From contig JAIBAM010000003.1 in NCBI GenBank assembly GCA_019695175.1, forward strand, positions 35,033 to 99,032: DNA of 64,000 nucleotides. Direction: 5' to 3'. Made by a program: the position numbers and the translations under genes. This document shows positions 1-64,000 of the stretch, piece by piece (position 1 is the stretch's first letter; every line of letters begins with the position of its first letter). This DNA is from Bdellovibrionales bacterium (lineage in GTDB: Bacteria; Bdellovibrionota; Bdellovibrionia; Bdellovibrionales; UBA1609). Under the pieces are notes generated by a model. The model was not told the origin of the DNA. It made no database searches and saw only the letters and a list, made by a program, of their open reading frames with translations.

Positions 1-1050
1 GATCTGGCCTTCCTCCAATATACCGGGGGCACCACAGGAGTGGCCAAAGGAGCCATGCTCACGCACAGAAATGTACTCTCCAATATGCTGCAAATTCAAG
101 AATGGATGAAGCCGCGTCTTCAAGAAGGTAAGGAATTGGTAGTGTTGGCTCTTCCGCTTTATCATATTTTTTCCCTCACTGTGAATGCCTTTGGAATTTT
201 CTCCTACGGAGGAACCAACCTAATGATTACCAACCCTCGGGATATTCCAGGGTTTATCAAAACGCTTAAACAATATAAATTTAGTGTTTTTGTTGGTCTG
301 AACACATTATTTAACGCTCTTCTCAATCATAAAGATTTTTTAAAGGTTCATTTTTCATCACTAAAAATCAGTGTCGCAGGCGGTATGGCACTTCAAAAAG
401 CCGTCTCTACAAAATGGAAAGAACTTACCGGATCTGCAATTGTCGAGGGTTATGGTTTAACAGAAACCTCTCCAGTAGCCTGTTGTAACCCGGTTGACGG
501 TACTGATCAGGTTGGGACGATTGGACTACCCTTACCCTCCACAGATATAAAATTATGCGATGATGAGGGCATAGAAGTTCCCTCAGGGCAACAAGGAGAG
601 ATTTATGTGAAAGGGCCACAGGTGATGCGGGGCTATTGGAAAAAACCTGAGGAAACGCAAACGATTTTGAATCCAGACGGTTGGATTAAAACAGGTGATG
701 TGGGAATCATTGACAAGTTAGGTTTCATTCGAATTGTGGACCGCAAAAAAGACATGATTCTTGTCTCTGGTTTTAATGTCTATCCAAACGAAGTGGAGGA
801 AGTAATTGCGGCCCACCCAAAAGTGCTTGAGGTCGCAGCCGTTGGCGTTCCTGATGAGAAATCCACTGAAGCAGTTAAGGTTTTCATCGTACCCAAGGAT
901 TCAAGCCTCACTTCTACTGAAGTTCGAAGTTGGTGCCATGAAAATTTAGTGGGATATAAAATTCCTAAACATGTGGAGTTTAGAAAAGAGCTTCCCAAAA
1001 CCAATGTAGGTAAGATTCTCAGACGTGAACTACGCGGCGATCAGGGTTAG
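1..1050 (+). CDS. fadD: long-chain-fatty-acid--CoA ligase (AMP-binding family), 5' end cut by window edge
   Basis: Frame 1 is open from base 1. It reads [24 protein letters not shown] (AMP-binding signature), then [22 protein letters not shown] and C-terminal GKILRRELR. The listed ORF 40..1050 is only the part after the first Met. Confidence 0.9.
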
Positions 1051-1203
1051 GATTTTTAGCACTTGGTCCAGTCGCAGGGCGATGTAAGGATCAAAAATTC
1101 AATACAGTCTGGACCCTAACAAATTCTAGACCTATACAGGATTAGCAAAATATTTAATTATGGTACTATTCATTTAATATCCTTCTTTTAAACGAGGTAA
1201 TAA

Positions 1204-1929
1204 ATGCTGCTAAAACTCAAATTTCAACAAAATCTGCTAATTACAATTATTTCATTTTTATCCGTATTTTCTTCTTCGATTTTTGCAGAAACATTAGGTG
1301 ACAGTGATCTTCACACTCAGACTTATACCTCATCAAGCTACATGCAGCCCAAATGTATTGAAAACGCTAATGAAGTACAAAAAATTAAATCATGGGTTCG
1401 GGAGAATACCAAGAATGAAAATAAATATGAAGAATATAAAAATGCTCTCCAGAAAGAAAATAGAGTATTGACCATGGCTAGACTTATTTATGCTGAAACT
1501 CTCGCGGCAAATTGTGACGGAACAGAAATTGACAAAGCACAGAAATTAATTGCCAGCACAATTCATAATAGAGTGATAAACCAAAATACTGATTATACTT
1601 CTGGTGTCGACAAGACAGTCTTTACAAGGGACCAATTTGCGTCTTCACTAAACTTTTATAAAGAGTCTAAGAATGAATCTTTTTTGTGTCCTAAACTTGC
1701 ATCGAACATCTGGATGACATCCCTTAATTATGCGAAGCAATCAAAAGAAAAATTTAATACAAAAAGTCCCTTATTCCAAGAATCAGACGGAAAAGATAAT
1801 CACTACTATTTGAACAAGCATTTCAAAAGTCGATCCAGTCAACCACCAAAACCAAATTGGACGAAAAAACCACAATCAGCTATTTCAAAGAGAAATGAAA
1901 ACAGTTGTGTAACGTCTTATAGTCTTTAA
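1204..1929 (+). CDS. secreted protein with SleB/Hydrolase_2-like cell-wall hydrolase core (tentative)
   Basis: Signal peptide LLITIISFLSVFSSSIFA. ARLIYAETLAANCDG..IASTIHNRV..TRDQFAS resembles the ARxxYAE..NRV..QF pattern of SleB-type hydrolases. Confidence 0.45.
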   Translation: MLLKLKFQQNLLITIISFLSVFSSSIFAETLGDSDLHTQTYTSSSYMQPKCIENANEVQKIKSWVRENTKNENKYEEYKNALQKENRVLTMARLIYAETLAANCDGTEIDKAQKLIASTIHNRVINQNTDYTSGVDKTVFTRDQFASSLNFYKESKNESFLCPKLASNIWMTSLNYAKQSKEKFNTKSPLFQESDGKDNHYYLNKHFKSRSSQPPKPNWTKKPQSAISKRNENSCVTSYSL

Positions 1930-2293
1930 TATTTCTAGATCCTGATATATCACAGACTACTTTTTTACGTCGACTAGATGTATTAGATACCTAAATTATT
2001 GTAGGATTCATTTCATAACCTTCCGCTATCTTACACAGACAAATCAGGTTTTGAAATGTATTCTAGCAAAGCCCTCGCTTTGACCTGGTAAGAATGAAAA
2101 AACTCAATCCTCAATTTAGTTTTTGGGTTTCTCTTCATTGTTCATAAGATTCAAAATTGAGGTTTATTTTTACTTTTTTTCAAAGGCAAAATGTTTGTAT
2201 AACTCATCCTCCAATTAGCATAATTTCAAACCCAAGTAATAAGAGAGTTGATCTATTTAAACTCTCTAAACTAAAAAAATGGGGGAAATTTTT

Positions 2294-2926
2294 ATGTTAA
2301 AAAGACAGTCTATTTTTATCTTATTAGTGTCATTACTCGCATCAATTCAATTTACGACGAAAGCCAATGCAGATGAAGGTCTACTAATTACAAAAACAAA
2401 AGAATTAATCAACGAAATTAGGAATATTTCTTCAAAATCAAATGGTAGCAATACGACTTTAGCTTTTAATAAAATATGTCAAGTGATCACGGACGCAGTT
2501 GATTTTGACAGTCTGGTAAATGTAATTACTGGAAGATTTCGAAATAAATTCGATTCAGTAAACTATGACTTATTTAAAAACAAAATTGCAACTGACTTAG
2601 TTACCAATCTTCAAAACTACCTACCTATTTTAAGTGCCAGTACTTTGGAGTTCACAGAAAGAACGACTCCTGATTTGTCTTTTGTTCAAATCAAAGTGAC
2701 ATTAAAAAGTAAAATAACCGTTTACATTAAATTTTATTTCAATGAATCCAAAAAAGTAGTGGATTTTGATATCAATTCGATTCGTTACTCTCTATCTAAG
2801 AAAACTATCATAGCCGACACCTTTGATACAACAAGCGGTGATCTTCGCAGAGAAGGTCTTAGCGACGAGAATAAAGTGAATGAGGTTTTAGCTCAACTCA
2901 ACTTCGAGCAGATGTGTCCTCAATAG
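2294..2926 (+). CDS. secreted/periplasmic protein, weak MlaC/Ttg2D-like resemblance
   Basis: ATG at 2294 is preceded by GGGGGAAA. Signal peptide MLKRQSIFILLVSLLASIQFTTKANA. About 200 aa, with the pattern AVDFDSLVNVITGRFRNKF..NYDLFKNKIATDLVTNLQNY similar to MlaC-family layout. The functional call is weak. Confidence 0.3.
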   Translation: MLKRQSIFILLVSLLASIQFTTKANADEGLLITKTKELINEIRNISSKSNGSNTTLAFNKICQVITDAVDFDSLVNVITGRFRNKFDSVNYDLFKNKIATDLVTNLQNYLPILSASTLEFTERTTPDLSFVQIKVTLKSKITVYIKFYFNESKKVVDFDINSIRYSLSKKTIIADTFDTTSGDLRREGLSDENKVNEVLAQLNFEQMCPQ

Positions 2927-2959
2927 TAATCAAATTTTATTTTGTTCGCCCCATTGATT

Positions 2960-4147
2960 CTAAATTAATGGGGCGATCTCTTTTTTCTTCTTCATCAGCC
3001 TCTGAATATAAAAAGAGATGAGAGTCCAAACCAAAAAATGGAATGGGACTAAAATCATCAGATTTTGCAAAATGGAAAATGAAAGCAAAATTCCGCTGCC
3101 TATCTCAAACAAAAACAAAGCGAGAATGGCAAAGGCTAACAAAAGATAATTATTTACACAAAAAAACTGTATAAAAAAATATATATTTGTAAGCAAAGCC
3201 ATATTGAGGCAGGTAAGGCCCACAATTTTTTCATCAAGTTCAAAAAAATAATATCCTAACTGCTTAAAAAGTACGAAAGAGAAAAATGCCACGGAAGATA
3301 ATGTCGAACTTAACAGGAGAGGTCGCCAAGGATAGAGACCTAACCATGTTGTCACTTTCTCCCCTTCTTTTGTGTTCGACATCTGTTGGGGTAACAACCA
3401 CTGCATAAATATTAAAAAACCAAAAAAGATGGATTTGTAAAGTAAGGAAATACGTGCAAAATGTCCAACATCTATGGGATTTTGTGTCTGGTGAACCACG
3501 ATTATATCCATTTGGGGAATAACCACAGAGGTTAATGCTAAAAGAGCTGTGGCAACAATCCGACGGGTTTGTAAACGATGAGTGATATCCGGATTCAACC
3601 AGTTTTTTGATCTTATAAGAATAGCAAGGGCAATCCACAACAATCCTGGACTGTAACTCAATGAAGTGGCCCAAGCGAATTTAAGGCCCTCATCATTCAC
3701 AGGATACTCCCACCCCACCAAAAAAAACTTGGCCAAGCCATTGATTAGGAGACCCACTCCTATCACTCCAAATGCCAATTGAATTTGTGACTGCCCCACA
3801 AACCAACTAAAAAGAATTCCTAAAATACTCCCAAGTAAACCCACCATAAAAAAAGAAGATTGGGGGAAAATCCAGGGAAGATATAAAGAGACCGCTCCAA
3901 TCAACAAAGTTAAAAGGCTCATTATTTTTAAATGGTTTTTATTTGCTATGAAAAAATTCGAACCCACTTGGGCAAAAAAGCCAATGGAAAGTGCAATGGA
4001 GAAATAAGCCATCCAACTGTTTAATTCGCCAAAATCAGCTAAATCCAAACGCGTCGATGCCCAAATTAAGAAAAAGTAATACAAAACTCCGGCAAGGATA
4101 TGGGCGATCGCAAAAAAAATTGCAGGAGCCACTTGAATTGCTCTCAA
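2960..4147 (-). CDS. polytopic inner-membrane protein, function unknown
   Basis: 395-aa ORF that is almost entirely hydrophobic helices (10 or more predicted by eye). No recognisable motif. Confidence 0.6.
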   Translation of the reverse strand: MRAIQVAPAIFFAIAHILAGVLYYFFLIWASTRLDLADFGELNSWMAYFSIALSIGFFAQVGSNFFIANKNHLKIMSLLTLLIGAVSLYLPWIFPQSSFFMVGLLGSILGILFSWFVGQSQIQLAFGVIGVGLLINGLAKFFLVGWEYPVNDEGLKFAWATSLSYSPGLLWIALAILIRSKNWLNPDITHRLQTRRIVATALLALTSVVIPQMDIIVVHQTQNPIDVGHFARISLLYKSIFFGFLIFMQWLLPQQMSNTKEGEKVTTWLGLYPWRPLLLSSTLSSVAFFSFVLFKQLGYYFFELDEKIVGLTCLNMALLTNIYFFIQFFCVNNYLLLAFAILALFLFEIGSGILLSFSILQNLMILVPFHFLVWTLISFYIQRLMKKKKEIAPLI

Positions 4148-4304
4148 CTTAAAACCCTTTTGTCACTTCAAGTTCCAACCTTTTTTATTGGATTTTCAAG
4201 CTTTTCAAAAAATAATATATCATATAGTTTATTTGATCATGCATAATTTAAACCGTCCTCATAAATCACCAACTCACATTAACTTTAAAAGTTGAGTAAT
4301 AAAT

Positions 4305-5687
4305 ATGGAACAACTCGATCCCCTTAAAAAAGCTCGTTCAATCAATATGGACTCTTCATTCTATGGCACCTTTGCTGAAATTGGCGCTGGACAAGAGGTT
4401 GCAAGATATTTTTTTCTCGCAGGACGAGCCTCCCAAACCGTGGCCAAATCCATTTCTGCCTACGATATGAAGGTCAGTGACTCGATCTATGGCAAGTCTA
4501 ATAGGTATGTCTGTCAGGAGCGAATTCTGCAGATGCTGGACCACGAATATGGACTTTTAGTAGAACGACTGAGTGAACAAAGAGGTGAAAAAACAAGATT
4601 TTTTGCCTTTGCTGACACTGTGGCCACAAGCAGTCACGGTGAACCTGATGCTCGTTGTCATGGATGGATGGGAATTCGTTATCAAACTTACTTCCAAGGT
4701 CCTCCCCATGAAATTATATTGCACATCCGATTGAAAGATCGATTCCGTTTGCAACAACAAGAGGCTTTAGGAATCCTTGGGGTAAATTTAATTCATTTAT
4801 CTTATTCCTTCCCTCGAACGCTGACCGAAATAGTAAAATGTTTAGTTCACAACCTTGGCCACGAAAGGTTGGAAATTAATTTTATCCGTTGCCAAGGTTC
4901 TGAAAATAGTTGGATCGACCATCGCCTCCTTAACTTAGAACTGGTTAAGCAAGGTGTGGCAGAAGCCGTTTTATTTGATGAAAAGGGTCACATTCAAAAT
5001 GCCTCAGACCTCTTATTCAGACAACCGGTTTTAGTTCAAAGAGGAACTTTTCGCCCGGTTACCAAAACCAATCTCACCTTGTTAGAAAAAGGAATGGAAC
5101 AGTTTCAAAGCCAATTTCAGCAAACTCCCCAAGTGCTCTTTGAGCTGACCATGCATGAATTGACCGCAGAGGGAGAACTAAGTCATAAGGATTTTTTAGA
5201 TCGGGTGGACACTTTATTAACCTTAGGACATAAAGTTCTTTTGACCCATTTTAAACTATCCTATCAAGTCAAAAGCTATCTCCGCTCTCACACCGATCAA
5301 GTCATTGGACTCATTGTAGGTGCCGATCAACTGGACCGACTTTTTGACTCTCAACATTACCAACATCTGCCCGGAGGAATTTTGGAGGGTTTTTCAAGAC
5401 TTTATGATGAAAAAACTAAGATATTAGTTTTCCCATTTAAATCGGAACAAATGTGTCTCACAGCCTCCACCTTTCATCCCACAGGTTCGCTGAAACATCT
5501 TTATCAATATTTTATACAACAAAAATTAATTACTGATATTTTAGGGTGTGAGGATGTGGACACGTCTATTCACTCTCAAGATGTGCGTTTAATGCTCAAA
5601 TCAGGAGATCCAAAATGGGAAGAATTGGTTCCACCCCCTGTTCGAGACCTTATCAAAAAACAAGGTTTATTTGGCGCAAAATTATAA
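4305..5687 (+). CDS. conserved-looking cytoplasmic protein of unknown function
   Basis: 460-aa ORF with no signal peptide. N-terminal block FYGTFAEIGAGQEVARYFF looks like a conserved motif, but I cannot assign it to a family. Its 3' end overlaps the only in-frame ATG of gspK. Confidence 0.6.
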   Translation: MEQLDPLKKARSINMDSSFYGTFAEIGAGQEVARYFFLAGRASQTVAKSISAYDMKVSDSIYGKSNRYVCQERILQMLDHEYGLLVERLSEQRGEKTRFFAFADTVATSSHGEPDARCHGWMGIRYQTYFQGPPHEIILHIRLKDRFRLQQQEALGILGVNLIHLSYSFPRTLTEIVKCLVHNLGHERLEINFIRCQGSENSWIDHRLLNLELVKQGVAEAVLFDEKGHIQNASDLLFRQPVLVQRGTFRPVTKTNLTLLEKGMEQFQSQFQQTPQVLFELTMHELTAEGELSHKDFLDRVDTLLTLGHKVLLTHFKLSYQVKSYLRSHTDQVIGLIVGADQLDRLFDSQHYQHLPGGILEGFSRLYDEKTKILVFPFKSEQMCLTASTFHPTGSLKHLYQYFIQQKLITDILGCEDVDTSIHSQDVRLMLKSGDPKWEELVPPPVRDLIKKQGLFGAKL

Positions 5688-7009
5688 ACTTTTATACAAT
5701 AAATAAATTTGTTTATGAAAAAAATAAGACTGAAGCTCCACCTAAAAAAATAAATCCACTCCAAAATCAAAATGGGGTGGCCCTTTTGGTGGCTATCTTC
5801 GCCATTATGCTTATGATTTTTATTGCCACTGAAGTTTCCTACGACACCTCTGTGGAATACGTGATGGCCCGACAGAAAGTAAATATACTTAAAGCCCGAT
5901 ATGCCGCAAAGGCCGGAGTGGAAATCTCTTTACTACGCATCGTCATTTATAAAAAAGTGGTTGCCGGGATTAGCAATGCGATGAGTCCCGAACAAGCCCA
6001 GCCCCTCATGAGCTTGTTGGATCCAATCTGGCAGATGCCTTTCACTTGGCCACCTGTACTTCCGGATCAAATGACTGGAACCGATAAGAGCAACGTGGAT
6101 GAAATTGTCAAAGTATCCCCCATGGACGCCCAATATTTAGCTACCATCTATAGCGAAGGTGGAAAAATAGACATTAACGATTTAAGTTCGGTCTCTAAAC
6201 AAATACAAAAAGTAACAGCACAACAAATTCTCAACATATTTAAAACTGAAGTCCTGAATAATGAAAAGTTTTCTGCCAAATACCGCGACACTAGATTTGA
6301 AGAGCTGGTGAATAACATTATAGATTGGGAAGATGAAAATTCTGAAAGTCTTAATGGTGGGGATGAAAGAGATAAATATAAAATTCGAAGTGACTTTTTG
6401 CCACCCAATGCCCCTTTTAAAACAATAAAAGAACTCAATATGGTTGCGGGCATGAATGAAGATTTTTTTAATTTACTTTCACAGCGGGTGACTCTCTTCG
6501 GAACTAAAGGGGTCAATGTCAACTACGCCAATGAAGAAGTCATCAGTAGTTTAGACCCTTCCATTAAAGGGGATATTTTAAATGCTCTCATCAAACGCAG
6601 AACAGATCCCAATGAAGGGGGCCTTTACCGCAATGAAGATGATTTTTTCCAATATGCAACCAGATTTGGAGCCAACGTGGAGGCCATAAAAAAATCTGGA
6701 ATCCCCTTACTCTTTGGTCCAGAATATAATTTCAGAATTATAAGTACGGGCGAATACGGCAAAGTCAAAGTTGAAATCACCGCCATTACCTATGATATGG
6801 GAAACCTACAATCACGTTACAGCACCCTTTTGGATAAGGACTCTCAAGACCTAAATAACCCCAACAAAGGTCCAGGAACTGTTGGGACTACAGATACAAA
6901 AACAGGAAATCCCTCCGATTCCCAGGGTAAAAATCCAACTGGAGAAAGCAAAACCAATATTATTCCTCCCAAAGGAAGGCCCATAGTGGTTTACTGGGAA
7001 GAGAAGTAA
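5615..7009 (+). CDS. gspK: type II secretion minor pseudopilin GspK (start uncertain)
   Basis: NG|VALLVAIFAIMLMIFIATEVSYD..ARYAAKAGVE is the typical GspK N-terminus, a pseudopilin helix lacking Glu+5. It is followed by gspL/M/N. The in-frame ATG at 5615 overlaps the upstream gene by 73 nt. Alternatives are GTG 5777 or a frameshift from ATG 5715. Confidence 0.75.
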   Translation: MGRIGSTPCSRPYQKTRFIWRKIINFYTINKFVYEKNKTEAPPKKINPLQNQNGVALLVAIFAIMLMIFIATEVSYDTSVEYVMARQKVNILKARYAAKAGVEISLLRIVIYKKVVAGISNAMSPEQAQPLMSLLDPIWQMPFTWPPVLPDQMTGTDKSNVDEIVKVSPMDAQYLATIYSEGGKIDINDLSSVSKQIQKVTAQQILNIFKTEVLNNEKFSAKYRDTRFEELVNNIIDWEDENSESLNGGDERDKYKIRSDFLPPNAPFKTIKELNMVAGMNEDFFNLLSQRVTLFGTKGVNVNYANEEVISSLDPSIKGDILNALIKRRTDPNEGGLYRNEDDFFQYATRFGANVEAIKKSGIPLLFGPEYNFRIISTGEYGKVKVEITAITYDMGNLQSRYSTLLDKDSQDLNNPNKGPGTVGTTDTKTGNPSDSQGKNPTGESKTNIIPPKGRPIVVYWEEK

Positions 7010-7042
7010 AATTCTTTAAGTATCGAGGGGGAAGGAAGCCAT

Positions 7043-8686
7043 ATGGTTTGTGTCGGTATAGACATAGGAACTTACAGCGTTAAACTCGTAGAACTGCAAA
7101 GCTCGACTAAAACCTATTCTCTCAGTCGATTCCAAGAATTTCTTCTTTCTGCGGATCCAAATAAAGATAAAAAAATAGAAGTCCTCGACATCCTCAGACA
7201 AATTGCCCAAGCCTACGATCCTATTACAACAAAATTTATTTTAGTCGTCCCTCAACAACACGTTGTACTAAGGCACCGCCATTTTCCCTTTAAAGAACGT
7301 TATAAAATACTTCGTAGCATTGCTTTTGACTTGGAAGACGATATTCCCCTCGCTCAAGAAGATTCCATTTTTGATGCCAAAATCACTCGAATTCTCGACA
7401 CCGGGGCCGAAGTCATTGCAAGTGCTTGTCCTAAAATTTATCTCAAAGAAGTGGTGCATTTGGCCCGAGAGGCAGGAATTGAGGCTGAGATTGTAAGCAT
7501 CGAGGGTCTTGCCCTAGGTAATTTGCTAGAAAACTGGATGGAACCGCCACAGATCAAATCCGTTCTTGAAGGCATTCCTGAACCACGCAATGCCGAGCTC
7601 ATTCTCAACATTGGTCACACTCGAACCCAGCTTGTTGCGGCCGCTGACAAAGCTCTTCTCACCGCAAGAAATATAGATTGGGGCGGAAAACAAGTCGCTG
7701 AGGCCATAGCAAATAAATATGGTTTACACTATTTGGAGGCCTTAAAAGATCTGCAAAAAAAATCGTTTATCTTGCCCTCTTCAGAGGGGGCAACAAAGGA
7801 TCAAGTTATTTTTTCGGATCTAATCAAACAAGCTTTTGAACCCATGATTCAGGAAGTTCGATTTTCCATTATTGAACTCATGGCAAATAATAATTTATTA
7901 TTTAGTAAAATTCATCTTTGTGGAGGCACTAGTCAAATAAAAGGATTGGGTCCTTTTTTAACTCAAAAACTTGACATTGCAGTCAATCGCTTTCGACACG
8001 TTTCCATTCATCCCCAATCTGTGCTTGGGGAAGGAACATACGAAGAAGCCATTTCCGCCACGGCCATAGGAGTGAGTCTTGAAGGGCTCAAACGACCGCG
8101 TCACCCTGCGAGCAATTTACTCAAAGAAGAATTTGCTCGACAAGCGGAATCACTTAAACTTTGGTGGGAAAAATGGCGCTACACCGTTCAACTCTCAGGA
8201 ACAGCCTTTCTGATTTTATTTATTTACAGTGTAATCAAAGATGATTTAGCCATCTCAATGAATGAAAAGGTATTAGAAGTTCTCAAAACACAGGCCGCAA
8301 CTATTGCAGATCTTAAGGGAAACCAAGCCTCACCCAATAATATTCGTAAATTTGTTAAAATTAAAAAAGAAGAAATCAGCGCTAGAAAAGTGGCCAACCA
8401 AGTAAAAAGCCTTAACTCTCCACTGGATGTTTTAGCTTTTATAAATCAAGTCTCTCCAGGACCCAAAAAAATGGTCGTGGAAATTCGCAAAGTAAATATT
8501 GAAAACGATCAACTTGAACTTTTTGGTGAGGTCAGCAGAACTGAATATTTAAATCAATTTCAACAAGTGCTGCAGAATGTGGCGATGGATGGGAAAGTCA
8601 CTCCGTTGTCATCCCCATCCCACCCCGACCCGAGCAAACGGAACTTCGGTTTTCGTTTAAAAATTGATCGTCACCGAGGAGGTTAA
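7043..8686 (+). CDS. gspL: type II secretion protein GspL (PilM-like actin-fold N-domain, single TM, periplasmic domain)
   Basis: RBS GGGGGAAGGAAG. N-terminus VGIDIGTYSVKLVEL (actin-like ATPase fold as in PilM/GspL). TM segment LSGTAFLILFIYSVI. Position between gspK and gspM. Confidence 0.7.
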   Translation: MVCVGIDIGTYSVKLVELQSSTKTYSLSRFQEFLLSADPNKDKKIEVLDILRQIAQAYDPITTKFILVVPQQHVVLRHRHFPFKERYKILRSIAFDLEDDIPLAQEDSIFDAKITRILDTGAEVIASACPKIYLKEVVHLAREAGIEAEIVSIEGLALGNLLENWMEPPQIKSVLEGIPEPRNAELILNIGHTRTQLVAAADKALLTARNIDWGGKQVAEAIANKYGLHYLEALKDLQKKSFILPSSEGATKDQVIFSDLIKQAFEPMIQEVRFSIIELMANNNLLFSKIHLCGGTSQIKGLGPFLTQKLDIAVNRFRHVSIHPQSVLGEGTYEEAISATAIGVSLEGLKRPRHPASNLLKEEFARQAESLKLWWEKWRYTVQLSGTAFLILFIYSVIKDDLAISMNEKVLEVLKTQAATIADLKGNQASPNNIRKFVKIKKEEISARKVANQVKSLNSPLDVLAFINQVSPGPKKMVVEIRKVNIENDQLELFGEVSRTEYLNQFQQVLQNVAMDGKVTPLSSPSHPDPSKRNFGFRLKIDRHRGG

Positions 8687-9387
8687 TGGTGAATCTTGAA
8701 GATATTAAGGATCAGCTTCGTGATCAACTTAAGACTCTGATTGAAAAAATTAAAGAATCTTCTTTATTTAATAACTTGACTGAAAAATACCATACCTTGC
8801 CTCCTCTAACACAAAAGGCCTGTATTTATGGAAGTGGACTTTTCGTAATTCTATTTATTTTTTCCATCCCTTACGCTTACATTGAATCAGCCCATCAACA
8901 TATTGCCGAATTTGAAGAAAACCGAACTCTACTACGTGAACTTTTACGTGTCGGTCGCGCGGCAAAAGATCCCCCACCTTTACCCCAAGGATTAAGTTCT
9001 CGAGAGTTGCAATCGAGGATGGAGTCTTTTACCTCTGAATTTCGCCTTCTTCCCGAGCAAGTCATTGGCATAAAGCCTCTAGGGGAACGTCCGGCCCCCT
9101 CTTTGGCGCCACCAGTTATTTTACAAGAAGGTGTTGCCGTCACCTATGCTAAACTTAACCTCTATCAAATTTTAGATATTGGTTATCGACTGCACAATCT
9201 TTCCGCGGGATCCAAACTCACCTCCGTGGATATTAAAGCCAACCCAGAAGACAATCATTACTTCGATACCACATTTAAAGTGGTGAGCTTTTCTTTACCG
9301 ATTCACTCCATGGAGCCGGAGACCTCCCAAAAGGGCTCCAGAAACCGTCCCCCTCCTAAACTGCCACGTGAGGAAACTGACTTATGA
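8686..9387 (+). CDS. gspM: type II secretion protein GspM-like
   Basis: TAATG coupling to gspL. Single N-proximal TM (ACIYGSGLFVILFIFSIPYAYI) and a bitopic architecture. The call rests mostly on position. Confidence 0.5.
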   Translation: MVNLEDIKDQLRDQLKTLIEKIKESSLFNNLTEKYHTLPPLTQKACIYGSGLFVILFIFSIPYAYIESAHQHIAEFEENRTLLRELLRVGRAAKDPPPLPQGLSSRELQSRMESFTSEFRLLPEQVIGIKPLGERPAPSLAPPVILQEGVAVTYAKLNLYQILDIGYRLHNLSAGSKLTSVDIKANPEDNHYFDTTFKVVSFSLPIHSMEPETSQKGSRNRPPPKLPREETDL

Positions 9388-10346
9388 TAGCACGCGCTTT
9401 ACAATCCTTCCTAAATGTCTTTAGGTTCCATAAAAAGAAAATTTTTTTTATGTTTTTCTGTATTGCTACTTTTTTATTCTGGCAATTCCCTTACGACGAT
9501 CTATCCGAAGTGGTTTCCACCCTAGTTGCTGAAAAGACAAACAATCAGGTTTTTCTCCAGTTTGATCGGTTGGGAATTCAGGTTTTTCCTTATCCGGCTT
9601 TGGCTGTGGATAATGTTGTTGTAGATTCTGGTTTTTTACCATCTATTCAAGCAGCTAAGTTATCTTTTGCTCCCTCTATTTCAGGTCTTATTTCATTTCA
9701 TCCCGGGTTCACTGCTGGCATTAAACAAGTATGGGATGGTGATATAAATTTAACTTTAAAGGCTGGAAAAAAAACGGAGCTTGGAGCGGCAACACAAAAT
9801 ATTTATTTAGATTTAGAACAAATTCAATTGGGACAAGCCTGGGAAGCTTTTGAACTTCCACTTAAGTTGCGCGGTGAACTTTCTGGTGAAATGAATGTAA
9901 ATCTTGACCCTAGTTTTACCACTCCGCCCGAAGGAAATATTGTTCTTGAGGTCAAAGAACTTAAATTTCCTTCGGGAGCTATCCCCACGCAAATGGGTCC
10001 GGTTATTTTACCTGCTTTAAGTTGGAAAAAAACCCAATTAAAGGGTCGTCTTGCAGGCGGAAAAATGACGTTAGAACCATCAGATTTTGGGGCCACGGGC
10101 GACTCTTTATTTGGATCCATAAAGGGTGAAATTGACTGCCGCATCGAGCCAGGGGATGGTCTCACTTTAGGAGCTTACAAGCTACAAATGGAGTTTCTAG
10201 TCACCCCAAAAGTGGAAAGAGAACTGGCTCCTTTTTTGATTCTACTATCCCCGTATAAATCTGCTACTCCCTCGGGCACCAAATATAAGTTTAAAGTGAC
10301 GGGACAACGCTTTGGCTACGCCCCTTCATTTAGCGCTGCATTATAA
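9384..10346 (+). CDS. gspN: type II secretion protein GspN-like
   Basis: ATGA coupling to gspM. N-terminal TM (IFFMFFCIATFLFWQF) followed by a beta-rich periplasmic domain. Last gene of the K-L-M block. Confidence 0.5.
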   Translation: MIARALQSFLNVFRFHKKKIFFMFFCIATFLFWQFPYDDLSEVVSTLVAEKTNNQVFLQFDRLGIQVFPYPALAVDNVVVDSGFLPSIQAAKLSFAPSISGLISFHPGFTAGIKQVWDGDINLTLKAGKKTELGAATQNIYLDLEQIQLGQAWEAFELPLKLRGELSGEMNVNLDPSFTTPPEGNIVLEVKELKFPSGAIPTQMGPVILPALSWKKTQLKGRLAGGKMTLEPSDFGATGDSLFGSIKGEIDCRIEPGDGLTLGAYKLQMEFLVTPKVERELAPFLILLSPYKSATPSGTKYKFKVTGQRFGYAPSFSAAL

Positions 10347-10460
10347 TCTCGACTCTTTGATTTTTCATTGTTCTTTTCCCTTAGAATTTGCTTTATTCCT
10401 CGCAATAAACTCTGAATTCAGACACCTAATAGGTCGTAATTTTTTGCAAGTGAGGTTTTT

Positions 10461-10895
10461 ATGGCAGGAGTAAACAAAGTTATTTTGGTTGGACGTCTTG
10501 GCGCTGACCCAGAAGTGAAACCCGTGAATAATGGAAATTCAGTAGCTCGATTTAATTTGGCCACCAGCGAAAATTGGACAGATAAAGATGGACAAAAACA
10601 AGAGCGCACCGAGTGGCACCGAGTGGTTGTCTGGAGCAAACTTGCAGAACTGTGTGGTCGCTATTTAAGTAAGGGTCGACAAGTTTATGTGGAAGGCCGC
10701 CTGCAAACCCGTTCTTGGGATGATCCGCAAGGACAAAAACGCTACACCACAGAAGTGGTAGCCAATGTGGTGCAATTTTTAGGTGCAGGAACTGGACCTT
10801 CAGCACCAGCACCTTCTGCAACAAATGACGCTGGCCTATCAGGAATGAGTTTTCAAGAACCCAACTTTAATTTTTCTGAAGAAATTCCATTTTAG
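10461..10895 (+). CDS. ssb: single-stranded DNA-binding protein
   Basis: [39 protein letters not shown], a Gly/Pro/Ala-rich tail and an acidic C-terminus EEIPF. Confidence 0.95.
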
Positions 10896-10932
10896 TTTTG
10901 CCTCAATGTAGAACTTCCGCAATCATAGTATT

Positions 10933-11391
10933 GTGGAAGTCTCTGTAAAATCACCACCTCATAAAAAAATTTTTTTAAAAGTCACAAAGTTAAAACCATC
11001 GAATAAATACATTTTATTTATTTTTGTTGGATTTAGTATCTCCTCTTGTTCACTTTACCAAAGCGATGGCAGAAAGCTTTTGCAAGATAGGGCTTCGGAA
11101 AACAGTAAAGGAAATTTCTCGGTTTCAGATCATTGTAACAAAATAACCCCAAAGGATCCTGTTGTTTTCCCCTTAACCGAAGATTCCTTTTCTCAAGAAG
11201 ACCTGAAATTAAGGTATTCAGATTCTCAGGTCGTTATCTATCAAAGTATCTTGGCTCAAAATCAATGGGTTGGCGTGACAACCAAAAATCACTGTCAATT
11301 TTCAGTACAAAATGACGCTGCCGCCAAAATAAACGAACTTCAACTCTTAGAGTTCCTCAAAAATTACCTTCTAGACCTCGACAACAGTTGA
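10933..11391 (+). CDS. small lipoprotein, unknown function
   Basis: GTG start. Lipobox FSISS|C after a hydrophobic stretch. Confidence 0.45.
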   Translation: MEVSVKSPPHKKIFLKVTKLKPSNKYILFIFVGFSISSCSLYQSDGRKLLQDRASENSKGNFSVSDHCNKITPKDPVVFPLTEDSFSQEDLKLRYSDSQVVIYQSILAQNQWVGVTTKNHCQFSVQNDAAAKINELQLLEFLKNYLLDLDNS

Positions 11392-11476
11392 GTTCCTTAA
11401 CCACTAAGAATCAGTTTATTTTGCGTTAGCACCACAAACTCCTTAACATAAATACTGAATAAGGTGGGGAACTTCA

Positions 11477-12430
11477 ATGATCATAAAAAAAATAAATACC
11501 GCAATATTGATAAAACAAAAAAATAAATACATATCCATCGACCATTTGAAGATAGCGATTTTCATTTTGAGTGTCCTTGCAACAAATTGTCTCCACGCAG
11601 CTAAAATTGCCAAAATTCAGGGACAAAAAGTTTTAATTAACCTGGAAGGCGACCCAGCAGAAAAGGGAGACATCTTTGCTGTTTATGATCCCGTGGGAAA
11701 AAAGAAAGGTCTACTTCGTATTAAGGGTGTTCGAAATGATAAAGCCATTGGATTTTTAGGAAAAGGAACGGCTCAAGTGGGTTGGGTGACCAAGGTCAGC
11801 AAATCCTCATCTGGCGACTCCACTTCTAAACAAACTTCCCACAAAACAGAAGGAATGAAGAGCAGCGCTTCCCCAACTAGCCAGAGAGCTTACTGGGGTT
11901 TGATGGGTGGAGCTTCACTGGATTCTATGTCAGTTGATATTGACAATTCAGTTCCTGCGGACAATGTGGCAGACAAAACTGTGGCTTTAAGCGGAACTTC
12001 CTTTTCGGTGAAAGGATTTTTTGATTATCAATTACTGGATCAGATTTGGTTCCGAGGGCTTTCTGGGATACAGGGGCTTTCTGCTGCAAGCTCTAGCACT
12101 GAATCCGGTTGTTTAAGCAAACCTTGTTCGGTGGATATTTATTATCTCCCTTTTGATTTCTGGGGACGGTATCAATTCACCACAAGTTACTTCCGCCCTT
12201 GGGTTGGGGTGGGCTTCAGTCTTCTCTTCCCTGTAACCAAAGATGCCACAGCTATCCAAAAATCTTCCATCACCAACACCAGTCTATTTTCTGTCGGATT
12301 TGGTTTTGATTGGTTTATAGCCCCAAATATCTTTATCCCGGTACAGGTGGATTATTCCATTTTCCCAAAGTCTGAGACTGTTGAAGCCAGTTCAATTAAT
12401 ATGACTGCAGGCTTGGGACTCCCCTTTTAA
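11477..12430 (+). CDS. outer-membrane beta-barrel protein (porin/OmpA-barrel-like), unknown function
   Basis: Hydrophobic leader. The C-terminal half has alternating aromatic/hydrophobic strands and ends GLGLPF (terminal Phe, OMP signature). Confidence 0.5.
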   Translation: MIIKKINTAILIKQKNKYISIDHLKIAIFILSVLATNCLHAAKIAKIQGQKVLINLEGDPAEKGDIFAVYDPVGKKKGLLRIKGVRNDKAIGFLGKGTAQVGWVTKVSKSSSGDSTSKQTSHKTEGMKSSASPTSQRAYWGLMGGASLDSMSVDIDNSVPADNVADKTVALSGTSFSVKGFFDYQLLDQIWFRGLSGIQGLSAASSSTESGCLSKPCSVDIYYLPFDFWGRYQFTTSYFRPWVGVGFSLLFPVTKDATAIQKSSITNTSLFSVGFGFDWFIAPNIFIPVQVDYSIFPKSETVEASSINMTAGLGLPF

Positions 12431-12658
12431 GAAATTCACACATGAATTCTCTAGGTCCCTCTCGCCCATAAAAGAATATCCGTCCCTCATGAAAACAAAT
12501 TCATAGCCTATCGGGATAAATCTAAGTTAAGTTACTAGGATTTCTTGGGGGGTTCACGGTGAATTCCTAGAAGAAAATTGTTTTAAAAATTTAATGACAT
12601 TCAATAGGTATTTTAACTACCTACGTTAAGAAAATCCTAGATTGAGAGTGGAGCAGAT

Positions 12659-13660
12659 ATGGAAAATCACAGAACAGCTCAAATTTCAGGAACTGGATCC
12701 TATTTACCAGCAAATCTTCTCACCAACAAAGATTTGGAAAGCCTAGTGGAAACCTCAGATCAGTGGATTCGTGAACGTACAGGAATTGTGGAAAGGCATA
12801 TTGCCGCCCCCCAGGAGGCCACTTCAGATTTAGCTTTTCAAGCTGCACGCCAAGCCTTGGACGCAGCACAACTTTCAGCTCAAGACTTAGACGGAATTTT
12901 AGTAGCCACGGTCACACCGGATCAAGTCATGCCCAACACCGCATGTTTTCTTCAATCTCGACTGGGTTGTAAATCTATTATGGCTTTGGATGTTTCTGCG
13001 GCCTGTTCTGGTTTTCTTTATGCCCTTACCATCGCCGATCAATTTATTTGCAGCGGGAAATTTAAACATATTTTAGTTATTGGAGCTGAAACTCTTTCTC
13101 GAATTATCAATCCCACAGATCGTCAAACCTGTATTTTATTTGGGGATGGGGCCGGCGCTGTGGTCTTGAGTGCCAACACCAATAACCCTTCAAGTAAAAG
13201 TGCTATATTGTCCTCAAGTTTGGGAGCCAATGGCAGTCTTGGCGACCTTCTGTCCTTACCTGGAGGAGGATCCAGACTGCCTTTTAACCAAGATGTATTG
13301 GATCAAAAACTCTATTTTGTTCACATGAAAGGTCGTGAAATTTTCAAATCAGCAGTACGAACCATGTCGGATCGTGCTCTGGAGTGTCTGAATCAAGCTC
13401 AGTACCCTCTTGATAAAGTAGATTGGTTTATTATGCACCAAGCGAATTTAAGAATCATTGAGGCCGTGGCAGACCATTTAAACATTCCTAAGCAAAAAAT
13501 TCTTACTAACATCGATCAAACTGGAAACACTTCGTCGGCTTCCATTCCAATTTTATTTAATCAATCTATAGATAAAAATTTAGTGCAAAGGGGACAAACT
13601 ATTCTTATGGCGGCTTTTGGAGCTGGCTTAACTAGTGGAGGAATTTTACTGCAGTATTAG
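12659..13660 (+). CDS. fabH: 3-oxoacyl-ACP synthase III
   Basis: GTGSYLP..LTNKDLE..SDQWIRERTGI..AACSGFLYAL..HQANLRI..GNTSSASIP..AFGAGLT. The Cys-His-Asn triad context is present. Confidence 0.93.
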   Translation: MENHRTAQISGTGSYLPANLLTNKDLESLVETSDQWIRERTGIVERHIAAPQEATSDLAFQAARQALDAAQLSAQDLDGILVATVTPDQVMPNTACFLQSRLGCKSIMALDVSAACSGFLYALTIADQFICSGKFKHILVIGAETLSRIINPTDRQTCILFGDGAGAVVLSANTNNPSSKSAILSSSLGANGSLGDLLSLPGGGSRLPFNQDVLDQKLYFVHMKGREIFKSAVRTMSDRALECLNQAQYPLDKVDWFIMHQANLRIIEAVADHLNIPKQKILTNIDQTGNTSSASIPILFNQSIDKNLVQRGQTILMAAFGAGLTSGGILLQY

Positions 13661-13676
13661 TGTCGTCGTCCCCTCT

Positions 13677-13706
13677 TGGCCCCGTCCCCTCTTGGCAAAA
13701 AGGCTC
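13677..13706. repeat. 16-bp period tandem duplication (cgtcccctcttggc x2) just after fabH stop
   Basis: Direct reading: 13677-13690 and 13693-13706 are identical 14-mers. Confidence 0.8.
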
Positions 13707-13804
13707 AAAGTGGTGTATTCGTTCATCCAAGGTCTGTTTGAAAATCCTACCTCCCCATGAGGGCGGTTTACATAACCCAATCCGCTGAAAAAAAGAGCGC
13801 AAAA

Positions 13805-14176
13805 ATGAAATCAAAACCCCTTTTTGAAATTAGAAAAACTTTAACTTTTGAAGCTGCCCATAAGTTACCCTTCGTTCCCCCGGGCCATAAATGTGGGCGA
13901 CTCCATGGCCACAGTTTTCAGGTGACAGTCGTGGTCCGCGGACCACTGGATCCTGTGGGTTGGGTCATGGATTTCTCTGAAATTAAATCCAAACTTAAAC
14001 CCCTTATCGAGGAACTGGATCATCATTATTTAAATGAAATCCCTGGCTTGGAAAACCCCACTTCGGAAGTCCTAGCCCAATGGTTTTTCCAAAAGGCAAA
14101 AACCATTGTCAGTGAGGTCTACCAAGTTATCGTCAGTGAAACTTGCACCTCAGAGTGCATCTATCCCGTCTATTAA
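13805..14176 (+). CDS. queD: 6-carboxy-5,6,7,8-tetrahydropterin synthase (6-pyruvoyl-tetrahydropterin synthase family)
   Basis: [32 protein letters not shown]. Start taken at ATG 13805 (MKSKPLFEI) rather than at the listed 13757. Confidence 0.85.
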
Positions 14177-14220
14177 GCAGTTCTATGATAAGACGAAGGC
14201 GATTAAACCAATCAATACAA

Positions 14221-14305
14221 TATAGTGGACTCCAAAAACTGGACAGGCTGCTAAGCTATAAAAAGTATGGTTTTGTAGCCGTTCCAGTTCTTGGGGTCCA
14301 CTATA
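14221..14305. repeat. long imperfect inverted repeat (22-bp arms, 41-nt loop)
   Basis: tatagtggactccaaaaactgg (14221-14242) versus the reverse complement of ccagttcttggggtccactata (14284-14305): 20/22 matches. Confidence 0.7.
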
Positions 14306-14422
14306 CAAATCGTGACTATAGCACTTTATCAATATTCAGATTTTGTAAAAGCAACTCTTTGTTGGAGCTTCCCAAGCTAAAGGTTTAAGCGTGACTTGAA
14401 AAACATGTGACAACTCCACAAA

Positions 14423-14443
14423 CCCCCTTTCCAAAGAAGGGGG
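14423..14443 (-). terminator. putative rho-independent terminator downstream of hsp20
   Basis: ccccctt / aaggggg stem with a 7-nt loop. On the minus strand it is followed by tttgtgg. It lies 47 nt after the hsp20 stop. Confidence 0.45.
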
Positions 14444-14489
14444 CTGTGAAAAATTGTCCTGAACCCAAGATTTAACAACTAAACATATT

Positions 14490-14945
14490 TTATCTTATGG
14501 CGATTTGTCTTTTCGCTGAAGCTTCTTGTTTCGGAATACTTAAAGACAAAACTCCATTTTCGTACTTTGCTTCCACTTTTTCTCCGTCCACGGATTCTGG
14601 GAAAGTGAATGTTCTTAAAAAAGAACCGTAATACACTTCGGAGAAATGAGTTTTTTTATCTTTGTCTTCCCCTTCCACTTTGTCCTTACGTTCTCCAGAC
14701 ACAGTTAAGGTGTTGTCATGTAAATCCACTTTAATTTGATCTTTATTAAGACCCGGCAAATCAAATTTCATTAAATACATATTTTTTGTTTCGTGCACTT
14801 CCACATTGGGCTGGATCATATTTTTATCATTGCGTTGCAAACGATTTGAAAACAAATCATCAAAAAACCGCTCCACACCTCGAGGTTGCAAGCCAAATTC
14901 CCTAAAAGGATCCCAATTTTTTTGCCAAAGTTCTAAACGAGACAT
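14490..14945 (-). CDS. small heat-shock protein, Hsp20/alpha-crystallin family
   Basis: Alpha-crystallin domain: PNVEVHETKNMYLMKFDLPGL..LTVSGERK..SFLRTFTFPESVDGEKVEAKYENGVLSLSIPK. RBS AAGGAGGA. Confidence 0.9.
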   Translation of the reverse strand: MSRLELWQKNWDPFREFGLQPRGVERFFDDLFSNRLQRNDKNMIQPNVEVHETKNMYLMKFDLPGLNKDQIKVDLHDNTLTVSGERKDKVEGEDKDKKTHFSEVYYGSFLRTFTFPESVDGEKVEAKYENGVLSLSIPKQEASAKRQIAIR

Positions 14946-15133
14946 TTTGTCCTCCTTTATTATTTATTAATCTCAAACGTGACCGACAAACCAACTCTTG
15001 CTCTGTCGAAGACATCGAGATTTTGTTTCAAAGCACCAAAGAAACTTTGATTGCTTTTACATTTTTAATTTGTCCTTTTTAATCTGTAGGCTCTTTTCAT
15101 TTTGGCAAGAAAATCTATAAAAATTTTATTTTA

Positions 15134-15221
15134 CGAAGGTTCCTCGGTTATTGGTCGAAGGTTCCTTCATTATCTCTCGAAGGTTCCTCCGTTATCGGTC
15201 GAAGGAGCCTTTGCGGATGAC
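15134..15221. repeat. 22-bp tandem repeat x4 (cgaaggttcctcggttattggt and variants) in the hsp20/serS divergent intergenic region
   Basis: The units 15134-15155, 15156-15177, 15178-15199 and 15200-15221 all begin cgaagg. The first three share cgaaggttcct. Confidence 0.8.
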
Positions 15222-15411
15222 CGTTTCCGTCGTTTCCATTCGGATTACTCCTCTCCCTAAGACCCTAAGAAATGTTGGGTCCGTTTTGAAATCCTGCTGC
15301 TGCTGAAAATAATGAATGTAAGAACATTTGCCTTTCCCACCGGATGACAGTAATTTATACGATCACTGTACAGTTTTGAGACACAGAATCAACATTAAGA
15401 AAGATATTTTT

Positions 15412-16749
15412 ATGCATGATCTAAAATTACTAAATGAAAACCCCGCCCTTTTAGAAAAAGCTTTAGCCTCCCGTGGACAAGACAAAAATCTAGCCGCGCA
15501 AATTCATAAATTGAATGAGCGAAAAAAACAGGCCCTGCAACAAATGGAAACACTCCGTGCTGAACGCAATAAGGTGACCCAGGAAATTGCTAAGCTCAAA
15601 CGAAATAAAGATGCGACCTCTCAAGCGGAGGCAGAAAAATTCATGCAACAGTCACGAAAGCTCGGTGAAGATTTAAAAAAAATTGAGGACTCTTTACGCT
15701 CCTTAGAAAGCGAGTTCACCCATCAGGCCCTAACCCTACCCAATATTCCCCACTCTTCAGTACCCACGGGATCCTCCAGCGAAGACAACACCGTGGTAAG
15801 ACACTGGGGTGAACCCGCCACATTCAACTTTCAAGTCAAAGACCATGTTTCCTTAGGCGAAGATTTGGGTCTTTTGGATTTTGAACGGGCTGGTAAAATT
15901 TCTGGAGCCCGGTTCTCACTTTATTTTGGAGCTGCAGCGGCTTTGGAACGGGCACTGATTCAGTTTATGTTGGACTTGCACACGAAGAACCATGGATATA
16001 TGGAAGTGATCCCACCTTTTATGGTAAATAGAAATAGTTTAATTGGCACGGGAAATCTTCCCAAGTTTGAAGAAGATTTATTCAAAACAAATAATAATGA
16101 CAAAGAATTATTTATGATTCCCACCGCAGAGGTCCCTTTAACAAATATTTACAGTGAAGAAATTCTTTCTCACAAAACTCTCCCAGCCTACTTTACTGCC
16201 TACACTCCTTGTTTCCGCAGTGAAGCCGGTTCCTATGGAAAAGATGTTCGAGGACTTATTCGCCAGCATCAATTTCAAAAGGTTGAGTTGGTTAAAATTG
16301 TCACCCCCGAGACCTCCTACGAAGAACACGAAAAAATGGTGGCCGACGCAGAAAAAGTATTACAACTGCTTGAACTGCCCTATCGAGTGGTCCTCCTATG
16401 CACAGGGGATATGGGATTTTCTGCGGCGAAAACCTACGACCTGGAAGTTTGGCTGCCTTCCCAACAAAACTACCGCGAAATTTCTTCTTGCTCCAACTGT
16501 GAAGACTTTCAAGCGCGACGAGCTCAAATTCGCTACCGTCCAGGACCAGATGAAAAACCTCGTTTTGTTCACACCCTTAATGGCTCTGGGTTGGCCGTAG
16601 GTCGAACTCTTATTGCGATTATGGAAAATTATCAAACCGAATCCGGCACCATTCGCATCCCCACTGTGTTGGATCGATATCTGGAAGGGTCGCCCTATTT
16701 CATTCGGGGAACCAAGGGTCAACTGGAAATGCAACAACGACTGAAGTAA
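15412..16749 (+). CDS. serS: seryl-tRNA synthetase
   Basis: [11 protein letters not shown].. coiled-coil arm, then class II motifs: [44 protein letters not shown]. Start taken at ATG 15412. The listed 15328 is a TTG extension. Confidence 0.93.
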
Positions 16750-16815
16750 TGTGTGATAGTAAAATTTGCAGAATGAATTAAGTAATGAGTGACAGTAAGA
16801 TTTGCAGAATGAATT
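16744..16815. repeat. 36-bp tandem duplication spanning the serS stop codon
   Basis: aagtaatgtgtgatagtaaaatttgcagaatgaatt (16744-16779) and aagtaatgagtgacagtaagatttgcagaatgaatt (16780-16815), 33/36 identical. Copy 1 contains the serS AAG TAA. Confidence 0.9.
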
Positions 16816-16826
16816 CTACGCCTTCG

Positions 16827-16908
16827 TTTTAATTTACTCTTACTTTTTAATTTACTCTTACTTTTTAGTTTACTCTTTATTTTTAGTTTGCTCTTACTTT
16901 TTAAAAAA
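16827..16908. repeat. about 18-bp tandem repeat x4-5 (ttttaatttactcttac family)
   Basis: Direct reading of consecutive units with 1-3 substitutions each. Confidence 0.8.
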
Positions 16909-16912
16909 TACT

Positions 16913-17009
16913 GCTTCTATGTTTAGACATTTTTAATACCGCTTCGATCTTTAGATATTTTTAATGTCGCTTTGGTTTAATGACGCTTCGATCTTTAGAC
17001 TTTTTTAAG
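16913..17009. repeat. 28-bp repeat family (gcttcgatctttagatatttttaatgtc), 3 full copies plus 1 partial
   Basis: Units at 16913-16940 and 16941-16968, a partial unit at 16969-16984, and a further unit at 16985-17009. Confidence 0.75.
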
Positions 17010-17273
17010 TTCAATTTCTATATTTTTTCAAACCTAATTTGTCTTTCACTTTTAAGTCTGGTTTGCCTTTCAATTCTGATAAGTTAAGACTGATTTCCTC
17101 AATTTATTTAAACAGGTTAGTATCCAGGGTTCTATAGAGTTTCACCAGCAAAGGCGGTGCTCTTCAAACGCCCTCTCATTAGAGGTTTGATATTCTTTGC
17201 GTTCTGTGTTTAAGTTTTTTTTCTAAAGGCATCCACATTTTTGATAATAATATCCTGCTGTCTCCGCCACAGT

Positions 17274-17319
17274 TAACTGTGACTTCCTTACGCGACTAAC
17301 TGTGACTTCCTTACGCGAC
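17274..17319. repeat. perfect 23-bp tandem duplication spanning the stop codon of the cyclase gene
   Basis: taactgtgacttccttacgcgac occurs at 17274-17296 and 17297-17319. On the minus strand each copy reads GTCGCGTAA.., that is Val-Ala-stop. Confidence 0.9.
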
Positions 17320-19446
17320 TTTACCCATGGAAATTTCCGCACGCTTTTGTACCATAACATTATTATGGGATAAAAAAGGCTCAATCAGTAATGGAATTTG
17401 TTGCAAGTAAGGATTGGCTTTAAAGTAAACCGGATCCCGATCCCTGTGGTAATCATACAAATAACTTAAAACATAAATTCCACTGGCGACAAAAAAGGGA
17501 TTCTCACTATACAAAAATTGTTTTAACTGATGAAACACTTGGCTTTGTAAATCTCGCCGACCTTGAGCCAAAAGCACATCTGCCACCACCCGATTGGTGG
17601 GATGACTGAGCAGTTCATGAAAGGAATAGGTCTCTGGACTTAATTCATCCAAAGTTAAAACCGAATTCCCACGAACTCTTGGATCTTGATGTTTTAATCC
17701 CAATTCCAGAAGTGCCCTTAGTGAATCACTCAACCCCAAAGATTTAAGTAAATGGGCACCCAATGCAATCAGCGAAGATAAAACCACATTCCAATTCTCA
17801 TCGTTGGGTCTAGTTTCTGTCCACTCTATCAATTTTGTTAACAGTCTTTCATAGCTTTGAGCCAAAGCCGAGGGCACTTCCTCCACTTCAAAGTGACGCA
17901 GTATTTTATCAATTTTAATAAAAAAATCTGGTCCCACTAAACCGATTTGATCTCCTAAGAACTCCATTAAAGTCACCAGATCTGCATCAGAGCGAAACCA
18001 CTTAATCACTGCCAGATTTTTTTGCTCCAAAAAAATCTGAATAGGAATAAAATCCTTAATTTCAACAATTTCTGTTTGCCCTTGAAAACCCTTAAACGCC
18101 ACTTGAAAAGTTTTATATTCTTGTGCCAGACTGCGCACGCCCACATAATCATCGCTATAAATGGCCAAAATATTTTGTTCTTTTTCGTCAATTTTTCCGA
18201 GCATCCGCACCGACTCAATCAAAGGTAAACCTGCAAAAGCATACCCTGTATCCAATTCAATAAAACGCAAACGCCCCCGGGACATGGCTGCCTTCACCAC
18301 AAAGGGAACCCCTTGCCCACGAAGCTCCTGGTCCATTTCTTGAGCCACGGCAAATAAACTGCGCACACAGGAAACCGCCTTTTCCAACCCCGCATCCTCA
18401 GTCGGTAAATGAGCCGCTATGAACTCCTCCCCTGTGCTCCTCGTATCTCCCTCCACTTTAATGTGAAAAACAATTTCATCCCCCACATATTGATATATGT
18501 GTCCTTCGTAACGACGGATCACTTCAGCTGCTTTTTTAAAGTACCGATTCAATGTTGAGGTCACAAACTCAGTTTTTCGCTCTAAAAACATCTGTGTATA
18601 ACCATTCACATCCAATCGAATCACGTAAGCATCAAATTGAAACGGGGCTTTTGTTCCCAGTAAAAGTTCATTTCGAACTGCTGGACTGAGGGATGCCGCA
18701 TAAGTTTGATTGGTTAACTTTAAATGTTCCTGGGATTTTTCAAATTGGTCCGTGGCTGCCAGTAAAATTTGGGATTCTTTCGATCTGGCTTTTATATCTG
18801 CCATGGGTTTACGATCGCGACTCTTAAGAATACGGGTCAAATCCAAAATATCTTTTAAAATTAAGTAAAGTAAAATGGATAAAAAAAGTGTCACTAAAGT
18901 GAAATCCTGAATGAGATCCCATTTTTGGTAGAGCACAGCCTTGGCCGCAAATAAACTTCCGTTCATATTTACGCCCATACTGAGCTTAAGATTCCCCTCT
19001 TGAACAGCCTTACCCAAAGAGGTTGATCCTGGCTGATCCACTCTAAAAAACCCCAAAGGGAAATCCAATCGGGCAATATCTTCCTTCGTCCCACCTGGGT
19101 TGTAAAAATCCACCACTTCGCTGGATATTCCAGCTCCGCTCTCTGATCCACCCCCAACCTGAGATTGTGAACGGACTCGCGTCAGGAGATAAAAATCAAA
19201 ATCCCTCGCTTCCTTGGCCTTCTCCAAATTACGTGACAAAATATCCGTCTGACCTTGAGCCATTAATGGAGCTGCAACAAACAAATGATATTCAATGGCC
19301 TTCAGTCGACGTTGATTGTCCTCAATCACCATTTGTTCCATTTTATTAAAATACTGAGTTACAGAAATGGAAACATAACCCAACCAAAAAATCCCCACTG
19401 CCAAAACTAAAATGGGTTTACGATTTTTGACTCCCATTGTTTTCAT
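17311..19446 (-). CDS. membrane-bound class III adenylate/guanylate cyclase-like protein with periplasmic sensor region and C-terminal HEAT-like repeats
   Basis: Two TM segments (ILVLAVGIFWLGYVSISV and FTLVTLFLSILLYLIL). Cyclase core IRLDVNGYTQMF..YEGHIYQYVGDEIVFH has both metal-binding Asp contexts. The C-terminus has KHQDPRVRGNSVL-type HEAT/PBS-like repeats. Confidence 0.6.
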   Translation of the reverse strand: MKTMGVKNRKPILVLAVGIFWLGYVSISVTQYFNKMEQMVIEDNQRRLKAIEYHLFVAAPLMAQGQTDILSRNLEKAKEARDFDFYLLTRVRSQSQVGGGSESGAGISSEVVDFYNPGGTKEDIARLDFPLGFFRVDQPGSTSLGKAVQEGNLKLSMGVNMNGSLFAAKAVLYQKWDLIQDFTLVTLFLSILLYLILKDILDLTRILKSRDRKPMADIKARSKESQILLAATDQFEKSQEHLKLTNQTYAASLSPAVRNELLLGTKAPFQFDAYVIRLDVNGYTQMFLERKTEFVTSTLNRYFKKAAEVIRRYEGHIYQYVGDEIVFHIKVEGDTRSTGEEFIAAHLPTEDAGLEKAVSCVRSLFAVAQEMDQELRGQGVPFVVKAAMSRGRLRFIELDTGYAFAGLPLIESVRMLGKIDEKEQNILAIYSDDYVGVRSLAQEYKTFQVAFKGFQGQTEIVEIKDFIPIQIFLEQKNLAVIKWFRSDADLVTLMEFLGDQIGLVGPDFFIKIDKILRHFEVEEVPSALAQSYERLLTKLIEWTETRPNDENWNVVLSSLIALGAHLLKSLGLSDSLRALLELGLKHQDPRVRGNSVLTLDELSPETYSFHELLSHPTNRVVADVLLAQGRRDLQSQVFHQLKQFLYSENPFFVASGIYVLSYLYDYHRDRDPVYFKANPYLQQIPLLIEPFLSHNNVMVQKRAEISMGKVA

Positions 19447-19469
19447 TGTTTCCCTTGTTCCTGTTTTTC

Positions 19470-21791
19470 TTAGAAACCCTGCGTGTTATTTTCCCTGAAT
19501 TTATAAATAAAATTTCCATCAGGACTTATGACATAGGTGTGTTTTGCTCCACTTCTGTCCCCCAAACTAGGAGCATTGGCTTCGGATTCATTCCCTCTAA
19601 ATTTAATAATTCTAATTTGATTCGCACTCAGAATTTTACTGAATGCTTCGGCCTGTTCCTTCACTCTTTTTTCCCAATCTCTTCTTCCCGAATTTCGATT
19701 GATTTGACTGTCTCCCATCCGAGTCGACATAAACACATTGATTTGCCCAACATCCATGCCTTGCAAACCCATGATTTTTCCCGAAGTCTCTGGTTGGGAC
19801 TTAAGCAAACTTACAATTCCCCTCCCCCACGTCGTAACTTTTTTCAACTCCTCCTCGGCTGATAGAGTCAATGCTGCCGGATTCCTTAGTTTATTGTCCT
19901 TCGTTTGTAAAACAACACCAGGGCCGGTGCCACCTCCAGCAGTCGGTCTATTAGCGACTTGAACTAAGCCCCCACCTGCTGATGGAGCTGAGTTTGGAGC
20001 CGCAGCAACAGCAGGATTGGTTTGAGCTCCAGTACTCTGGGCTCTCACTCCGGGTCCTCCCGAAACTCCTGACTTTGAACTTTTTCCTAATTGTTGGACG
20101 ACTTCAACCGGTGGCTGGTTACCAGGTGTCGCCGGTGTCAGACCTGTTAGAGTTGTCTGCGCAACCGCACCGCTTACAGTAGGTGTCTGTGCAAGTGGAG
20201 CACCAGGAGTTGACGAACCCTCAGCTCCAGTTGGCGGATCACTTTGGATGTCCAATGGACTTCGACGGCTTAATCCCATTGGCCCCGAATGAACAGCCAC
20301 GGCTTTTGATCTCAGAGGATCAGCAGCATATCCCCCCAAACTTCTGCGATCTGAACCTGACCCAGTATGTACTGCAGTGTCCCCAGGGGGTGATGATAAA
20401 TTTTGACTACCCACATTCGCCCTATAAGCATCTGTTGCTGCATCTGCTGCTGGAAGAGCTAAGCGAGCCGCCGCCTGAACGATCCCCGGTGAATTCCAGA
20501 CACTTTCCGCCACTGCAGTTACAGCCTTGCCTTGATCAGCTAAGGCAAAGTTTAAGCTTTGCGGCAATTCCCTGAACCCCTCAGGCAAAGCTTGAACTGA
20601 AGCCGGCTCCCTTACACCCCCGCTTTCGCGTCTAAGAACACTAGTCACAGCCACTGGCCCCGTAGGTCCAGAATTAGCCACATCTGTAGCCGCAGCGCTT
20701 GCACCTGTAACTACCTTTTGAGGCAACGGAACTTGTGTTACTTGGGCCGTTCTATCTATTGGCCTAGGAGCTGCGGGCTTTGGGGTTGAGGGTAGTTGGC
20801 CAACTACTTTATGATAATCTTCAGGATTTATAATACACTTCCCCATTTCACTGGTAAGTGTTTGAGTCAATTTTTCATTTACGGAACCCGTCGAACAAGC
20901 ATTTTCAAGGTAAGGATCCCGTTCGCTTACAGAAGAACATATCCGACCCAAAAGCCCATGAACTAATTCATGAGTTAAAGTAGCTACGAGCTCCTCTTCC
21001 CCTTGTGCATTTAGAAAACGCCCTGAGGGATCCGTGTACAATTGGATCCTTAGCGGTTCCCCTGAAGTGCAAGAGGCTTTTTTTCGAAAAATTTGAGTAG
21101 GAGTACATTGAAGCACCTGATCCGGATGACGGGCTAATCGACCTGTTAGGGCCTCCACAAGATTTTTTATCAACTGCGGAAGTTCTGTTTTCCCTAACCC
21201 CGCAAAATAACCATTGAACACTTTCATCAAACAGTCCTTACCGTTGCCTGATGAAATGATATCAATTAGTATAGGAAGATTTTTTTTTATAGGGAAATCT
21301 AATTTAGGACAGGCCAAGGAAGACATTTGCGCTGATCCAATAGCCTGGGGAACTATGGGCTCTACCCTTCTTAACGGCCCACAAACAACATCAGGTGGAG
21401 ATTTAGGAGCTTCGTTACTTAAGGAACTGCCGTCGGAATACTGCATTTCATTGTTTAATTTGAACAACCGGGCCTGACTCTGCTTGGTCTCATATTCCAA
21501 CCGCATCCGATGGTGGGGATAGGTTCTTTCCAAAACAAAATACTGCAGCTCCCCCAGTTTCATCCCCATGGTGATCAAATCCCGTCCCTGGGCTAATTGC
21601 CAAAAATCCCACCGACCATCATGGTCCAAATCCAACCGAATCTCGGTGGAGCTATCCCTTACAATAACGAGCTGATCGACGACCCGGTCCCCATTGCCAT
21701 CTTTGACTAAAAATTGCGGACCAGCAAATGCCTGATGGCAAGTAAAACAAAATACTAAGAAATGAATAAATCTAAAACTCCGCCCCACCAT
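19470..21791 (-). CDS. large secreted protein with HExxH metalloprotease-like motif and long Pro/Ala/Gly/Ser-rich region
   Basis: Signal peptide MVGRSFRFIHFLVFCFTCHQAFA (ATG 21791; the listed 21806 is a TTG). THELVHGLLG motif. About 300 aa of low-complexity A/G/P/S/T sequence in a locally G+C-rich stretch. Confidence 0.5.
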   Translation of the reverse strand: MVGRSFRFIHFLVFCFTCHQAFAGPQFLVKDGNGDRVVDQLVIVRDSSTEIRLDLDHDGRWDFWQLAQGRDLITMGMKLGELQYFVLERTYPHHRMRLEYETKQSQARLFKLNNEMQYSDGSSLSNEAPKSPPDVVCGPLRRVEPIVPQAIGSAQMSSLACPKLDFPIKKNLPILIDIISSGNGKDCLMKVFNGYFAGLGKTELPQLIKNLVEALTGRLARHPDQVLQCTPTQIFRKKASCTSGEPLRIQLYTDPSGRFLNAQGEEELVATLTHELVHGLLGRICSSVSERDPYLENACSTGSVNEKLTQTLTSEMGKCIINPEDYHKVVGQLPSTPKPAAPRPIDRTAQVTQVPLPQKVVTGASAAATDVANSGPTGPVAVTSVLRRESGGVREPASVQALPEGFRELPQSLNFALADQGKAVTAVAESVWNSPGIVQAAARLALPAADAATDAYRANVGSQNLSSPPGDTAVHTGSGSDRRSLGGYAADPLRSKAVAVHSGPMGLSRRSPLDIQSDPPTGAEGSSTPGAPLAQTPTVSGAVAQTTLTGLTPATPGNQPPVEVVQQLGKSSKSGVSGGPGVRAQSTGAQTNPAVAAAPNSAPSAGGGLVQVANRPTAGGGTGPGVVLQTKDNKLRNPAALTLSAEEELKKVTTWGRGIVSLLKSQPETSGKIMGLQGMDVGQINVFMSTRMGDSQINRNSGRRDWEKRVKEQAEAFSKILSANQIRIIKFRGNESEANAPSLGDRSGAKHTYVISPDGNFIYKFRENNTQGF

Positions 21792-21856
21792 GGGTGGATC
21801 GGCCAAAAAATATATCTATTTAAGAGTTAGATAATTTGTCAAATTTCTAAACAAAC

Positions 21857-23452
21857 CTAGGGCTGACATTTATCCCCTTTAGGATTCTTTATCAAATCTC
21901 TATAGATAATCTCATTGATAAAATTCACCACCCCACCTACTCTCCCACTTTCATATGGTCTCACAGTGGGAGTTACAAAAGAACTATCTAAAACACGGAA
22001 TTCCGGATTATTTGACGCTATGTTGTTTATCTCTGGACCACCATTTGCACTCACAAGACGAAGTTCGGGGGGCCTTGGTCCCATAGGATTTTGGAAACTT
22101 CTTTTGGGCACTGCACGGACAATGCCCACAACACCTAATTGCAGCAGACCCTGTCCACTATCGGCGATTGCGAAAACAGGCCCTCCGGAATTACCAGGAC
22201 CAACCCTACAATCCGTCCACATACCCAACTTGCCAATAATATTGTCCTGAACAGCTTGAGCTGAAGTAAAAGGCTCTACCACACTGCAAGTAGACGACGT
22301 AGTCATAACCGCAGGACTTTTGCCATCTACAAGATTCGGATTATAACTCCCAGGAAATCCTACCGTAAACAAACGATCAGCCATATTCGCTCGCAGTTTA
22401 TCAGGTGGAATCTCGAACATGGTTACACCGTCACTTTCGGCTGGGCGGTCCAATTTGACCACACAATAATCCGCTTCTGCATTCTGCCTCTCATTAACTA
22501 TGGGTCTCGCACCGCAACTTAAAACCCTCCCAGTATAATCTTTCCCTGCCAAATGAAATTTAACCTTATCTCCATCTGGATCCCTAGTTATGTCTATCGG
22601 AAATTTTACCTCACCAGTTTCCATTCTCACAGCAATGCGGGGACTCAGCACATGCTGTGCAGTCACCACATAACGCCTTTTACTACCAGCACATTTTATT
22701 TTTATACCAGCTTGAGAAATTAGAGGGCTCGGATCAACCACAAAGGCCGTGCCACTCATTGGGCTGGCTACCTCAGTTTGACCATTAGAACCTCGAAGAG
22801 TTATAGGATCCCATCTTCTAATCCAACCAACTGATTTTGAGGCCTCCGCAATAAGCTCAGCCTGAGTGCGAGGTGAAACATCTAAACCTTTTACTTTTAC
22901 TACGTGAGGACCATTAAGAACCGCTTCCATTTCTGGCGCAGAACGCACCACCATTTGAACCACCCGCATAGGACCATTTTCGAAATCTTGCGCATAAACT
23001 ACTGGCGGCATAGGATCACCGACTGCCGCAGTATCGCCGCCTCCAGCAGCCGCCTCTTTTACTTTACCATTTAACGACGTAGCTCCTGCTAAACCACGAA
23101 GCTCACTAACGCCACCGAACCCACCAGCTCTGGGAGTACCAGCAACTGCAGTTGGTTTTATTGGTGAAGTCGCAACGGGCGCTCCTGTGACTTGGGCGAT
23201 CACTCTTGCGGCATCAGCCACAGCAGCTGGTCCGGTAGGTCGATTGCAAATTCTACGATCAACTGCAGGGGAAACCCCAGAAGGTTGAACAACAGGGGCA
23301 GATCTCGAAGGATGCAGTGTATTTTTAACACCCACACTAACTCTGCGTGTTGCAGGCCGATCGGCAGCCGTAGCCTTCCTGGCATGTGTCTCAAATGAAG
23401 ACAGCAACAAAACCAGGATAACAGCAAGTCCCGTGTTGAAATCTGGCTTCAT
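21857..23452 (-). CDS. secreted trypsin-like (S1 family) serine protease with Ala/Pro/Gly-rich N-terminal linker
   Basis: Signal peptide MKPDFNTGLAVILVLLLSSFETHA (ATG 23452; a longer listed ORF runs to 23533). Triad contexts VVTAQHVL (His), ADYCVVKLD (Asp) and GPGNSGGPVF (Ser). Confidence 0.7.
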   Translation of the reverse strand: MKPDFNTGLAVILVLLLSSFETHARKATAADRPATRRVSVGVKNTLHPSRSAPVVQPSGVSPAVDRRICNRPTGPAAVADAARVIAQVTGAPVATSPIKPTAVAGTPRAGGFGGVSELRGLAGATSLNGKVKEAAAGGGDTAAVGDPMPPVVYAQDFENGPMRVVQMVVRSAPEMEAVLNGPHVVKVKGLDVSPRTQAELIAEASKSVGWIRRWDPITLRGSNGQTEVASPMSGTAFVVDPSPLISQAGIKIKCAGSKRRYVVTAQHVLSPRIAVRMETGEVKFPIDITRDPDGDKVKFHLAGKDYTGRVLSCGARPIVNERQNAEADYCVVKLDRPAESDGVTMFEIPPDKLRANMADRLFTVGFPGSYNPNLVDGKSPAVMTTSSTCSVVEPFTSAQAVQDNIIGKLGMWTDCRVGPGNSGGPVFAIADSGQGLLQLGVVGIVRAVPKRSFQNPMGPRPPELRLVSANGGPEINNIASNNPEFRVLDSSFVTPTVRPYESGRVGGVVNFINEIIYRDLIKNPKGDKCQP

Positions 23453-23807
23453 GAATGTGGTTTGTTTTGGACTTATCTTTGTGGCGATTTGGGTAACGAT
23501 TTGGTTTTTTTGGTTTTTGTTTTTTTGTTTCATACAAACTACCTTCGCAATAGAAGTGCCTTACACTCTTTCCGCCAAATAGTCTATATTTAACCTGAGC
23601 TGCAAATTTAGTTAAATTCTCAAGTTGAGACATGTCATTGAAATTACAGGGACATTTTTTGTCGGCCAAAAATGGGCTCTCTCCACTTGATCGAAAAATT
23701 ATGTTGCACCGTTATAATAAATTTATTTAGATGTATTGATTGAACCTTTCCGCCGTTCGGTCCGCCAATATTGAACACTTCAACCTCTAACAACTGCTCA
23801 CCAGCGT

Positions 23808-23987
23808 CTAACTTGATGGCTGATTTCGCTTTGATAGTTTGATAGATAGAGGCACAACAACATCACCTAATCGTTGCGTGGACTCAATGACCGCTACAAA
23901 TCCCAAGCCTTTTTCAAGGTCCTTGGGTTCGGTCGCCACTGACGATGATTGAACTTTGGTTAAAATAAAATTCTGTCGAGTAGTCAT
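23808..23987 (-). CDS. 59-aa ORF with strong RBS (below the ORF-track cutoff), unknown function, possibly 5' fragment of a frameshifted gene
   Basis: AAGGAG lies 8 nt upstream of ATG 23987. Product MTTRQNFILTKVQSSSVATEPKDLEKGLGFVAVIESTQRLGDVVVPLSIKLSKRNQPSS. Protein-like sequence continues in another frame (AIKLDAGEQLLEVEVFNIGGPNGGKVQ). Confidence 0.3.
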   Translation of the reverse strand: MTTRQNFILTKVQSSSVATEPKDLEKGLGFVAVIESTQRLGDVVVPLSIKLSKRNQPSS

Positions 23988-24946
23988 ATAATTTTCTCCT
24001 TTAAAATAAGGTAAGAAGATTTATCTCCCTCACAGAACCGCACTTGCGGTTTTCCCGCATACGGCTCTTCGTTAATGTTCACGTTACTTTGCGAAGCTCG
24101 TATAAAAATCATGGTGGATTTTCGCTGTCGGAAGCGGTGTCTTTTAAGGTAGGTCGTAAAGCTTTCCCAGTTAAAACTCTTCTTCTGACTGCGCCGATTG
24201 AGCCACTTCAGAATCCCACTCTGGATATACCGTTTTGGCATACTCAATCAGGCTCATCATTTCGTTGTGTTTCATTACGGTTGGTCGTTGTGTTTCATTA
24301 CGGCTGGATAATTTAATTTTTTCTTGCCACGAATATAAATCCCCATTGCTGGGTTGTGTTTCATTCGGCCTCTATCAATCATAAACTTGAAAACACCACG
24401 AATGAACTTGAGGTTGTTCACTCTCGTGGCCGATTTCACTTTTTCTTCTTCGTTCTTTTTTAGTTCTTCGCCGTTAATGAAAGTTTCAACTTGTTCAGTG
24501 GTGAAATCGCTCAACCATTTGTTGTTCCAAATGGCGGTGTGCTTTTTCAAAGTGCTAATGGTGGTGTCCATCGTATTGAAAGAAATTTTTTGTCTTTGTA
24601 GCGAGCTTCTAATCTTCCAAAGTATTCTTCACAGGCATTGCCCCAAGTCGCATCGCCCTCGTGCTTCTGTAAGAAAGCAAGTTGTGATAATTCTTCCATC
24701 AATTCATTTCGCTTTTGAATGGCGAGGAGTAGGCTCGTGATATTTCTTGCCCGTTTAAAAATTTGCTTGGATGGCTTATTCGCATCAACTTTTATTCTAC
24801 GATACACTCAAAACATCATAAATATTTTGAGTGGGTTGCTTAAAAATACGTTCTCGCTCTTTCAGCCAGCCATCCGCATTTTTCTCGTAAACTCCAATTT
24901 TCTTTTTCTTGGAGCTTTTGTTTTCGTTGTTTTGGTCGTCGCTCAT
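23984..24946 (-). pseudogene. tyrosine recombinase/phage-type integrase, frameshifted and 3'-truncated
   Basis: The N-terminal reading MSDDQNNENKSSKKKKIGVYEKNADGWLKERERIF (ATG 24946) continues in shifted frames through listed ORFs 24547..24807 and 24275..24571 (TTEQVETFI..TRVNNLKFIRGVFKFMIDRGRMKHNPA, a SAM-like core-binding domain). A 23-bp tandem duplication at 24262-24307 introduces a stop. No R..HxxR..Y catalytic domain follows. Confidence 0.65.
24262..24307. repeat. 23-bp tandem duplication inside the integrase pseudogene
   Basis: tcgttgtgtttcattacggttgg (24262-24284) and tcgttgtgtttcattacggctgg (24285-24307), 22/23 identical. The length is not a multiple of 3. Confidence 0.9.
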
Positions 24947-25107
24947 AGTGGCCTCGCTCGTCTCTTCTCATGAAAATCCCAAATAAAATTGAGGTCTAAC
25001 CCCAGAAAATGAGCCGTGATTTTTTTGGCGATAAGCCCATTGAAAGGCCGTGTTTCTATCTCAAACTTTTTAAAACTCATCCCTCTGAACTCACAATCAA
25101 TTCCACT

Positions 25108-25206
25108 CCTCATGTGGCTCCTTCCAGTCCTCATGTGGCTCCTTCCAGTCCTCATGTGGCTCCTTCCAGTCCTCATGTGGCTCCTTCCAGTCCTCATGTG
25201 GCTCCT
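25108..25206. repeat. 21-bp perfect tandem repeat, 4 full copies plus a 15-nt fifth (cctcatgtggctccttccagt)
   Basis: Units start at 25108, 25129, 25150, 25171 and 25192. The repeat is open in frame on both strands (PHVAPSS on +, MRTGRSH on -). Confidence 0.95.
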
Positions 25207-25397
25207 GAGAATGAAGATTTAGGTGATGTTGCATATTCTAAAGCTCCCCCTTCTGAGGGTGAGCTAAAAGAAGAATATATCGTAGAGGGTATCCCTAGAG
25301 AGTCACTGGTCAATGAGCTGGAAAATCGTGGCTGGACTGTAACTCTCCAGAAAAAGAAGACATAGCTATTTGAAATAACATGAATTTATTTAATGTA

Positions 25398-25426
25398 TTG
25401 CTATTGTGCGCACATGATGTTATTAT
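25398..25426 (+). promoter_or_regulatory. sigma70-like promoter with embedded 10-bp palindrome (candidate TA operator)
   Basis: TTGCTA (25398-25403), a 17-nt spacer, then TATTAT (25421-25426). The spacer contains the perfect palindrome tgtgcgcaca (25405-25414). It lies 28 nt upstream of the antitoxin ATG, which has an AGGAG RBS. Confidence 0.45.
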
Positions 25427-25453
25427 GGTTTTGTAGTTGATTAGGAGATTTTT

Positions 25454-25744
25454 ATGTCTACTGCAAGAAAACGAAAAGATAATAACATCAATATAAGAGC
25501 GGCTACGAATGAAAAAGAGCTGATAAAAAAAGCTGCTGACATGAGCGGCTTGGATACTAGCACGTTTATGCTCTTCCACTCCGTTGAAGCTGCTAAGAAA
25601 ACCATTTCGCAGACCGATGTTTTTGTATTATCACGCAGAGACTCCGAACTTTTTGTCAATGCTCTATTGAATCCTCCTGCTCCAAACGAAGCTCTTAAGC
25701 GAGCCTTTAAGCGTCACAAAGAAATTTTTGGCAACAAGGTTTAG
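25454..25744 (+). CDS. DUF1778 (TacA-like, ribbon-helix-helix) antitoxin
   Basis: NINIRAATNEKELIKKAADMSGLDTSTFMLFHSVEAAKKTI..VFVLSRRDSELFVNALLNPPAPNEALKRAF matches the DUF1778 layout. It sits immediately upstream of the GNAT toxin. Confidence 0.8.
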   Translation: MSTARKRKDNNINIRAATNEKELIKKAADMSGLDTSTFMLFHSVEAAKKTISQTDVFVLSRRDSELFVNALLNPPAPNEALKRAFKRHKEIFGNKV

Positions 25745-25752
25745 GTATCAAA

Positions 25753-26247
25753 TTGGCATTAGAGTTTCGCACCTTAGACAAAACATTTGATAGAAATTCT
25801 TTTGATTGTGGAATCGAAGAGTTAAACAGTTATCTGAAAAGGGAAGCCCGTCAGCAGCAGGGTCATGGATTTAACGTGACCCTCGTTTTAGTTGATACAA
25901 CCAATCCTACAAAAATCCTCGGCTATTATTCTATGATGAGTTCTGGAATGAAATTGGAATCACTTCCACCCGAAATAGCCAAGAAAATTCCAAAACATCC
26001 AATTCCTGCTGTACGCATTGGTAGACTAGCACGAGACCTATCAACAAAGGGACAGGACATCAGTGAACTTCTCATGGCAAACGCCCTTGAAAGAATTAAA
26101 CGTGTGTCTACTGAGATAGGTGTGTACTGTGTGATTGTAAATTCAAAAAATGAAGCTGCAAAAAACTTTTATTTAAAATATGGATTCATTGAATTTGCAG
26201 ACGCTCCAATGAGTCTGTTTCTTCCGATTGCCGCTTTCCCAGAATAA
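25753..26247 (+). CDS. GNAT-family acetyltransferase toxin (TacT/AtaT-like)
   Basis: N-terminus ..FDRNSFDCGIEELNSYLKREARQQQ is characteristic of TacT-type toxins. GNAT core IGRLARD..GVYCVIVNSKNEAAKNFYLKYGF. TTG start 9 nt after the antitoxin stop. Confidence 0.75.
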   Translation: MALEFRTLDKTFDRNSFDCGIEELNSYLKREARQQQGHGFNVTLVLVDTTNPTKILGYYSMMSSGMKLESLPPEIAKKIPKHPIPAVRIGRLARDLSTKGQDISELLMANALERIKRVSTEIGVYCVIVNSKNEAAKNFYLKYGFIEFADAPMSLFLPIAAFPE

Positions 26248-26589
26248 AACACGCACATTTTACAAACCAACTCTGACGGGAAAACTTCTGTCCACAAGTT
26301 TGACAACCATATTGTCCAATCCCAGCAGATTGGACCGGTATGACGCGAGCAAATGTCTAAAACAGAATTTTTAAAACCCCTGGATTGTTACTTCTGAAAA
26401 ATGATACTCATAGAAGGCAGAGGGACATATCATCCAGTCCGTCTTCTAACTCACAATTCTATCTGCAATGGCTTCGCATTTTTTACAAACGAGCGGTATT
26501 AGCCCGTCAGTAATTTTTTATGAGGTCTTGTAGTACAATTAATAAAGGTAGATTGCTTTAAATTTTAAATTGCTATTTTTTGATAGCAT

Positions 26590-26637
26590 AGACCCACTCG
26601 GAGCGATTCTACCTAACTCTTGAGTAGGTCTTTTTTT
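26590..26637 (+). terminator. orphan rho-independent terminator-like hairpin with T7 tail
   Basis: agacccactcggag (26590-26603) pairs with ctcttgagtaggtct (26617-26631), followed by ttttttt. No annotated gene ends nearby; the TA pair stops 340 nt upstream. Confidence 0.45.
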
Positions 26638-26963
26638 ATAGAGGTAGAATATGAAGACGTGAGACCCTGAAGTAAATCACGATTCACTGATATCCTGTTT
26701 CACAATAGTATGTAAGTATGTAACACGCCTATCTCCCCCCTTCCTTATGGATGGGTTAAATATCCAGCCTAATCTAAAACTTATCAATTATAAGCCTCAA
26801 GTAGAAGGTCAACCTACTGTATAAGGGAAACGATTGCGCCGTAAAAAGTGTACTAGAACTAGTCAGCTGTAGGTTAAGGGGGAAGCCCTTTTTTGCCTAA
26901 TGATAAAAACCCTAATTATTTCAATCTATTATTTTGGCACCGGGGTTGCTCTCTAGTTTAATA

Positions 26964-28274
26964 ATGAAACACACTACTTTTAAAAACTTTTTACTGCTGC
27001 GTATAGTCTTTATCGTGATGACCACGATGATAGCCCACTCCGCAAAAGTAAGTGCTGTAAGTGCTTATGATGAAAATGATTTCGAAGAAGATCAAAAAGT
27101 CTATTACATTAAAATTAAAAGCACCAATCCTATCTATAACTCCCAAAAAGAAAGAATTGGGACTTTAGGAGCTTCCACTACAACAAATCCTGAAGTGATG
27201 GATACAAATGGATTTGGGGAGCAGGACTCTGTTATTGTGATTCCTAGAATCGTAACCGTTCGACACGCAAATGGCTCAGGAGAAATTGATTTACGACAAT
27301 CTCTTATAAAATGGAGAAAAATGTCAACTTCTAGGAGTTGGCCCACAGATAAATCTCTAGATGAATACAAATTAATACCGACACAAAAATTCTTCCCGGT
27401 AAAAATACCAAAAGCTAATAGCACCTCAAAAATTAATAACCACAATAAAAAAGAAATTGTTTATATGGATCTGAATAAAATTGCAAATGAGAGTGCGTAC
27501 AATGAAGTTCTGCCTTTTTCTCCAAAATACGGTGAAATAAGGCAGCCTGAAGCCGAGAAAGTAACTACTGAAGCTAGTTTGTGCTCAAATTGTCTGGGAA
27601 AAGAAACCCGGGGTCTACAAATAGACCTCACTTTTCTTGATGAGAGTAGGCAGAAGGTACCACCCCTAGTCGATGATCAATCTAGGATTAAGTCGACCCA
27701 AAAAAACGGAAGAGGGTCCGTTGGAAAGCTAAACCCTCAGTGCACAAAATTTATTGACGACTCTGGAAATCTTGGGGATTGGGGAACGGCTATGTTGAAT
27801 GAGATGAACCGATCAGAATACAATTCCGCTTTTACACAAAATAACGCTCAAATTGCGCAACTTTGTAGAGGATATAATAGAATGGATGATCAAAACAAAA
27901 AGAAGTTTTTAATCCGAGTGATGACCACCGTAGCTCACATTGAATCGAGCTGTAACCCAGGGGCAGTCCAAAGAAACGCGATAAACAGATATAATAAAGG
28001 TATCGGTCTCTTTCAGATGGATTCACAACGAGCAAAAATAGCATATCGCAACAGTGACGCTGTTAAGATAACTGGAGAAAAGGATGTATGTTCTAATCCT
28101 TCTAATCCCAAACAAAATATTAAATGTTCCACATTTATATTGTTTCAACAACTTCGAAATCAAAGTAATGGCTTATTTTATAGCAAAGGTTATTGGGAAC
28201 CACTTAGACCAAGGTCAAGATTTAAAAAACAGATAAATAATACAATCGCAAACTATCCAGGATGTAATCAATGA
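26964..28274 (+). CDS. secreted protein with C-terminal lytic transglycosylase (SLT/GH23-like) domain
   Basis: Signal peptide MKHTTFKNFLLLRIVFIVMTTMIAHSAKVSA (ATG 26964). C-terminal VAHIESSCNPGAV..NKGIGLFQM matches the E-S-x-x-N-P..G-L-x-Q motif of SLT domains. Confidence 0.65.
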   Translation: MKHTTFKNFLLLRIVFIVMTTMIAHSAKVSAVSAYDENDFEEDQKVYYIKIKSTNPIYNSQKERIGTLGASTTTNPEVMDTNGFGEQDSVIVIPRIVTVRHANGSGEIDLRQSLIKWRKMSTSRSWPTDKSLDEYKLIPTQKFFPVKIPKANSTSKINNHNKKEIVYMDLNKIANESAYNEVLPFSPKYGEIRQPEAEKVTTEASLCSNCLGKETRGLQIDLTFLDESRQKVPPLVDDQSRIKSTQKNGRGSVGKLNPQCTKFIDDSGNLGDWGTAMLNEMNRSEYNSAFTQNNAQIAQLCRGYNRMDDQNKKKFLIRVMTTVAHIESSCNPGAVQRNAINRYNKGIGLFQMDSQRAKIAYRNSDAVKITGEKDVCSNPSNPKQNIKCSTFILFQQLRNQSNGLFYSKGYWEPLRPRSRFKKQINNTIANYPGCNQ

Positions 28275-28990
28275 AAAAAATAATTGTTTGCAAAAGAAAT
28301 TCAAAAAAATCATTCTATGAATTCATCTTCTTGTTTGCTCTTAGCGCGTGTGTTCCTACTTCGTCAAAAGCTCAAGATGGATCACCTCATAATGATTACT
28401 TAAATTTAACTAAACAATTCATGGGTTCTTACACCCTTGTTAAACACATTAGCTCTTCTAAAGACAGCAAGCCTAATCCCTGTTTATCTAAAATTAATTT
28501 AGAATTTCGGGATCTCGCACAGGAAATAGATTTTTCTCAAATTACTTATGGTTCTGAAAATACAAACTCAAATCTCCTCCCGTTTATTTTGACGGTCCCA
28601 AAAAATTTAACCTATGTGAAAACAAGTAACTATCCCGGAATTGGAATAAAAAGTGAAGACTCTGATTGTCTTTCAGAAAATAGAAACAATGTACCACCAT
28701 TATATAACTATACATTTTCGTGGATTTATAGTCAGCAACCCACAACAAATAACCCCAGTTCAATAACCAACATAGAAACTATACAAAATTGCAAAATTCC
28801 AAATAAGACTAAAATAACCAATCAAACCCTCACATTATCTTCTCTTCAAACCGATAATTCTCCAACCCTTAGATATTTTATTTTAGAAAATACTTCAGAA
28901 TGCAAAAAAAATTCCACTCCTTGTAATGACAATACGATGTCAGATGTCTGCTTGTACAAAAAAACTACAGAACTGAGGAAAAAAAAATGA
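28271..28990 (+). CDS. lipoprotein, Asn/Thr/Ser-rich, unknown function
   Basis: ATGA overlap with the upstream SLT gene. Lipobox FALSA|C. Confidence 0.5.
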   Translation: MKKIIVCKRNSKKSFYEFIFLFALSACVPTSSKAQDGSPHNDYLNLTKQFMGSYTLVKHISSSKDSKPNPCLSKINLEFRDLAQEIDFSQITYGSENTNSNLLPFILTVPKNLTYVKTSNYPGIGIKSEDSDCLSENRNNVPPLYNYTFSWIYSQQPTTNNPSSITNIETIQNCKIPNKTKITNQTLTLSSLQTDNSPTLRYFILENTSECKKNSTPCNDNTMSDVCLYKKTTELRKKK

Positions 28991-29403
28991 AAAAAAATAA
29001 AAATTATTGGTTTAAATTTTTTATGTTTACCACAACTGTCTGGCTCAATCTAAGTCCAAACATTGCCCACGGTGATTTGTTAAAAAAACCACCCTTAAGA
29101 GTAGATTTTAACAGTTTGATTGTGAATACTGGTCAAGAAAAGAAAAGTTTACACCAAAATATTAAGGCCAATATCAAAAAAAGCAATTCTGTAACGGACT
29201 CGCAAAAGATTGCCAACGAAGAGTTTTCACCAGAAACAGCAGATGTCTTCTTTGAAGAGACAGAAGCCGAACCCATTACTACCACTCCTCAAGCGGAAAT
29301 TTCCAATACAACTACCGCTCAACAACATGGAGTTCGCCAATATATGGATGGGGAGATTGGCTGGGGAAAAACTCCTAAAATGGTGGATCGCCGCTATGAT
29401 TGA
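28987..29403 (+). CDS. small secreted protein, unknown function
   Basis: ATGA overlap with the upstream gene. Signal-like segment YWFKFFMFTTTVWLNLSPNIAHG. Confidence 0.45.
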   Translation: MKKNKNYWFKFFMFTTTVWLNLSPNIAHGDLLKKPPLRVDFNSLIVNTGQEKKSLHQNIKANIKKSNSVTDSQKIANEEFSPETADVFFEETEAEPITTTPQAEISNTTTAQQHGVRQYMDGEIGWGKTPKMVDRRYD

Positions 29404-29440
29404 TGCATTGAACATTAGATAATTTCAAATCTGGACTTTT

Positions 29441-29470
29441 GTTCTGAATTGTTCTGAATTGTTCTGAATT
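29441..29470. repeat. 10-bp tandem repeat x3 (gttctgaatt)
   Basis: Direct reading: three perfect copies. Confidence 0.9.
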
Positions 29471-29651
29471 GAATCTCATAAAATATATCAAACAAATATC
29501 GTAAATAAAAAAAACATTGTCATATTCTCTACAGTTCAAATAAAAATATTTTTTATTTAAACTTCGTGAATTGTATTTGATTATTTCAAACCCCACCTTA
29601 GTCCATGGCAACCATTTTGCTTGAGCAAGGAATAGGGGGGTTCAAATCATC

Positions 29652-31283
29652 ATGGAATACAAGAGAGAATTCAAAAAATGTTCATTCAATCTCCACCGCC
29701 TTTTCGTTAAGTTTTTTTTGTTACTTGTTGGACTCATCTTAAGTCTGGGATGCAGTGATGTGCGTTTACAAAAAATAGCTCCGACTTTAGCCAATGTGGA
29801 AGGTAAAGGGCAGTTTTGTATTACGGAACCTCAAGAAGTGAAAAGAAAAACAAAGTTTTTATTCGTAGTTGATAAATCGGGAAGCAATAGCTCGACAGGA
29901 GATGGAACAGACCCCGGCGCGGAAAAAAGAGCTGGGAACATTGATAAATTCTTACGAGCCAATTTAAATTCCAGTAACCAAGAATATGGCCTTTTATGGT
30001 TTGCGGGCACCAAGGCAGGAGCATTTATTTATGGTCAAAATGAATCCGATCCCACTTTTACTCCCGATATTAGGGTCGCTCTACAGGCCGTTCAAGCACT
30101 TCGACAAGAAGATGCAGGTGAAACTCCTTATCGGGCAGCACTTAATTTAGCCCGCACCGCCATCTCCAATGACAAGAAAAAAAATACCGACGAAGAGTCC
30201 TTTTACATGGTGTTTTTTGTCTCTGATGGAGACCCCACCGATATACAAAACAACGAAGAATTAAAACAATTAGTCCAAGATGTTCTGTCAGTGGATAAAA
30301 AAAACATAGCTCTCTCCACTGGATTCTACGGCTCCGGAGACCAAAGTGCTCAGGAACGATTGCAATTAATGGCACAAGTTGGAAACGGCAAATTTATTAA
30401 CTTTGAACAAGGAGCGGAATGGAACTTTAATGACCTATTGGTAAAACCCACCTTTGAACCTTGGCAATTGAAAAACCAATTGATGGTTTACAATTTAAAT
30501 GCTGGATTTTGCGAAGATGGACGAATTGATGTGGATTCAGATATGGATGGAATGTGTGATGTGGACGAGCTGCGCTGGGGCTTTGATCCAAGCAATCGGT
30601 TTTCGCAACACGATGGATACGGGGATTATTTTCACTGGCGAGAAAAAAAATACCGCGAAACTTTACCCCCCTGCCTTGACCAAAGTGATGAGGACCATGA
30701 TTTTTTAACTGCTTGCGAAGAAGCCTATGTACGCAATGAACACCCCGTGGCTGGATTACCTAAATCCAGCAACCCCCTCAACCCCGATACGGATGGGGAT
30801 GGCATCATTGATGGCATCGAAGCTTTCGTCTATATGACCAATGGAATGGCTGTGGTTATTGACCCGTTCAATCTTCAATCTAATTTGGATGGAGAAGAGC
30901 CAGCTCGGAGACAAATTGAACAACACCGAAGCCCTCTGATCCGCGATCCCAATCAAACTGCCTATGATACAACGTTAACTCCCATCATAGGACAGCCCCT
31001 TGATTGTTATGACTATCGCCAAACAATTTTACCATTGTACAACACTCGCAAGGTTCCATTTGGATCGACCCTGGCAGGATTAGAGCATGAGGCCTATGAA
31101 AATGTTGTTTCTGTGCACTACATACAAACCCATCAAAGTGATCCCAATGGCAATGGACTCTTCCGTTACAGCTTACAAAAGCTAATAAATGACGAGCCCA
31201 CTCGCCTGCGCATTGGTTCTAACCTAGCACTGCAATTCAAAGACACTTCATTTAAAACTCTCAAGTTTAAATTTAATGAATAA
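29652..31283 (+). CDS. lipoprotein with von Willebrand factor A domain and thrombospondin type-3-like Ca-binding repeats
   Basis: Lipobox-like LILSLG|C. MIDAS motif FLFVVDKSGSNSS (DxSxS) and FFVSDGDPTD. DSDMDGMCDVDE and NPDTDGDGIIDGIE fit the DxDxDGxxDxxD/E pattern. Confidence 0.65.
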   Translation: MEYKREFKKCSFNLHRLFVKFFLLLVGLILSLGCSDVRLQKIAPTLANVEGKGQFCITEPQEVKRKTKFLFVVDKSGSNSSTGDGTDPGAEKRAGNIDKFLRANLNSSNQEYGLLWFAGTKAGAFIYGQNESDPTFTPDIRVALQAVQALRQEDAGETPYRAALNLARTAISNDKKKNTDEESFYMVFFVSDGDPTDIQNNEELKQLVQDVLSVDKKNIALSTGFYGSGDQSAQERLQLMAQVGNGKFINFEQGAEWNFNDLLVKPTFEPWQLKNQLMVYNLNAGFCEDGRIDVDSDMDGMCDVDELRWGFDPSNRFSQHDGYGDYFHWREKKYRETLPPCLDQSDEDHDFLTACEEAYVRNEHPVAGLPKSSNPLNPDTDGDGIIDGIEAFVYMTNGMAVVIDPFNLQSNLDGEEPARRQIEQHRSPLIRDPNQTAYDTTLTPIIGQPLDCYDYRQTILPLYNTRKVPFGSTLAGLEHEAYENVVSVHYIQTHQSDPNGNGLFRYSLQKLINDEPTRLRIGSNLALQFKDTSFKTLKFKFNE

Positions 31284-31323
31284 CTCAAAAGAAAGGACCC
31301 TTGTGATAAAAAATGGAAAGTTG

Positions 31324-31578
31324 ATGCGCAAATTTTTGTTTACTTTAGGTTTAATCCAAGCGCTACGTTTTGAATCCATCTCTGCCCAACAGAAAATGAA
31401 TTTGGACGATATCGCCATTAAAGGGGAACTTCACAACGATGGACGTTTGCGCACCTTAACCAGAGACAAATATGAAAATAAAAAATACTTTCGCTTGCGA
31501 AAAAATTACCGCCAGGAAATTTTACAATCTTCATTGTACGAGGATAATAAAAAGAAAATAACCCCTACCAACAACTAA
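31324..31578 (+). CDS. small secreted protein, unknown function
   Basis: Signal peptide MRKFLFTLGLIQALRFESISA (ATG 31324 within listed ORF 31276..31578). Confidence 0.4.
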   Translation: MRKFLFTLGLIQALRFESISAQQKMNLDDIAIKGELHNDGRLRTLTRDKYENKKYFRLRKNYRQEILQSSLYEDNKKKITPTNN

Positions 31579-31598
31579 AGAAGCAACGACTCAAAGAA

Positions 31599-32582
31599 CT
31601 AAAAATCTTCGTCCTCTCGAGCTGCAGGTTCTGACATTCCACGAACTTCGTCGATGAAATTTTCATTTTCATCTTCAAAATCACCTTCGTTTTGGGACTC
31701 ATCGATTTCCAACTCTTGAATGGCCGCTAAAAATTCTTTATCGCTGCGGAGATCTTTTCGAAGCATATCTAAAAATTTGTCAGGATACCGAGAAGTTAAC
31801 TCTTCAATGTAGCGTTCCAACTTACCTTCCGTTAGAATTTTTTTACGAATTTGAATCTTCTTCCAGAAAAGTAAATAGTGATATCGACAATACCCATCAA
31901 CGGTTGATAGTTGATCACAATCTCGAACACGACAGTAACGTCGGCCCTCGGCATCTGTTAAAACCACATCATCATTGGATAAACCAGTGTCTTCTTCCGC
32001 GGGTCCATCACTATATTCAATTTCTTCACTGGTGATCTCAACCTCAGTGATCGACTCAAACTCCATTTCAGAATCTAACTCTGGCAAAACATCGTCGGGA
32101 AGTTCTTCACTTTCACGAGTTTTATCAAGATTTACTTTTCCAGACTTTGAGGTGGCTTTTGTCTCGGGGGAAGTGACTTTGCTTCCGCTGGCCCCCACTT
32201 TAGAAGGAGCGGATTTACCTTTTTCTTTTTCTTTTTCTTTTTTTGAAACCAAATCTCCCACAGGTTTTTCAGTTGCCTTTGTTTTGACACCCTTCTCACC
32301 AACAACACCGGACCTTTTAGGCGCTTCAGAAATGGGAGTTTTTTTCTGATCTTTAACTTGTTTCTCTTTAGTGGCTGATGATTTGACTGCTTTTTTAAGC
32401 TTTATTGCCGGAGATTTCACTGCCGGTTTCGTCGCCGTAGCCACCTTACTCTTTGGAGATATTTTAACTTTGGTCTCTTTCTTCTTTGCAGAGACCCCCT
32501 GCTTAGCCACTTTGGCTTTCGATGCAGATTTCTTTTTGGGCGAAGCCACTGATTTTTTTACGGGTTTTTTATTTTTTGCCAT
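31599..32582 (-). CDS. Lys/Ala/Ser-rich histone-H1-like protein with acidic segment and C-terminal Cys/His cluster domain
   Basis: The N-terminal ~160 aa read AKNKKPVKKSVASPKKKSASKAKVAK... An acidic stretch ELPDDVLPELDSEMEFE follows. Then CRVRDCDQLSTVDGYCRYHY (C-x4-C-x9-C-x2-H) and an acidic tail. Confidence 0.5.
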   Translation of the reverse strand: MAKNKKPVKKSVASPKKKSASKAKVAKQGVSAKKKETKVKISPKSKVATATKPAVKSPAIKLKKAVKSSATKEKQVKDQKKTPISEAPKRSGVVGEKGVKTKATEKPVGDLVSKKEKEKEKGKSAPSKVGASGSKVTSPETKATSKSGKVNLDKTRESEELPDDVLPELDSEMEFESITEVEITSEEIEYSDGPAEEDTGLSNDDVVLTDAEGRRYCRVRDCDQLSTVDGYCRYHYLLFWKKIQIRKKILTEGKLERYIEELTSRYPDKFLDMLRKDLRSDKEFLAAIQELEIDESQNEGDFEDENENFIDEVRGMSEPAAREDEDF

Positions 32583-32675
32583 ATCCCAGCAAGGTCAGCT
32601 ATTTTGAAAAATTCGTCAAGAATTTTCCATCAACTCACCGAACAGAAGCTCAACTCTTTGAGAGTTTGTTCACCT

Positions 32676-33821
32676 TTACTTGATTCTCACTGAACCCGAT
32701 TGGGTTCGCACCACAACTGAACCCGCAACAGAGCCTTGCATCCGACCTTTTAGAATTTTTTGTCCCGCCACCACATCTTTTTGCAAGTATCCAGGGCCCA
32801 ACAGAAAACCGCTGACTGAGGCCAAGGACAGATAGGCCCCTGATTGGGGCAACTCCAAATTAATGGGACCTGTTTGTGAAGTTAATCTGACTTCATTGGC
32901 GTTAAAAATACGGCCCAACACAGCGCTCGCATCTGTGACCCCCCTCACATCGCCATTAAAATCTTCCAATTTGACTGGGCCCCTTTGCGAGTAAAACTCC
33001 AATCGACCCTTGCCTTTTTGCACCAGAGTGGACCCTTTGTAATTAAAGAGCTCAAAAGCTCCTTCGCACCGAAGCAACTGCAGCTCGCCCGAGAAATTTT
33101 CGCTGGTAATGTTCCCCTTTAGATCTTCCAAAATAATTTTGCGAGCAAAGGTCTCCACCTTTTGTCGCCCGGTTCGAGATTTTACTAAAATTTCTGTGTC
33201 TTGCCCAAACAACTGCAAATCACCTGCCCCGCCCTTAACTGCTATACTACCCTCTTGCAAAGTTATTTTTGCTGGCGCCGACCAATCCATTAATTCGACT
33301 TTACCCCTGCGCCAAACCATATCCAACGGCAGAGGAGGAGAAGAAATTTCCAAATGGAACTGGGGAGCCCCGCCGTTTTTTAAAATCTCAAGCCATAACT
33401 CTTTCGAATTTGGACTTTGCATGTAGAGTTCGATTCCACGATCTGTACGTTGAGCGGAAAAATTCCAATCTTCCAAAGTCTGACGTAAGATCGAGGAGGC
33501 GTGAGCGATGATTTCTTGACGAACCCTGAGCGTTAATTGTCCTGTGTTGCTGGATGTTACTTTAACCTGACCATCAAAACCACGAATGAAAATGTGATCA
33601 TTTTTTTTAACTTCAATGGCCACTGGTTTGTACTCAAAAATTCCATTTTGTGATTTTGTTTGTGATTTTGCCGCGGTGACCCCAGATGGGATCACCACCA
33701 TAACTAAAATTACTATTTTAAAAAAAATGAATATCCGAAAAATAATCAATATTCTAAAAATAAAAAAATAGAGGCCTTGAAGACCTTTGATCCAAACCAT
33801 TCTTAATGCCTCCCTGAACAT
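32676..33821 (-). CDS. secreted/membrane-anchored protein with repetitive beta-strand segments (DUF4097-adhesin-like, tentative)
   Basis: N-terminal hydrophobic anchor. Recurrent G(D/S)(V/L)x(L/V) strand motifs (GDLQLFG, GELQLLR, GDVRGV, GSVRIK). Confidence 0.35.
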   Translation of the reverse strand: MFREALRMVWIKGLQGLYFFIFRILIIFRIFIFFKIVILVMVVIPSGVTAAKSQTKSQNGIFEYKPVAIEVKKNDHIFIRGFDGQVKVTSSNTGQLTLRVRQEIIAHASSILRQTLEDWNFSAQRTDRGIELYMQSPNSKELWLEILKNGGAPQFHLEISSPPLPLDMVWRRGKVELMDWSAPAKITLQEGSIAVKGGAGDLQLFGQDTEILVKSRTGRQKVETFARKIILEDLKGNITSENFSGELQLLRCEGAFELFNYKGSTLVQKGKGRLEFYSQRGPVKLEDFNGDVRGVTDASAVLGRIFNANEVRLTSQTGPINLELPQSGAYLSLASVSGFLLGPGYLQKDVVAGQKILKGRMQGSVAGSVVVRTQSGSVRIK

Positions 33822-34024
33822 CTGTTCCTACAATTAAGAATTAAGCCATAATAAAACCATAACCCTTGCAAGCCCTGTTTTACAATCATATACTCGGACC
33901 CCATAAAGTCATTGTGTCGGATCGAAAGCGCTGTGTCAGCTCCCGCTTCGACCCGACTCATTCCGACTCAAATCATAACGAATAATTTCTCTAGGGAGTT
34001 TACCCACGTAAGGAGGGCGCACCA

Positions 34025-35248
34025 ATGGTCCATGATAAAAACCAACCCACTACTCACTCAGGAAATCACTCAGGAAAAAACGTTTGGATCGTTGGAGCAA
34101 AACGGACTCCGGTAGGGTCTTTTCAAGGTGAACTCAGTTCCCTTCCAGCTCCCCGATTGGGTGCCATAGCTATTCAGGCAGCCCTGACCCAATCGGGTCT
34201 TAAAGCGGAACAAATTGAAGAATGCATCATGGGACAAGTATTAACTGCGGGTGCGGGCCAAGCTCCGGCTCGACAAGCAGCGATTTACGCCGGACTTACT
34301 TCAAGCACGCCCTGCACCACAATAAATAAAGTTTGTGGATCTGGACTAAAGGCGGTGATGCTGGCAACAGACAGCATTCAATTAGGTCACGCGGAAACTG
34401 CCATTGCAGGTGGTCAGGAGAACATGTCGCTAGCCCCCCATTTGTTAGAAAACTCCCGTTCCGGCTATAAAATGGGCTCTATTCAAGCCACAGACTCAAT
34501 GATTAAGGATGGGCTTTGGGACCCTTATCAAAACTGGCACATGGGTCAAGCCGCTGAAGTTTGTGTGCGGGAATTTCAAGTAAGCCGTCAAGCTCAAGAT
34601 GAATTTGCAAAAAACAGTTATTTAAAAGCACAAAAAGCCCAAAGCGAAGGTTACTTCACGGACGAAATTGTACCCGTTGAAATCCACAACAAAAACCAAA
34701 AAACCAGAGTGGAAAAAGATGAAGAGCCTTTTCGAGCCCGCTTTGATAAAATGCTTGAATTAAAGCCCGCCTTTGAAAAAGAAGGCACCATCACCGCCGC
34801 CAACGCCAGTAAAATTAATGACGGAGCCGCAGCCGTTGTCCTAGCTAGTGATCAAGCCGTCAAAAAATATGAGCTTACCTGTCTGGCCCGTATTGTCTCC
34901 CACGCCACCTACGCCCAAGATCCTAAATGGTTCACCACCGCACCCGTGGAAGCCATTCGCCGAACGCTAGCGAAGGCACACCTAAATATAAATGAAATTG
35001 ATTTATTTGAAATCAATGAAGCCTTTAGTGTCGTTACCATGGCAGCAATGAAAGAGCTGAATATTCCTGCAACAAAAGTCAACGTCCATGGTGGCGCCGT
35101 AGCCATTGGCCACCCCATCGGAGCCAGCGGGGCCCGCATTTTAACCTCCCTTGTTTATGCCTTAAAACGCCATCAAAAACGTTATGGTCTGGCCACTTTG
35201 TGCATTGGCGGCGGTGAAGCCGTGGCTCTTATTGTGGAAAGAAAGTAA
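34025..35248 (+). CDS. atoB: acetyl-CoA C-acetyltransferase (thiolase II)
   Basis: [25 protein letters not shown] (active Cys), [35 protein letters not shown]. Confidence 0.92.
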
Positions 35249-35253
35249 ACCCC

Positions 35254-35991
35254 ATGGAAAATCATACCGACAAAATAGTCTCTTCAGCCCAAGACAGTAA
35301 ATATAAAGTATTTAACAGCGCGACGGAAGCTCTTCAGGGCGTTGCCAGCGGCATGACGCTCCTTTTTGGGGGGTTTGGTTTGTGTGGCATTCCTGAAAAC
35401 TGTATTGAGGCCCTCAGTAAAACGAAATTAAAAGACCTCACTTGCGTTTCCAATAATGCGGGCGTGGATGGTTTTGGATTGGGTCTGCTTATGGAAAGAC
35501 AACAAATAAAAAAAATGATTTCTAGCTACGTCGGAGAAAACGAACTTTTTGAAAAACTCTTTCTTAGTGGTCAACTGGAAGTGGAAATGAATCCACAAGG
35601 AACTTTAGCTGAAAGAATTCGTGCGGGAGGCGCTGGGATTCCTGCTTTTTTTACTCCGACGGGAGTGGGAACCGTGGTTGCGGAAGGAAAAGAAGTTAGA
35701 GAAATAGAGGGTCGAAAGTATGTCCTTGAAAAATGGATTCGAGGCGACTTTGCCTTTGTAAAAGCTTGGAAGGGTGATTACTTTGGAAATCTCATTTTCC
35801 GCAAATCCGCACGCAACTTTAATCCACTGGTAGCCACCGCAGGAAAAATCACTGTGGCGGAAGTGGAACAACTTGTCCCACTAGGAGAATTGGATCCAGA
35901 TGAAGTCCACACTCCCGGAGTTTTTGTGCAACGAATCTTTCAAGGAAAAAATTATCAAAAACGCATCGAAAATCTTACCACGCGAACTTAG
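35254..35991 (+). CDS. scoA: 3-oxoacid CoA-transferase subunit A
   Basis: [56 protein letters not shown]. Confidence 0.9.
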
Positions 35992-36015
35992 ATCCGGTTC
36001 GAAGAGGACAAACTT

Positions 36016-36675
36016 ATGAAAATTCTCACTCGAGATCAAATATGTGCCCGTGCTGCTCAGGAAATAAAAGCAGGATTTGTGGTAAATCTTGGCATTGGAA
36101 TCCCCACCCTCGTTGCCAATCACATTCCTTCTCATTTAAACATTATGTTGCACAGTGAAAATGGAGTCATGGGTGTGGGTCCGTTTCCCCTTGAAGAAGA
36201 GGTGGATCCTGATTTGATTAACGCAGGTAAACAAACTATCTCCACACTACCTGGGGCTAGTTTTTTTAACTCCAGTGACAGTTTCGCCATGATCCGTGGG
36301 GGTCATATTGATTTGACTATTTTAGGTTCCATGCAAGTGGATGAAACAGGATCACTCGCCAATTGGATGGTTCCCGGAAAACTCGTTAAAGGTATGGGAG
36401 GTGCCATGGATTTAGTTTCAGGTGCTAAACGAGTGGTATTAACGATGCAGCATTTGGACAAAAATGGTTCAAAAAAACTTCTTAGAAAATGCACTTTACC
36501 CCTTACCGGATCCCACTGCGTTCATCGCATCATCACAGATATGGCGGTCATTGATATCACTCAAAAAGGATTTTTACTTAAAGAAGTGGCCCCAGGTTTA
36601 ACCCCAGAAATCATCGCCAACAACACTGAGGCTCCTTTGCAGTTTGATCCGGATATCACCGAGATGAAACTCTAG
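36016..36675 (+). CDS. scoB: 3-oxoacid CoA-transferase subunit B
   Basis: VNLGIGIPTLVAN..LHSENGVMG (catalytic Glu in SENG)..GGAMDLVSGAKRV. Confidence 0.9.
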   Translation: MKILTRDQICARAAQEIKAGFVVNLGIGIPTLVANHIPSHLNIMLHSENGVMGVGPFPLEEEVDPDLINAGKQTISTLPGASFFNSSDSFAMIRGGHIDLTILGSMQVDETGSLANWMVPGKLVKGMGGAMDLVSGAKRVVLTMQHLDKNGSKKLLRKCTLPLTGSHCVHRIITDMAVIDITQKGFLLKEVAPGLTPEIIANNTEAPLQFDPDITEMKL

Positions 36676-36834
36676 TATTTAGTCCAGAGGTCTTTTCCAA
36701 AGACCCTATCCATAGCTATAAAAAATTTGACAAAAACCCACATTAAAGATGAACTAGGATTGAAGCCCTAAACATTCACTGTTTAAAGGTCAAGTAAAGA
36801 ACACCCAACCTACTTTTTCCACCAAGGAATACTC

Positions 36835-37830
36835 TTGTCAGCTAGTGGAGTTAAAAAACTTGGCAAAGGTGAAATCCTCTTTCGTGAAGGTGACTCCTCC
36901 GATGCCATGTACGTCATCAAAGGTGGGCGCATTGCCATTACAAAAACAAAGGGTTCAGGAGAAATTGTTTTAGCCGAATTAAAACCTGGCGAGATGCTTG
37001 GAGAAATGGCTTTCTTCGACAACAAACCCCGTTCCGCTGGAGCTAAAGCTCTGCAAGAAGCCGAAGTCATAGCTCTCCCGTTTAGTGCTCTACATGCCCA
37101 GTTTAAAACTTTCCCTGAGTGGCTTAAAGCCATGGTCAAAACAGTGAATTCACATTTACGTGATGCCAATCAAAGAATCAAAAACTTAGAAGCCGCACAA
37201 TCGGAATCAGAAGAAATGTTCCCACCCCATTTAATCACCCGACTGGTTGCTATCATTTCTCTTATTGGTTTTAAGTCTGGTGAAAAAACTGAAGAGGGTC
37301 TTGTCATTCCATTTCATCTCTTACGAAATTACTGCATTCAAATTTTTCAACAGCCAACAAATAAACTTGATAAACTCATGGAAGTTCTACAGGCTCTAAA
37401 GTTAATGAAAATCGAGGATTTGGGAGAGGGAAAGAAAAAAATCACCCTGCTCAATCACAAAGTCATGACCGAATTCGTTGATTGGTATAATAAATATTTA
37501 TTTACAGAAGAAGGCAAGCGTATCACCATCGAAGAAAAAGAACTTCCCGTACTAAGAGCTCTTCTTTTTTATGGCAAAAAGCAGTCTGCCAATGACAAAG
37601 GAAAAGTGGTTGTGAGCCTGACAGAAATGCAAAATAATTCCATGCGTGACTTGGGATATTTATTCAGTGTTAATGACGCTGATTCTTTGGCTGAAAAAAA
37701 AGTGGTGGACGAAAAACAATCCGGACAGGGCGGTGTCCTTTCCACCAGTTTTAAAATGGAAGAGTTGGAAAGCACCCTTCCATTTTGGGAAATTATTTAC
37801 ACTCTAAAAAAAATCCCCGGTCGCCGCTAA
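36835..37830 (+). CDS. cyclic-nucleotide-binding domain protein with uncharacterised C-terminal domain
   Basis: ILFREGDSSDAMYVIKGGRIAI..GEMLGEMAFFDNKPRSAGAKAL is a cNMP-binding signature. No Crp-type HTH is recognisable in the C-terminal ~190 aa. TTG start as listed. Confidence 0.7.
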   Translation: MSASGVKKLGKGEILFREGDSSDAMYVIKGGRIAITKTKGSGEIVLAELKPGEMLGEMAFFDNKPRSAGAKALQEAEVIALPFSALHAQFKTFPEWLKAMVKTVNSHLRDANQRIKNLEAAQSESEEMFPPHLITRLVAIISLIGFKSGEKTEEGLVIPFHLLRNYCIQIFQQPTNKLDKLMEVLQALKLMKIEDLGEGKKKITLLNHKVMTEFVDWYNKYLFTEEGKRITIEEKELPVLRALLFYGKKQSANDKGKVVVSLTEMQNNSMRDLGYLFSVNDADSLAEKKVVDEKQSGQGGVLSTSFKMEELESTLPFWEIIYTLKKIPGRR

Positions 37831-37921
37831 CGATTCTCTCGTTTGAAGTTGCAGGAGATTTTTTGCTCCTAAACCGCTGATCCTTACTTAAATTCCCGAC
37901 CCATACTTGAACTTCCGACCC

Positions 37922-38641
37922 TTAAGCCCCGGTCATGGTGAAAGCGTCTTCATTTTCAACTGAAACTAGGGGGGCTGGCCAAAACCAATTTAATAATGGG
38001 TCCAATGCAATCGTATCAACTACCTCAACTGCAGAGGATCCAACTTCTTGCACCAAGTTTTTTATATGACTTTGCCCTGGACCAAGGACTGCAATTTTTT
38101 TCACACTGGGTTCATTCACCAACCCTCGAATCAATCGACGAAAGTCCATTTCTTTAGGAATCAATGAATGATACTCACCATTGGGTTCAAGCGAAAGCAA
38201 ACCAAATTCTGCCAAGGAAATCCCAGACAAAATGGGTAAAGCCCCTTTATTCAACTCAACTTTAACTGAACCGTTAGCAAGCGCTGAGCTGGAACGAACC
38301 ATGTTGTCAAACGATTGTTGCCCAGAGATCACTTTCAAAGGAGCATCTCCATTGACCAAGCCTGCGACCAACCTTGGCATCTTAAAAGAACGAAGGAATC
38401 TTTGTAACAATCCCATTTGCACCACAGCAGTGACTAAGTTTTTCATTCTTAAATTGCCTAAAAAAGTCTGATCATCCGAGGAAATAAAATTAGCCAAATC
38501 CAATGAATTTTCTGAGGTCTGATCCCAAACTTCTTGGGCTTCACGGATGCGTTGATAAACTTCTGGAATCCGCACCACATTGCTGCGAACTTCGTTGAAC
38601 TCCATAGAATTGACTGTGCTTACAACTAAGGCATCAAACAT
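37922..38641 (-). CDS. hypothetical protein, possible degenerate FabD-like acyltransferase fold lacking the GHSxG nucleophile
   Basis: 239-aa ORF. By eye, ..LVTAVVQMGLLQRFLRSFKMPRLVAGLVNGDAPLKVISGQQSFDNMVRSS parallels the FabD ..QPAL..L...G..P..vaGHSLGE..AL.aAG.lsf.d region. GLVNGD stands in place of GHSLGE. Confidence 0.3.
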   Translation of the reverse strand: MFDALVVSTVNSMEFNEVRSNVVRIPEVYQRIREAQEVWDQTSENSLDLANFISSDDQTFLGNLRMKNLVTAVVQMGLLQRFLRSFKMPRLVAGLVNGDAPLKVISGQQSFDNMVRSSSALANGSVKVELNKGALPILSGISLAEFGLLSLEPNGEYHSLIPKEMDFRRLIRGLVNEPSVKKIAVLGPGQSHIKNLVQEVGSSAVEVVDTIALDPLLNWFWPAPLVSVENEDAFTMTGA

Positions 38642-39183
38642 TTATCCCCCCCTCTTAAGGATTAATTTTAATAGAATTATTTTTATAGCCACCAGCTTCA
38701 AAAAAACATTCTATTTTTATATTAAACCAAAACCCGTTTTCTGCTTTTGCACCATGCTCAGCAGTTGATGTTCAATTGGTTCTTACCTTCTAGTCACTTA
38801 ACCTACATCCCTAAATCCAATCCCTAAACCCCTGTATCCCTGTATCCCTTAAACTCGCTTTCCCACTTACCGCTCTTACCTCACTTAAGTCCCCCGCGAT
38901 AGAAATTACTTGAGCAATTCCTGTGCCTTACTTAAATTATCTTCTTCTGCAAAATAACCCATATAGTACGAAGCAGCATTATATTTCCTCTATGTAAAAA
39001 ATTTCCACTCAATTGAAAAGGACGGAAGTCTTGGAGCATCAATCTTTTAGTAAGAATAAAAAAAATTTCTTAGTGCCCAAGCAGGCATGATGAAGTGGTG
39101 ATGGGCAACTTCGATCCGAAGCTTAAACACTCCAAAACAAAATCTGGACGACCCAGAGGATCACAGTTTAGAATTATTGCAAG

Positions 39184-40125
39184 ATGGCAATTTTAGGTCG
39201 CACATCAAGGATGATGTCTCAATTTCGTGGCAGTGGCTTCCGGCCACCCTTTGAAAGCTCATACATTTACCTCTTCATTCTCTTTTTAGGTTACTTAATT
39301 TCTGATCTAAGCATTTTGAATTTGCGACCTGCCATGCTCCCGACCAAAGCTCCCCCTCTTCAATCCCTCACAACACATGGCGAAAAAATAAGCAACAGGT
39401 CCAGCTACACTGTGGTTTCGGATCGGAATTTATTTAATGCTGACGGAGTGATCCCGCCCACGTTGGCGTCTCAACAACAAGAAAATAAGGTTGATGAAAG
39501 CTCCGCCCCCGTTTTGTCTCAGTTACCGCTAAAACTGGAAGGAACTATTGTGCATTTAAATCCAGAGAGATCCGTGGCCACCATTACTATCCAAGCTAAA
39601 AATGAAACAAAGTCTTTTATCATCGAAGATGAAGTGGCGGGATTGGCTCGAATTGTTAAAATTGAACGACAAAAAGTCATTTTTAGAAATTTAAATAATA
39701 ATCGTTTAGAGTATATTGAAATTCCCAAGGAAATGACATTGAGTTTTGGCGTTAAAACTGAAGCAAACCCTAATGAAGAAGTTGTTAAAAGTGGTGAATT
39801 TGATTTCTCCATGCGAAGAGAGGATTTAAACAAGTACACCGCCAATTTAAGTTCCATTTTAAATCAAGCCCGAATGGTACCTAACATTGCACCCGGATCA
39901 GGGGGACGAATTGATGGCTTTCGCTTTATTTCTATGCAACCAAATAGTATTTATGAAAAACTTGGTTTTAAGCCCGGTGATGTGATTAAAAGTGTTAATG
40001 GCGAGCCCGTCAACTCCCCGGCAAAGGCCATGGAAATGTATAATGCTCTAAGATCAGATGCTCGCATTCAAATTGGAGTGGAACGAGGGGGACGGGATGA
40101 GACATTTAATTATGAGGTTAAATAG
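39184..40125 (+). CDS. gspC: type II secretion protein GspC (N-terminal TM, C-terminal PDZ)
   Basis: TM segment YIYLFILFLGYLISDLSIL. PDZ-like FISMQPNSIYEKLGFKPGDVIKSVNGEPVNSPAKAMEMYNAL. Immediately upstream of gspD. Confidence 0.75.
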   Translation: MAILGRTSRMMSQFRGSGFRPPFESSYIYLFILFLGYLISDLSILNLRPAMLPTKAPPLQSLTTHGEKISNRSSYTVVSDRNLFNADGVIPPTLASQQQENKVDESSAPVLSQLPLKLEGTIVHLNPERSVATITIQAKNETKSFIIEDEVAGLARIVKIERQKVIFRNLNNNRLEYIEIPKEMTLSFGVKTEANPNEEVVKSGEFDFSMRREDLNKYTANLSSILNQARMVPNIAPGSGGRIDGFRFISMQPNSIYEKLGFKPGDVIKSVNGEPVNSPAKAMEMYNALRSDARIQIGVERGGRDETFNYEVK

Positions 40126-40200
40126 TTATTACAAATAGCAAGGCAACGATTTTAATAAAATAAAAATACTTCAAGTATTTCAGCCAAGGAAGGGTGAATT

Positions 40201-42495
40201 ATGGGCCAGCAGATGTCGATGAACATCATCAGAAAGACGATCCATGAAACAGCAAAATTTATTTTTATATTTCCTTTTTTCTTTTCTCACTACAGTCAAG
40301 CACAAGAAAATGCATTTTTAAATTCAAACTCTAAAAATAAGACTTCTTTTGCTCCTCCGGAAGGAACTCGTGATAAAAAAGGAGGCTTTGTAAGTGATAA
40401 AACCAAGGCTAAATTTTCAGAAGCCAACATTGAAGATATAAACAATAAAAATTTTCCAGATTTAATTGAGAGTTTTGATTACCCCAATGCGGAAATTACG
40501 GATGTGGTCAAAGCTATTTCCGAGCTTACCGGAAAAAACTTTATTATTGATCCTGCTGTTCGAGGTAAAATAACCATCATTGCACCTTCACAAATCACTG
40601 TGGCTGAAGCCTACAAAGCCTTTCTTTCAGCCCTAGCGATCAATGGAATGGCTGTGGTACCCACTGGGGACGGTTTTTTAAAAATCAAACCAGCACGGGA
40701 AGCGCAAAGGGACTCCATAGAAACCTACTCAGGAAGCTATTACCCCAACTCTGACACCATGATCACTAAAATTATCAAACTGAAATATATTAGTGCTGAA
40801 GAAGTAAATAAAAATTTACGCCAGCTTCAGTCCAAAGTAGGTGAAATAAATCCCTACCCACCCACCAACTCTATTATTATGACGGACTACGGATCCAATG
40901 TGGATCGTTTCATGAAAATCATTACCCAATTAGACATCCCTGGTTACGAGGAACAACTGGAAGTTATGCGCATTAAATATGCAAAAGCCAAAGACATGGC
41001 TGACTTGATAGATCAAATTATCACTAAGGGCGAAGGACGCGGTGGTGGCAATCAAGGTTTTGGGGGTGTTCCTCGATTCCGCAGAGCAAGTCCTGATGGC
41101 GGTGGAGGTAACGCCACGGGAGATATCCCCAGTTTAGTTCTACCCGACGATCGCACCAATTCTATCATCGTGGTGGGCAACCAAGCTGCCGTGGATAAAA
41201 CCAGAAAACTAGTGGCGCGTTTAGATTTTCGCTTAAGACCTGAGGATGAAGGCGGCGTTTTTGTTTATTACGTGCGCTACTCTGAAGCTGAAAAAATTGC
41301 CGAAATGATTAATGGTATTGCAACTGAATCTAAAAAGGCTATGGATCAAGGTCCAGGAACAGCCCGTCCTGGAGTCACCGGGGCGGCCCCGGGCCCCTCT
41401 GCCAACGTGATTTTTGGCGGTGACGTTAAAGTCACAGCGGACAAAATCACCAATAGTTTGATAGTGGTCTCCAGTAAACCCGACTATGAAAAAGTTAAAA
41501 ATTTACTTTCAAAAATTGATATTGCTCGTGATCAAGTTTTTGTAAAAACAATTATTATGGAGTTAGCAGCACAGGATAAAGCTAAATGGGGTATTGATTA
41601 CTACCGTTTTGACAAAGCCAGTGCAGGAATTGGGCGAATGGGCTTTCGAAGCTCAGACAGTGTCTCTTCCATTCTCTCTCCCGAAAGTGATAGTGGTGGA
41701 ACTTTTGGTTTTGGTTTTGGGGGAACTTTTGATCTTAAAACATCCACAGGAACCATACCAGTGGCCTCCTTAACTGGATTAATTAACTTTTTTAAAAGCA
41801 ATGTTTCAACAAATATTCTTTCCGAACCGACCGTCATGGCTTTAGATAATGAGGAAGCTCTGATTGAAGTGGGAGATAAAGTTCCTGTTTCATTAACCAC
41901 AAGCATGGCCGCTGGAGGAATTTCGCAACAAAGTGCCAACCGCGAACCCGTTACCATTAAACTCACTTTAACCCCTTACATCAGTCCCGACACAGACTCT
42001 GTACAAATGAAAATCAATCAGGAAATCAATCAAATCTCTACTACGAACGTTGGTGGTGCCTCTGAAGTCGCTAAAAATGGTGTCACCACATCCACTCGAA
42101 ATGTAAAAACCCAAATCGTCGTTAACAGTGGAGATACCGCCGTTCTCGGAGGTTTGATGCAAGACAAAGATGAGGAAACTATTAAAAAAATTCCTATCCT
42201 TGGTGATATCCCCATTTTAGGTTGGCTTTTCAAATCTAAACTAACAGAAAAAAATAAAAAGAATTTAATGATTTTCATCACTCCCAAAGTCGTGCGCAAT
42301 GGCGATGACAGTGGGGCCATTCTCAATCAAAAACTCAATGAACGCATTGAGTTCATTCAACGCAGCATGAATGGACGTGACCCTTTTGGTGAAATCCTTG
42401 ACAACTTACCACGTCGGGCCGCTAAAGAAACCTCTCCCAATCCAGATATGGAAGAAATGGAAAACAACGAAGAACCGGCAGGGGAATCTCTTTAA
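40201..42495 (+). CDS. gspD: type II secretion secretin GspD
   Basis: N0-N3 repeats (NSIIVVG, NSLIVVSS). Secretin core DQVFVKTIIMELA.. and KIPILGDIPILGWLFKS..NLMIFITPKVV. Confidence 0.95.
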   Translation: MGQQMSMNIIRKTIHETAKFIFIFPFFFSHYSQAQENAFLNSNSKNKTSFAPPEGTRDKKGGFVSDKTKAKFSEANIEDINNKNFPDLIESFDYPNAEITDVVKAISELTGKNFIIDPAVRGKITIIAPSQITVAEAYKAFLSALAINGMAVVPTGDGFLKIKPAREAQRDSIETYSGSYYPNSDTMITKIIKLKYISAEEVNKNLRQLQSKVGEINPYPPTNSIIMTDYGSNVDRFMKIITQLDIPGYEEQLEVMRIKYAKAKDMADLIDQIITKGEGRGGGNQGFGGVPRFRRASPDGGGGNATGDIPSLVLPDDRTNSIIVVGNQAAVDKTRKLVARLDFRLRPEDEGGVFVYYVRYSEAEKIAEMINGIATESKKAMDQGPGTARPGVTGAAPGPSANVIFGGDVKVTADKITNSLIVVSSKPDYEKVKNLLSKIDIARDQVFVKTIIMELAAQDKAKWGIDYYRFDKASAGIGRMGFRSSDSVSSILSPESDSGGTFGFGFGGTFDLKTSTGTIPVASLTGLINFFKSNVSTNILSEPTVMALDNEEALIEVGDKVPVSLTTSMAAGGISQQSANREPVTIKLTLTPYISPDTDSVQMKINQEINQISTTNVGGASEVAKNGVTTSTRNVKTQIVVNSGDTAVLGGLMQDKDEETIKKIPILGDIPILGWLFKSKLTEKNKKNLMIFITPKVVRNGDDSGAILNQKLNERIEFIQRSMNGRDPFGEILDNLPRRAAKETSPNPDMEEMENNEEPAGESL

Positions 42496-44175
42496 ATGAA
42501 TTTCACCAGTATAATAGCTAAAGCCACCAGTCTGTCGAATGAGGAAGTGCAAATGCTTTTAAACTTTCTCAATCAAAGTGGCATCACTTTAGAGGAAGCC
42601 ACTAGAGAACAACAGTACACCAATCCTGAGGACGCTGTAGCTGATCTTTGCAAACATTTACAAATTGATTTTATTAAAGATATCCCCGTCAATGATATTT
42701 CAGCCGAAATGGTTCGTGACATTCCAATTAATTATGCCAAAAATCATCAAGTGCTACCCTATAAAACTGAATCTGATCGCGTGTATGTTCTAACTACCAA
42801 CCCGCTCAACCGCAAAGCCATTGATGATTTACGAGTTCGTTTTGATAAACGCATTCACCCACTTATGACCACTTCTTCCCGTTTGCACGATGCAATAAAT
42901 CGTGTTTATGAAAAAAGCACGGCGGCCCTGGAGGGATTGGAAACCATTGAAAGTGAAGAATATGATTTGGACGATCCTGTCATTGATTTGTTAGAAGCTG
43001 GTGATGATGATGCCCCTGTGATCAAATTGGTTAACACTCTTTTATTTCGTGCAGTCAAGGAAAAGGCTTCAGATATTCATATTGAACCTTTTGAACGGGA
43101 CATGTCGGTGCGGTTTCGTGTGGATGGTATTATGTTTGAAATTTTCAAACCACCCAAAAAATTACAAAATGCGATCACCTCTCGTATAAAAGTAATGGGA
43201 AATTTAAATATCGCTGAAAAAAGACTACCTCAGGATGGCCGCATTCCACTTAAATTAGCGGGTAAAGATATCGATGTTCGTCTTAGCACAGTTCCAACGG
43301 CATTCGGCGAACGCCTGGTGATGCGTTTGCAAGACCGATCGAATGTGATTTTAGAATTAGTACAACTGGGATTTTCTGAAGACAGTTTGAAAAAAATTGA
43401 TCATTTATTAAATAAAACTTATGGGATTGTTTTGGTCACAGGACCCACCGGAAGTGGTAAATCCACCACCCTCTATGCTTGTCTTTCAAAAATTAACAGT
43501 GTGGATAAAAACATTATTACGGTAGAAGATCCGGTGGAACAAAGAATTCATGGCATTGGTCAGATTCAAGTGAACGCCAAAATCGGACTGACTTTTGCCA
43601 GCGGTTTACGCTCCATTCTTCGCCAAGACCCTGAAATTATCATGATCGGTGAGATTCGTGATTTGGAAACTGCTGAGATCGCAATCAACTCTTCCCTTAC
43701 CGGTCACCTTGTGCTTTCCACTATCCACACCAATGACGCTGCCGGAGCCTTCCCTCGATTGATTGACATGGGTTGTGAACCCTTCCTTATTGCCACATCC
43801 CTTTTAGGGGTCGTTGCTCAACGTTTAGTGCGAGTGCTCTGCCCCCATTGCAAAGAGCCCTACACACCAACAGATGTGGAGCTTCGCAGCTTAGAATTAA
43901 CCCGTGAAGCATTGACTGGTGCAACTCCCCACCGAGCTGTGGGATGCGCTGAGTGCAATCAAAAAGGTTACATTGGACGCTCAGTGATTCAAGAACTTCT
44001 TCTGGTAAACGATGAAATTCGCAGTTTAATCATGCAGAGAAAAGATGGAAATACAATCAAAAAAGAAGCTCTTCGCCAAGGCATGTCCACTTTACGTGAA
44101 CATGGAATTCAAAAAATGTTAACGGGAATCACCTCGGTCGAAGAAGTTTTGGCAAATACACAAATGGATATCTAG
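42496..44175 (+). CDS. gspE: type II secretion ATPase GspE
   Basis: Walker A GPTGSGKSTT, Asp box, Walker B IIMIGEIRD, His box TGHLVLSTIHTND, and the tetracysteine CPHC..CAEC. The ATG directly follows the gspD stop. Confidence 0.96.
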   Translation: MNFTSIIAKATSLSNEEVQMLLNFLNQSGITLEEATREQQYTNPEDAVADLCKHLQIDFIKDIPVNDISAEMVRDIPINYAKNHQVLPYKTESDRVYVLTTNPLNRKAIDDLRVRFDKRIHPLMTTSSRLHDAINRVYEKSTAALEGLETIESEEYDLDDPVIDLLEAGDDDAPVIKLVNTLLFRAVKEKASDIHIEPFERDMSVRFRVDGIMFEIFKPPKKLQNAITSRIKVMGNLNIAEKRLPQDGRIPLKLAGKDIDVRLSTVPTAFGERLVMRLQDRSNVILELVQLGFSEDSLKKIDHLLNKTYGIVLVTGPTGSGKSTTLYACLSKINSVDKNIITVEDPVEQRIHGIGQIQVNAKIGLTFASGLRSILRQDPEIIMIGEIRDLETAEIAINSSLTGHLVLSTIHTNDAAGAFPRLIDMGCEPFLIATSLLGVVAQRLVRVLCPHCKEPYTPTDVELRSLELTREALTGATPHRAVGCAECNQKGYIGRSVIQELLLVNDEIRSLIMQRKDGNTIKKEALRQGMSTLREHGIQKMLTGITSVEEVLANTQMDI

Positions 44176-44250
44176 TTTGCTTTAAATGTGATTTCCTTAA
44201 CTAAAGATTATTGTATTTAAAACATTGAGTGTAAAAGGACTCGTACTTTC

Positions 44251-45474
44251 ATGGCCATATTTGAATATCGTGGATTGAATCGAGCGGGAAAAAATGTACG
44301 CGGCACCGTTGAAGCCGACAATTCTAAAACCGCCAGATCACGTCTTAAAAAAGATGGTATTTTTGTTATTGATCTCAAAGATAAGTCCAAATCCACAAAA
44401 AAAAATAAAGGGAACAAACCGTCATCTCAAGGCGGATCAGTCGGAGTGGAAGTCCTCTCTACCATGACTCGTCAATTGGCTTCATTGTTAAAGGCCAACG
44501 TCCCATTAGTTGATGCATTAGGAGCGGTTTCTGAACAAGTAGAGAATGCCACTCTGTCAGAAGTGATGGCTGAAATGAGAAGTTCCATTAACGAAGGGGG
44601 ATCCTTTCACCGGGGCTTAGCTAAGTACCCCAAGATTTTTGACACCACTTATGTTTCCATGTGTGAAGCTGGTGAAATGTCTGGAACCCTTGATGTCATT
44701 TTAATTCGTTTAGCCGAATTTACTGAAGCGCAAGCCGCTTTGAATACAAAAGTGCGTTCTGCAATGATCTATCCTGTGGTTATGATGGTCTTTACCACTC
44801 TTTTACTGGGTGTTCTGTCTGTCTTTGTCATCCCTAAAATTGTCTCCGTATTTGAATCCTTTCCCGAGATCACCTTACCTTGGTACACTATTGCAGTAAT
44901 CCATTTTAGTGAATTTGTGGTGAGTTACTGGCATGTTCTTATTGTGGCAGGAGTTATACTTTATTTTTTATTTCGCAGTTGGAAAAACACTCCCGAAGGT
45001 CGAGCACAATGGGACGCTCTATTTTTAAAATTTCCTCTGGTAGGGAAATTAGCACGGATGGTGGCGGTTTCCAGATTCACCCGAACTCTTGCCACTCTAC
45101 TCACTGGCGGTGTTCCCATGTTGGCAGCCCTAGGAATCGTGAGAAATGTGGTAAATAATGAAGTCATCGCTAAAGCTATTGATCAGGGTCGAGAAAATGT
45201 GAGTGAAGGTGAGTCCATCGCCAGTCCTTTGAAAAAATCCGAACAGTTCCCTCCCCTTGTTATTCACATGATTAGTATTGGTGAAAAAACTGGAGACTTG
45301 GAAAATATGTTGATTCAAGTCAGTGAGGCCTATGACTTTCAAGTAAAGTCTGCAGTGGATGGCATCACTTCTCTTATGGAGCCACTTATGATTATTATTA
45401 TGGGATGCGTAATCGCCTTCATTGTTTTTGCAATCATGATTCCTATTTTTGAACTTTCAAACATTGGTGGATAA
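44251..45474 (+). CDS. gspF: type II secretion inner-membrane platform GspF
   Basis: MAIFEYRGLNRAGKNVRG.. and duplicated GspF domains (..CEAGEMSGTLD.., ..ISIGEKTGDLE..). Three TM regions. Confidence 0.95.
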   Translation: MAIFEYRGLNRAGKNVRGTVEADNSKTARSRLKKDGIFVIDLKDKSKSTKKNKGNKPSSQGGSVGVEVLSTMTRQLASLLKANVPLVDALGAVSEQVENATLSEVMAEMRSSINEGGSFHRGLAKYPKIFDTTYVSMCEAGEMSGTLDVILIRLAEFTEAQAALNTKVRSAMIYPVVMMVFTTLLLGVLSVFVIPKIVSVFESFPEITLPWYTIAVIHFSEFVVSYWHVLIVAGVILYFLFRSWKNTPEGRAQWDALFLKFPLVGKLARMVAVSRFTRTLATLLTGGVPMLAALGIVRNVVNNEVIAKAIDQGRENVSEGESIASPLKKSEQFPPLVIHMISIGEKTGDLENMLIQVSEAYDFQVKSAVDGITSLMEPLMIIIMGCVIAFIVFAIMIPIFELSNIGG

Positions 45475-45537
45475 TGATAAATGTAATAGATCAACAAATC
45501 AGACAATTTAAATTTCAGTCTGTAAAGCGGAGGCTTC

Positions 45538-45948
45538 ATGATACGTAATCGACGGGGTATGACTCTTTTAGAAATTATGATTGTTCTTGCGATTGTAGCC
45601 AGTCTTATTGGAATTTTGGCCGGACAGATTCGAGGTCGAATGAAAAAAGCACAAATGAACCAGGCTAAAATTCAAATCGGTGAGCTGAGCAAAGCGCTGG
45701 ATAACTATTACACCGATTGTAACTCCTATCCACCTGAATCAGAAGGGTTCCAAGCCTTAGTTAGTCAACCCACCTCTTGCACCAACTGGGGACCTGAGCC
45801 TTATCTTAAGAGACTCCCCAAAGATCCTTGGGGACAAGATTTTATTTATAAATCAAATGGTAGTTCTTTTAGTATCCTATCCTATGGAGCTGATAAAAAA
45901 GAAGGCGGCGCAGGTGAAGGGGCCGATATTTCCTCTGAGACCATGTAG
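45538..45948 (+). CDS. gspG: type II secretion major pseudopilin GspG
   Basis: RBS GGAGG. Prepilin leader MIRNRRG|MTLLEIMIVLAIV. ..PKDPWGQDFIYKS..SYGADKKEGG. Confidence 0.93.
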   Translation: MIRNRRGMTLLEIMIVLAIVASLIGILAGQIRGRMKKAQMNQAKIQIGELSKALDNYYTDCNSYPPESEGFQALVSQPTSCTNWGPEPYLKRLPKDPWGQDFIYKSNGSSFSILSYGADKKEGGAGEGADISSETM

Positions 45949-46618
45949 TCTTGTTGTAAACAAATTTAATTTTAAAAAAAGGGGAGCTCGAGGTTTTTCC
46001 TTGCTTGAGCTCATGATTGTACTGGGACTCGTTGCCGCCCTCGTAGCCTTGGCCGTTCCCAAACTCACAGGACAGAATAATCAAATACGCCAAGCAGTTC
46101 GAAAAATATCCTCCTTAGGACGACAGCTGCATAACAGCGCTATGATGAACGGCGCGATGTATCGTTTGGTGATTGACTTAAAAACAGATTCTTCCAAAGA
46201 TAAACAAGAGTACTGGGTCGAAGTGGCTACCAGTCAAAATGTGTTGCGGCCAGAGGAAATGGCCGAAACCTTGGCGGAACGCGAAAAGCGGGAACAAGAA
46301 AAAAGAGAATCAAAAAAAGACTCTGATTCCAAATCAGAAGAAGAACAAAAATTATTTACTGTGGATACAAAAATTTTAAAAAAACCTGAAACGCTTCCGG
46401 GGTCCCTCACTTTTGAAGATGTGGAATTTCGTCGCAGCAACAACCCCTTTAAAGAAGGTCGGGTTTATATCTACTTTTCTCCCCAGGGTCTTGCAGATGA
46501 AGCGGTCATCCATCTTAAGGCCAATGAAAAACTACGTTGGTCTTTGGCCCTTAGACCACTCACGGGAAAAACTGAAGTTATTACCGAATACATAAGTTTA
46601 AAGGCACTCCACGAATGA
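45884..46618 (+). CDS. gspH: type II secretion minor pseudopilin GspH (start uncertain)
   Basis: Prepilin site ..KKRGARG|FSLLELMIVLGLVAAL. The only canonical in-frame starts upstream of the cleavage site are ATG 45884 and GTG 45917, both inside the gspG 3' end. Confidence 0.7.
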   Translation: MELIKKKAAQVKGPIFPLRPCSLVVNKFNFKKRGARGFSLLELMIVLGLVAALVALAVPKLTGQNNQIRQAVRKISSLGRQLHNSAMMNGAMYRLVIDLKTDSSKDKQEYWVEVATSQNVLRPEEMAETLAEREKREQEKRESKKDSDSKSEEEQKLFTVDTKILKKPETLPGSLTFEDVEFRRSNNPFKEGRVYIYFSPQGLADEAVIHLKANEKLRWSLALRPLTGKTEVITEYISLKALHE

Positions 46619-47205
46619 ATCCTTCTGACAAAAAACACTTAGGATTTACTCTCCTCGAAGTTCTCATCGCTATGACAATTTTGGTAGGAGGCATGGTTAT
46701 CATGTCCACCTCATGGACTGGAAACTTTATGAGGGTGCGTAAAGCCACTCTTTACAACAATGTGGCCCTGTTATTGGAACGTAAAATGGTAGAGATCCAG
46801 GCCGAGTACACCAATAAATCCATTGAAGAAATCGTGGACAAAAGTGGTGATTTTGGCTCTGATCAACCCTTATACCGTTGGGAATTTAAAACCCATGAAT
46901 TTAAAATGCCTGACTTATCTGCCGCCATTTTAGGCAAAAATGGTGGTCAAAATGAAATGTTCCTAGAAATGGTTAAACAGTCCACGGAATTTATTTCCAA
47001 ATCGATTAAAGAGGGCACTGTTACTATTTTTGTAAAGACTGGTGGTAAAAATAAAGAGATGCCTTTTTCAGTCACAACCTATTTTATTGATTACAATCGG
47101 GAAATGCCCCTCCCAGGTGGTCTTCCCTCAAACCCTCAACCCTCTAACAACAATAGTAATGATAGCCCTGCAGGAGGTCAGAAATCTCAGGGCAAGGGAA
47201 CTTAG
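46615..47205 (+). CDS. gspI: type II secretion minor pseudopilin GspI
   Basis: ATGA coupling. Leader MNPSDKKHLG|FTLLEVLIAMTIL. Confidence 0.75.
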   Translation: MNPSDKKHLGFTLLEVLIAMTILVGGMVIMSTSWTGNFMRVRKATLYNNVALLLERKMVEIQAEYTNKSIEEIVDKSGDFGSDQPLYRWEFKTHEFKMPDLSAAILGKNGGQNEMFLEMVKQSTEFISKSIKEGTVTIFVKTGGKNKEMPFSVTTYFIDYNREMPLPGGLPSNPQPSNNNSNDSPAGGQKSQGKGT

Positions 47206-48158
47206 TGAATCTATCCCCTTCTCTTCCATGGCAGAAAGGATTCACTCTTCTTGAGATTATTATTGCCATGGCAATTCTTGCTTTTTTGACTCTCTTTACT
47301 GCCCAATCCATCCAAAAGGCTTTACAGAACAAATCAAAAATACAAGATGATATTGATCGATACAGTGCCATCAGAGATGCCTTAAGAGTCATGGAATCCG
47401 ATATTAATAAAGCTTTCAATTATCGCGACATTAATATTGAGCTCTACAACAATATTGTGAATTTAAGAAATAAAACTCCAGATAACAATTCCAACCCTGA
47501 GGCTCCAAAAAGTGCCACCGGAAAAGTGGACCCAATCCAAGCCAAATCACCCTTTGATCCCAATACAACAAACAATAGTCCAGAAACCCTCAAACCGAGA
47601 ATGGAAAGAATTGTCACCCAATTTCTAGGTGAATCCAATAAATTGGACTTTACAACTTTATCTTATGCCCGTGTATCCGCAGAGGAAAGAACTAGTGATC
47701 AAGCTAAAATTGGATATTTTTTAAAAGACTGTCGGAGCTGGAAAAATCGAACGAAAACATCCCGTTGTTTATATCGTAGAATTTCTTACCTACTTGATGA
47801 TGATGTGACAAAAGGAGGAGAAGAAACTCCCCTTTTGGAAAATGTCACTAAACTTGAATTTCAGTATTTAGGCCCTGTTGATCCAACCACCTGGGTCAAA
47901 AGTTGGTTTACCAACGCGCGTGGTGACGATCGAACGAAAGGTGTTTTCCCTTACGCCGTTGAAATTACCCTGGAAGTTGAAAACAAAACAAATCCTAAAA
48001 CAAAACCCATTCGTATGACCCTCATTGCATCTATCCGCAATCCCAATAATCCCGACAAGAAAAATTCAATGGACCCAACAGGTGCAATTACCAATCCAAA
48101 CGGCGATAAAGGAATCAATCCAAATTTTGATCCCGCCACGGGTCAACCCATAAAATAA
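47205..48158 (+). CDS. gspJ: type II secretion minor pseudopilin GspJ
   Basis: GTG start overlapping the gspI stop. Leader ..PWQKG|FTLLEIIIAMAILAFL. Longer than classical GspJ, with a Pro/Asn-rich tail. Confidence 0.7.
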   Translation: MNLSPSLPWQKGFTLLEIIIAMAILAFLTLFTAQSIQKALQNKSKIQDDIDRYSAIRDALRVMESDINKAFNYRDINIELYNNIVNLRNKTPDNNSNPEAPKSATGKVDPIQAKSPFDPNTTNNSPETLKPRMERIVTQFLGESNKLDFTTLSYARVSAEERTSDQAKIGYFLKDCRSWKNRTKTSRCLYRRISYLLDDDVTKGGEETPLLENVTKLEFQYLGPVDPTTWVKSWFTNARGDDRTKGVFPYAVEITLEVENKTNPKTKPIRMTLIASIRNPNNPDKKNSMDPTGAITNPNGDKGINPNFDPATGQPIK

Positions 48159-48303
48159 AATTTTAAATGATGGGAGAAAGTTACAGGAAAATTAGAGCAA
48201 AAAGCTTTTGAGCAACGGGACCAAAACCCCTAACTAAACAACCCACATCCAAAGTGGTTCCCAAAGGTAAAATTGGGTGGCTCCGACTTTTGAAATCTCG
48301 CAC

Positions 48304-48331
48304 TCAGTCATCAGTCATCAGTCATCAGTCA
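48304..48331. repeat. 7-bp tandem repeat x4 (tcagtca)
   Basis: Direct reading: four perfect copies, 92 nt left of the IS boundary. Confidence 0.9.
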
Positions 48332-48422
48332 TTTTAATTAACCTGGAATTTTATCTCCACTATTCTTCTTCTCAGTTTTTTTATTTTATCTGGGCTTTCA
48401 TCCGAGTCTTTACGAGCCAACG

Positions 48423-49451
48423 TTAATAACGTCAGTTTCGTTTAAGCAGCCAATAATTTTTGTGTAGAAGTATTAAAATCAAATCTCATCTGTGGTTTGT
48501 TTGGATAAAGGACATAGGCAGCAAGACCCGAGAAGAGGTTCACCATAAAATTCAATGAACTTCGATGCCTTGTATGCTCGATTTGCATAACGTCCTTAAG
48601 CTGGTGGTACACGGACTCTATCAGTGAGCGCTTTCTTAAAATCAATCTATCTGCAATTTCCATCATTCTGGGTTTCATATTTTTCCTTGCTTGAGTAACA
48701 AGCTTAAGGCCGCGTTTGAAAAACTCTTTAAAAAGCTTCATGCTGATATAACTCTTGTCTCCAAAAAGCTTCCCAACCAAATTCTTAAAAGTTCTCCCAC
48801 AACCTTGTTATCATTAATGTTTCCAGGCGTGAGTTTAAAGGCCAAAATCTCTCCCGGTTCGTTAATTATTAGATGCAGCTTGAACCCGAAAAAATAGCCC
48901 ATTGTGGATTTCCCACGCTTTGCAAGTCCATCAAAAACCTTATGGGAGAATATTCTTTTATTATGGCAAACCACAATTGGAGTGGCATCGACAATAGATA
49001 TTCCACTGCATTTACCCATATGTGTTCTTGTAAAGGCTATCAGAGGAATCATTGCCATTTTCTTGAGACTAACAAAACGAGAATAGCTCATCATTCCTGG
49101 GAAAAAGATCCCTGTGGAAGGCCAGTAATTGAAGGTAAAAATGCTTAAAGGTTCTTATTTTGGAATAATGAAATGCAATAACAGTTGTCATCACTTCGCA
49201 TAAGCATAATCCTGCTTCTCGGGTCCTGTGTCTTACGCCCGTTGTCAGCAGAGTTTTGAACCAATGGGGTTCAAATTCTTTACAAAAAGCATCGACAATA
49301 CAATACAAAGTGGTCCAATCTATGTTGCTCATGCCAGTTTCCCCTTCCTTGAGGTTTTGTTTTGTTTAACTCAACCCCTCAAAGGGGCCGACATGACTTT
49401 CAAGTATTTTTACAGACTTACGACTGGCTTAAACGAAACTGGCGTTAATAA
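48423..49451 (-). mobile_element. IS982-family insertion sequence, about 1.03 kb, degenerate
   Basis: Terminal inverted repeats ttaataacgtcagtttcgtttaagc (48423-48447) and the reverse complement of gcttaaacgaaactggcgttaataa (49427-49451), 23/25 identical. The internal transposase is split over three frames. Confidence 0.75.
48442..49332 (-). pseudogene. IS982-family DDE transposase, two frameshifts
   Basis: Listed ORFs 49069..49332 (LYCIVDAFCKEF..), 48738..49094 (..KRGKSTMGYFFGFKLHLIINEPGEILAFKLTPGNINDN..) and 48442..48780 (..GDKSYIS..RKNMK..IESVYHQLK..HTRHRS..) together recapitulate an IS982-type transposase of about 295 aa. Confidence 0.75.
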
Positions 49452-49518
49452 TTTACTCTCCCTTTGCAACGAAAATACATATTGGGTATTGTAGAAAATC
49501 TTTTAAAAGATTCTAAAT

Positions 49519-49590
49519 ATGATGAGAACTTAAACATGGAAAATGATGAGAACTTAAACATGGAAAATGATAAGAGTTTAAACATGGAAA
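49519..49590. repeat. 24-bp tandem repeat x3 spanning the candidate start codons of the nuclease gene
   Basis: atgatgagaacttaaacatggaaa (49519-49542 and 49543-49566, identical) and atgataagagtttaaacatggaaa (49567-49590). Confidence 0.9.
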
Positions 49591-50711
49591 TTATCAAAAG
49601 CAAAAAGGCCAGCGGTTTTAGGTTTATTTTACTCTTCGTCCCACTGGCCTTACAGTTTTTCTTCCCCCAAACCGCCTGGGGATGGGGTCGCCAAGGTCAT
49701 AAAATTGTTGGTGAAACAGCGGCCAACCTGGTTGCACAGGATCCCAATCTACAAACTCAAAAACTTTTTAAACAACATAGTTTTGACCTTGGGTTCTATT
49801 GCAATGTTCCTGACTTTATTTGGAAAAGGCCAGCAACCTATGCCACAGAGAAAACCGAACATTATTTAAATCTAGACTCATTTAATAAGAAAATTTCCCT
49901 TCATCCTGAAGTTCAAAACCCATTTCTGTTAAATCGAAAAGAACTCTCCGAAAAAATTCCCGAAATTAAAATTGAAGATGGAAGAGCCTTATGGCGCCTC
50001 CGGGAGCTCAATCAGAAACTTTCAGAAACGAGAGAAAATTTGGTTGTAGCCCATCAAAAAATAGAGGAAACAAAAAAAGCTTCTAACCCCCCTCCTCTTC
50101 CCGCTAATGAAGAGAAAAAAAGTTCCGAAAAAAATCCAACCTCAGCAGCTCTTAGTAAAAATCCATCAACACCAGGATCCATTGAAAAATTAGCTGAAGA
50201 ATACAAAACTCTTCAGGGCCATTGGTTGGTCGTTGCAGGGGTGATGTGCCACTATATTGGTGACTTAGCCCAACCCCTTCATGTCTCTGAAAATTATGAT
50301 GGGGCCCTTACCCAGCAAAAGGGAATTCACAGTTATTTTGAGGAAACCTGTGTGGATGAGCTTTACCCCCAAATCAGCAATGAGGTCTTCCAAAGTGCAA
50401 AAAAACTATGGCCCTCCTTTCAAAAAAATAATTCCAAAAAATCCCTCACAGAACTTGTTCTCAACTTAGCGACTTCTTCATACAAAAAAATTCCTTTATT
50501 GCTTAAACTAGACCAACCTAAAAATCGCAGGCACCTTTCTAAAAGTGCTCAAAGATATCATTCTCTGATTAAAGAACGTCTCGTTGAAGCCTCTTTGACC
50601 TTGGCGGAAATTTATCGCCGACAAAGTGAATGGCCCTACATTAACGAAAAATTTTACTTTTTCGACGGAGAACCAGCCTATATTCAACCTCAAGACGTGG
50701 ATTCGTTTTAA
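49584..50711 (+). CDS. secreted S1/P1-family (zinc) nuclease
   Basis: Signal peptide ..FRFILLFVPLALQFFFPQTAWG, then WGRQGHKIVGETAA (the mature N-terminal Trp/His zinc ligands of S1/P1 nucleases) and HYIGDLAQPLH. The start could equally be ATG 49536 or 49560, in earlier repeat copies. Confidence 0.65.
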   Translation: MEIIKSKKASGFRFILLFVPLALQFFFPQTAWGWGRQGHKIVGETAANLVAQDPNLQTQKLFKQHSFDLGFYCNVPDFIWKRPATYATEKTEHYLNLDSFNKKISLHPEVQNPFLLNRKELSEKIPEIKIEDGRALWRLRELNQKLSETRENLVVAHQKIEETKKASNPPPLPANEEKKSSEKNPTSAALSKNPSTPGSIEKLAEEYKTLQGHWLVVAGVMCHYIGDLAQPLHVSENYDGALTQQKGIHSYFEETCVDELYPQISNEVFQSAKKLWPSFQKNNSKKSLTELVLNLATSSYKKIPLLLKLDQPKNRRHLSKSAQRYHSLIKERLVEASLTLAEIYRRQSEWPYINEKFYFFDGEPAYIQPQDVDSF

Positions 50712-50885
50712 GATGAGGGCGTACCCTAGACTATAGGAACTCATTTTTTTTCGTGCTGTTATTTTGACTCTGGTAGCTTCATGAGAGTCGTTAACAAAGC
50801 GAATGCAGCCGCCAGATCAAGACTCCCTTTCATTCATGACTGGTGTCGATCGCATAAGTATAAATAAATAAACAATAATTGTTTT

Positions 50886-51842
50886 TTAAAAACATGAGAT
50901 GAAATTTAATCTTGGATCTTGAGGGGGTTTTTCATTCCACAAACTTAGAATGTACCCCCCTCCTCCTGATCCGGTAGGCTTTGTAGCTAAAGCACCAAGA
51001 CTTTTAAGTTGAAGAATATGCTGTTCCACAGCTCCCTCTGATAAACCCCATTGTTTAAAACAATCTGCAGCTAAATTCATTGAATTTATAAGAAAATTCA
51101 TGCCCAATTTTTGATTGGCTCTAAGCGCTTGCTCTCCACAAGATACGGATTCAGCCATTTGCAAATCAATTTTTTTTGCCAACTGTGGTTTTTCCTCCCA
51201 CATACTTTTAACCCTAGTGACACATTCAGCAGTCATTCCCCTTTGACCACAATAAGACAAATAAAGTGCTGGCTTCCAATTCAACTGCAATTCAACAAAA
51301 TCTCGAGATAGATTTTTTTCAGCAAATAAGTTTTCAGATACACTAACAACTCCCGCCTGACTTGGAACAAAAAAACTATCGACTTGACGGACAAATTTAA
51401 GACCCGTTCCTCTTAAAGCCACAGCTACATCCACTCCGCTGCTCTCACCATGAAATAGATTTTCCAAGTTTCGACTCAATGAAAATAGTTGATCCTCACT
51501 TACCCATCCTAGATGGTGACAGCATCGACTCATAGCCACACAGAGAGCTGCAGAAGCCCCTAAACCTGTCCCCATGGGTAAACTGCTGTTAATTTCTAAA
51601 ACGCCTGTCACTTCATGTATGTTTTTATTTAATCGCTGAGCTGCATTTTCTAGAACCCCCCAAGCTAGGAGCTTGAGTTCATCACCATAAGTACCTGAAA
51701 GGTTTAACTGCAGGGGCTGCAAAGAGTTTTCATAAGTGACATGCATGACACTGGATTTCAGTGGAAAAACAAGAGCCGGGACTCCGCGCAAAACGGCATG
51801 CTCCCCAGACAGTATCCACTTACCTGGAACTACAAATTCCAT
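50886..51842 (-). CDS. mvk: mevalonate kinase (GHMP family)
   Basis: VPGKWILSGEHAVLRGVPALV (MK N-terminal motif) and GHMP motif PMGTGLGASAALCVA. Confidence 0.8.
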   Translation of the reverse strand: MEFVVPGKWILSGEHAVLRGVPALVFPLKSSVMHVTYENSLQPLQLNLSGTYGDELKLLAWGVLENAAQRLNKNIHEVTGVLEINSSLPMGTGLGASAALCVAMSRCCHHLGWVSEDQLFSLSRNLENLFHGESSGVDVAVALRGTGLKFVRQVDSFFVPSQAGVVSVSENLFAEKNLSRDFVELQLNWKPALYLSYCGQRGMTAECVTRVKSMWEEKPQLAKKIDLQMAESVSCGEQALRANQKLGMNFLINSMNLAADCFKQWGLSEGAVEQHILQLKSLGALATKPTGSGGGGYILSLWNEKPPQDPRLNFISCF

Positions 51843-52840
51843 GATCCCAATCCATATTGTTTAGATTCTTGATGGGCCGAATCGATTATTGAAGCCAAGG
51901 ATCTAAGTTGACTGGCACACTGATTTGCCAAAAACTCTTGGTCCTCACGGTAAAGCAAATGAACATTGGCCCCTGCATCCATAGTTACCAACGGTCCATC
52001 ATTATTTTTTCGCCACAATTCTTCACAATAATTCAGTACCTGAATGGAGAGCGGTTTAAAGTAACTAAAACTGGGTACACTGGTTGCAAAAAGTGCATGC
52101 ATCTCCCAAAAATCCGCCCAAACATTTTGAAAAACGTCACTCCAATTACCATCACGAAAAGATTTGAGTAGAAATTCCAACCTTTTTTGGGCCCGCTCTC
52201 TACGTCCTTCAAATAATAAACTTGTTATGACTCGCTGATGGGCCGAGCTGGATGAAACTATTTTTTTTTCCTGCTCAACAAGAACAACCTGATGGCGCAA
52301 TCGTTGAAACGGAAGTTCCAAACCAAATGCCCCCTCTTCACTCCACAATGACCAAGGAGAGAAAAAGGAACGACAAGAGGATCCTGATCCCTGCTGACTT
52401 AACCGAGCCAACTTTTTACAGACATCTTCTGTAAGTCGATGTGAGGGAGTATCACTCAAATAAAAAGCAGCCAACGTTAAAGCCGCGAAGCTGGAGGCTG
52501 AGCTCGCCAAACCGCAGTCGCTGGGAAAATTATTCCCTGAGCGGATAATGTAAGATCCTTCCAAATGAAAAAATTCTTTAAGTTTTGTAAAATGAGTCAG
52601 AAATCTCTGTATCCCAAGAGGACTTAATTTTGTTTTTTCATCGTGACAGTAGGGGTGATTCAATGGTTCCCAATTGTCATTTCCAGTTCTAGATTCAATT
52701 TCGACAAAGGAGCATAAATGATTTAAGGTATAGGACAAAGAAGAATTAGCCGCTCCGTTGCGAACGGAATCCGCCTTTCCCATGTATTTAATCAAAGCTA
52801 TATTTGCCGGAGCTTGGGCTCGTACTAATTTTATTTTCAT
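51830..52840 (-). CDS. mvaD: diphosphomevalonate decarboxylase
   Basis: APANIALIKYMGK..NSSLSYTL and DCGLASSASSFAALTLA..SGSSCRS. Confidence 0.85.
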   Translation of the reverse strand: MKIKLVRAQAPANIALIKYMGKADSVRNGAANSSLSYTLNHLCSFVEIESRTGNDNWEPLNHPYCHDEKTKLSPLGIQRFLTHFTKLKEFFHLEGSYIIRSGNNFPSDCGLASSASSFAALTLAAFYLSDTPSHRLTEDVCKKLARLSQQGSGSSCRSFFSPWSLWSEEGAFGLELPFQRLRHQVVLVEQEKKIVSSSSAHQRVITSLLFEGRRERAQKRLEFLLKSFRDGNWSDVFQNVWADFWEMHALFATSVPSFSYFKPLSIQVLNYCEELWRKNNDGPLVTMDAGANVHLLYREDQEFLANQCASQLRSLASIIDSAHQESKQYGLGSWNL

Positions 52841-53772
52841 ACCAGTCCCCCCACAACTTCATTTTGTCTCGGTTCCAACAACATTTCCATTTGCAATCCA
52901 AAATCAATATTTGAGGAATCAAAAAAATAAGTCCTGCCTTTTTTAACAAGCCAATCACAAAAATGATTCTTTTGGGCTTTGGGTAGAATCACTAAAATCA
53001 CATCGGCGCCAAGGGCTCCACACCCTTTGATAACCTGAACAGCGGAGTGGGCACTGAGATCTGCAATTTGTCCTCTGGTTTCAAGAGTAACCAGTTGCAA
53101 GCGTTCTAATTCCTCACCATAACCTCTGAGTTCAAAAACGAAACGTTCTTCATCAGCTTTCAAAAAAGAATCTGCAACAGTTTCAGCCCTTTTAATTAGA
53201 GTTTCAGAAACCGGTAATCTTTCGCGCAAATGTTCATGGGTGGAAACCTTAAAGCCTGTAGGAATTAAAATAAATTCCAAATTGGGAAATGGCCATTTTC
53301 TAGACTCCAATCTCCACGGATGTTGGTTGAAAACAACCGTTTCACCATGCCACTGACTGACCACGTCTCCACCGCTGGGAAGCTGATCACTACCATGGTT
53401 TAAAAGACGATACTCTTGCCACATCTCCTTCACATTTAATTGCTTTTGTATAAGAGACAAAGATGAGTTTTGTATTTTGGCAGCCACATAGGACAAAACA
53501 AATTGCGCCGATGAGGCCCCAAAACCACCCCTTCCCCCGTGAGGATCCTGAAAAATCAAACTTGTATCTTTAAACAACGGTGCATTTTTTTTAATCCACT
53601 GGGCTCCGGGACTTCCATAAGGAATATTTAAACATTCTCCAGCTCCCACCATCGACTTCATTTGTAGTTTGAATCTGGGAGCATGCCCGAGCAGAACAGC
53701 AGGCCCACCATAAAGTACAGCATACTCTCCACACAAAAATGTTTTACTGGGTACTGAAAGAGTTAAGTGCAT
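52837..53772 (-). CDS. mvaK2: phosphomevalonate kinase (GHMP type)
   Basis: VPSKTFLCGEYAVLYGGPAV (a GEYAV motif typical of PMK) and GGFGASSAQFVLSY. Confidence 0.7.
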   Translation of the reverse strand: MHLTLSVPSKTFLCGEYAVLYGGPAVLLGHAPRFKLQMKSMVGAGECLNIPYGSPGAQWIKKNAPLFKDTSLIFQDPHGGRGGFGASSAQFVLSYVAAKIQNSSLSLIQKQLNVKEMWQEYRLLNHGSDQLPSGGDVVSQWHGETVVFNQHPWRLESRKWPFPNLEFILIPTGFKVSTHEHLRERLPVSETLIKRAETVADSFLKADEERFVFELRGYGEELERLQLVTLETRGQIADLSAHSAVQVIKGCGALGADVILVILPKAQKNHFCDWLVKKGRTYFFDSSNIDFGLQMEMLLEPRQNEVVGGLV

Positions 53773-55211
53773 ACAGAAGTGGGATTAGGCTCAGGCGCCA
53801 CAAGTTTGTTCTTTAATCTTAATTCATTTAAGACTTCCACCGCATTTTGCAATGAAATCCGTTTTTGTAAACTTAAGATTTGTTCCAGTCTCTTCTGAAC
53901 GATCGGACTTTCTCGATCTGTTGCCCCAGCCCCCAAGGTCAAATTACGAATATGAAGTTTCATATGTCCTTCAATAATTCCAACTGTCGTTAAAGCCCGC
54001 AAAGCTCCTAAGTTTTGCACTAAACCCACAGCGGCGCAGATCCGAGATAGTTTGTTCGCTGAATCCACCCCTAAAATCCTTAAAGACAATCGCGCCATGG
54101 GATGCAGTTGAGTCACTCCTCCCACAATTCCCACAATCAATGGCGCCGTCAATTCTCCAATCAAAGTTTGATTTTTCACAGACCACTTGGTTAAAGATCG
54201 GTACTGGCCATCTTGAGCGGCGTAGGCATGGGCCCCGGCCTCTACTGCCCGCCAATCATTTCCGGTAGCAATTAAAATGGGATCAATTCCATTTAATATA
54301 CCTTTATTATTCGTAGCCGCTCTATAAGGGTCACAATGTGCAAATAAAGAGGCCTCCTCGATACGCTCCATAAGCTCTGTTTCCAACCCTGTCATTTCAA
54401 TACGGGACTTAGTCAGTTTTGAATCCACCAAATTGGACAAAATACACATGGTGACCACTTCACCCGACTTGATTTCTAGAGGTGATTTTAAATATTCACA
54501 TACTTGATTGATGACATTTGCCCCCATGGCGTCACAGGGATTGGCATAAACGTGTAATACAGCCATTGTCAGTCCATCGGGCCGAAGTATGTCCCTTAGG
54601 ACCATCCGAGTCACTCCTCCGCCTCGTCGAACTAGACCTGAAGCTACTTTTTCATTAAGCTCAGACACCCAAGTCGCTTCATTTTCTTTTATAACTTTTC
54701 TTAAATTGTTTAGATCTCTGACCTTTGCAAATTGAATCTGACCAATAATTTCCGCTCCCATAACCTGGGTCGAAATTGTGCCAAATTCTTTAACCCACTT
54801 AGCCGTTTTACTGGCAGCAGCAATGATGGAGGTTTCTTCAACGGCCATGGGAATAACATAAGGTTCCCCATCGATCACAAAATGGGTGGCGACCCCTAAA
54901 GGCAATTGAAAATAACCTAGAACATTTTCAATAAAATTCTCTGCTAAATCCGTGGAAGTAATCCCACCCTGTCTCAAAAATTCTAGATCCTCTGTCTTTA
55001 AGACTCCAAGCTCCTGAAGACGAAGGTATCTTTGGCGTAAATTTAGTTTAGAAAATCCAGTAAATGCTTTTTGATAAAGTTCACCTTTGTCTAATTTATC
55101 TAAATTCGAAAGACCTAAAGAAGAATTCGAGAGACCTAAAGAAGAGCCATCCAAAACCGACCTTTGAGGTTCACTTAATTTTTCGTTACTGGGGACTGTC
55201 TCCATTTCCAC
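53763..55211 (-). CDS. mvaA: hydroxymethylglutaryl-CoA reductase, class II
   Basis: FIENVLGYFQLPLGVA..PMAVEETSIIAAAS..DAMGANVIN..ATGNDWRAVEAG..GTVGG-like IVGIVGG. N-terminal extension with a duplicated SSLGLSN. Confidence 0.88.
   Translation of the reverse strand: MEMETVPSNEKLSEPQRSVLDGSSLGLSNSSLGLSNLDKLDKGELYQKAFTGFSKLNLRQRYLRLQELGVLKTEDLEFLRQGGITSTDLAENFIENVLGYFQLPLGVATHFVIDGEPYVIPMAVEETSIIAAASKTAKWVKEFGTISTQVMGAEIIGQIQFAKVRDLNNLRKVIKENEATWVSELNEKVASGLVRRGGGVTRMVLRDILRPDGLTMAVLHVYANPCDAMGANVINQVCEYLKSPLEIKSGEVVTMCILSNLVDSKLTKSRIEMTGLETELMERIEEASLFAHCDPYRAATNNKGILNGIDPILIATGNDWRAVEAGAHAYAAQDGQYRSLTKWSVKNQTLIGELTAPLIVGIVGGVTQLHPMARLSLRILGVDSANKLSRICAAVGLVQNLGALRALTTVGIIEGHMKLHIRNLTLGAGATDRESPIVQKRLEQILSLQKRISLQNAVEVLNELRLKNKLVAPEPNPTSVCT
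55102..55143. repeat. 21-bp in-frame tandem duplication in the HMG-CoA reductase 5' region
   Basis: aattcgaaagacctaaagaag (55102-55122) and aattcgagagacctaaagaag (55123-55143). It encodes SSLGLSN twice on the minus strand. Confidence 0.85.
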
Positions 55212-56239
55212 ACCTGCCTTTGTCTAAATTCAGCAATTTGACTGATTCCCAAACAAAACATCGCCGTTTTCAGTTCAAATTCCCTAGCTTCCATCCATCG
55301 ATTTAAAAATTCTTCCCCCTTTAAAGCAGCAACCAATGCAGGTTTGGCAAAACCAACATAATCTGCGCCCAAGGCAAAACATTTGGCGCTATCAACCCCG
55401 GTTCTCACTCCACCGGAAGCCCAAAGACTGCATTTCCCACTCCCCTCACGAAGAGGGGCCAACTCTTTGGCTGACAAAATAGCATCAACAGTACCTATTC
55501 CCCAATCACTAAAGGCCTCAGCAGCCTCTTTTCTGAGATCATCTGCCTTTGCCCTTGCCCCTTCAATTCTTCCCCAGTGAGTCCCACCATAGCCACTGAC
55601 ATCCACAGCAGCTAATCCCGTACCCAAAAGTTTATTTAAAGTCAGGGAATTTACCCCACAACCGGTTTCTTTCCAAACCACTGGGACCGACAAATCTTGA
55701 GTCAGTCTCGCTAAGGCCTGATAGCCCCCGGAGAATTGGGGGGTTCCTTCCGGTTGCAAACATTCTTGCAGAGCATTGGCGTGTACAATCATAGCCCACG
55801 CCTGGAGAGAATCAGCCAAATGTTGAATCTCTTCTGAATGAGACGAAATAGCTTGCGACAAACCAATATTTCCCATGATTTTGAGTTCAGGAAAATCCTT
55901 CCTAAACCTATCCCATTCACTTAAATTTGGTTTTTCAATAAGTTGCCGACGTTGGGAACCCACTCCCATGGTCCAACCTCTTCGCCTGCAAGCGGCGGCT
56001 AAGACACGATTTAAAGGATCCGCATCCCTGTGACCCGCTGTCATAGAACTGACGTAAAACGGAGTCGCAATTCTCTGATCAAAAATAACTGTACTTATAT
56101 CGACCTGGTCAAAATCCAGCTCGGGCATAGCTTCATGGAGCAGTTGAATTTTGTCAAAACCACTGCCCCCAAAAGCTTCAACAGCTGAGGACAATGAGAG
56201 CCGGATATGATCCTGCTTACGTTCCTCAAACTTATCCAC
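55175..56239 (-). CDS. fni: isopentenyl-diphosphate delta-isomerase, type 2 (FMN-dependent)
   Basis: RKQDHIRL..FYVSSMTAG..VWKETGCG..VDVSGYGGTHWGRIE..ASGGVRTGVDSAKCFALGADYVGFAKP. GTG start immediately after the rplT stop. Confidence 0.88.
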   Translation of the reverse strand: MDKFEERKQDHIRLSLSSAVEAFGGSGFDKIQLLHEAMPELDFDQVDISTVIFDQRIATPFYVSSMTAGHRDADPLNRVLAAACRRRGWTMGVGSQRRQLIEKPNLSEWDRFRKDFPELKIMGNIGLSQAISSHSEEIQHLADSLQAWAMIVHANALQECLQPEGTPQFSGGYQALARLTQDLSVPVVWKETGCGVNSLTLNKLLGTGLAAVDVSGYGGTHWGRIEGARAKADDLRKEAAEAFSDWGIGTVDAILSAKELAPLREGSGKCSLWASGGVRTGVDSAKCFALGADYVGFAKPALVAALKGEEFLNRWMEAREFELKTAMFCLGISQIAEFRQRQVWKWRQSPVTKN

Positions 56240-56587
56240 TTAAGCCGGCATAACCTTGTGAACCAGTGCGCTAAATCCACTGGCATCATTCACCGCCATG
56301 TCAGCCAACACTTTACGGTCCAACATAACTTGAGCCTTATGAAGAGCTCCCATAAATCGAGAATAGGTTGTCCCATTCAAACGGGCCGCTGCGTTTATTC
56401 TTTGTGTCCACAGCTGTCGCATTTCACGTTTTTTGACTCTTCGATCACGGTAAGAATACTGTAGACCATGATCGACTTTTTCTGTCGCATGAATGAAACA
56501 ACGGGAATTTGCAGCATAATAGCCGCTGGCACGTTTTAAAATCTTTTTGTGACGACGACGAGTAACAACTCCACCTTTAACTCTCAT
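56240..56587 (-). CDS. rplT: 50S ribosomal protein L20
   Basis: MRVKGGVVTRRRHKKILK.ASGYY..YRDRR.KKR.MR.LW..RINAAAR..G..YS.F. Confidence 0.95.
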   Translation of the reverse strand: MRVKGGVVTRRRHKKILKRASGYYAANSRCFIHATEKVDHGLQYSYRDRRVKKREMRQLWTQRINAAARLNGTTYSRFMGALHKAQVMLDRKVLADMAVNDASGFSALVHKVMPA

Positions 56588-56599
56588 GGAAATTCTCCT

Positions 56600-56791
56600 T
56601 TAAAATACTAATAAACGGTTCACTTGATATTCACTGGCTGAATGAACGTAAGTGGCTTTACCCAACAGACGTTTATTTTTAGACGATTTGTTGTTAAGCA
56701 AATGTCTTTTCCCAGCATATTTTCGTTTTACTTTTCCGCTTGATTTTAAACGGAGACGTTTTTTTGCACCGGAGTGTGTCTTCATTTTCAT
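56600..56791 (-). CDS. rpmI: 50S ribosomal protein L35
   Basis: MKMKTHSGAKKRLRLKSSGKVKRKYAGKRHLL. Start taken at ATG 56791. The listed ORF extends to 56830. Confidence 0.9.
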   Translation of the reverse strand: MKMKTHSGAKKRLRLKSSGKVKRKYAGKRHLLNNKSSKNKRLLGKATYVHSASEYQVNRLLVF

Positions 56792-57068
56792 GTGATATCC
56801 TTCCTGAGTTGGCGAGAGTTCTTCCATCAACCCAACCCAAAAAACTCTGGTTGAGTCCCAAGAGTACTTTCTGCTTTAAGATTTATTGATGCAGCAGTTT
56901 TTTATTGAAACAAAAAACTTGCGCTTAGACGTACCATTTCCGCATAAGCTTTAATACAACAACTAAACCTGGCCACAATCAGCAATGGGGGTTAAAACCT
57001 CTTAGCTATCGCGAAGTTAGACCAGAGGCAAGCAGAAAGGAAGGTTTCCCTTGTTCCAATCCATTTTT

Positions 57069-58466
57069 ATGTTTCTCTACCAAGCCGTTGTTGTTCCTTT
57101 AGGCTTAATGTTAGGTCTCATCATTTGTCTCTTTAATAAAAAATGGCGCCGAACTTTTCAATTGAGGTTGAAGCCAATCCCCTGGCCGAATTGGATTGGG
57201 CAGGCTCCAACCTTATGGATCCACTGTGCTTCAGGAGAATTCGAATACGCCAAGCCCCTTCTTAGAGAATGGAAAAAACTCCATCCCGACTGGAAAATTT
57301 GTGTCAGTTATTTTTCTCCCAGTTTTAAAGATGTCATTGAAAAAACCAAAGAAGTAGACCTAAGCTTTCCACTCCCTTTTGACTTACCCGGTCCAATGCA
57401 CTCTTTATTTAAAAAAATAAAACCTGAATGTGTCGCTATCAGTCGCACCGACCTATGGCCACAAATGCTTAATTGTTGCCAAAAAAATCAGGTTCCAGCC
57501 ATTCTATTTTCAGCAACCTGTTCCTTAAAAACGAGATGGATCCAGTATTTATCACCAATCCTGCGCTGGAGATACCAGGGCCTGACGCAAATTTATTGTG
57601 TCAGTGAGGAAGATCAAAAAAATTTAAAAAAAATAGGCCTAAAATGTCCTATAAAAACTCTGGGGGACACTCGCTATGATCAAGTGATCCACCGTCTTTC
57701 TTTAAATCGCCGGGTAAAATCACCCCCATCCCTTGATTCGGAAAATAGCCTTACTCTTGTGGCTGGATCTACCTGGCCTGAAGACGAAAATGTCGTGATA
57801 CCTTCATGCGCCCCTTTTATAAAACAAAATAAATTGAGATTGATTGTTGTACCCCATGAGCCCACCCCCAACCACTTAAGCGATCTGAAAAAACTATGTA
57901 AACAAAATCAATTAGAATGGCAGCTTTATTCCCAAATGGATTCCAACTTAACCACAAAACAAAAACCAGATTTAGATTTAGGGGAACAACCGATTGCAAA
58001 ACAAGCCAAAGTCATTCTGGTCGATCAAGTAGGTCTCCTTGCGGAAGCTTACAAATGGGGACAAATCGCATTTGTTGGGGGTAGCTTTAAAAAAAGTGTC
58101 CACAGCGTTATGGAGCCCCTCGCGGCCGGAAAAATTACTTTTGTAGGACCCTATCATCATAACAATCGCGAAGCTTTGGAATTTAAAACAAAAAGACTCA
58201 TTCTAATTATGGAAACAAAAACAACTACTGAAAAAGAAATGTCCACACAAATGACAGCTCAATTAAATCTCGTGCAACCTAAAATGACTATGGTACAGGA
58301 GATTGATGACAAAAATTCTTTAGAACATTTTTTATCCCAAATTCTCGATCACACACAAAATTTCTCTCAATGGGAAACACAAATTTTAAAAGAAGTACTC
58401 CCGCGTCAGGGTGCGACCTCAAGAATAATTCATGAGATGAAACAGGACTTCAACAAACAAACCTAG
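57069..58466 (+). CDS. waaA: 3-deoxy-D-manno-octulosonic acid (Kdo) transferase
   Basis: N-terminal anchor MFLYQAVVVPLGLMLGLIICLF. LWIHCASGEFEYAKPLLREW is the HxxSxGE motif of the Glycos_transf_N domain. ..VGGSF..HSVMEPLAAG. An extra Thr/Met-rich segment lies near the C-terminus. Confidence 0.8.
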   Translation: MFLYQAVVVPLGLMLGLIICLFNKKWRRTFQLRLKPIPWPNWIGQAPTLWIHCASGEFEYAKPLLREWKKLHPDWKICVSYFSPSFKDVIEKTKEVDLSFPLPFDLPGPMHSLFKKIKPECVAISRTDLWPQMLNCCQKNQVPAILFSATCSLKTRWIQYLSPILRWRYQGLTQIYCVSEEDQKNLKKIGLKCPIKTLGDTRYDQVIHRLSLNRRVKSPPSLDSENSLTLVAGSTWPEDENVVIPSCAPFIKQNKLRLIVVPHEPTPNHLSDLKKLCKQNQLEWQLYSQMDSNLTTKQKPDLDLGEQPIAKQAKVILVDQVGLLAEAYKWGQIAFVGGSFKKSVHSVMEPLAAGKITFVGPYHHNNREALEFKTKRLILIMETKTTTEKEMSTQMTAQLNLVQPKMTMVQEIDDKNSLEHFLSQILDHTQNFSQWETQILKEVLPRQGATSRIIHEMKQDFNKQT

Positions 58467-58534
58467 TACATGATTGAAAAACACTTTTCTTAAGTACTGC
58501 TTAAAAAGTCGCCCGTATTTTTTACTCTTAAATC

Positions 58535-61500
58535 TTACCTTCTAATCTCTGTACTCACTTTGGCTGGATAATTTTGTAATGGATCCTGCTCCTGTGGATA
58601 GGTATAAATTCCGTGAAAAGAAGGCATGAATCTCTTGTAAGCTTCTATCATATGGGTTAGGGCTTCCTCCCCACTAAAGACTGGTGTTGCAGGAAAATTA
58701 AAGAAAAGAGAAAATACATTTTCATCAGTAACTCTTTTGCCTGGAAATCCTGACATAAAGCTGTAAAAATCTTTATTACTTCTCATGGAAACCAGCCAAG
58801 GATTATTTTTTAGGTTTTGAGGATCGGTCATCCCACCATCAACAAAGGTTTGGTTAAAATAAAAATAGTTTTCATCTACAAAAAGAGGGTTCTCTTCAAT
58901 CTGTCCTTTACACAAAAAGAGACCAGGAATAGATTCCTTCTCATTCATTAAGGGTCTTTTACCTGTTTTTTCCACTTTAAACCAACTATCACTATCACCA
59001 TCGGATAAACCAATAACCTCAAGATCGAGACGGCGAATGGGACGTAAGCTAATGAGAGCGCATCGCTCATATTTGGTCATTTGCAATCTGAAGGATGCCA
59101 TATCCATAGCCAAATGAACTGCTGTAGATGCACCCGCATTAAAACCGGAAGATTGACTAGAATCTCGCCCTGATCTTGTAGTAAGACTAAATATACCAGA
59201 GAGCCATTTCGTAGCTTTTGCAGCAGCAGTGTCAGGAGAAGCTAAAGAAGTTACACTTGAACCGGCATCAAATAAACCCACAGAAAAACTTGTTCCCACC
59301 GAAGCACTTTCACTTTGCGAAAAAGAGTCTGACACCGTCACTGAAACATTTAACGGACGTCCCCCCAAATATTCAAATTTTGGCGAAACCTCAAAAACTC
59401 TTATTTTTTTCTCAACTCTAAAGATAGATTCATCTGTAATCTGCATTTTATCAACCCATCTCCCCAAAAAATTCCTATTAGCTACTTCGTGGCCACCACC
59501 TGAACGCATACATCTTGTCAAAAACAAGTTCCTGTTCTTAGAAAAAGATGAAAAGTAACTACACAAATGTTTATACCAAAGGACAGAAACTTGACCCTGC
59601 TCAAAAAGACCCTCCCAATCACTACTTTGTGGAATAGGCGCTAAAGTGTCTGAAAACAACTGGCTCCGTTCGATGGTATTTTTCCCCATCTGTTCACACT
59701 CTTGTGCACTTTCATGGGTATTAGCACTGTCCCCGTTGCAGTATTGGGAATTATAAGAAAAAAATTTATAATTAAAATAACTCAACATATTTGGTAAAGT
59801 GGCATAGTTATCCATATCTTTTTGATGGTTTTCTTTTATTTTCTTTTCGTCACTAATTAAGTCATCCAAGGTTTTATTAGCAAAACCTATATTTTCATCA
59901 CTTTGATTTAATCTAAGGTCGCCGACAATATTTGTTGGCGGAAGACCGTAGGAACTACTATTATAATCAGCATTCATGATTGCCAACTCTTTTTCTATCA
60001 TTCCTTCTCTCATTTTTAGTTGGTCACAATCTCTTACATGACTAATCACGCAGCGAATTTCCAAATTGTCCGTCGGACGCAGTCTGTCTGAATAAGAGTT
60101 AGATAAAAAAAGTATCGGACCAACAAATGCACGTTTTGGCAAACCCGAACTTTTATCAACCAGCAACTCGAGATTAACAATTGGCGCAATTTCGGTTTTC
60201 GTAAAATCATTTATAATCAAATTTTCAAACAGTTGATTCCTTTCCATATCAACGAGTTGAATTGGTTCAAGAATATGAGCCAATGCATCTCTACCTGCAT
60301 CCTTTATACTCAAAGGGGCAAGTGCATCACCACCACTCTTTCCAATTATAGTATTATCCAGGGCTTCGGTCAAAAATTTGGACATTCCTGGGGGACTTGT
60401 ACCATTCGGTTTTTTTACCTGTATTGATCGTTGCAAATCCGTAATTTTGACATTAACCGAAGATAGAACGTTTTCAATTTTTTCTTTTTCTGCTTTAAGA
60501 AGATTCAATTTATCTTTATCATTGGCTGCACTAATCACTTTCAAACTATTCTCGTAGAGAAAATTTGCCATGATCAATTTTTCTTCATCAATAGCCTCAA
60601 ATTGAACGAAGAAATGACAACGAGCCCGCATCAATCGTAGATCTCTGATAGTAAAAATGACATTGGCATTAATTTCGCCCGCATTCACTCTCACCAATCG
60701 TTCTACGGCAGTAATAAATGTTTTCTTATTTGCATCATTTGAATTTTCACTTAAAGTTGTTTTAAAAATATTCTCCACACTATGAGGAACAAAAGTGGAT
60801 GAATCCAAATAATCACGATAAATAGCAACTTTCATTAGGTAAATTCCATCGCGTAAAGGTTCTTTCTGAATTTTTCGACCATTTAAAAAGTCACTATAAC
60901 GTAAAACTTGTGGCTCCAAATTAAACAATACTTCTTTTTTTAAACTCAGATCCAAATACTTATCGATTTCATAATCAAAGTTCAAAGCCGTATATCTGTA
61001 CTCTGTGATAAACAAATTTGTACTTGGTTTTTGTTGTTTTCTCAGTTCATTGATAAATTCTTCGCTAAATTGCCTTTTATCCCATCCGAAAGTACGAAAT
61101 TGTGTATCCCAAGGATTGATGGCCAGCTCCAACTCTCCATCACCTCCCGCATTTTTTTGAAGTGTCGGGCTTCCTGAACGTGGTGACACCCGAATAATAA
61201 ACTTTCTAAAATGATAAACAGTAGGAGTATAGTATTTATGTGTTTCCGAAGAGTTAAAAACAAGACACCCTTCATCTGTAGTAAAATGTGGTTTGAATGA
61301 ACCATCCGGTTGCAGTGCTAACATTTCTGCACCTGTTTCATCTAAAACATGGACTTCACGAAGCCTAGCTCTTTCGTTAGTCAATGTTTCACGAATACAA
61401 GTGGTCACGGAGTACTTCACTGTGCGCACCGTGGCCGTTTCACCAGGCTTAATTCCAGTAAATTTTACATCGGCGATTTCAAAAATAAAGGGTTTCATCT

Positions 61501-62701
61501 CAGTGGATCTACGAGAATTTTTATAATCATTAAAGTTCAAGGTTGAAGCCAAGTACTTTTCATAGTCAAAGTTGACCCCAAACTCTTTAACCGCCCGAGG
61601 TTGACCTGTTTTCAACAGAGAGTTCACATCGCCTAAAGTATACACTCTAGAAAATGGTTCCAACTCCGGTCCATTTTTTAAATTGAAAGGTTCCACCTTG
61701 AGCGCAATTTCTAAATTACCTGTAGTGACTTTTGAGGTGATACCAACGTGGGTGCTTACTTCAATATGATAATCATTACCAATGATTTTTCCCACGCCAG
61801 GGAGGGATCGTGGCGTCAGGAGGAGTCGATCTTCACCTGACTCTCCTCTAGGAGTAGCAGCAACTAATTGAGAATTGACTAGGAAATCACCCTTTTCAAT
61901 TTTCATATAGTAGGGATTTCCTCTAAAATCCTGGACCTCAACTTTCACACTCATTTCCATGGCAATTTCTAACAACATCCCAACGGCTTTATCATCAAAA
62001 TCTTCGCGCATCTTTGGGGGAGGGCCCCCTTCAACTTGTTTCGTGCGAATGTATTCATCATTATATTGGCGAAATAAAATCACGGGTTTAAAGTCACCAA
62101 CCCATAATTTTGGTTTTGCTCCTCCGTATTTCCCACTTAAAACAGTGTCACGATCCACATCTAAAACTTTAAAGCTGGGATCAATTTTGCGAGTTTTTTC
62201 AAAAATCACCGGTTCCAAATTATCGTCTCGCTCACGAGCCCACGGGTTGATGAAAAGTGGAACTTCTACAACACCAGGATTCACACCCACACCATGAATT
62301 TTTCGAATAATTTTAACGTAAGCGGGGATCACTGCATAATAATTGTAAGGCCAAGTCTCTTGCCATAAAATGCAACCCTGATCGTTGGATCTGATGATGT
62401 CTGTTTTTCGCGACTCCTCAGGAATCTCTACCTGAAAGTCCTTGTGTAAAATTTCTTTGTCGAGATAAAGATCTTTCAAACATGCGGTAAAATTAATCGT
62501 TCTATGGCGGGGTATATTCCATGCCAATTTCTGGTTACCTCGAGAGTGTTGGGCCTCACCCTTGACATCGAGAACTCGAAAACTCGTTGGTGCTTCTACT
62601 TCACTTTTTCGAGCTTTCCAACAACCACTAAGAGTGACCGCACCTATAAATAGAAAAATAAATTTCACTCCCAAAAATAGTTTCAATTTAGAACGAAACA
62701 T
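58535..62701 (-). CDS. giant (1388 aa) lipoprotein, unknown function
   Basis: Signal peptide with lipobox FIGAVTLSG|C. An uninterrupted 4.2-kb ORF. No catalytic motif is recognisable by eye. The start overlaps the upstream barrel gene by 14 nt. Confidence 0.7.
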   Translation of the reverse strand: MFRSKLKLFLGVKFIFLFIGAVTLSGCWKARKSEVEAPTSFRVLDVKGEAQHSRGNQKLAWNIPRHRTINFTACLKDLYLDKEILHKDFQVEIPEESRKTDIIRSNDQGCILWQETWPYNYYAVIPAYVKIIRKIHGVGVNPGVVEVPLFINPWARERDDNLEPVIFEKTRKIDPSFKVLDVDRDTVLSGKYGGAKPKLWVGDFKPVILFRQYNDEYIRTKQVEGGPPPKMREDFDDKAVGMLLEIAMEMSVKVEVQDFRGNPYYMKIEKGDFLVNSQLVAATPRGESGEDRLLLTPRSLPGVGKIIGNDYHIEVSTHVGITSKVTTGNLEIALKVEPFNLKNGPELEPFSRVYTLGDVNSLLKTGQPRAVKEFGVNFDYEKYLASTLNFNDYKNSRRSTEMKPFIFEIADVKFTGIKPGETATVRTVKYSVTTCIRETLTNERARLREVHVLDETGAEMLALQPDGSFKPHFTTDEGCLVFNSSETHKYYTPTVYHFRKFIIRVSPRSGSPTLQKNAGGDGELELAINPWDTQFRTFGWDKRQFSEEFINELRKQQKPSTNLFITEYRYTALNFDYEIDKYLDLSLKKEVLFNLEPQVLRYSDFLNGRKIQKEPLRDGIYLMKVAIYRDYLDSSTFVPHSVENIFKTTLSENSNDANKKTFITAVERLVRVNAGEINANVIFTIRDLRLMRARCHFFVQFEAIDEEKLIMANFLYENSLKVISAANDKDKLNLLKAEKEKIENVLSSVNVKITDLQRSIQVKKPNGTSPPGMSKFLTEALDNTIIGKSGGDALAPLSIKDAGRDALAHILEPIQLVDMERNQLFENLIINDFTKTEIAPIVNLELLVDKSSGLPKRAFVGPILFLSNSYSDRLRPTDNLEIRCVISHVRDCDQLKMREGMIEKELAIMNADYNSSSYGLPPTNIVGDLRLNQSDENIGFANKTLDDLISDEKKIKENHQKDMDNYATLPNMLSYFNYKFFSYNSQYCNGDSANTHESAQECEQMGKNTIERSQLFSDTLAPIPQSSDWEGLFEQGQVSVLWYKHLCSYFSSFSKNRNLFLTRCMRSGGGHEVANRNFLGRWVDKMQITDESIFRVEKKIRVFEVSPKFEYLGGRPLNVSVTVSDSFSQSESASVGTSFSVGLFDAGSSVTSLASPDTAAAKATKWLSGIFSLTTRSGRDSSQSSGFNAGASTAVHLAMDMASFRLQMTKYERCALISLRPIRRLDLEVIGLSDGDSDSWFKVEKTGKRPLMNEKESIPGLFLCKGQIEENPLFVDENYFYFNQTFVDGGMTDPQNLKNNPWLVSMRSNKDFYSFMSGFPGKRVTDENVFSLFFNFPATPVFSGEEALTHMIEAYKRFMPSFHGIYTYPQEQDPLQNYPAKVSTEIRR

Positions 62702-63902
62702 GGTTGGTCTCCACCCCTATATAGAAAATTTCTCGATCAAACTGGTAACGATTTATATTAAGAACCTGTGAAGAAACATATTCAAATTGTGTTTTAAAGC
62801 CATACCTACGAAATTCTAAATCCATTCTGGCCATGTAACCTTGTCGATTCACATTACCCACTTCCCATCGAGTGTAATAGCCAGGAGTTAGGTAGGGTTC
62901 TACAAAAAAAGTCCGTAAGGCAGGACGAATTACAACTTGATTTGGTAACTCAAAATCCACAGAGAGTCCTAAATCTTGACCACGATTCAATCCCGAGGGT
63001 GCCGCATAGTTTTCCAACCACTGACTTCCAAATGTGATGGGAAACTTTAATAAACATAAGCATACCTTGGTTCCAAAAACCAAACCATCAAACCCATAAC
63101 GAAACCTGGAGTTCGGCATATCATCACCATCAATCATATTCCCAACATACTGACTTTTATAAGCTACTATGGCGGGTAAATTATTAAACTTAAAATGAGT
63201 TATCCAAAACTCAGGTTTTACCGAAGATGCTAAACCCGTTTTCAAAGAAACCGTTTCTGTGAGAAAAGTAGGTAGAGGTTCTTGCTCTGCTCGATTGGGA
63301 TTTAAGCTAGTTGAAGTAGGCACAGTTTGTTGCGCATAAAGAGACAATTGGGAATTCATAATATTCCACACGAAAATCTCTTTAACCCCAGGGAATGATT
63401 TTTTATCCGATATCAATAATTGGGACTGGAGAAACTTTTGTTGAATGACTCCAATTTGCAAAGCATAGTTATCACTATTTCCAACTTCTAATACACCTTC
63501 ACGAATACGAAGTCCTGTCTCCACATACTCGTCTTCCACCCTTGTTTGTGTTCTTCCAGAGGTGAAAGCCAATTCCCCATCAAAAGAGAGTTTGGCCCAT
63601 GGGGATAATTCATAAACAAATTTTGTTCCTAATTTAAATTTATTTCTTACTCCATCATCCACACCTTCCGAAAAACCTTGTAGCGATGATCCCATCCACC
63701 ACTCACCGGACCAACGCCTTAGTTTAGCTTCTTCGGGTAAACCCGCCATGCTGTAATTGGATGACATTTGTTGTGCTGAGACCGAAGAACTTGTGGATTC
63801 TGAAAAAGTGGATTCATCTGCAAACGACAAAGAAAATTGGGCGGTAAACCCCAAAAAAATAAAAACCAAGACTAGAGTAAGGATCGATTTTTGACTTAGC
63901 AT
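62688..63902 (-). CDS. outer-membrane beta-barrel protein, unknown family
   Basis: Signal peptide LVLVFIFLGFTAQFSLSFA. Alternating-pattern strands throughout. C-terminus YIGVETNHVSF (terminal Phe). Confidence 0.6.
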   Translation of the reverse strand: MLSQKSILTLVLVFIFLGFTAQFSLSFADESTFSESTSSSVSAQQMSSNYSMAGLPEEAKLRRWSGEWWMGSSLQGFSEGVDDGVRNKFKLGTKFVYELSPWAKLSFDGELAFTSGRTQTRVEDEYVETGLRIREGVLEVGNSDNYALQIGVIQQKFLQSQLLISDKKSFPGVKEIFVWNIMNSQLSLYAQQTVPTSTSLNPNRAEQEPLPTFLTETVSLKTGLASSVKPEFWITHFKFNNLPAIVAYKSQYVGNMIDGDDMPNSRFRYGFDGLVFGTKVCLCLLKFPITFGSQWLENYAAPSGLNRGQDLGLSVDFELPNQVVIRPALRTFFVEPYLTPGYYTRWEVGNVNRQGYMARMDLEFRRYGFKTQFEYVSSQVLNINRYQFDREIFYIGVETNHVSF

Positions 63903-64000
63903 TAAATTAAATTCTCAATAAACCCATTTTTTAAAAGATTAGAGTTCTAACTACCTGCAATCCCTAGACTACGACTCACCCGGACACATTCACTTATTCA

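Follow-up and report, generated by a model that had tools for sequence, protein, structure and literature searches.

The genes for a type II secretion system (T2SS) in the window analysed here (a 64,000 nt stretch of the Bdellovibrionales bacterium genome GCA_019695175.1, JAIBAM010000003.1:35033-99032) form two separate blocks. These are likely to derive from an ordinary Bdellovibrio/delta-type T2SS, whose 12-gene operon, conserved across the order, was split at the gspJ/gspK boundary by a lineage-specific chromosomal rearrangement. The gspK-N half (5615-10346) lies ∼29 kb upstream of the gspC-J half (39184-48158), on the same strand and in cyclically permuted order (Table 1), and the single-locus organisation, in which all core genes are contiguous and co-oriented, is not found in the window. 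The packing of gspC-J up to the end of the block at gspJ, and the coupling of the gspK-N genes, agree in coordinates, gaps and overlaps with a preliminary description of this DNA.

Table 1. Features of the two operon halves, their flanks and the intervening region (window coordinates).
Feature	Position	Strand	Comment
gene A	4305-5687	+	conserved hypothetical, 460 aa; new upstream neighbour of gspK
gspK	5615-7009	+	minor pseudopilin
GspL equivalent	7043-8686	+	
GspM-position gene	8686-9387	+	bitopic product; by position and orthology
gspN	9384-10346	+	Leptospira/delta type, TIGR04411
ssb, 152-aa ORF, OMP beta-barrel gene	10461-12430	+	ancestral downstream flank, moved with gspK-N
intervening genes, ∼25 kb	12659-37830		not syntenic with T2SS regions of relatives
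decayed mobile island	23534-26933		
group II intron remnant	23975-24069	-	in decayed island
TacA antitoxin/GNAT toxin pair	25454-26247		in decayed island
gene X	37922-38641	-	ancestral divergent neighbour of gspC, kept with gspC-J
gspC	39184-40125	+	
gspD	40201-42495	+	
gspE	42496-44175	+	
gspF	44251-45474	+	
gspG	45538-45948	+	
gspH	45857-46618	+	
gspI	46615-47205	+	
gspJ	47205-48158	+	
spacer after gspJ	48159-48422		non-coding, 264 nt; four TCAGTCA repeats at 48304-48331
IS982-family element	48423-49451	-	full-length, 1029 bp; transposase in three frames
gene B	49464-50711	+	S1/P1-nuclease-like; new downstream neighbour of gspC-J

Profile searches identified GspC, the PDZ-domain component, as the GspC_delta type (NF041515, 166.3 bits, cut-off 150), GspD by its Secretin, Secretin_N and N0 domains (PF00263, 159.6 bits; PF03958, 135.4 bits; PF21305, 84.9 bits), and the ATPase and platform proteins GspE (T2SSE, 480 bits) and GspF (T2SSF, 204 bits). 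The GspG score for PF08334 exceeds the cut-off, and GspJ matches PF11612 (43.9 bits, cut-off 28). GspH and GspI have only the N_methyl motif plus weak GspH/XpsI matches, and their position is conserved. GspH proteins in this clade also have long leaders reaching back into the preceding gene. The ORFs scanned in the window include no prepilin peptidase, as had been noted previously, and the clusters of relatives likewise have none.

The earlier naming of the four genes in the other half as gspK, gspL, gspM and gspN holds at profile level for the first and last. GspK scores 35.4 bits with PF21687 (cut-off 26.2), and its match to NF037980 spans 295 of the 307 model positions; the accessory component GspN scores 67.7 bits with TIGR04411 (cut-off 50). 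The product of the gene following gspK matches the GspL model TIGR01709 weakly, at just 16.5 bits, and its PDB matches are to PilM. It is predicted to have a PilM-like cytoplasmic domain (PilM_2, 93 bits), one transmembrane segment and a C-terminal periplasmic domain, an architecture that, together with its position, fits GspL, and it is 60% identical to the product of the gene after gspK in a relative (L001). The next product has no match to any Pfam, NCBIfam or PDB profile, nor did a 15-sequence profile match PDB, and it is assigned as putative GspM only by position and orthology, its orthologue being located between gspL and gspN in the contiguous operons of relatives. A transmembrane segment at approximately aa 41-69 is followed by a predicted helix-strand-strand-helix-strand-strand order in a low-confidence model; the single-sequence AlphaFold model of this candidate (pLDDT 44) is not good enough to support a fold search.

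In the ancestral arrangement the genes run X(-)-gspCDEFGHIJKLMN-ssb-h-OMP, where h stands for the ORF between ssb and the OMP gene. In the closest relatives (62% GspK identity), and in a complete Pseudobdellovibrionaceae chromosome, the genes from X through gspC-N, ssb and OMP to relA form one unbroken block. Because gspJ is directly upstream of gspK in all 76 Bdellovibrionota species-representative loci that include at least 900 nt upstream of gspK, the J/K split is a derived state specific to this lineage. This comparison, with relatives that do not carry the insertion sequence (IS) described below, disposes of the alternative that the split is ancestral, and supports the earlier proposal that a rearrangement separated gspK-N from the remaining genes, the cut falling exactly between gspJ and gspK. 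Both halves are orthologous to the single ancestral operon, as identities to the same relatives are congruent: 65% for GspC, 71% for GspD, 84% for GspE, 80% for GspF, 70% for GspG, 54% for GspH, 63% for GspI and 55% for GspJ, compared with 62% for GspK, 60% for GspL, 56% for both GspM and GspN, 70% for Ssb, 50% for the OMP and 56% for X. The possibility that gspK-N represents a paralogous partial system was rejected on these congruent identities and on the retention of the ancestral ssb-OMP flank.

Each half retains one ancestral flank, X with gspC-J and ssb-OMP with gspK-N, and has gained a new one, from which it follows that at least four ancestral adjacencies were broken. Those lost in addition to J/K are gene A/TPR, 368aa/X and OMP/relA, relA being part of a relA-rpoZ-gmk cluster. 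Gene A homologues are full-length at 460-470 aa, and in relatives a TPR gene of ∼600 aa comes next, coupled to gene A through ATGA; neither the TPR gene nor its neighbours are present in the window, including downstream of gene A. Likewise, the 368aa/ResB/CcsA neighbourhood of relatives, which also includes Cob_adeno_trans, is missing beyond gene X. The ∼25 kb between the halves includes genes for FabH-like, PTPS, Hsp20 and SerS proteins, two large unknown proteins and a trypsin-like protease, as well as the decayed island, SLT-like, VWA and thiolase genes, CoA-transferase A/B, and a cNMP-binding protein. None of these had tblastn matches in the T2SS flanks of relatives, consistent with the earlier description of unrelated genes and a decayed island. 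A simple insertion between gspJ and gspK was rejected, as it would leave gspC-J upstream of gspK-N. The operon was split as proposed, but the event was not a simple exchange of two blocks, since on its other side, too, each half has parted from its ancestral neighbour. At least three to four breaks would be required, in a block transposition or 'rotation' that was possibly stepwise. The closest available relative, at ∼62% identity, is too distant to show the order or number of events.

At the upstream junction, gspK is fused at a distance of 27 nt behind gene A, with no IS or inverted-repeat trace. Similarity of gspK to its relatives starts near 5741. A native-looking gspK start codon (ATG 5715-5717, in an ATGA motif) is 1 nt out of frame, and is followed by an A7 run (5718-5724); with one extra A it would be in frame and encode MKKNK, where the closest relative has MIKNR. 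The native ATG would have lost its frame through loss of 1 nt in the poly-A run. The gspK ORF now runs on uninterrupted from an ATG further upstream, at 5615. This codon is located in the 3′-terminal part of gene A and is preceded by AGGAG with a 7-nt spacer, a consensus ribosome-binding site (5603-5617, + strand). No other canonical in-frame start precedes the prepilin cleavage site, there being none between the gene A stop codon and G54, and the motif is not found in the gene A homologues of two relatives (L088 and L089). GspK would now be translated from ATG 5615, with a 54-residue leader to be removed by prepilin peptidase at G54/V55.

Separated halves cannot share a transcript, which bears out the prediction that gspK is no longer co-transcribed with gspH, gspI and gspJ. 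The gspC-J half retains gene X, presumably with the native divergent promoter region, and gspK-N would depend on read-through transcription of gene A or on a promoter within its 3′-end. No terminator-like site was found on the + strand between gene A and gspK, although counts in the promoter and terminator scans were no higher than in shuffled sequence and carry no claim about transcription units.

As all 12 gsp ORFs are intact and full-length, the two-locus T2SS is predicted to be probably still functional. Alternatively, losing its native start codon could mark the onset of decay for gspK, in which the gspK-N half or the whole T2SS has become non-functional after separation from gspHIJ. The out-of-frame ATG and the mobile-element debris nearby are in keeping with this, but we consider it unlikely given that none of the 12 ORFs is truncated, that GspK retains every invariant column of a 25-sequence alignment, that an in-frame ATG with a consensus Shine-Dalgarno sequence is available, and that a long leader overlapping the preceding gene has a precedent in GspH of the clade.

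The other break is adjoined by the IS982-family element. As reported earlier, an element of ∼1.03 kb is located 264 nt after gspJ, and its 25 bp terminal inverted repeats (48423-48447 and 49427-49451) are identical at 23 of 25 positions, where none would be expected by chance. Members of this family are ∼1 kb and include a single DDE transposase (PF13612/NF033520) between terminal inverted repeats, and the window element is alike in length and termini. Taken in order, its three minus-strand frames align with positions 3-35, 38-147 and 153-241 in the IS982 transposase model of NCBIfam, scoring 16, 110.9 and 94.5 bits (221 in total). With the ORF broken, none of the fragments reaches the 130-bit cut-off by itself. 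PF13612 matches score 118 and 98 bits. The element differs from the family in carrying two frameshifts in the transposase, and is not an intact, active copy. It also has no flanking direct repeat, the adjacent sequences being gagccaacg and tttactctc.

The junctions differ in the support available from independent assemblies. A Logan contig (L005) matches the window without a single difference over 5205-8423 (3.2 kb) and spans the gene A/gspK junction, two further contigs (L006 and L007) are independent assemblies of gspF-J, and contig L095 confirms the junction between gene B and the IS. Genes A and X bear locus tags of one 113.6-kb NCBI contig of the metagenome-assembled genome (MAG), and the gspJ/IS junction and the 29-kb continuity are drawn from the MAG assembly only. 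Exact-protein look-ups of GspJ, of an IS ORF and of P0121, which is 100% identical to gene A, returned no record, leaving the gspJ/IS junction without independent support. Searches of JGI metagenomes for two exact patterns, one from the 3′-end of gspJ and one from the inverted repeat of the IS, gave no matches. Approached from the gene B side, L095 ends 15 nt into the right inverted repeat, which suggests that the IS is repeated in that sample, and a mis-join through the IS is conceivable. The source being a MAG, and the IS a potential repeat within which L095 breaks, the split might be an artefact of a chimeric contig, with the real operon contiguous. This is very improbable, however, because the independent assembly has gspK preceded by gene A rather than gspJ, and 264 nt of non-gspK sequence separates gspJ from the IS. 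Joining the wrong sequences through this element could alter what follows gspJ but could not bring gspJ and gspK back together.

The preliminary description took the IS as a candidate breakpoint. It does adjoin the J-side break, but the evidence for a causal role is circumstantial and the K-side junction is IS-free; such a role is plausible but unproven. A frameshifted IS982 with no target-site duplication may be a scar of IS-mediated recombination, either between copies or by excision and re-insertion of an IS-bounded circle, in which case the operon was cut after gspJ and the IS is a hybrid. The proximity of the IS to the gspJ stop codon, the missing duplication, as expected of a recombinant IS, and the end of L095 in the inverted repeat, suggesting more than one copy in the population, point this way. 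However, in a scan confined to the 64-kb window, no other IS copy, solo inverted repeat or transposase fragment was found, whether at the A/K, OMP/fabH-like or cNMP/X junctions or elsewhere, and none lies in the 4.3-5.7 kb region to which the preliminary description had drawn attention. Moreover, the element is decayed, so that a short duplication could have mutated away, and the 264-nt spacer is unexplained. We consider IS-mediated recombination possible, though somewhat less likely than not.

It is just as conceivable that the IS982 arrived later, in the new and unconstrained intergenic region after gspJ. The operon would then have been broken by another route, such as illegitimate recombination or tandem duplication and reciprocal loss, with the IS inserting and decaying afterwards as a passenger. 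We give this explanation a little short of an even chance. No IS marks the remaining novel junctions, which are clean, A/K measuring just 27 nt, and a Bdellovibrionaceae MAG (MAG_57, JABWCN010000003.1; L072) is permuted differently, with tight junctions and no obvious IS. Against it, the missing target-site duplication fits a simple insertion less well, and no remnant of a duplicated J/K junction is detectable, local alignment of the sequences after gspJ and before gspK being at chance level (519 of 1000 shuffles reach the score).

In L072, gspLMN-ssb-h-OMP is directly upstream of gspFGHIJK on one strand, and gspCDE is not within the 21-kb locus. The breaks there are at E/F and K/L and the blocks abut with a 67-nt gap, whereas in the window the break is at J/K and the halves are 29 kb apart. 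The two cases could share a mechanism, either tandem duplication with reciprocal loss or a circle excised and re-inserted after opening elsewhere. We regard as rather unlikely two further readings, that cyclic permutation is recurrent in Bdellovibrionota and that gspK-N was rescued by capture into another operon. In the second, the 1-nt deletion would have fused gspK to a new start codon that lies, with its Shine-Dalgarno sequence, within the gene upstream, or else GspK would be made by -1 slippage in the A7 run.

Split secretion operons have precedents elsewhere among bacteria, and neither a new system nor a new mechanism is described here. The case offers a clean, datable break in the operon of a multiprotein machine, in a gene order otherwise invariant across a whole taxonomic order (76 of 76 loci), located exactly on a gene boundary and with both halves intact. 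It would indicate that co-transcription of the tip-complex genes gspI and gspJ with gspK is not obligatory, and provides a small natural experiment in how the downstream half of an operon can recover both transcription and a start codon.

The statement that Gsp clusters are contiguous describes the typical case and is not universal, as T2SS genes in Legionella and Acinetobacter occupy up to five loci, and a functional T2SS can be produced from several transcription units with the prepilin peptidase encoded elsewhere (PMC5553014, PMC9952577, bioRxiv 10.1101/576694). The multi-locus arrangements of L. pneumophila lsp and A. baumannii gsp are genus-wide splits, whereas the window has a single recent break, in one uncultured lineage of an otherwise strictly single-locus clade. 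In Legionella, gspK remains with lspFGHIJ. The closest counterparts are the Bdellovibrionota/delta-type operons, with which the window shares the GspC_delta and GspN_Lepto subtype profiles and a PilM-like GspL equivalent. B. bacteriovorus Bd5 (NZ_CP168968) and the Pseudobdellovibrionaceae chromosome CP060220 carry the same 12 genes with the same X, ssb and OMP flanks, and their clusters likewise do not include gspO. All 76 informative relatives have these genes in a single block, and in the window the same genes are cut at J/K into permuted halves.

The break between gspJ and gspK in this type II secretion system (T2SS) is real and derived. A GspK-alignment scan of one genome per species recovered 80 loci across Bdellovibrionota, including Bdellovibrio bacteriovorus. 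The upstream flank reaches 900 nt or more in 76 of them, and in every one of these gspJ immediately precedes gspK. The split, for which the preliminary description had proposed a comparison of synteny, is thus not ancestral. X(-)-gspCDEFGHIJKLMN-ssb-h-OMP-relA(-), where X is a divergent gene and h a small ORF, forms one block in the two closest MAGs and in a complete Pseudobdellovibrionaceae chromosome. The nearest other GspK in a collection of 5.8 billion proteins is 62% identical. Identities to the same relatives are congruent over gspC-J (C 65, D 71, E 84, F 80, G 70, H 54, I 63 and J 55%) and gspK-N (K 62, L 60, M 56 and N 56%), which marks the K-N block as the missing half of this one system and rules out a paralogue.

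Features of the window
Feature	Position	Strand	Basis or content
gspK	5615-7009	+	ORF listing, profile search
GspL equivalent, PilM-like	7043-8686	+	Profile searches
Bitopic protein, GspM position	8686-9387	+	Position/orthology only
gspN	9384-10346	+	ORF listing, profile search
711- and 778-aa adjacent ORFs	17311-21806	-	No Pfam/NCBIfam match
Group II intron match, RF00029	23975-24069	-	Rfam; all 77 model positions, 54.6 bits
TacA-like antitoxin (PF08681), then directly GNAT acetyltransferase	25454-26247	+	Within island
gspC-J block	39184-48158	+	ORF listing, profile searches; 0-75 nt gaps or overlaps
gspC	39184-40125	+	ORF listing, profile search
gspD	40201-42495	+	ORF listing, profile search
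gspE	42496-44175	+	ORF listing, profile search
gspF	44251-45474	+	ORF listing, profile search
gspG	45538-45948	+	ORF listing, profile search
gspH	45857-46618	+	Prepilin N-methyl motif, weak GspH/XpsI matches
gspI	46615-47205	+	Prepilin N-methyl motif, weak GspH/XpsI matches
gspJ	47205-48158	+	ORF listing, profile search
IS982-family element	48423-49451	- (transposase frames)	Inverted repeats, NCBIfam transposase model
Mevalonate-pathway operon	50886-56239	-	GHMP (mevalonate) kinase, diphosphomevalonate decarboxylase, 311-aa protein without Pfam match, HMG-CoA reductase, FMN-dependent dehydrogenase

The order, coordinates and tight packing first described for gspC-J were confirmed. Eight of the proteins (C, D, E, F, G, J, K and N) score above a curated family threshold, and profile searches found nothing for H and I beyond the matches in the table. 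Of the earlier K, L, M and N calls, those for K and N hold by threshold; the L protein has the GspL architecture but scores as PilM. The GspM-position protein has no match in Pfam, NCBIfam or PDB (15-sequence profile search), and is labelled M only because its orthologue occupies the L-N interval of contiguous operons.

The proteins of X and of gene A, a conserved hypothetical gene preceding gspK, are 100% identical to K1X29_03035 and K1X29_02870, both encoded on the same contig (113.6 kb) of a 'Bdellovibrionales bacterium' MAG at NCBI. A Logan contig from a different sequencing run (L005) matches the window over 5205-8423, including the A/gspK junction, and two others (L006 and L007) span gspF-J. 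L005 and the window show 18 differences, all confined to the first 214 nt of L005 (window 4991-5204; 8% divergence, for the most part synonymous), after which 3.2 kb are identical; this step reflects either a recombination boundary between strains that occur together or a short-read contig that is chimeric. The gspJ/IS junction and the 29-kb continuity come from the MAG assembly alone. A further contig, L095, carries the mevalonate genes and gene B, an S1/P1-nuclease-like ORF, then ends after 15 nt of the right IS inverted repeat, a hint of more than one IS copy in that sample. Mis-joining at the IS could alter the sequence beyond gspJ; it is unable to restore gspJ-gspK adjacency because gene A demonstrably precedes gspK. 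A 24-nt tandem repeat (encoding ...DENLNMEN...) at the 5′-end of gene B has three copies in the window (49516-49587) and two in L095, so copy number is polymorphic.

Each half retains one ancestral flank, X beside gspC and ssb, the small ORF and the OMP gene after gspN. Relatives carry an ATGA-coupled TPR gene, then peptidase M17 and others, after gene A, and a 368-aa gene, Cob_adeno_trans, FGase, ResB and CcsA after X. The window contains none of these genes, and relA, unlike in relatives, is absent after the OMP gene. At least four ancestral adjacencies (A/TPR, 368-aa gene/X, gspJ/gspK and OMP/relA) have therefore been broken. Simple insertion was rejected as it cannot yield the order K-N...C-J, and a block transposition or 'rotation', perhaps in more than one step, would be required. 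The available relatives are too distant for the order of events to be reached.

The IS982-family element described after gspJ was borne out. It starts 264 nt beyond the gspJ stop, and its terminal inverted repeats are 25 bp long and agree at 23/25 positions, with none expected by chance. Three minus-strand frames match positions 3-35, 38-147 and 153-241 of the NCBIfam transposase model in order, and it is therefore a full-length element with two frameshifts. The spacer also holds four tandem copies of TCAGTCA (48304-48331). The IS had been proposed to mark a candidate breakpoint. It adjoins one break, and no target-site duplication was seen at its flanks, which fits a recombinant element; however, the remaining new junctions are clean, with no IS trace in a window search, and no second copy was found window-wide. 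That IS-mediated recombination or breakage cut the operon is a tentative reading. The chances come close to even that the IS is a passenger that arrived later, in a spacer by then released from constraint.

The 25 kb between the halves contain housekeeping genes together with a decayed mobile island, in keeping with the preliminary description. The group II intron match lies in a gene-poor 3.4-kb stretch without an intact reverse-transcriptase ORF, where neighbouring small ORFs are fragment-like; this stretch is probably the decayed island. The TacA-like and GNAT genes look like a TacA/TacT-type toxin-antitoxin pair. The two adjacent ORFs, upstream of a trypsin-like protease gene, lie in a region of higher G+C (about 0.46). 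Beyond the halves, the FMN-dependent dehydrogenase of the mevalonate operon resembles type 2 IPP isomerase.

Gene A is complete, ending at 5687, and GspK homology begins near 5741. Within the start region (5603-5777), the native-looking gspK start, ATG 5715, has an ATGA context like the J/K overlaps of relatives, and is 1 nt out of frame owing to the seven A's that follow (5718-5724). One added A would yield MKKNKTEAPPKKINPLQNQNG followed by VALLV..., where the closest relative has MIKNRMPSPFRILRQRRG followed by VAIL.... An assembly error is excluded by L005, which reads identically here. Upstream of the conserved cleavage site, the sole canonical in-frame start is ATG 5615, with which the gspK ORF is continuous. 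It lies within the 3′-end of gene A and follows AGGAG at 7-nt spacing; neither this AGGAG nor this ATG occurs in relatives' A genes. GspK would then be produced with a 54-residue leader that is cut off by prepilin peptidase, and GspH of this clade also has long leaders running into the preceding gene. Synthesis through slippage at the A7 run is less likely, and loss of the native start may represent incipient decay. The split T2SS is probably still functional.

T2SS genes are typically found at a single locus in conserved order, with Legionella among the exceptions (bioRxiv 10.1101/576694), and those of Acinetobacter and Legionella occupy up to five loci (PMC5553014, PMC9952577). The statement that classical clusters are contiguous thus describes the typical case, and a two-locus T2SS is a known kind of arrangement. 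Three other rare rearrangements of this operon occur among the 80 loci. The operon of Bdellovibrionaceae MAG_57 (JABWCN010000003.1, 1-11218) is cyclically permuted too, in a different way: gspF-G-H-I-J-K comes straight after gspL-M-N-ssb-h-OMP, across a 67-nt gap free of Ns, and gspCDE is not within the 21-kb locus. Another locus has gspE-F inverted, on the strand opposite gspG-K and about 3.3 kb upstream of it, and in a third gspC-D-E is inverted and divergent from gspF-N. What is specific here is one lineage-restricted cut between gspJ and gspK in a clade otherwise invariant at this adjacency.

Follow-up and report, generated by a model that had tools for sequence, protein, structure and literature searches.

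The seryl-tRNA synthetase gene serS (15412-16749, plus strand) and a gene for a 711-aa cyclase-like protein (17311-19446, minus strand) converge on a spacer of 561 bp (16750-17310) in the window, by which we mean the whole 64-kb stretch of DNA analysed. The serS product matches TIGR00414 (E 4.9e-166) and the Pfam families tRNA-synt_2b and Seryl_tRNA_N. Its open reading frame runs from 15328 to 16749 with TTG as the opening codon at 15328; since the family alignment starts at residue 29, the ATG at 15412 is the likely start. The 711-aa protein is 100% identical to K1X29_02930, annotated as a hypothetical protein. The earlier note had called it a cyclase, a name that can be kept in a weaker form. 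Residues 277-342 match the class III cyclase CyaB (3r5g) weakly with E 0.0015, and Bdellovibrio homologues with about 33% identity carry the name adenylate cyclase in their source records, whereas Pfam and NCBIfam gave no match even at E <= 10. From these similarities 'cyclase-like' appears to be a fair label for the gene, and nothing beyond it.

The spacer contains four tandem arrays, which were identified with TRF and find_repeats and by direct reading. The first (16744-16815; TRF score 123, 91% matches) consists of two copies of a 36-bp unit with 33/36 identity between them, and the first 6 nt of the first copy (16744-16749) are the terminal AAG TAA of serS. The second (16817-16904) has an 18-bp unit, for which TRF reports 4.3 copies at 16827-16904 (score 121, 88%) and unit alignment adds a more diverged fifth copy at 16817-16834. 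The third (16907-17006) has a 28-bp unit, scored by TRF as 2.4 copies at 16907-16972 (score 90), and direct reading finds full copies from 16907, 16935 and 16979 together with a 16-nt truncated copy from 16963. The fourth (17274-17320; TRF score 94) is made up of 2.0 copies of a 23-bp unit that are 100% identical. The gene-proximal copy includes the GTC GCG TAA of the minus-strand gene at 17319-17311, and a second TTACGCGAC lies at 17288-17296, 23 nt downstream of the gene's own copy. The rest of the spacer (17007-17267) is unrepeated. All four arrays described in the earlier note were therefore recovered where it had placed them, including the 28-bp family with three full copies and a partial one, and the stops of serS and the cyclase-like gene do lie within the 36-bp and 23-bp arrays respectively.

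A core, TAC.GCTTCG...TTTTAA, may be common to the 18-bp and 28-bp units, and the truncated 16-nt copy of the 28-bp unit resembles the short form, although in such T-rich sequence these likenesses are only suggestive. An open reading frame of 44 aa with LIYSYF repeats also crosses this region (16802-16936); it starts at a TTG codon with no ribosome-binding site evident, and we took it as a by-product of a T-rich unit with a length divisible by three.

Repeats take up 53% of the spacer, and about 200 of its 561 bases have been added by duplication. In 1000 dinucleotide-preserving shuffles of 16744-17320 (TRF score at least 50, period at least 10) we found a mean of 0.016 arrays and a maximum of one, compared with the four observed. 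Since the shuffled spacers almost never yield even a single array, chance is excluded as the origin of the four. The identities between copies, as given by TRF, range from 78-84% through 91% up to 100%, and this spread indicates several duplications at different times rather than one burst.

Further repeats are scattered over the window. TRF found a 22-bp unit in 3.3 copies in the divergent hsp20/serS spacer (15134-15205), a 23-bp unit in two copies (24262-24307) among short fragmentary open reading frames that adjoin a group II intron match, five near perfect copies of a 21-bp unit inside a doubtful 118-aa open reading frame (25101-25205) and an intergenic 10-bp unit in 3.3 copies (29439-29471). 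An 18-bp unit in 2.8 copies (33714-33763) is in frame with the hydrophobic N-terminus of the minus-strand gene at 32676-33821, and a 19-bp unit in 1.9 copies (37885-37921) lies in a 91-bp convergent spacer and ends one base short of the stop codon of the minus-strand gene at 37922-38641. The heptamer TCAGTCA occurs 4.1 times in another convergent spacer (48304-48332). Three copies of a 24-bp unit (49519-49590, plus strand) repeat, in frame, what is probably the start codon and the leader of a gene for an S1/P1-nuclease-like protein, and a 21-bp unit in two copies (55103-55144, minus strand) duplicates SSLGLSN in frame in the N-terminal tail of HMG-CoA reductase. Of the additional sites listed in the earlier note, those at 15134, 24262, 25101, 29439, 48304, 49519 and 55103 were all found by TRF; the one at 13677 is an 11-nt direct repeat with 5 nt between its copies and falls under the TRF threshold. 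Shuffles of the whole window gave 0.34 arrays against 12 observed. No extra copy of any unit, whether from the spacer or from the other sites, was found in the 64-kb window at up to 20% mismatch. Each unit is thus confined to its own site within the window, and the repeats are duplications of local sequence.

We also looked for related loci. With the cyclase-like protein as query, an exact-protein look-up was empty and a genome scan gave no match, while the protein database returned the source protein itself followed by a next-best homologue at 49% identity. For serS, scans of 185,579 species genomes and a metagenome collection gave matches of at best 59-60% identity. No close relative was found by protein look-up, in the protein database or in the genome and metagenome scans. 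On the contigs that carry cyclase homologues at 48-49% identity, a convergent PTPS gene, or another gene, follows 0-15 bp past the cyclase gene. The window has its own PTPS gene at 13757-14176, 66-68% identical to the copies of these relatives, and here hsp20 and serS sit between PTPS and the cyclase-like gene. Because these two genes are interposed in this genome, unlike in the relatives, the junction between serS and the cyclase-like gene is specific to the lineage, young and without conserved content. A tblastn search of the spacer for pseudogene remnants of the genes that flank the cyclase gene in the relatives (DUF454, AMP-binding and PTPS) gave no signal.

The earlier note had read the duplicated stop codons as spare 3' ends for both genes. 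The duplicated stops are present, but they cannot serve as back-ups. Read-through of the serS TAA reaches a TGA after eight codons, ahead of the second AAG TAA, and read-through of the cyclase-like gene reaches a TAG after four codons, while the 23-nt period shifts the second stop out of frame. Since another stop is reached first in both frames, the 'spare' stops are unusable, and we rejected a role as back-up stop codons on the reading frames of both genes.

The arrays might instead be functional cis-elements, either 3'-UTR or termination signals for both genes or protein-binding arrays of the iteron or operator type. The regular 18-bp and 28-bp units carry T-runs directly 3' of serS, where a termination signal must exist; no canonical terminator was found elsewhere near either gene end, and the 22-bp array of the hsp20/serS promoter region is of a similar kind. 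However, none of the repeats contains a terminator-like hairpin with a G+C-rich stem and a T-run. The sole terminator-like candidate in the spacer (17172-17185, plus strand) has a weak 5-bp stem and lies outside the repeats, and this one site compares with 0.5 in shuffles. Predicted RNA folding was no better than that of shuffled sequences for either the serS 3' region (z = +0.47) or the cyclase-like 3' region (z = +0.08), and a search of the spacer against Rfam gave no match even at E <= 1. On the hairpin scan, folding z-scores and Rfam search we rejected a structured RNA or a terminator, and the terminator or 3'-UTR role that had been suggested for the repeats is not supported. No unit is used again at another site of the window, the relatives manage with just 0-15 bp after their cyclase gene, and the copies are diverging (78-91% identity) with no conserved core beyond the T-runs. 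Taking both sides together, we regard a cis-acting function as very unlikely, and from the absence of such signals we infer that the repeats are neutral.

We then asked whether gene ends are favoured as sites of duplication. In our model random duplications persist only where no protein is altered, and for each observed unit length we calculated the share of protein-neutral window positions at which a repeat would span a stop codon. Among the 10 non-coding repeats of the window this model expects 1.05-1.20 stop-spanning cases and two were observed (P(>=2) = 0.28-0.34). Stop-spanning repeats made up 3/35 of the non-coding or boundary repeats across 1.55 Mb of controls, 164 loci that are unrelated or only distantly related. 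The proposal that the duplications often lie at gene boundaries is hence not supported, the number that span a stop being at neutral expectation. A tandem duplication keeps the sequence intact through its first copy, so that one spanning a stop codon leaves the protein unchanged, and its neutrality equals that of a duplication lying wholly between genes. On this reading the duplicate 3' ends arose as a neutral by-product rather than as a device. The case illustrates that a stop-spanning tandem duplication is invisible to the protein, and 'spare gene ends' are to be expected wherever short duplications occur.

Inside genes the repeats behave differently. All four repeats within open reading frames of the window have periods divisible by three (21, 18, 24 and 21), against 2/10 of the non-coding repeats (Fisher P = 0.015), and 50/60 of the in-gene repeats in the controls also have such periods. 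This period bias is a clear mark of a selection filter.

The earlier note knew of no described element that would match these repeats, but bacterial minisatellites do. Intergenic tandem repeats with units of 10-100 bp have been surveyed across prokaryotes as minisatellites, VNTRs or 'satellites', and the divisible-by-three rule for repeats inside genes has already been described (PMC6749651; introduction of PMC4679880). The arrays of the spacer share with bacterial minisatellites and VNTRs (MLVA loci) their head-to-tail units (periods of 36, 18, 28 and 23; 2-4.3 copies by TRF), their occurrence above chance, and their mostly unique families born in place, which are non-coding where the period is not divisible by three and in frame inside genes. 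The defining trait of VNTRs is copy-number polymorphism, whereas the present arrays are known from one genome. In the survey of Subirana & Messeguer (2019, PMC6749651), which attributes prokaryotic satellites to DNA replication anomalies, a satellite requires at least four repeats of 10-200 nt of regular length; only the 18-bp array (4.3-5 copies) reaches that number, the others having 2-3.6 copies. Four unrelated families within 561 bp are also denser than is usual for minisatellites.

Other families of repeated DNA fit less well. REP/BIME elements and MITEs also occur as short repeats in spacers, frequently where genes converge, but they are palindromic or carry terminal inverted repeats and have many dispersed copies, whereas the arrays here are direct, non-palindromic and confined to single sites. 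In a CRISPR array the repeats are separated by unique spacers, and here the units abut directly with a spacing equal to the unit length. With neither dispersed copies in the 64-kb window nor inverted-repeat arms bracketing the arrays, REP/BIME elements, MITEs and CRISPR arrays are ruled out within the window. The cyanobacterial STRR are a family of heptamer direct repeats. TAACTGA heptamer repeats have been described in Beggiatoaceae, Cyanobacteria and Bacteroidetes, where one 7-nt sequence is reused widely, with 169 sets in one draft genome, and 13 of the sets overlap with an upstream gene at its stop codon (PMC4679880). These families resemble the present arrays as short intergenic tandem units, and in both cases the spacers of relatives at the same place are shorter and repeat-free (PMC4679880). 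They differ in that one 7-nt unit occurs at many sites, while our units are of 18-36 nt and each belongs to a single site. In the window only the array at 48304 is similar, its unit TCAGTCA (reverse complement TGACTGA) being one base away from TAACTGA, and it occurs once.

The repeats might also be an artefact of assembly or the scars of mobile elements (MITEs, REP/BIME elements or target-site duplications), given that the source is a metagenome-assembled genome and that 6.5 kb away there is a decayed mobile region containing the remnant of a group II intron. Arrays of 46-100 bp with diverged copies should, however, be within the length that short reads span, and a collapse during assembly would be expected to delete copies, not to create them. 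As for mobile elements, the arrays lack terminal inverted repeats, their units have no dispersed copies in the window, the spacer holds no pseudogene remnant, and the units run head-to-tail with nothing inserted between them. We give this explanation next to no credence.

Collectively these observations favour a model, which we consider probable, where short tandem duplications of local sequence piled up in the spacer independently of one another. They would be bacterial minisatellites born of replication errors, for instance slippage or a switch of template when a fork stalls, and would have been retained because they landed where the DNA was least constrained. A 3'-to-3' spacer has no promoter or ribosome-binding site to preserve. 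As the spacer would exist in this lineage only, the duplications are likely to have accumulated in a young, unconstrained junction.

The density of repeats raises the question of whether low constraint is enough. All sequence sets were counted in the same way (TRF score at least 50, period at least 10). The window has 12 arrays in 64 kb, or 18.8 per 100 kb, compared with 6.3 per 100 kb in 160 control loci, 4.4 in the control loci matched for GC content (35-45%) and 10.7 in those below 35% GC. The nearest relatives and two Bdellovibrionales MAG loci have two arrays in 108 kb. With its 12 arrays the window is thus about four times as dense as GC-matched control sequence (P = 4e-5), and when the four arrays of the spacer are counted as one locus the resulting 9 loci still give P = 0.0025 against the GC-matched rate. 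The excess is mainly non-coding, the 64 kb of the window holding 8 such arrays and the controls about 2.3 per 100 kb. The raised density that had been noticed in this sample was therefore confirmed, and relaxed constraint alone does not explain the non-coding excess. Four families in one 561-bp spacer are also more than expected if families were scattered uniformly across the 7.8 kb of intergenic sequence (P = 0.002-0.004), which requires some local hotspot or a special tolerance. Convergent spacers form 18% of the intergenic DNA yet hold 6/10 non-coding repeat families (P = 0.004); counted by locus (3/7) the bias is not significant (P = 0.12).

These figures speak for a different emphasis, in which a lineage-specific process makes tandem duplications of 16-36 bp without microhomology at an unusually high rate, and the spacer is a true mutational hotspot. 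Candidate causes would be template switching triggered by hairpins, errors in the processing of Okazaki-fragment flaps, or stalled forks at converging transcription units. This overlaps with the pile-up model, the difference being that the cause is placed in mutation bias. The density relative to GC-matched controls and to the relatives, its concentration in non-coding repeats, the four families in one spacer (P about 0.003) and the over-representation of convergent spacers all speak for it. Against it, the sample is 64 kb of one genome, low-GC sequence is generally richer in repeats (as in the controls below 35% GC), some unrelated control loci are equally dense (one has 9 arrays in 17 kb), and the convergent-spacer bias is not significant on counting by locus. 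The earlier note had proposed a lineage-specific mutational process; its mutational origin and raised density stand, and its enrichment at gene ends does not.

The boundaries of the duplications bear on the same question. End microhomology is 1 nt for the duplication at 17274, 1 nt for that at 55103 and 0 nt for that at 24262, and the 36-bp duplication at 16744 shows an upstream likeness of only 5 of 8 bases. With no more than 1 nt of microhomology at the two youngest duplications, simple homology-guided slippage fails to explain their birth, a point in favour of a hotspot. Microhomology-mediated duplication begins with two short direct repeats and leaves a partial third copy. Such tandem duplications have been described in fission yeast as two-copy events, tens of bases long, that replication errors both create and undo, much like those seen here (bioRxiv 10.1101/2020.03.03.972455; PMC8639346). 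A flanking direct repeat of several nucleotides is absent from our cases, the 23-bp and 21-bp duplications having 1 nt and that at 24262 none.

A perfect 14-nt palindrome, CACAGTTAACTGTG (17268-17281), is centred on the outer boundary of the 23-bp duplication, whereas a stem of at least 7 within 3 nt of a random position has a background frequency of 0.8%. Of the 26 repeat boundaries, 6 have a small palindrome, whereas 8% of random positions do (P = 0.016). Both observations count towards a hotspot; several of the boundary 'palindromes', however, are plain A/T runs such as TTTTTAAAAA. The overall excess of palindromes at boundaries is weak and a hint only. For the 23-bp duplication itself, the youngest, the palindrome and the single nucleotide of microhomology would fit a stalled fork or a template switch at a hairpin better than slippage guided by homology, again as a hint. 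Weighing all of this, we think it unlikely that the spacer is a true hotspot, and we retain the pile-up of independent duplications as the better account.

The significance of the locus beyond this genome is small, and the raised non-coding minisatellite density is the only point worth following. If that density holds genome-wide, the organism would be among the few satellite-rich bacteria, and its arrays could provide VNTR markers for tracking it in metagenomes. A bolder proposal, which we hold to be somewhat less likely again than the hotspot, is that this deep-branching Bdellovibrionales lineage has an unusually active homology-independent duplication process that seeds copies of 16-36 bp at small hairpins or converging transcription units. 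Rounds of local duplication would then lengthen convergent spacers, and copied gene starts and ends would be frequent enough to feed new N- and C-terminal extensions, for which the in-frame 24-bp start-codon triplication at 49519 would be an example.

The genes that occupy the position following the cyclase gene, the 711-aa cyclase-like gene at 17311-19446 on the minus strand, vary between the lineages compared, namely the window and the relatives' contigs (L161-L164) that carry 48-49% homologues of this gene. In the relatives the cyclase gene either faces a convergent PTPS directly or has one unrelated gene between itself and PTPS; in the window hsp20 and serS lie between PTPS and the cyclase gene (13757-17310). 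On the upstream side, the cyclase-like gene and the adjoining 778-aa gene (together 17311-21806, minus strand) appear to be a conserved pair. The 778-aa gene has no Pfam or NCBIfam match. The matching upstream position in the relatives is occupied by an unannotated gene of 615-642 aa, the end of which overlaps or abuts the start of the cyclase gene, and from position only we infer that the 778-aa protein is homologous to the products of these genes. The cyclase-like gene and its upstream neighbor look like a conserved operon. Further upstream, a trypsin-like gene is present in two of three relatives.

The SerS protein (445 aa) has a C-terminal tail around 10-18 residues longer than that in nine of the ten homologues compared, which are 420-429 aa in length. 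The tail sequence (16690-16749) is itself non-repetitive. One unrelated contig, from a metagenome (L084), carries an 18-bp repeat in 2.1 copies at 4737-4773, which was assigned to the stop-spanning class, the stop codon being that of a long ORF. This ORF is probably serS, since the repeat begins 4 bases past the point where the serS match (3480-4733) ends, and if so it provides an independent case of a stop-spanning duplication. At the other end of serS, a 466-bp spacer separates this gene from the divergently oriented hsp20 (14490-14945, minus strand) and contains a 22-bp unit (CGAAGGTTCCTCCGTTATCGGT) in 3.3 copies at 15134-15205. This array might be operator-like and serve the heat-shock gene, or it might be just one more minisatellite.

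A repeat also lies over the probable start of a gene. At 49519-49590, a 24-bp unit is present in three copies and duplicates, in frame, the leader and probable start codon of a gene that resembles S1/P1 nucleases. The third repeated ATG is where a typical signal peptide (MEIIKSKKASGFRFILLFVPLALQ...) starts, and hence the two upstream copies offer alternative in-frame start sites, from which the protein would be 8 or 16 residues longer.

The only Rfam match to reach the gathering threshold within the 64-kb window is RF00029 (group II intron domains V/VI), at 23975-24069 on the minus strand (54.6 bits, E 5.8e-8). The match is flanked by ORF fragments (23984-24807). No intact reverse-transcriptase ORF was found upstream of it on the minus strand, where the ORFs are all short (86-98 aa). 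Judged by eye, one of them looks like the C-terminus of an intron protein and another looks like the N-terminus of an integrase. The match is probably a truncated intron within a decayed mobile region. The tandem repeats at 24262 and 25101 both lie inside this region. The latter is a near-perfect array of five 21-bp units (25101-25205) that is open in two plus-strand frames, giving putative ORFs with SSPHVAP and LPVLMWL repeats, and in one minus-strand frame, giving a putative ORF with MRTGRSH repeats.

Adjoining the same region is a 96-aa small ORF followed immediately by a 164-aa GNAT acetyltransferase ORF (25454-26247), the latter matching Acetyltransf_10 (E 1.6e-5). The layout of this pair resembles that of a TacA/TacT-type toxin-antitoxin pair.

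Finally, a convergent spacer contains the heptamer TCAGTCA in 4.1 copies (48304-48332), an array that occurs once within the window. Its reverse complement, TGACTGA, differs by one base from the TAACTGA direct repeats known from Beggiatoaceae, Cyanobacteria and Bacteroidetes (PMC4679880).
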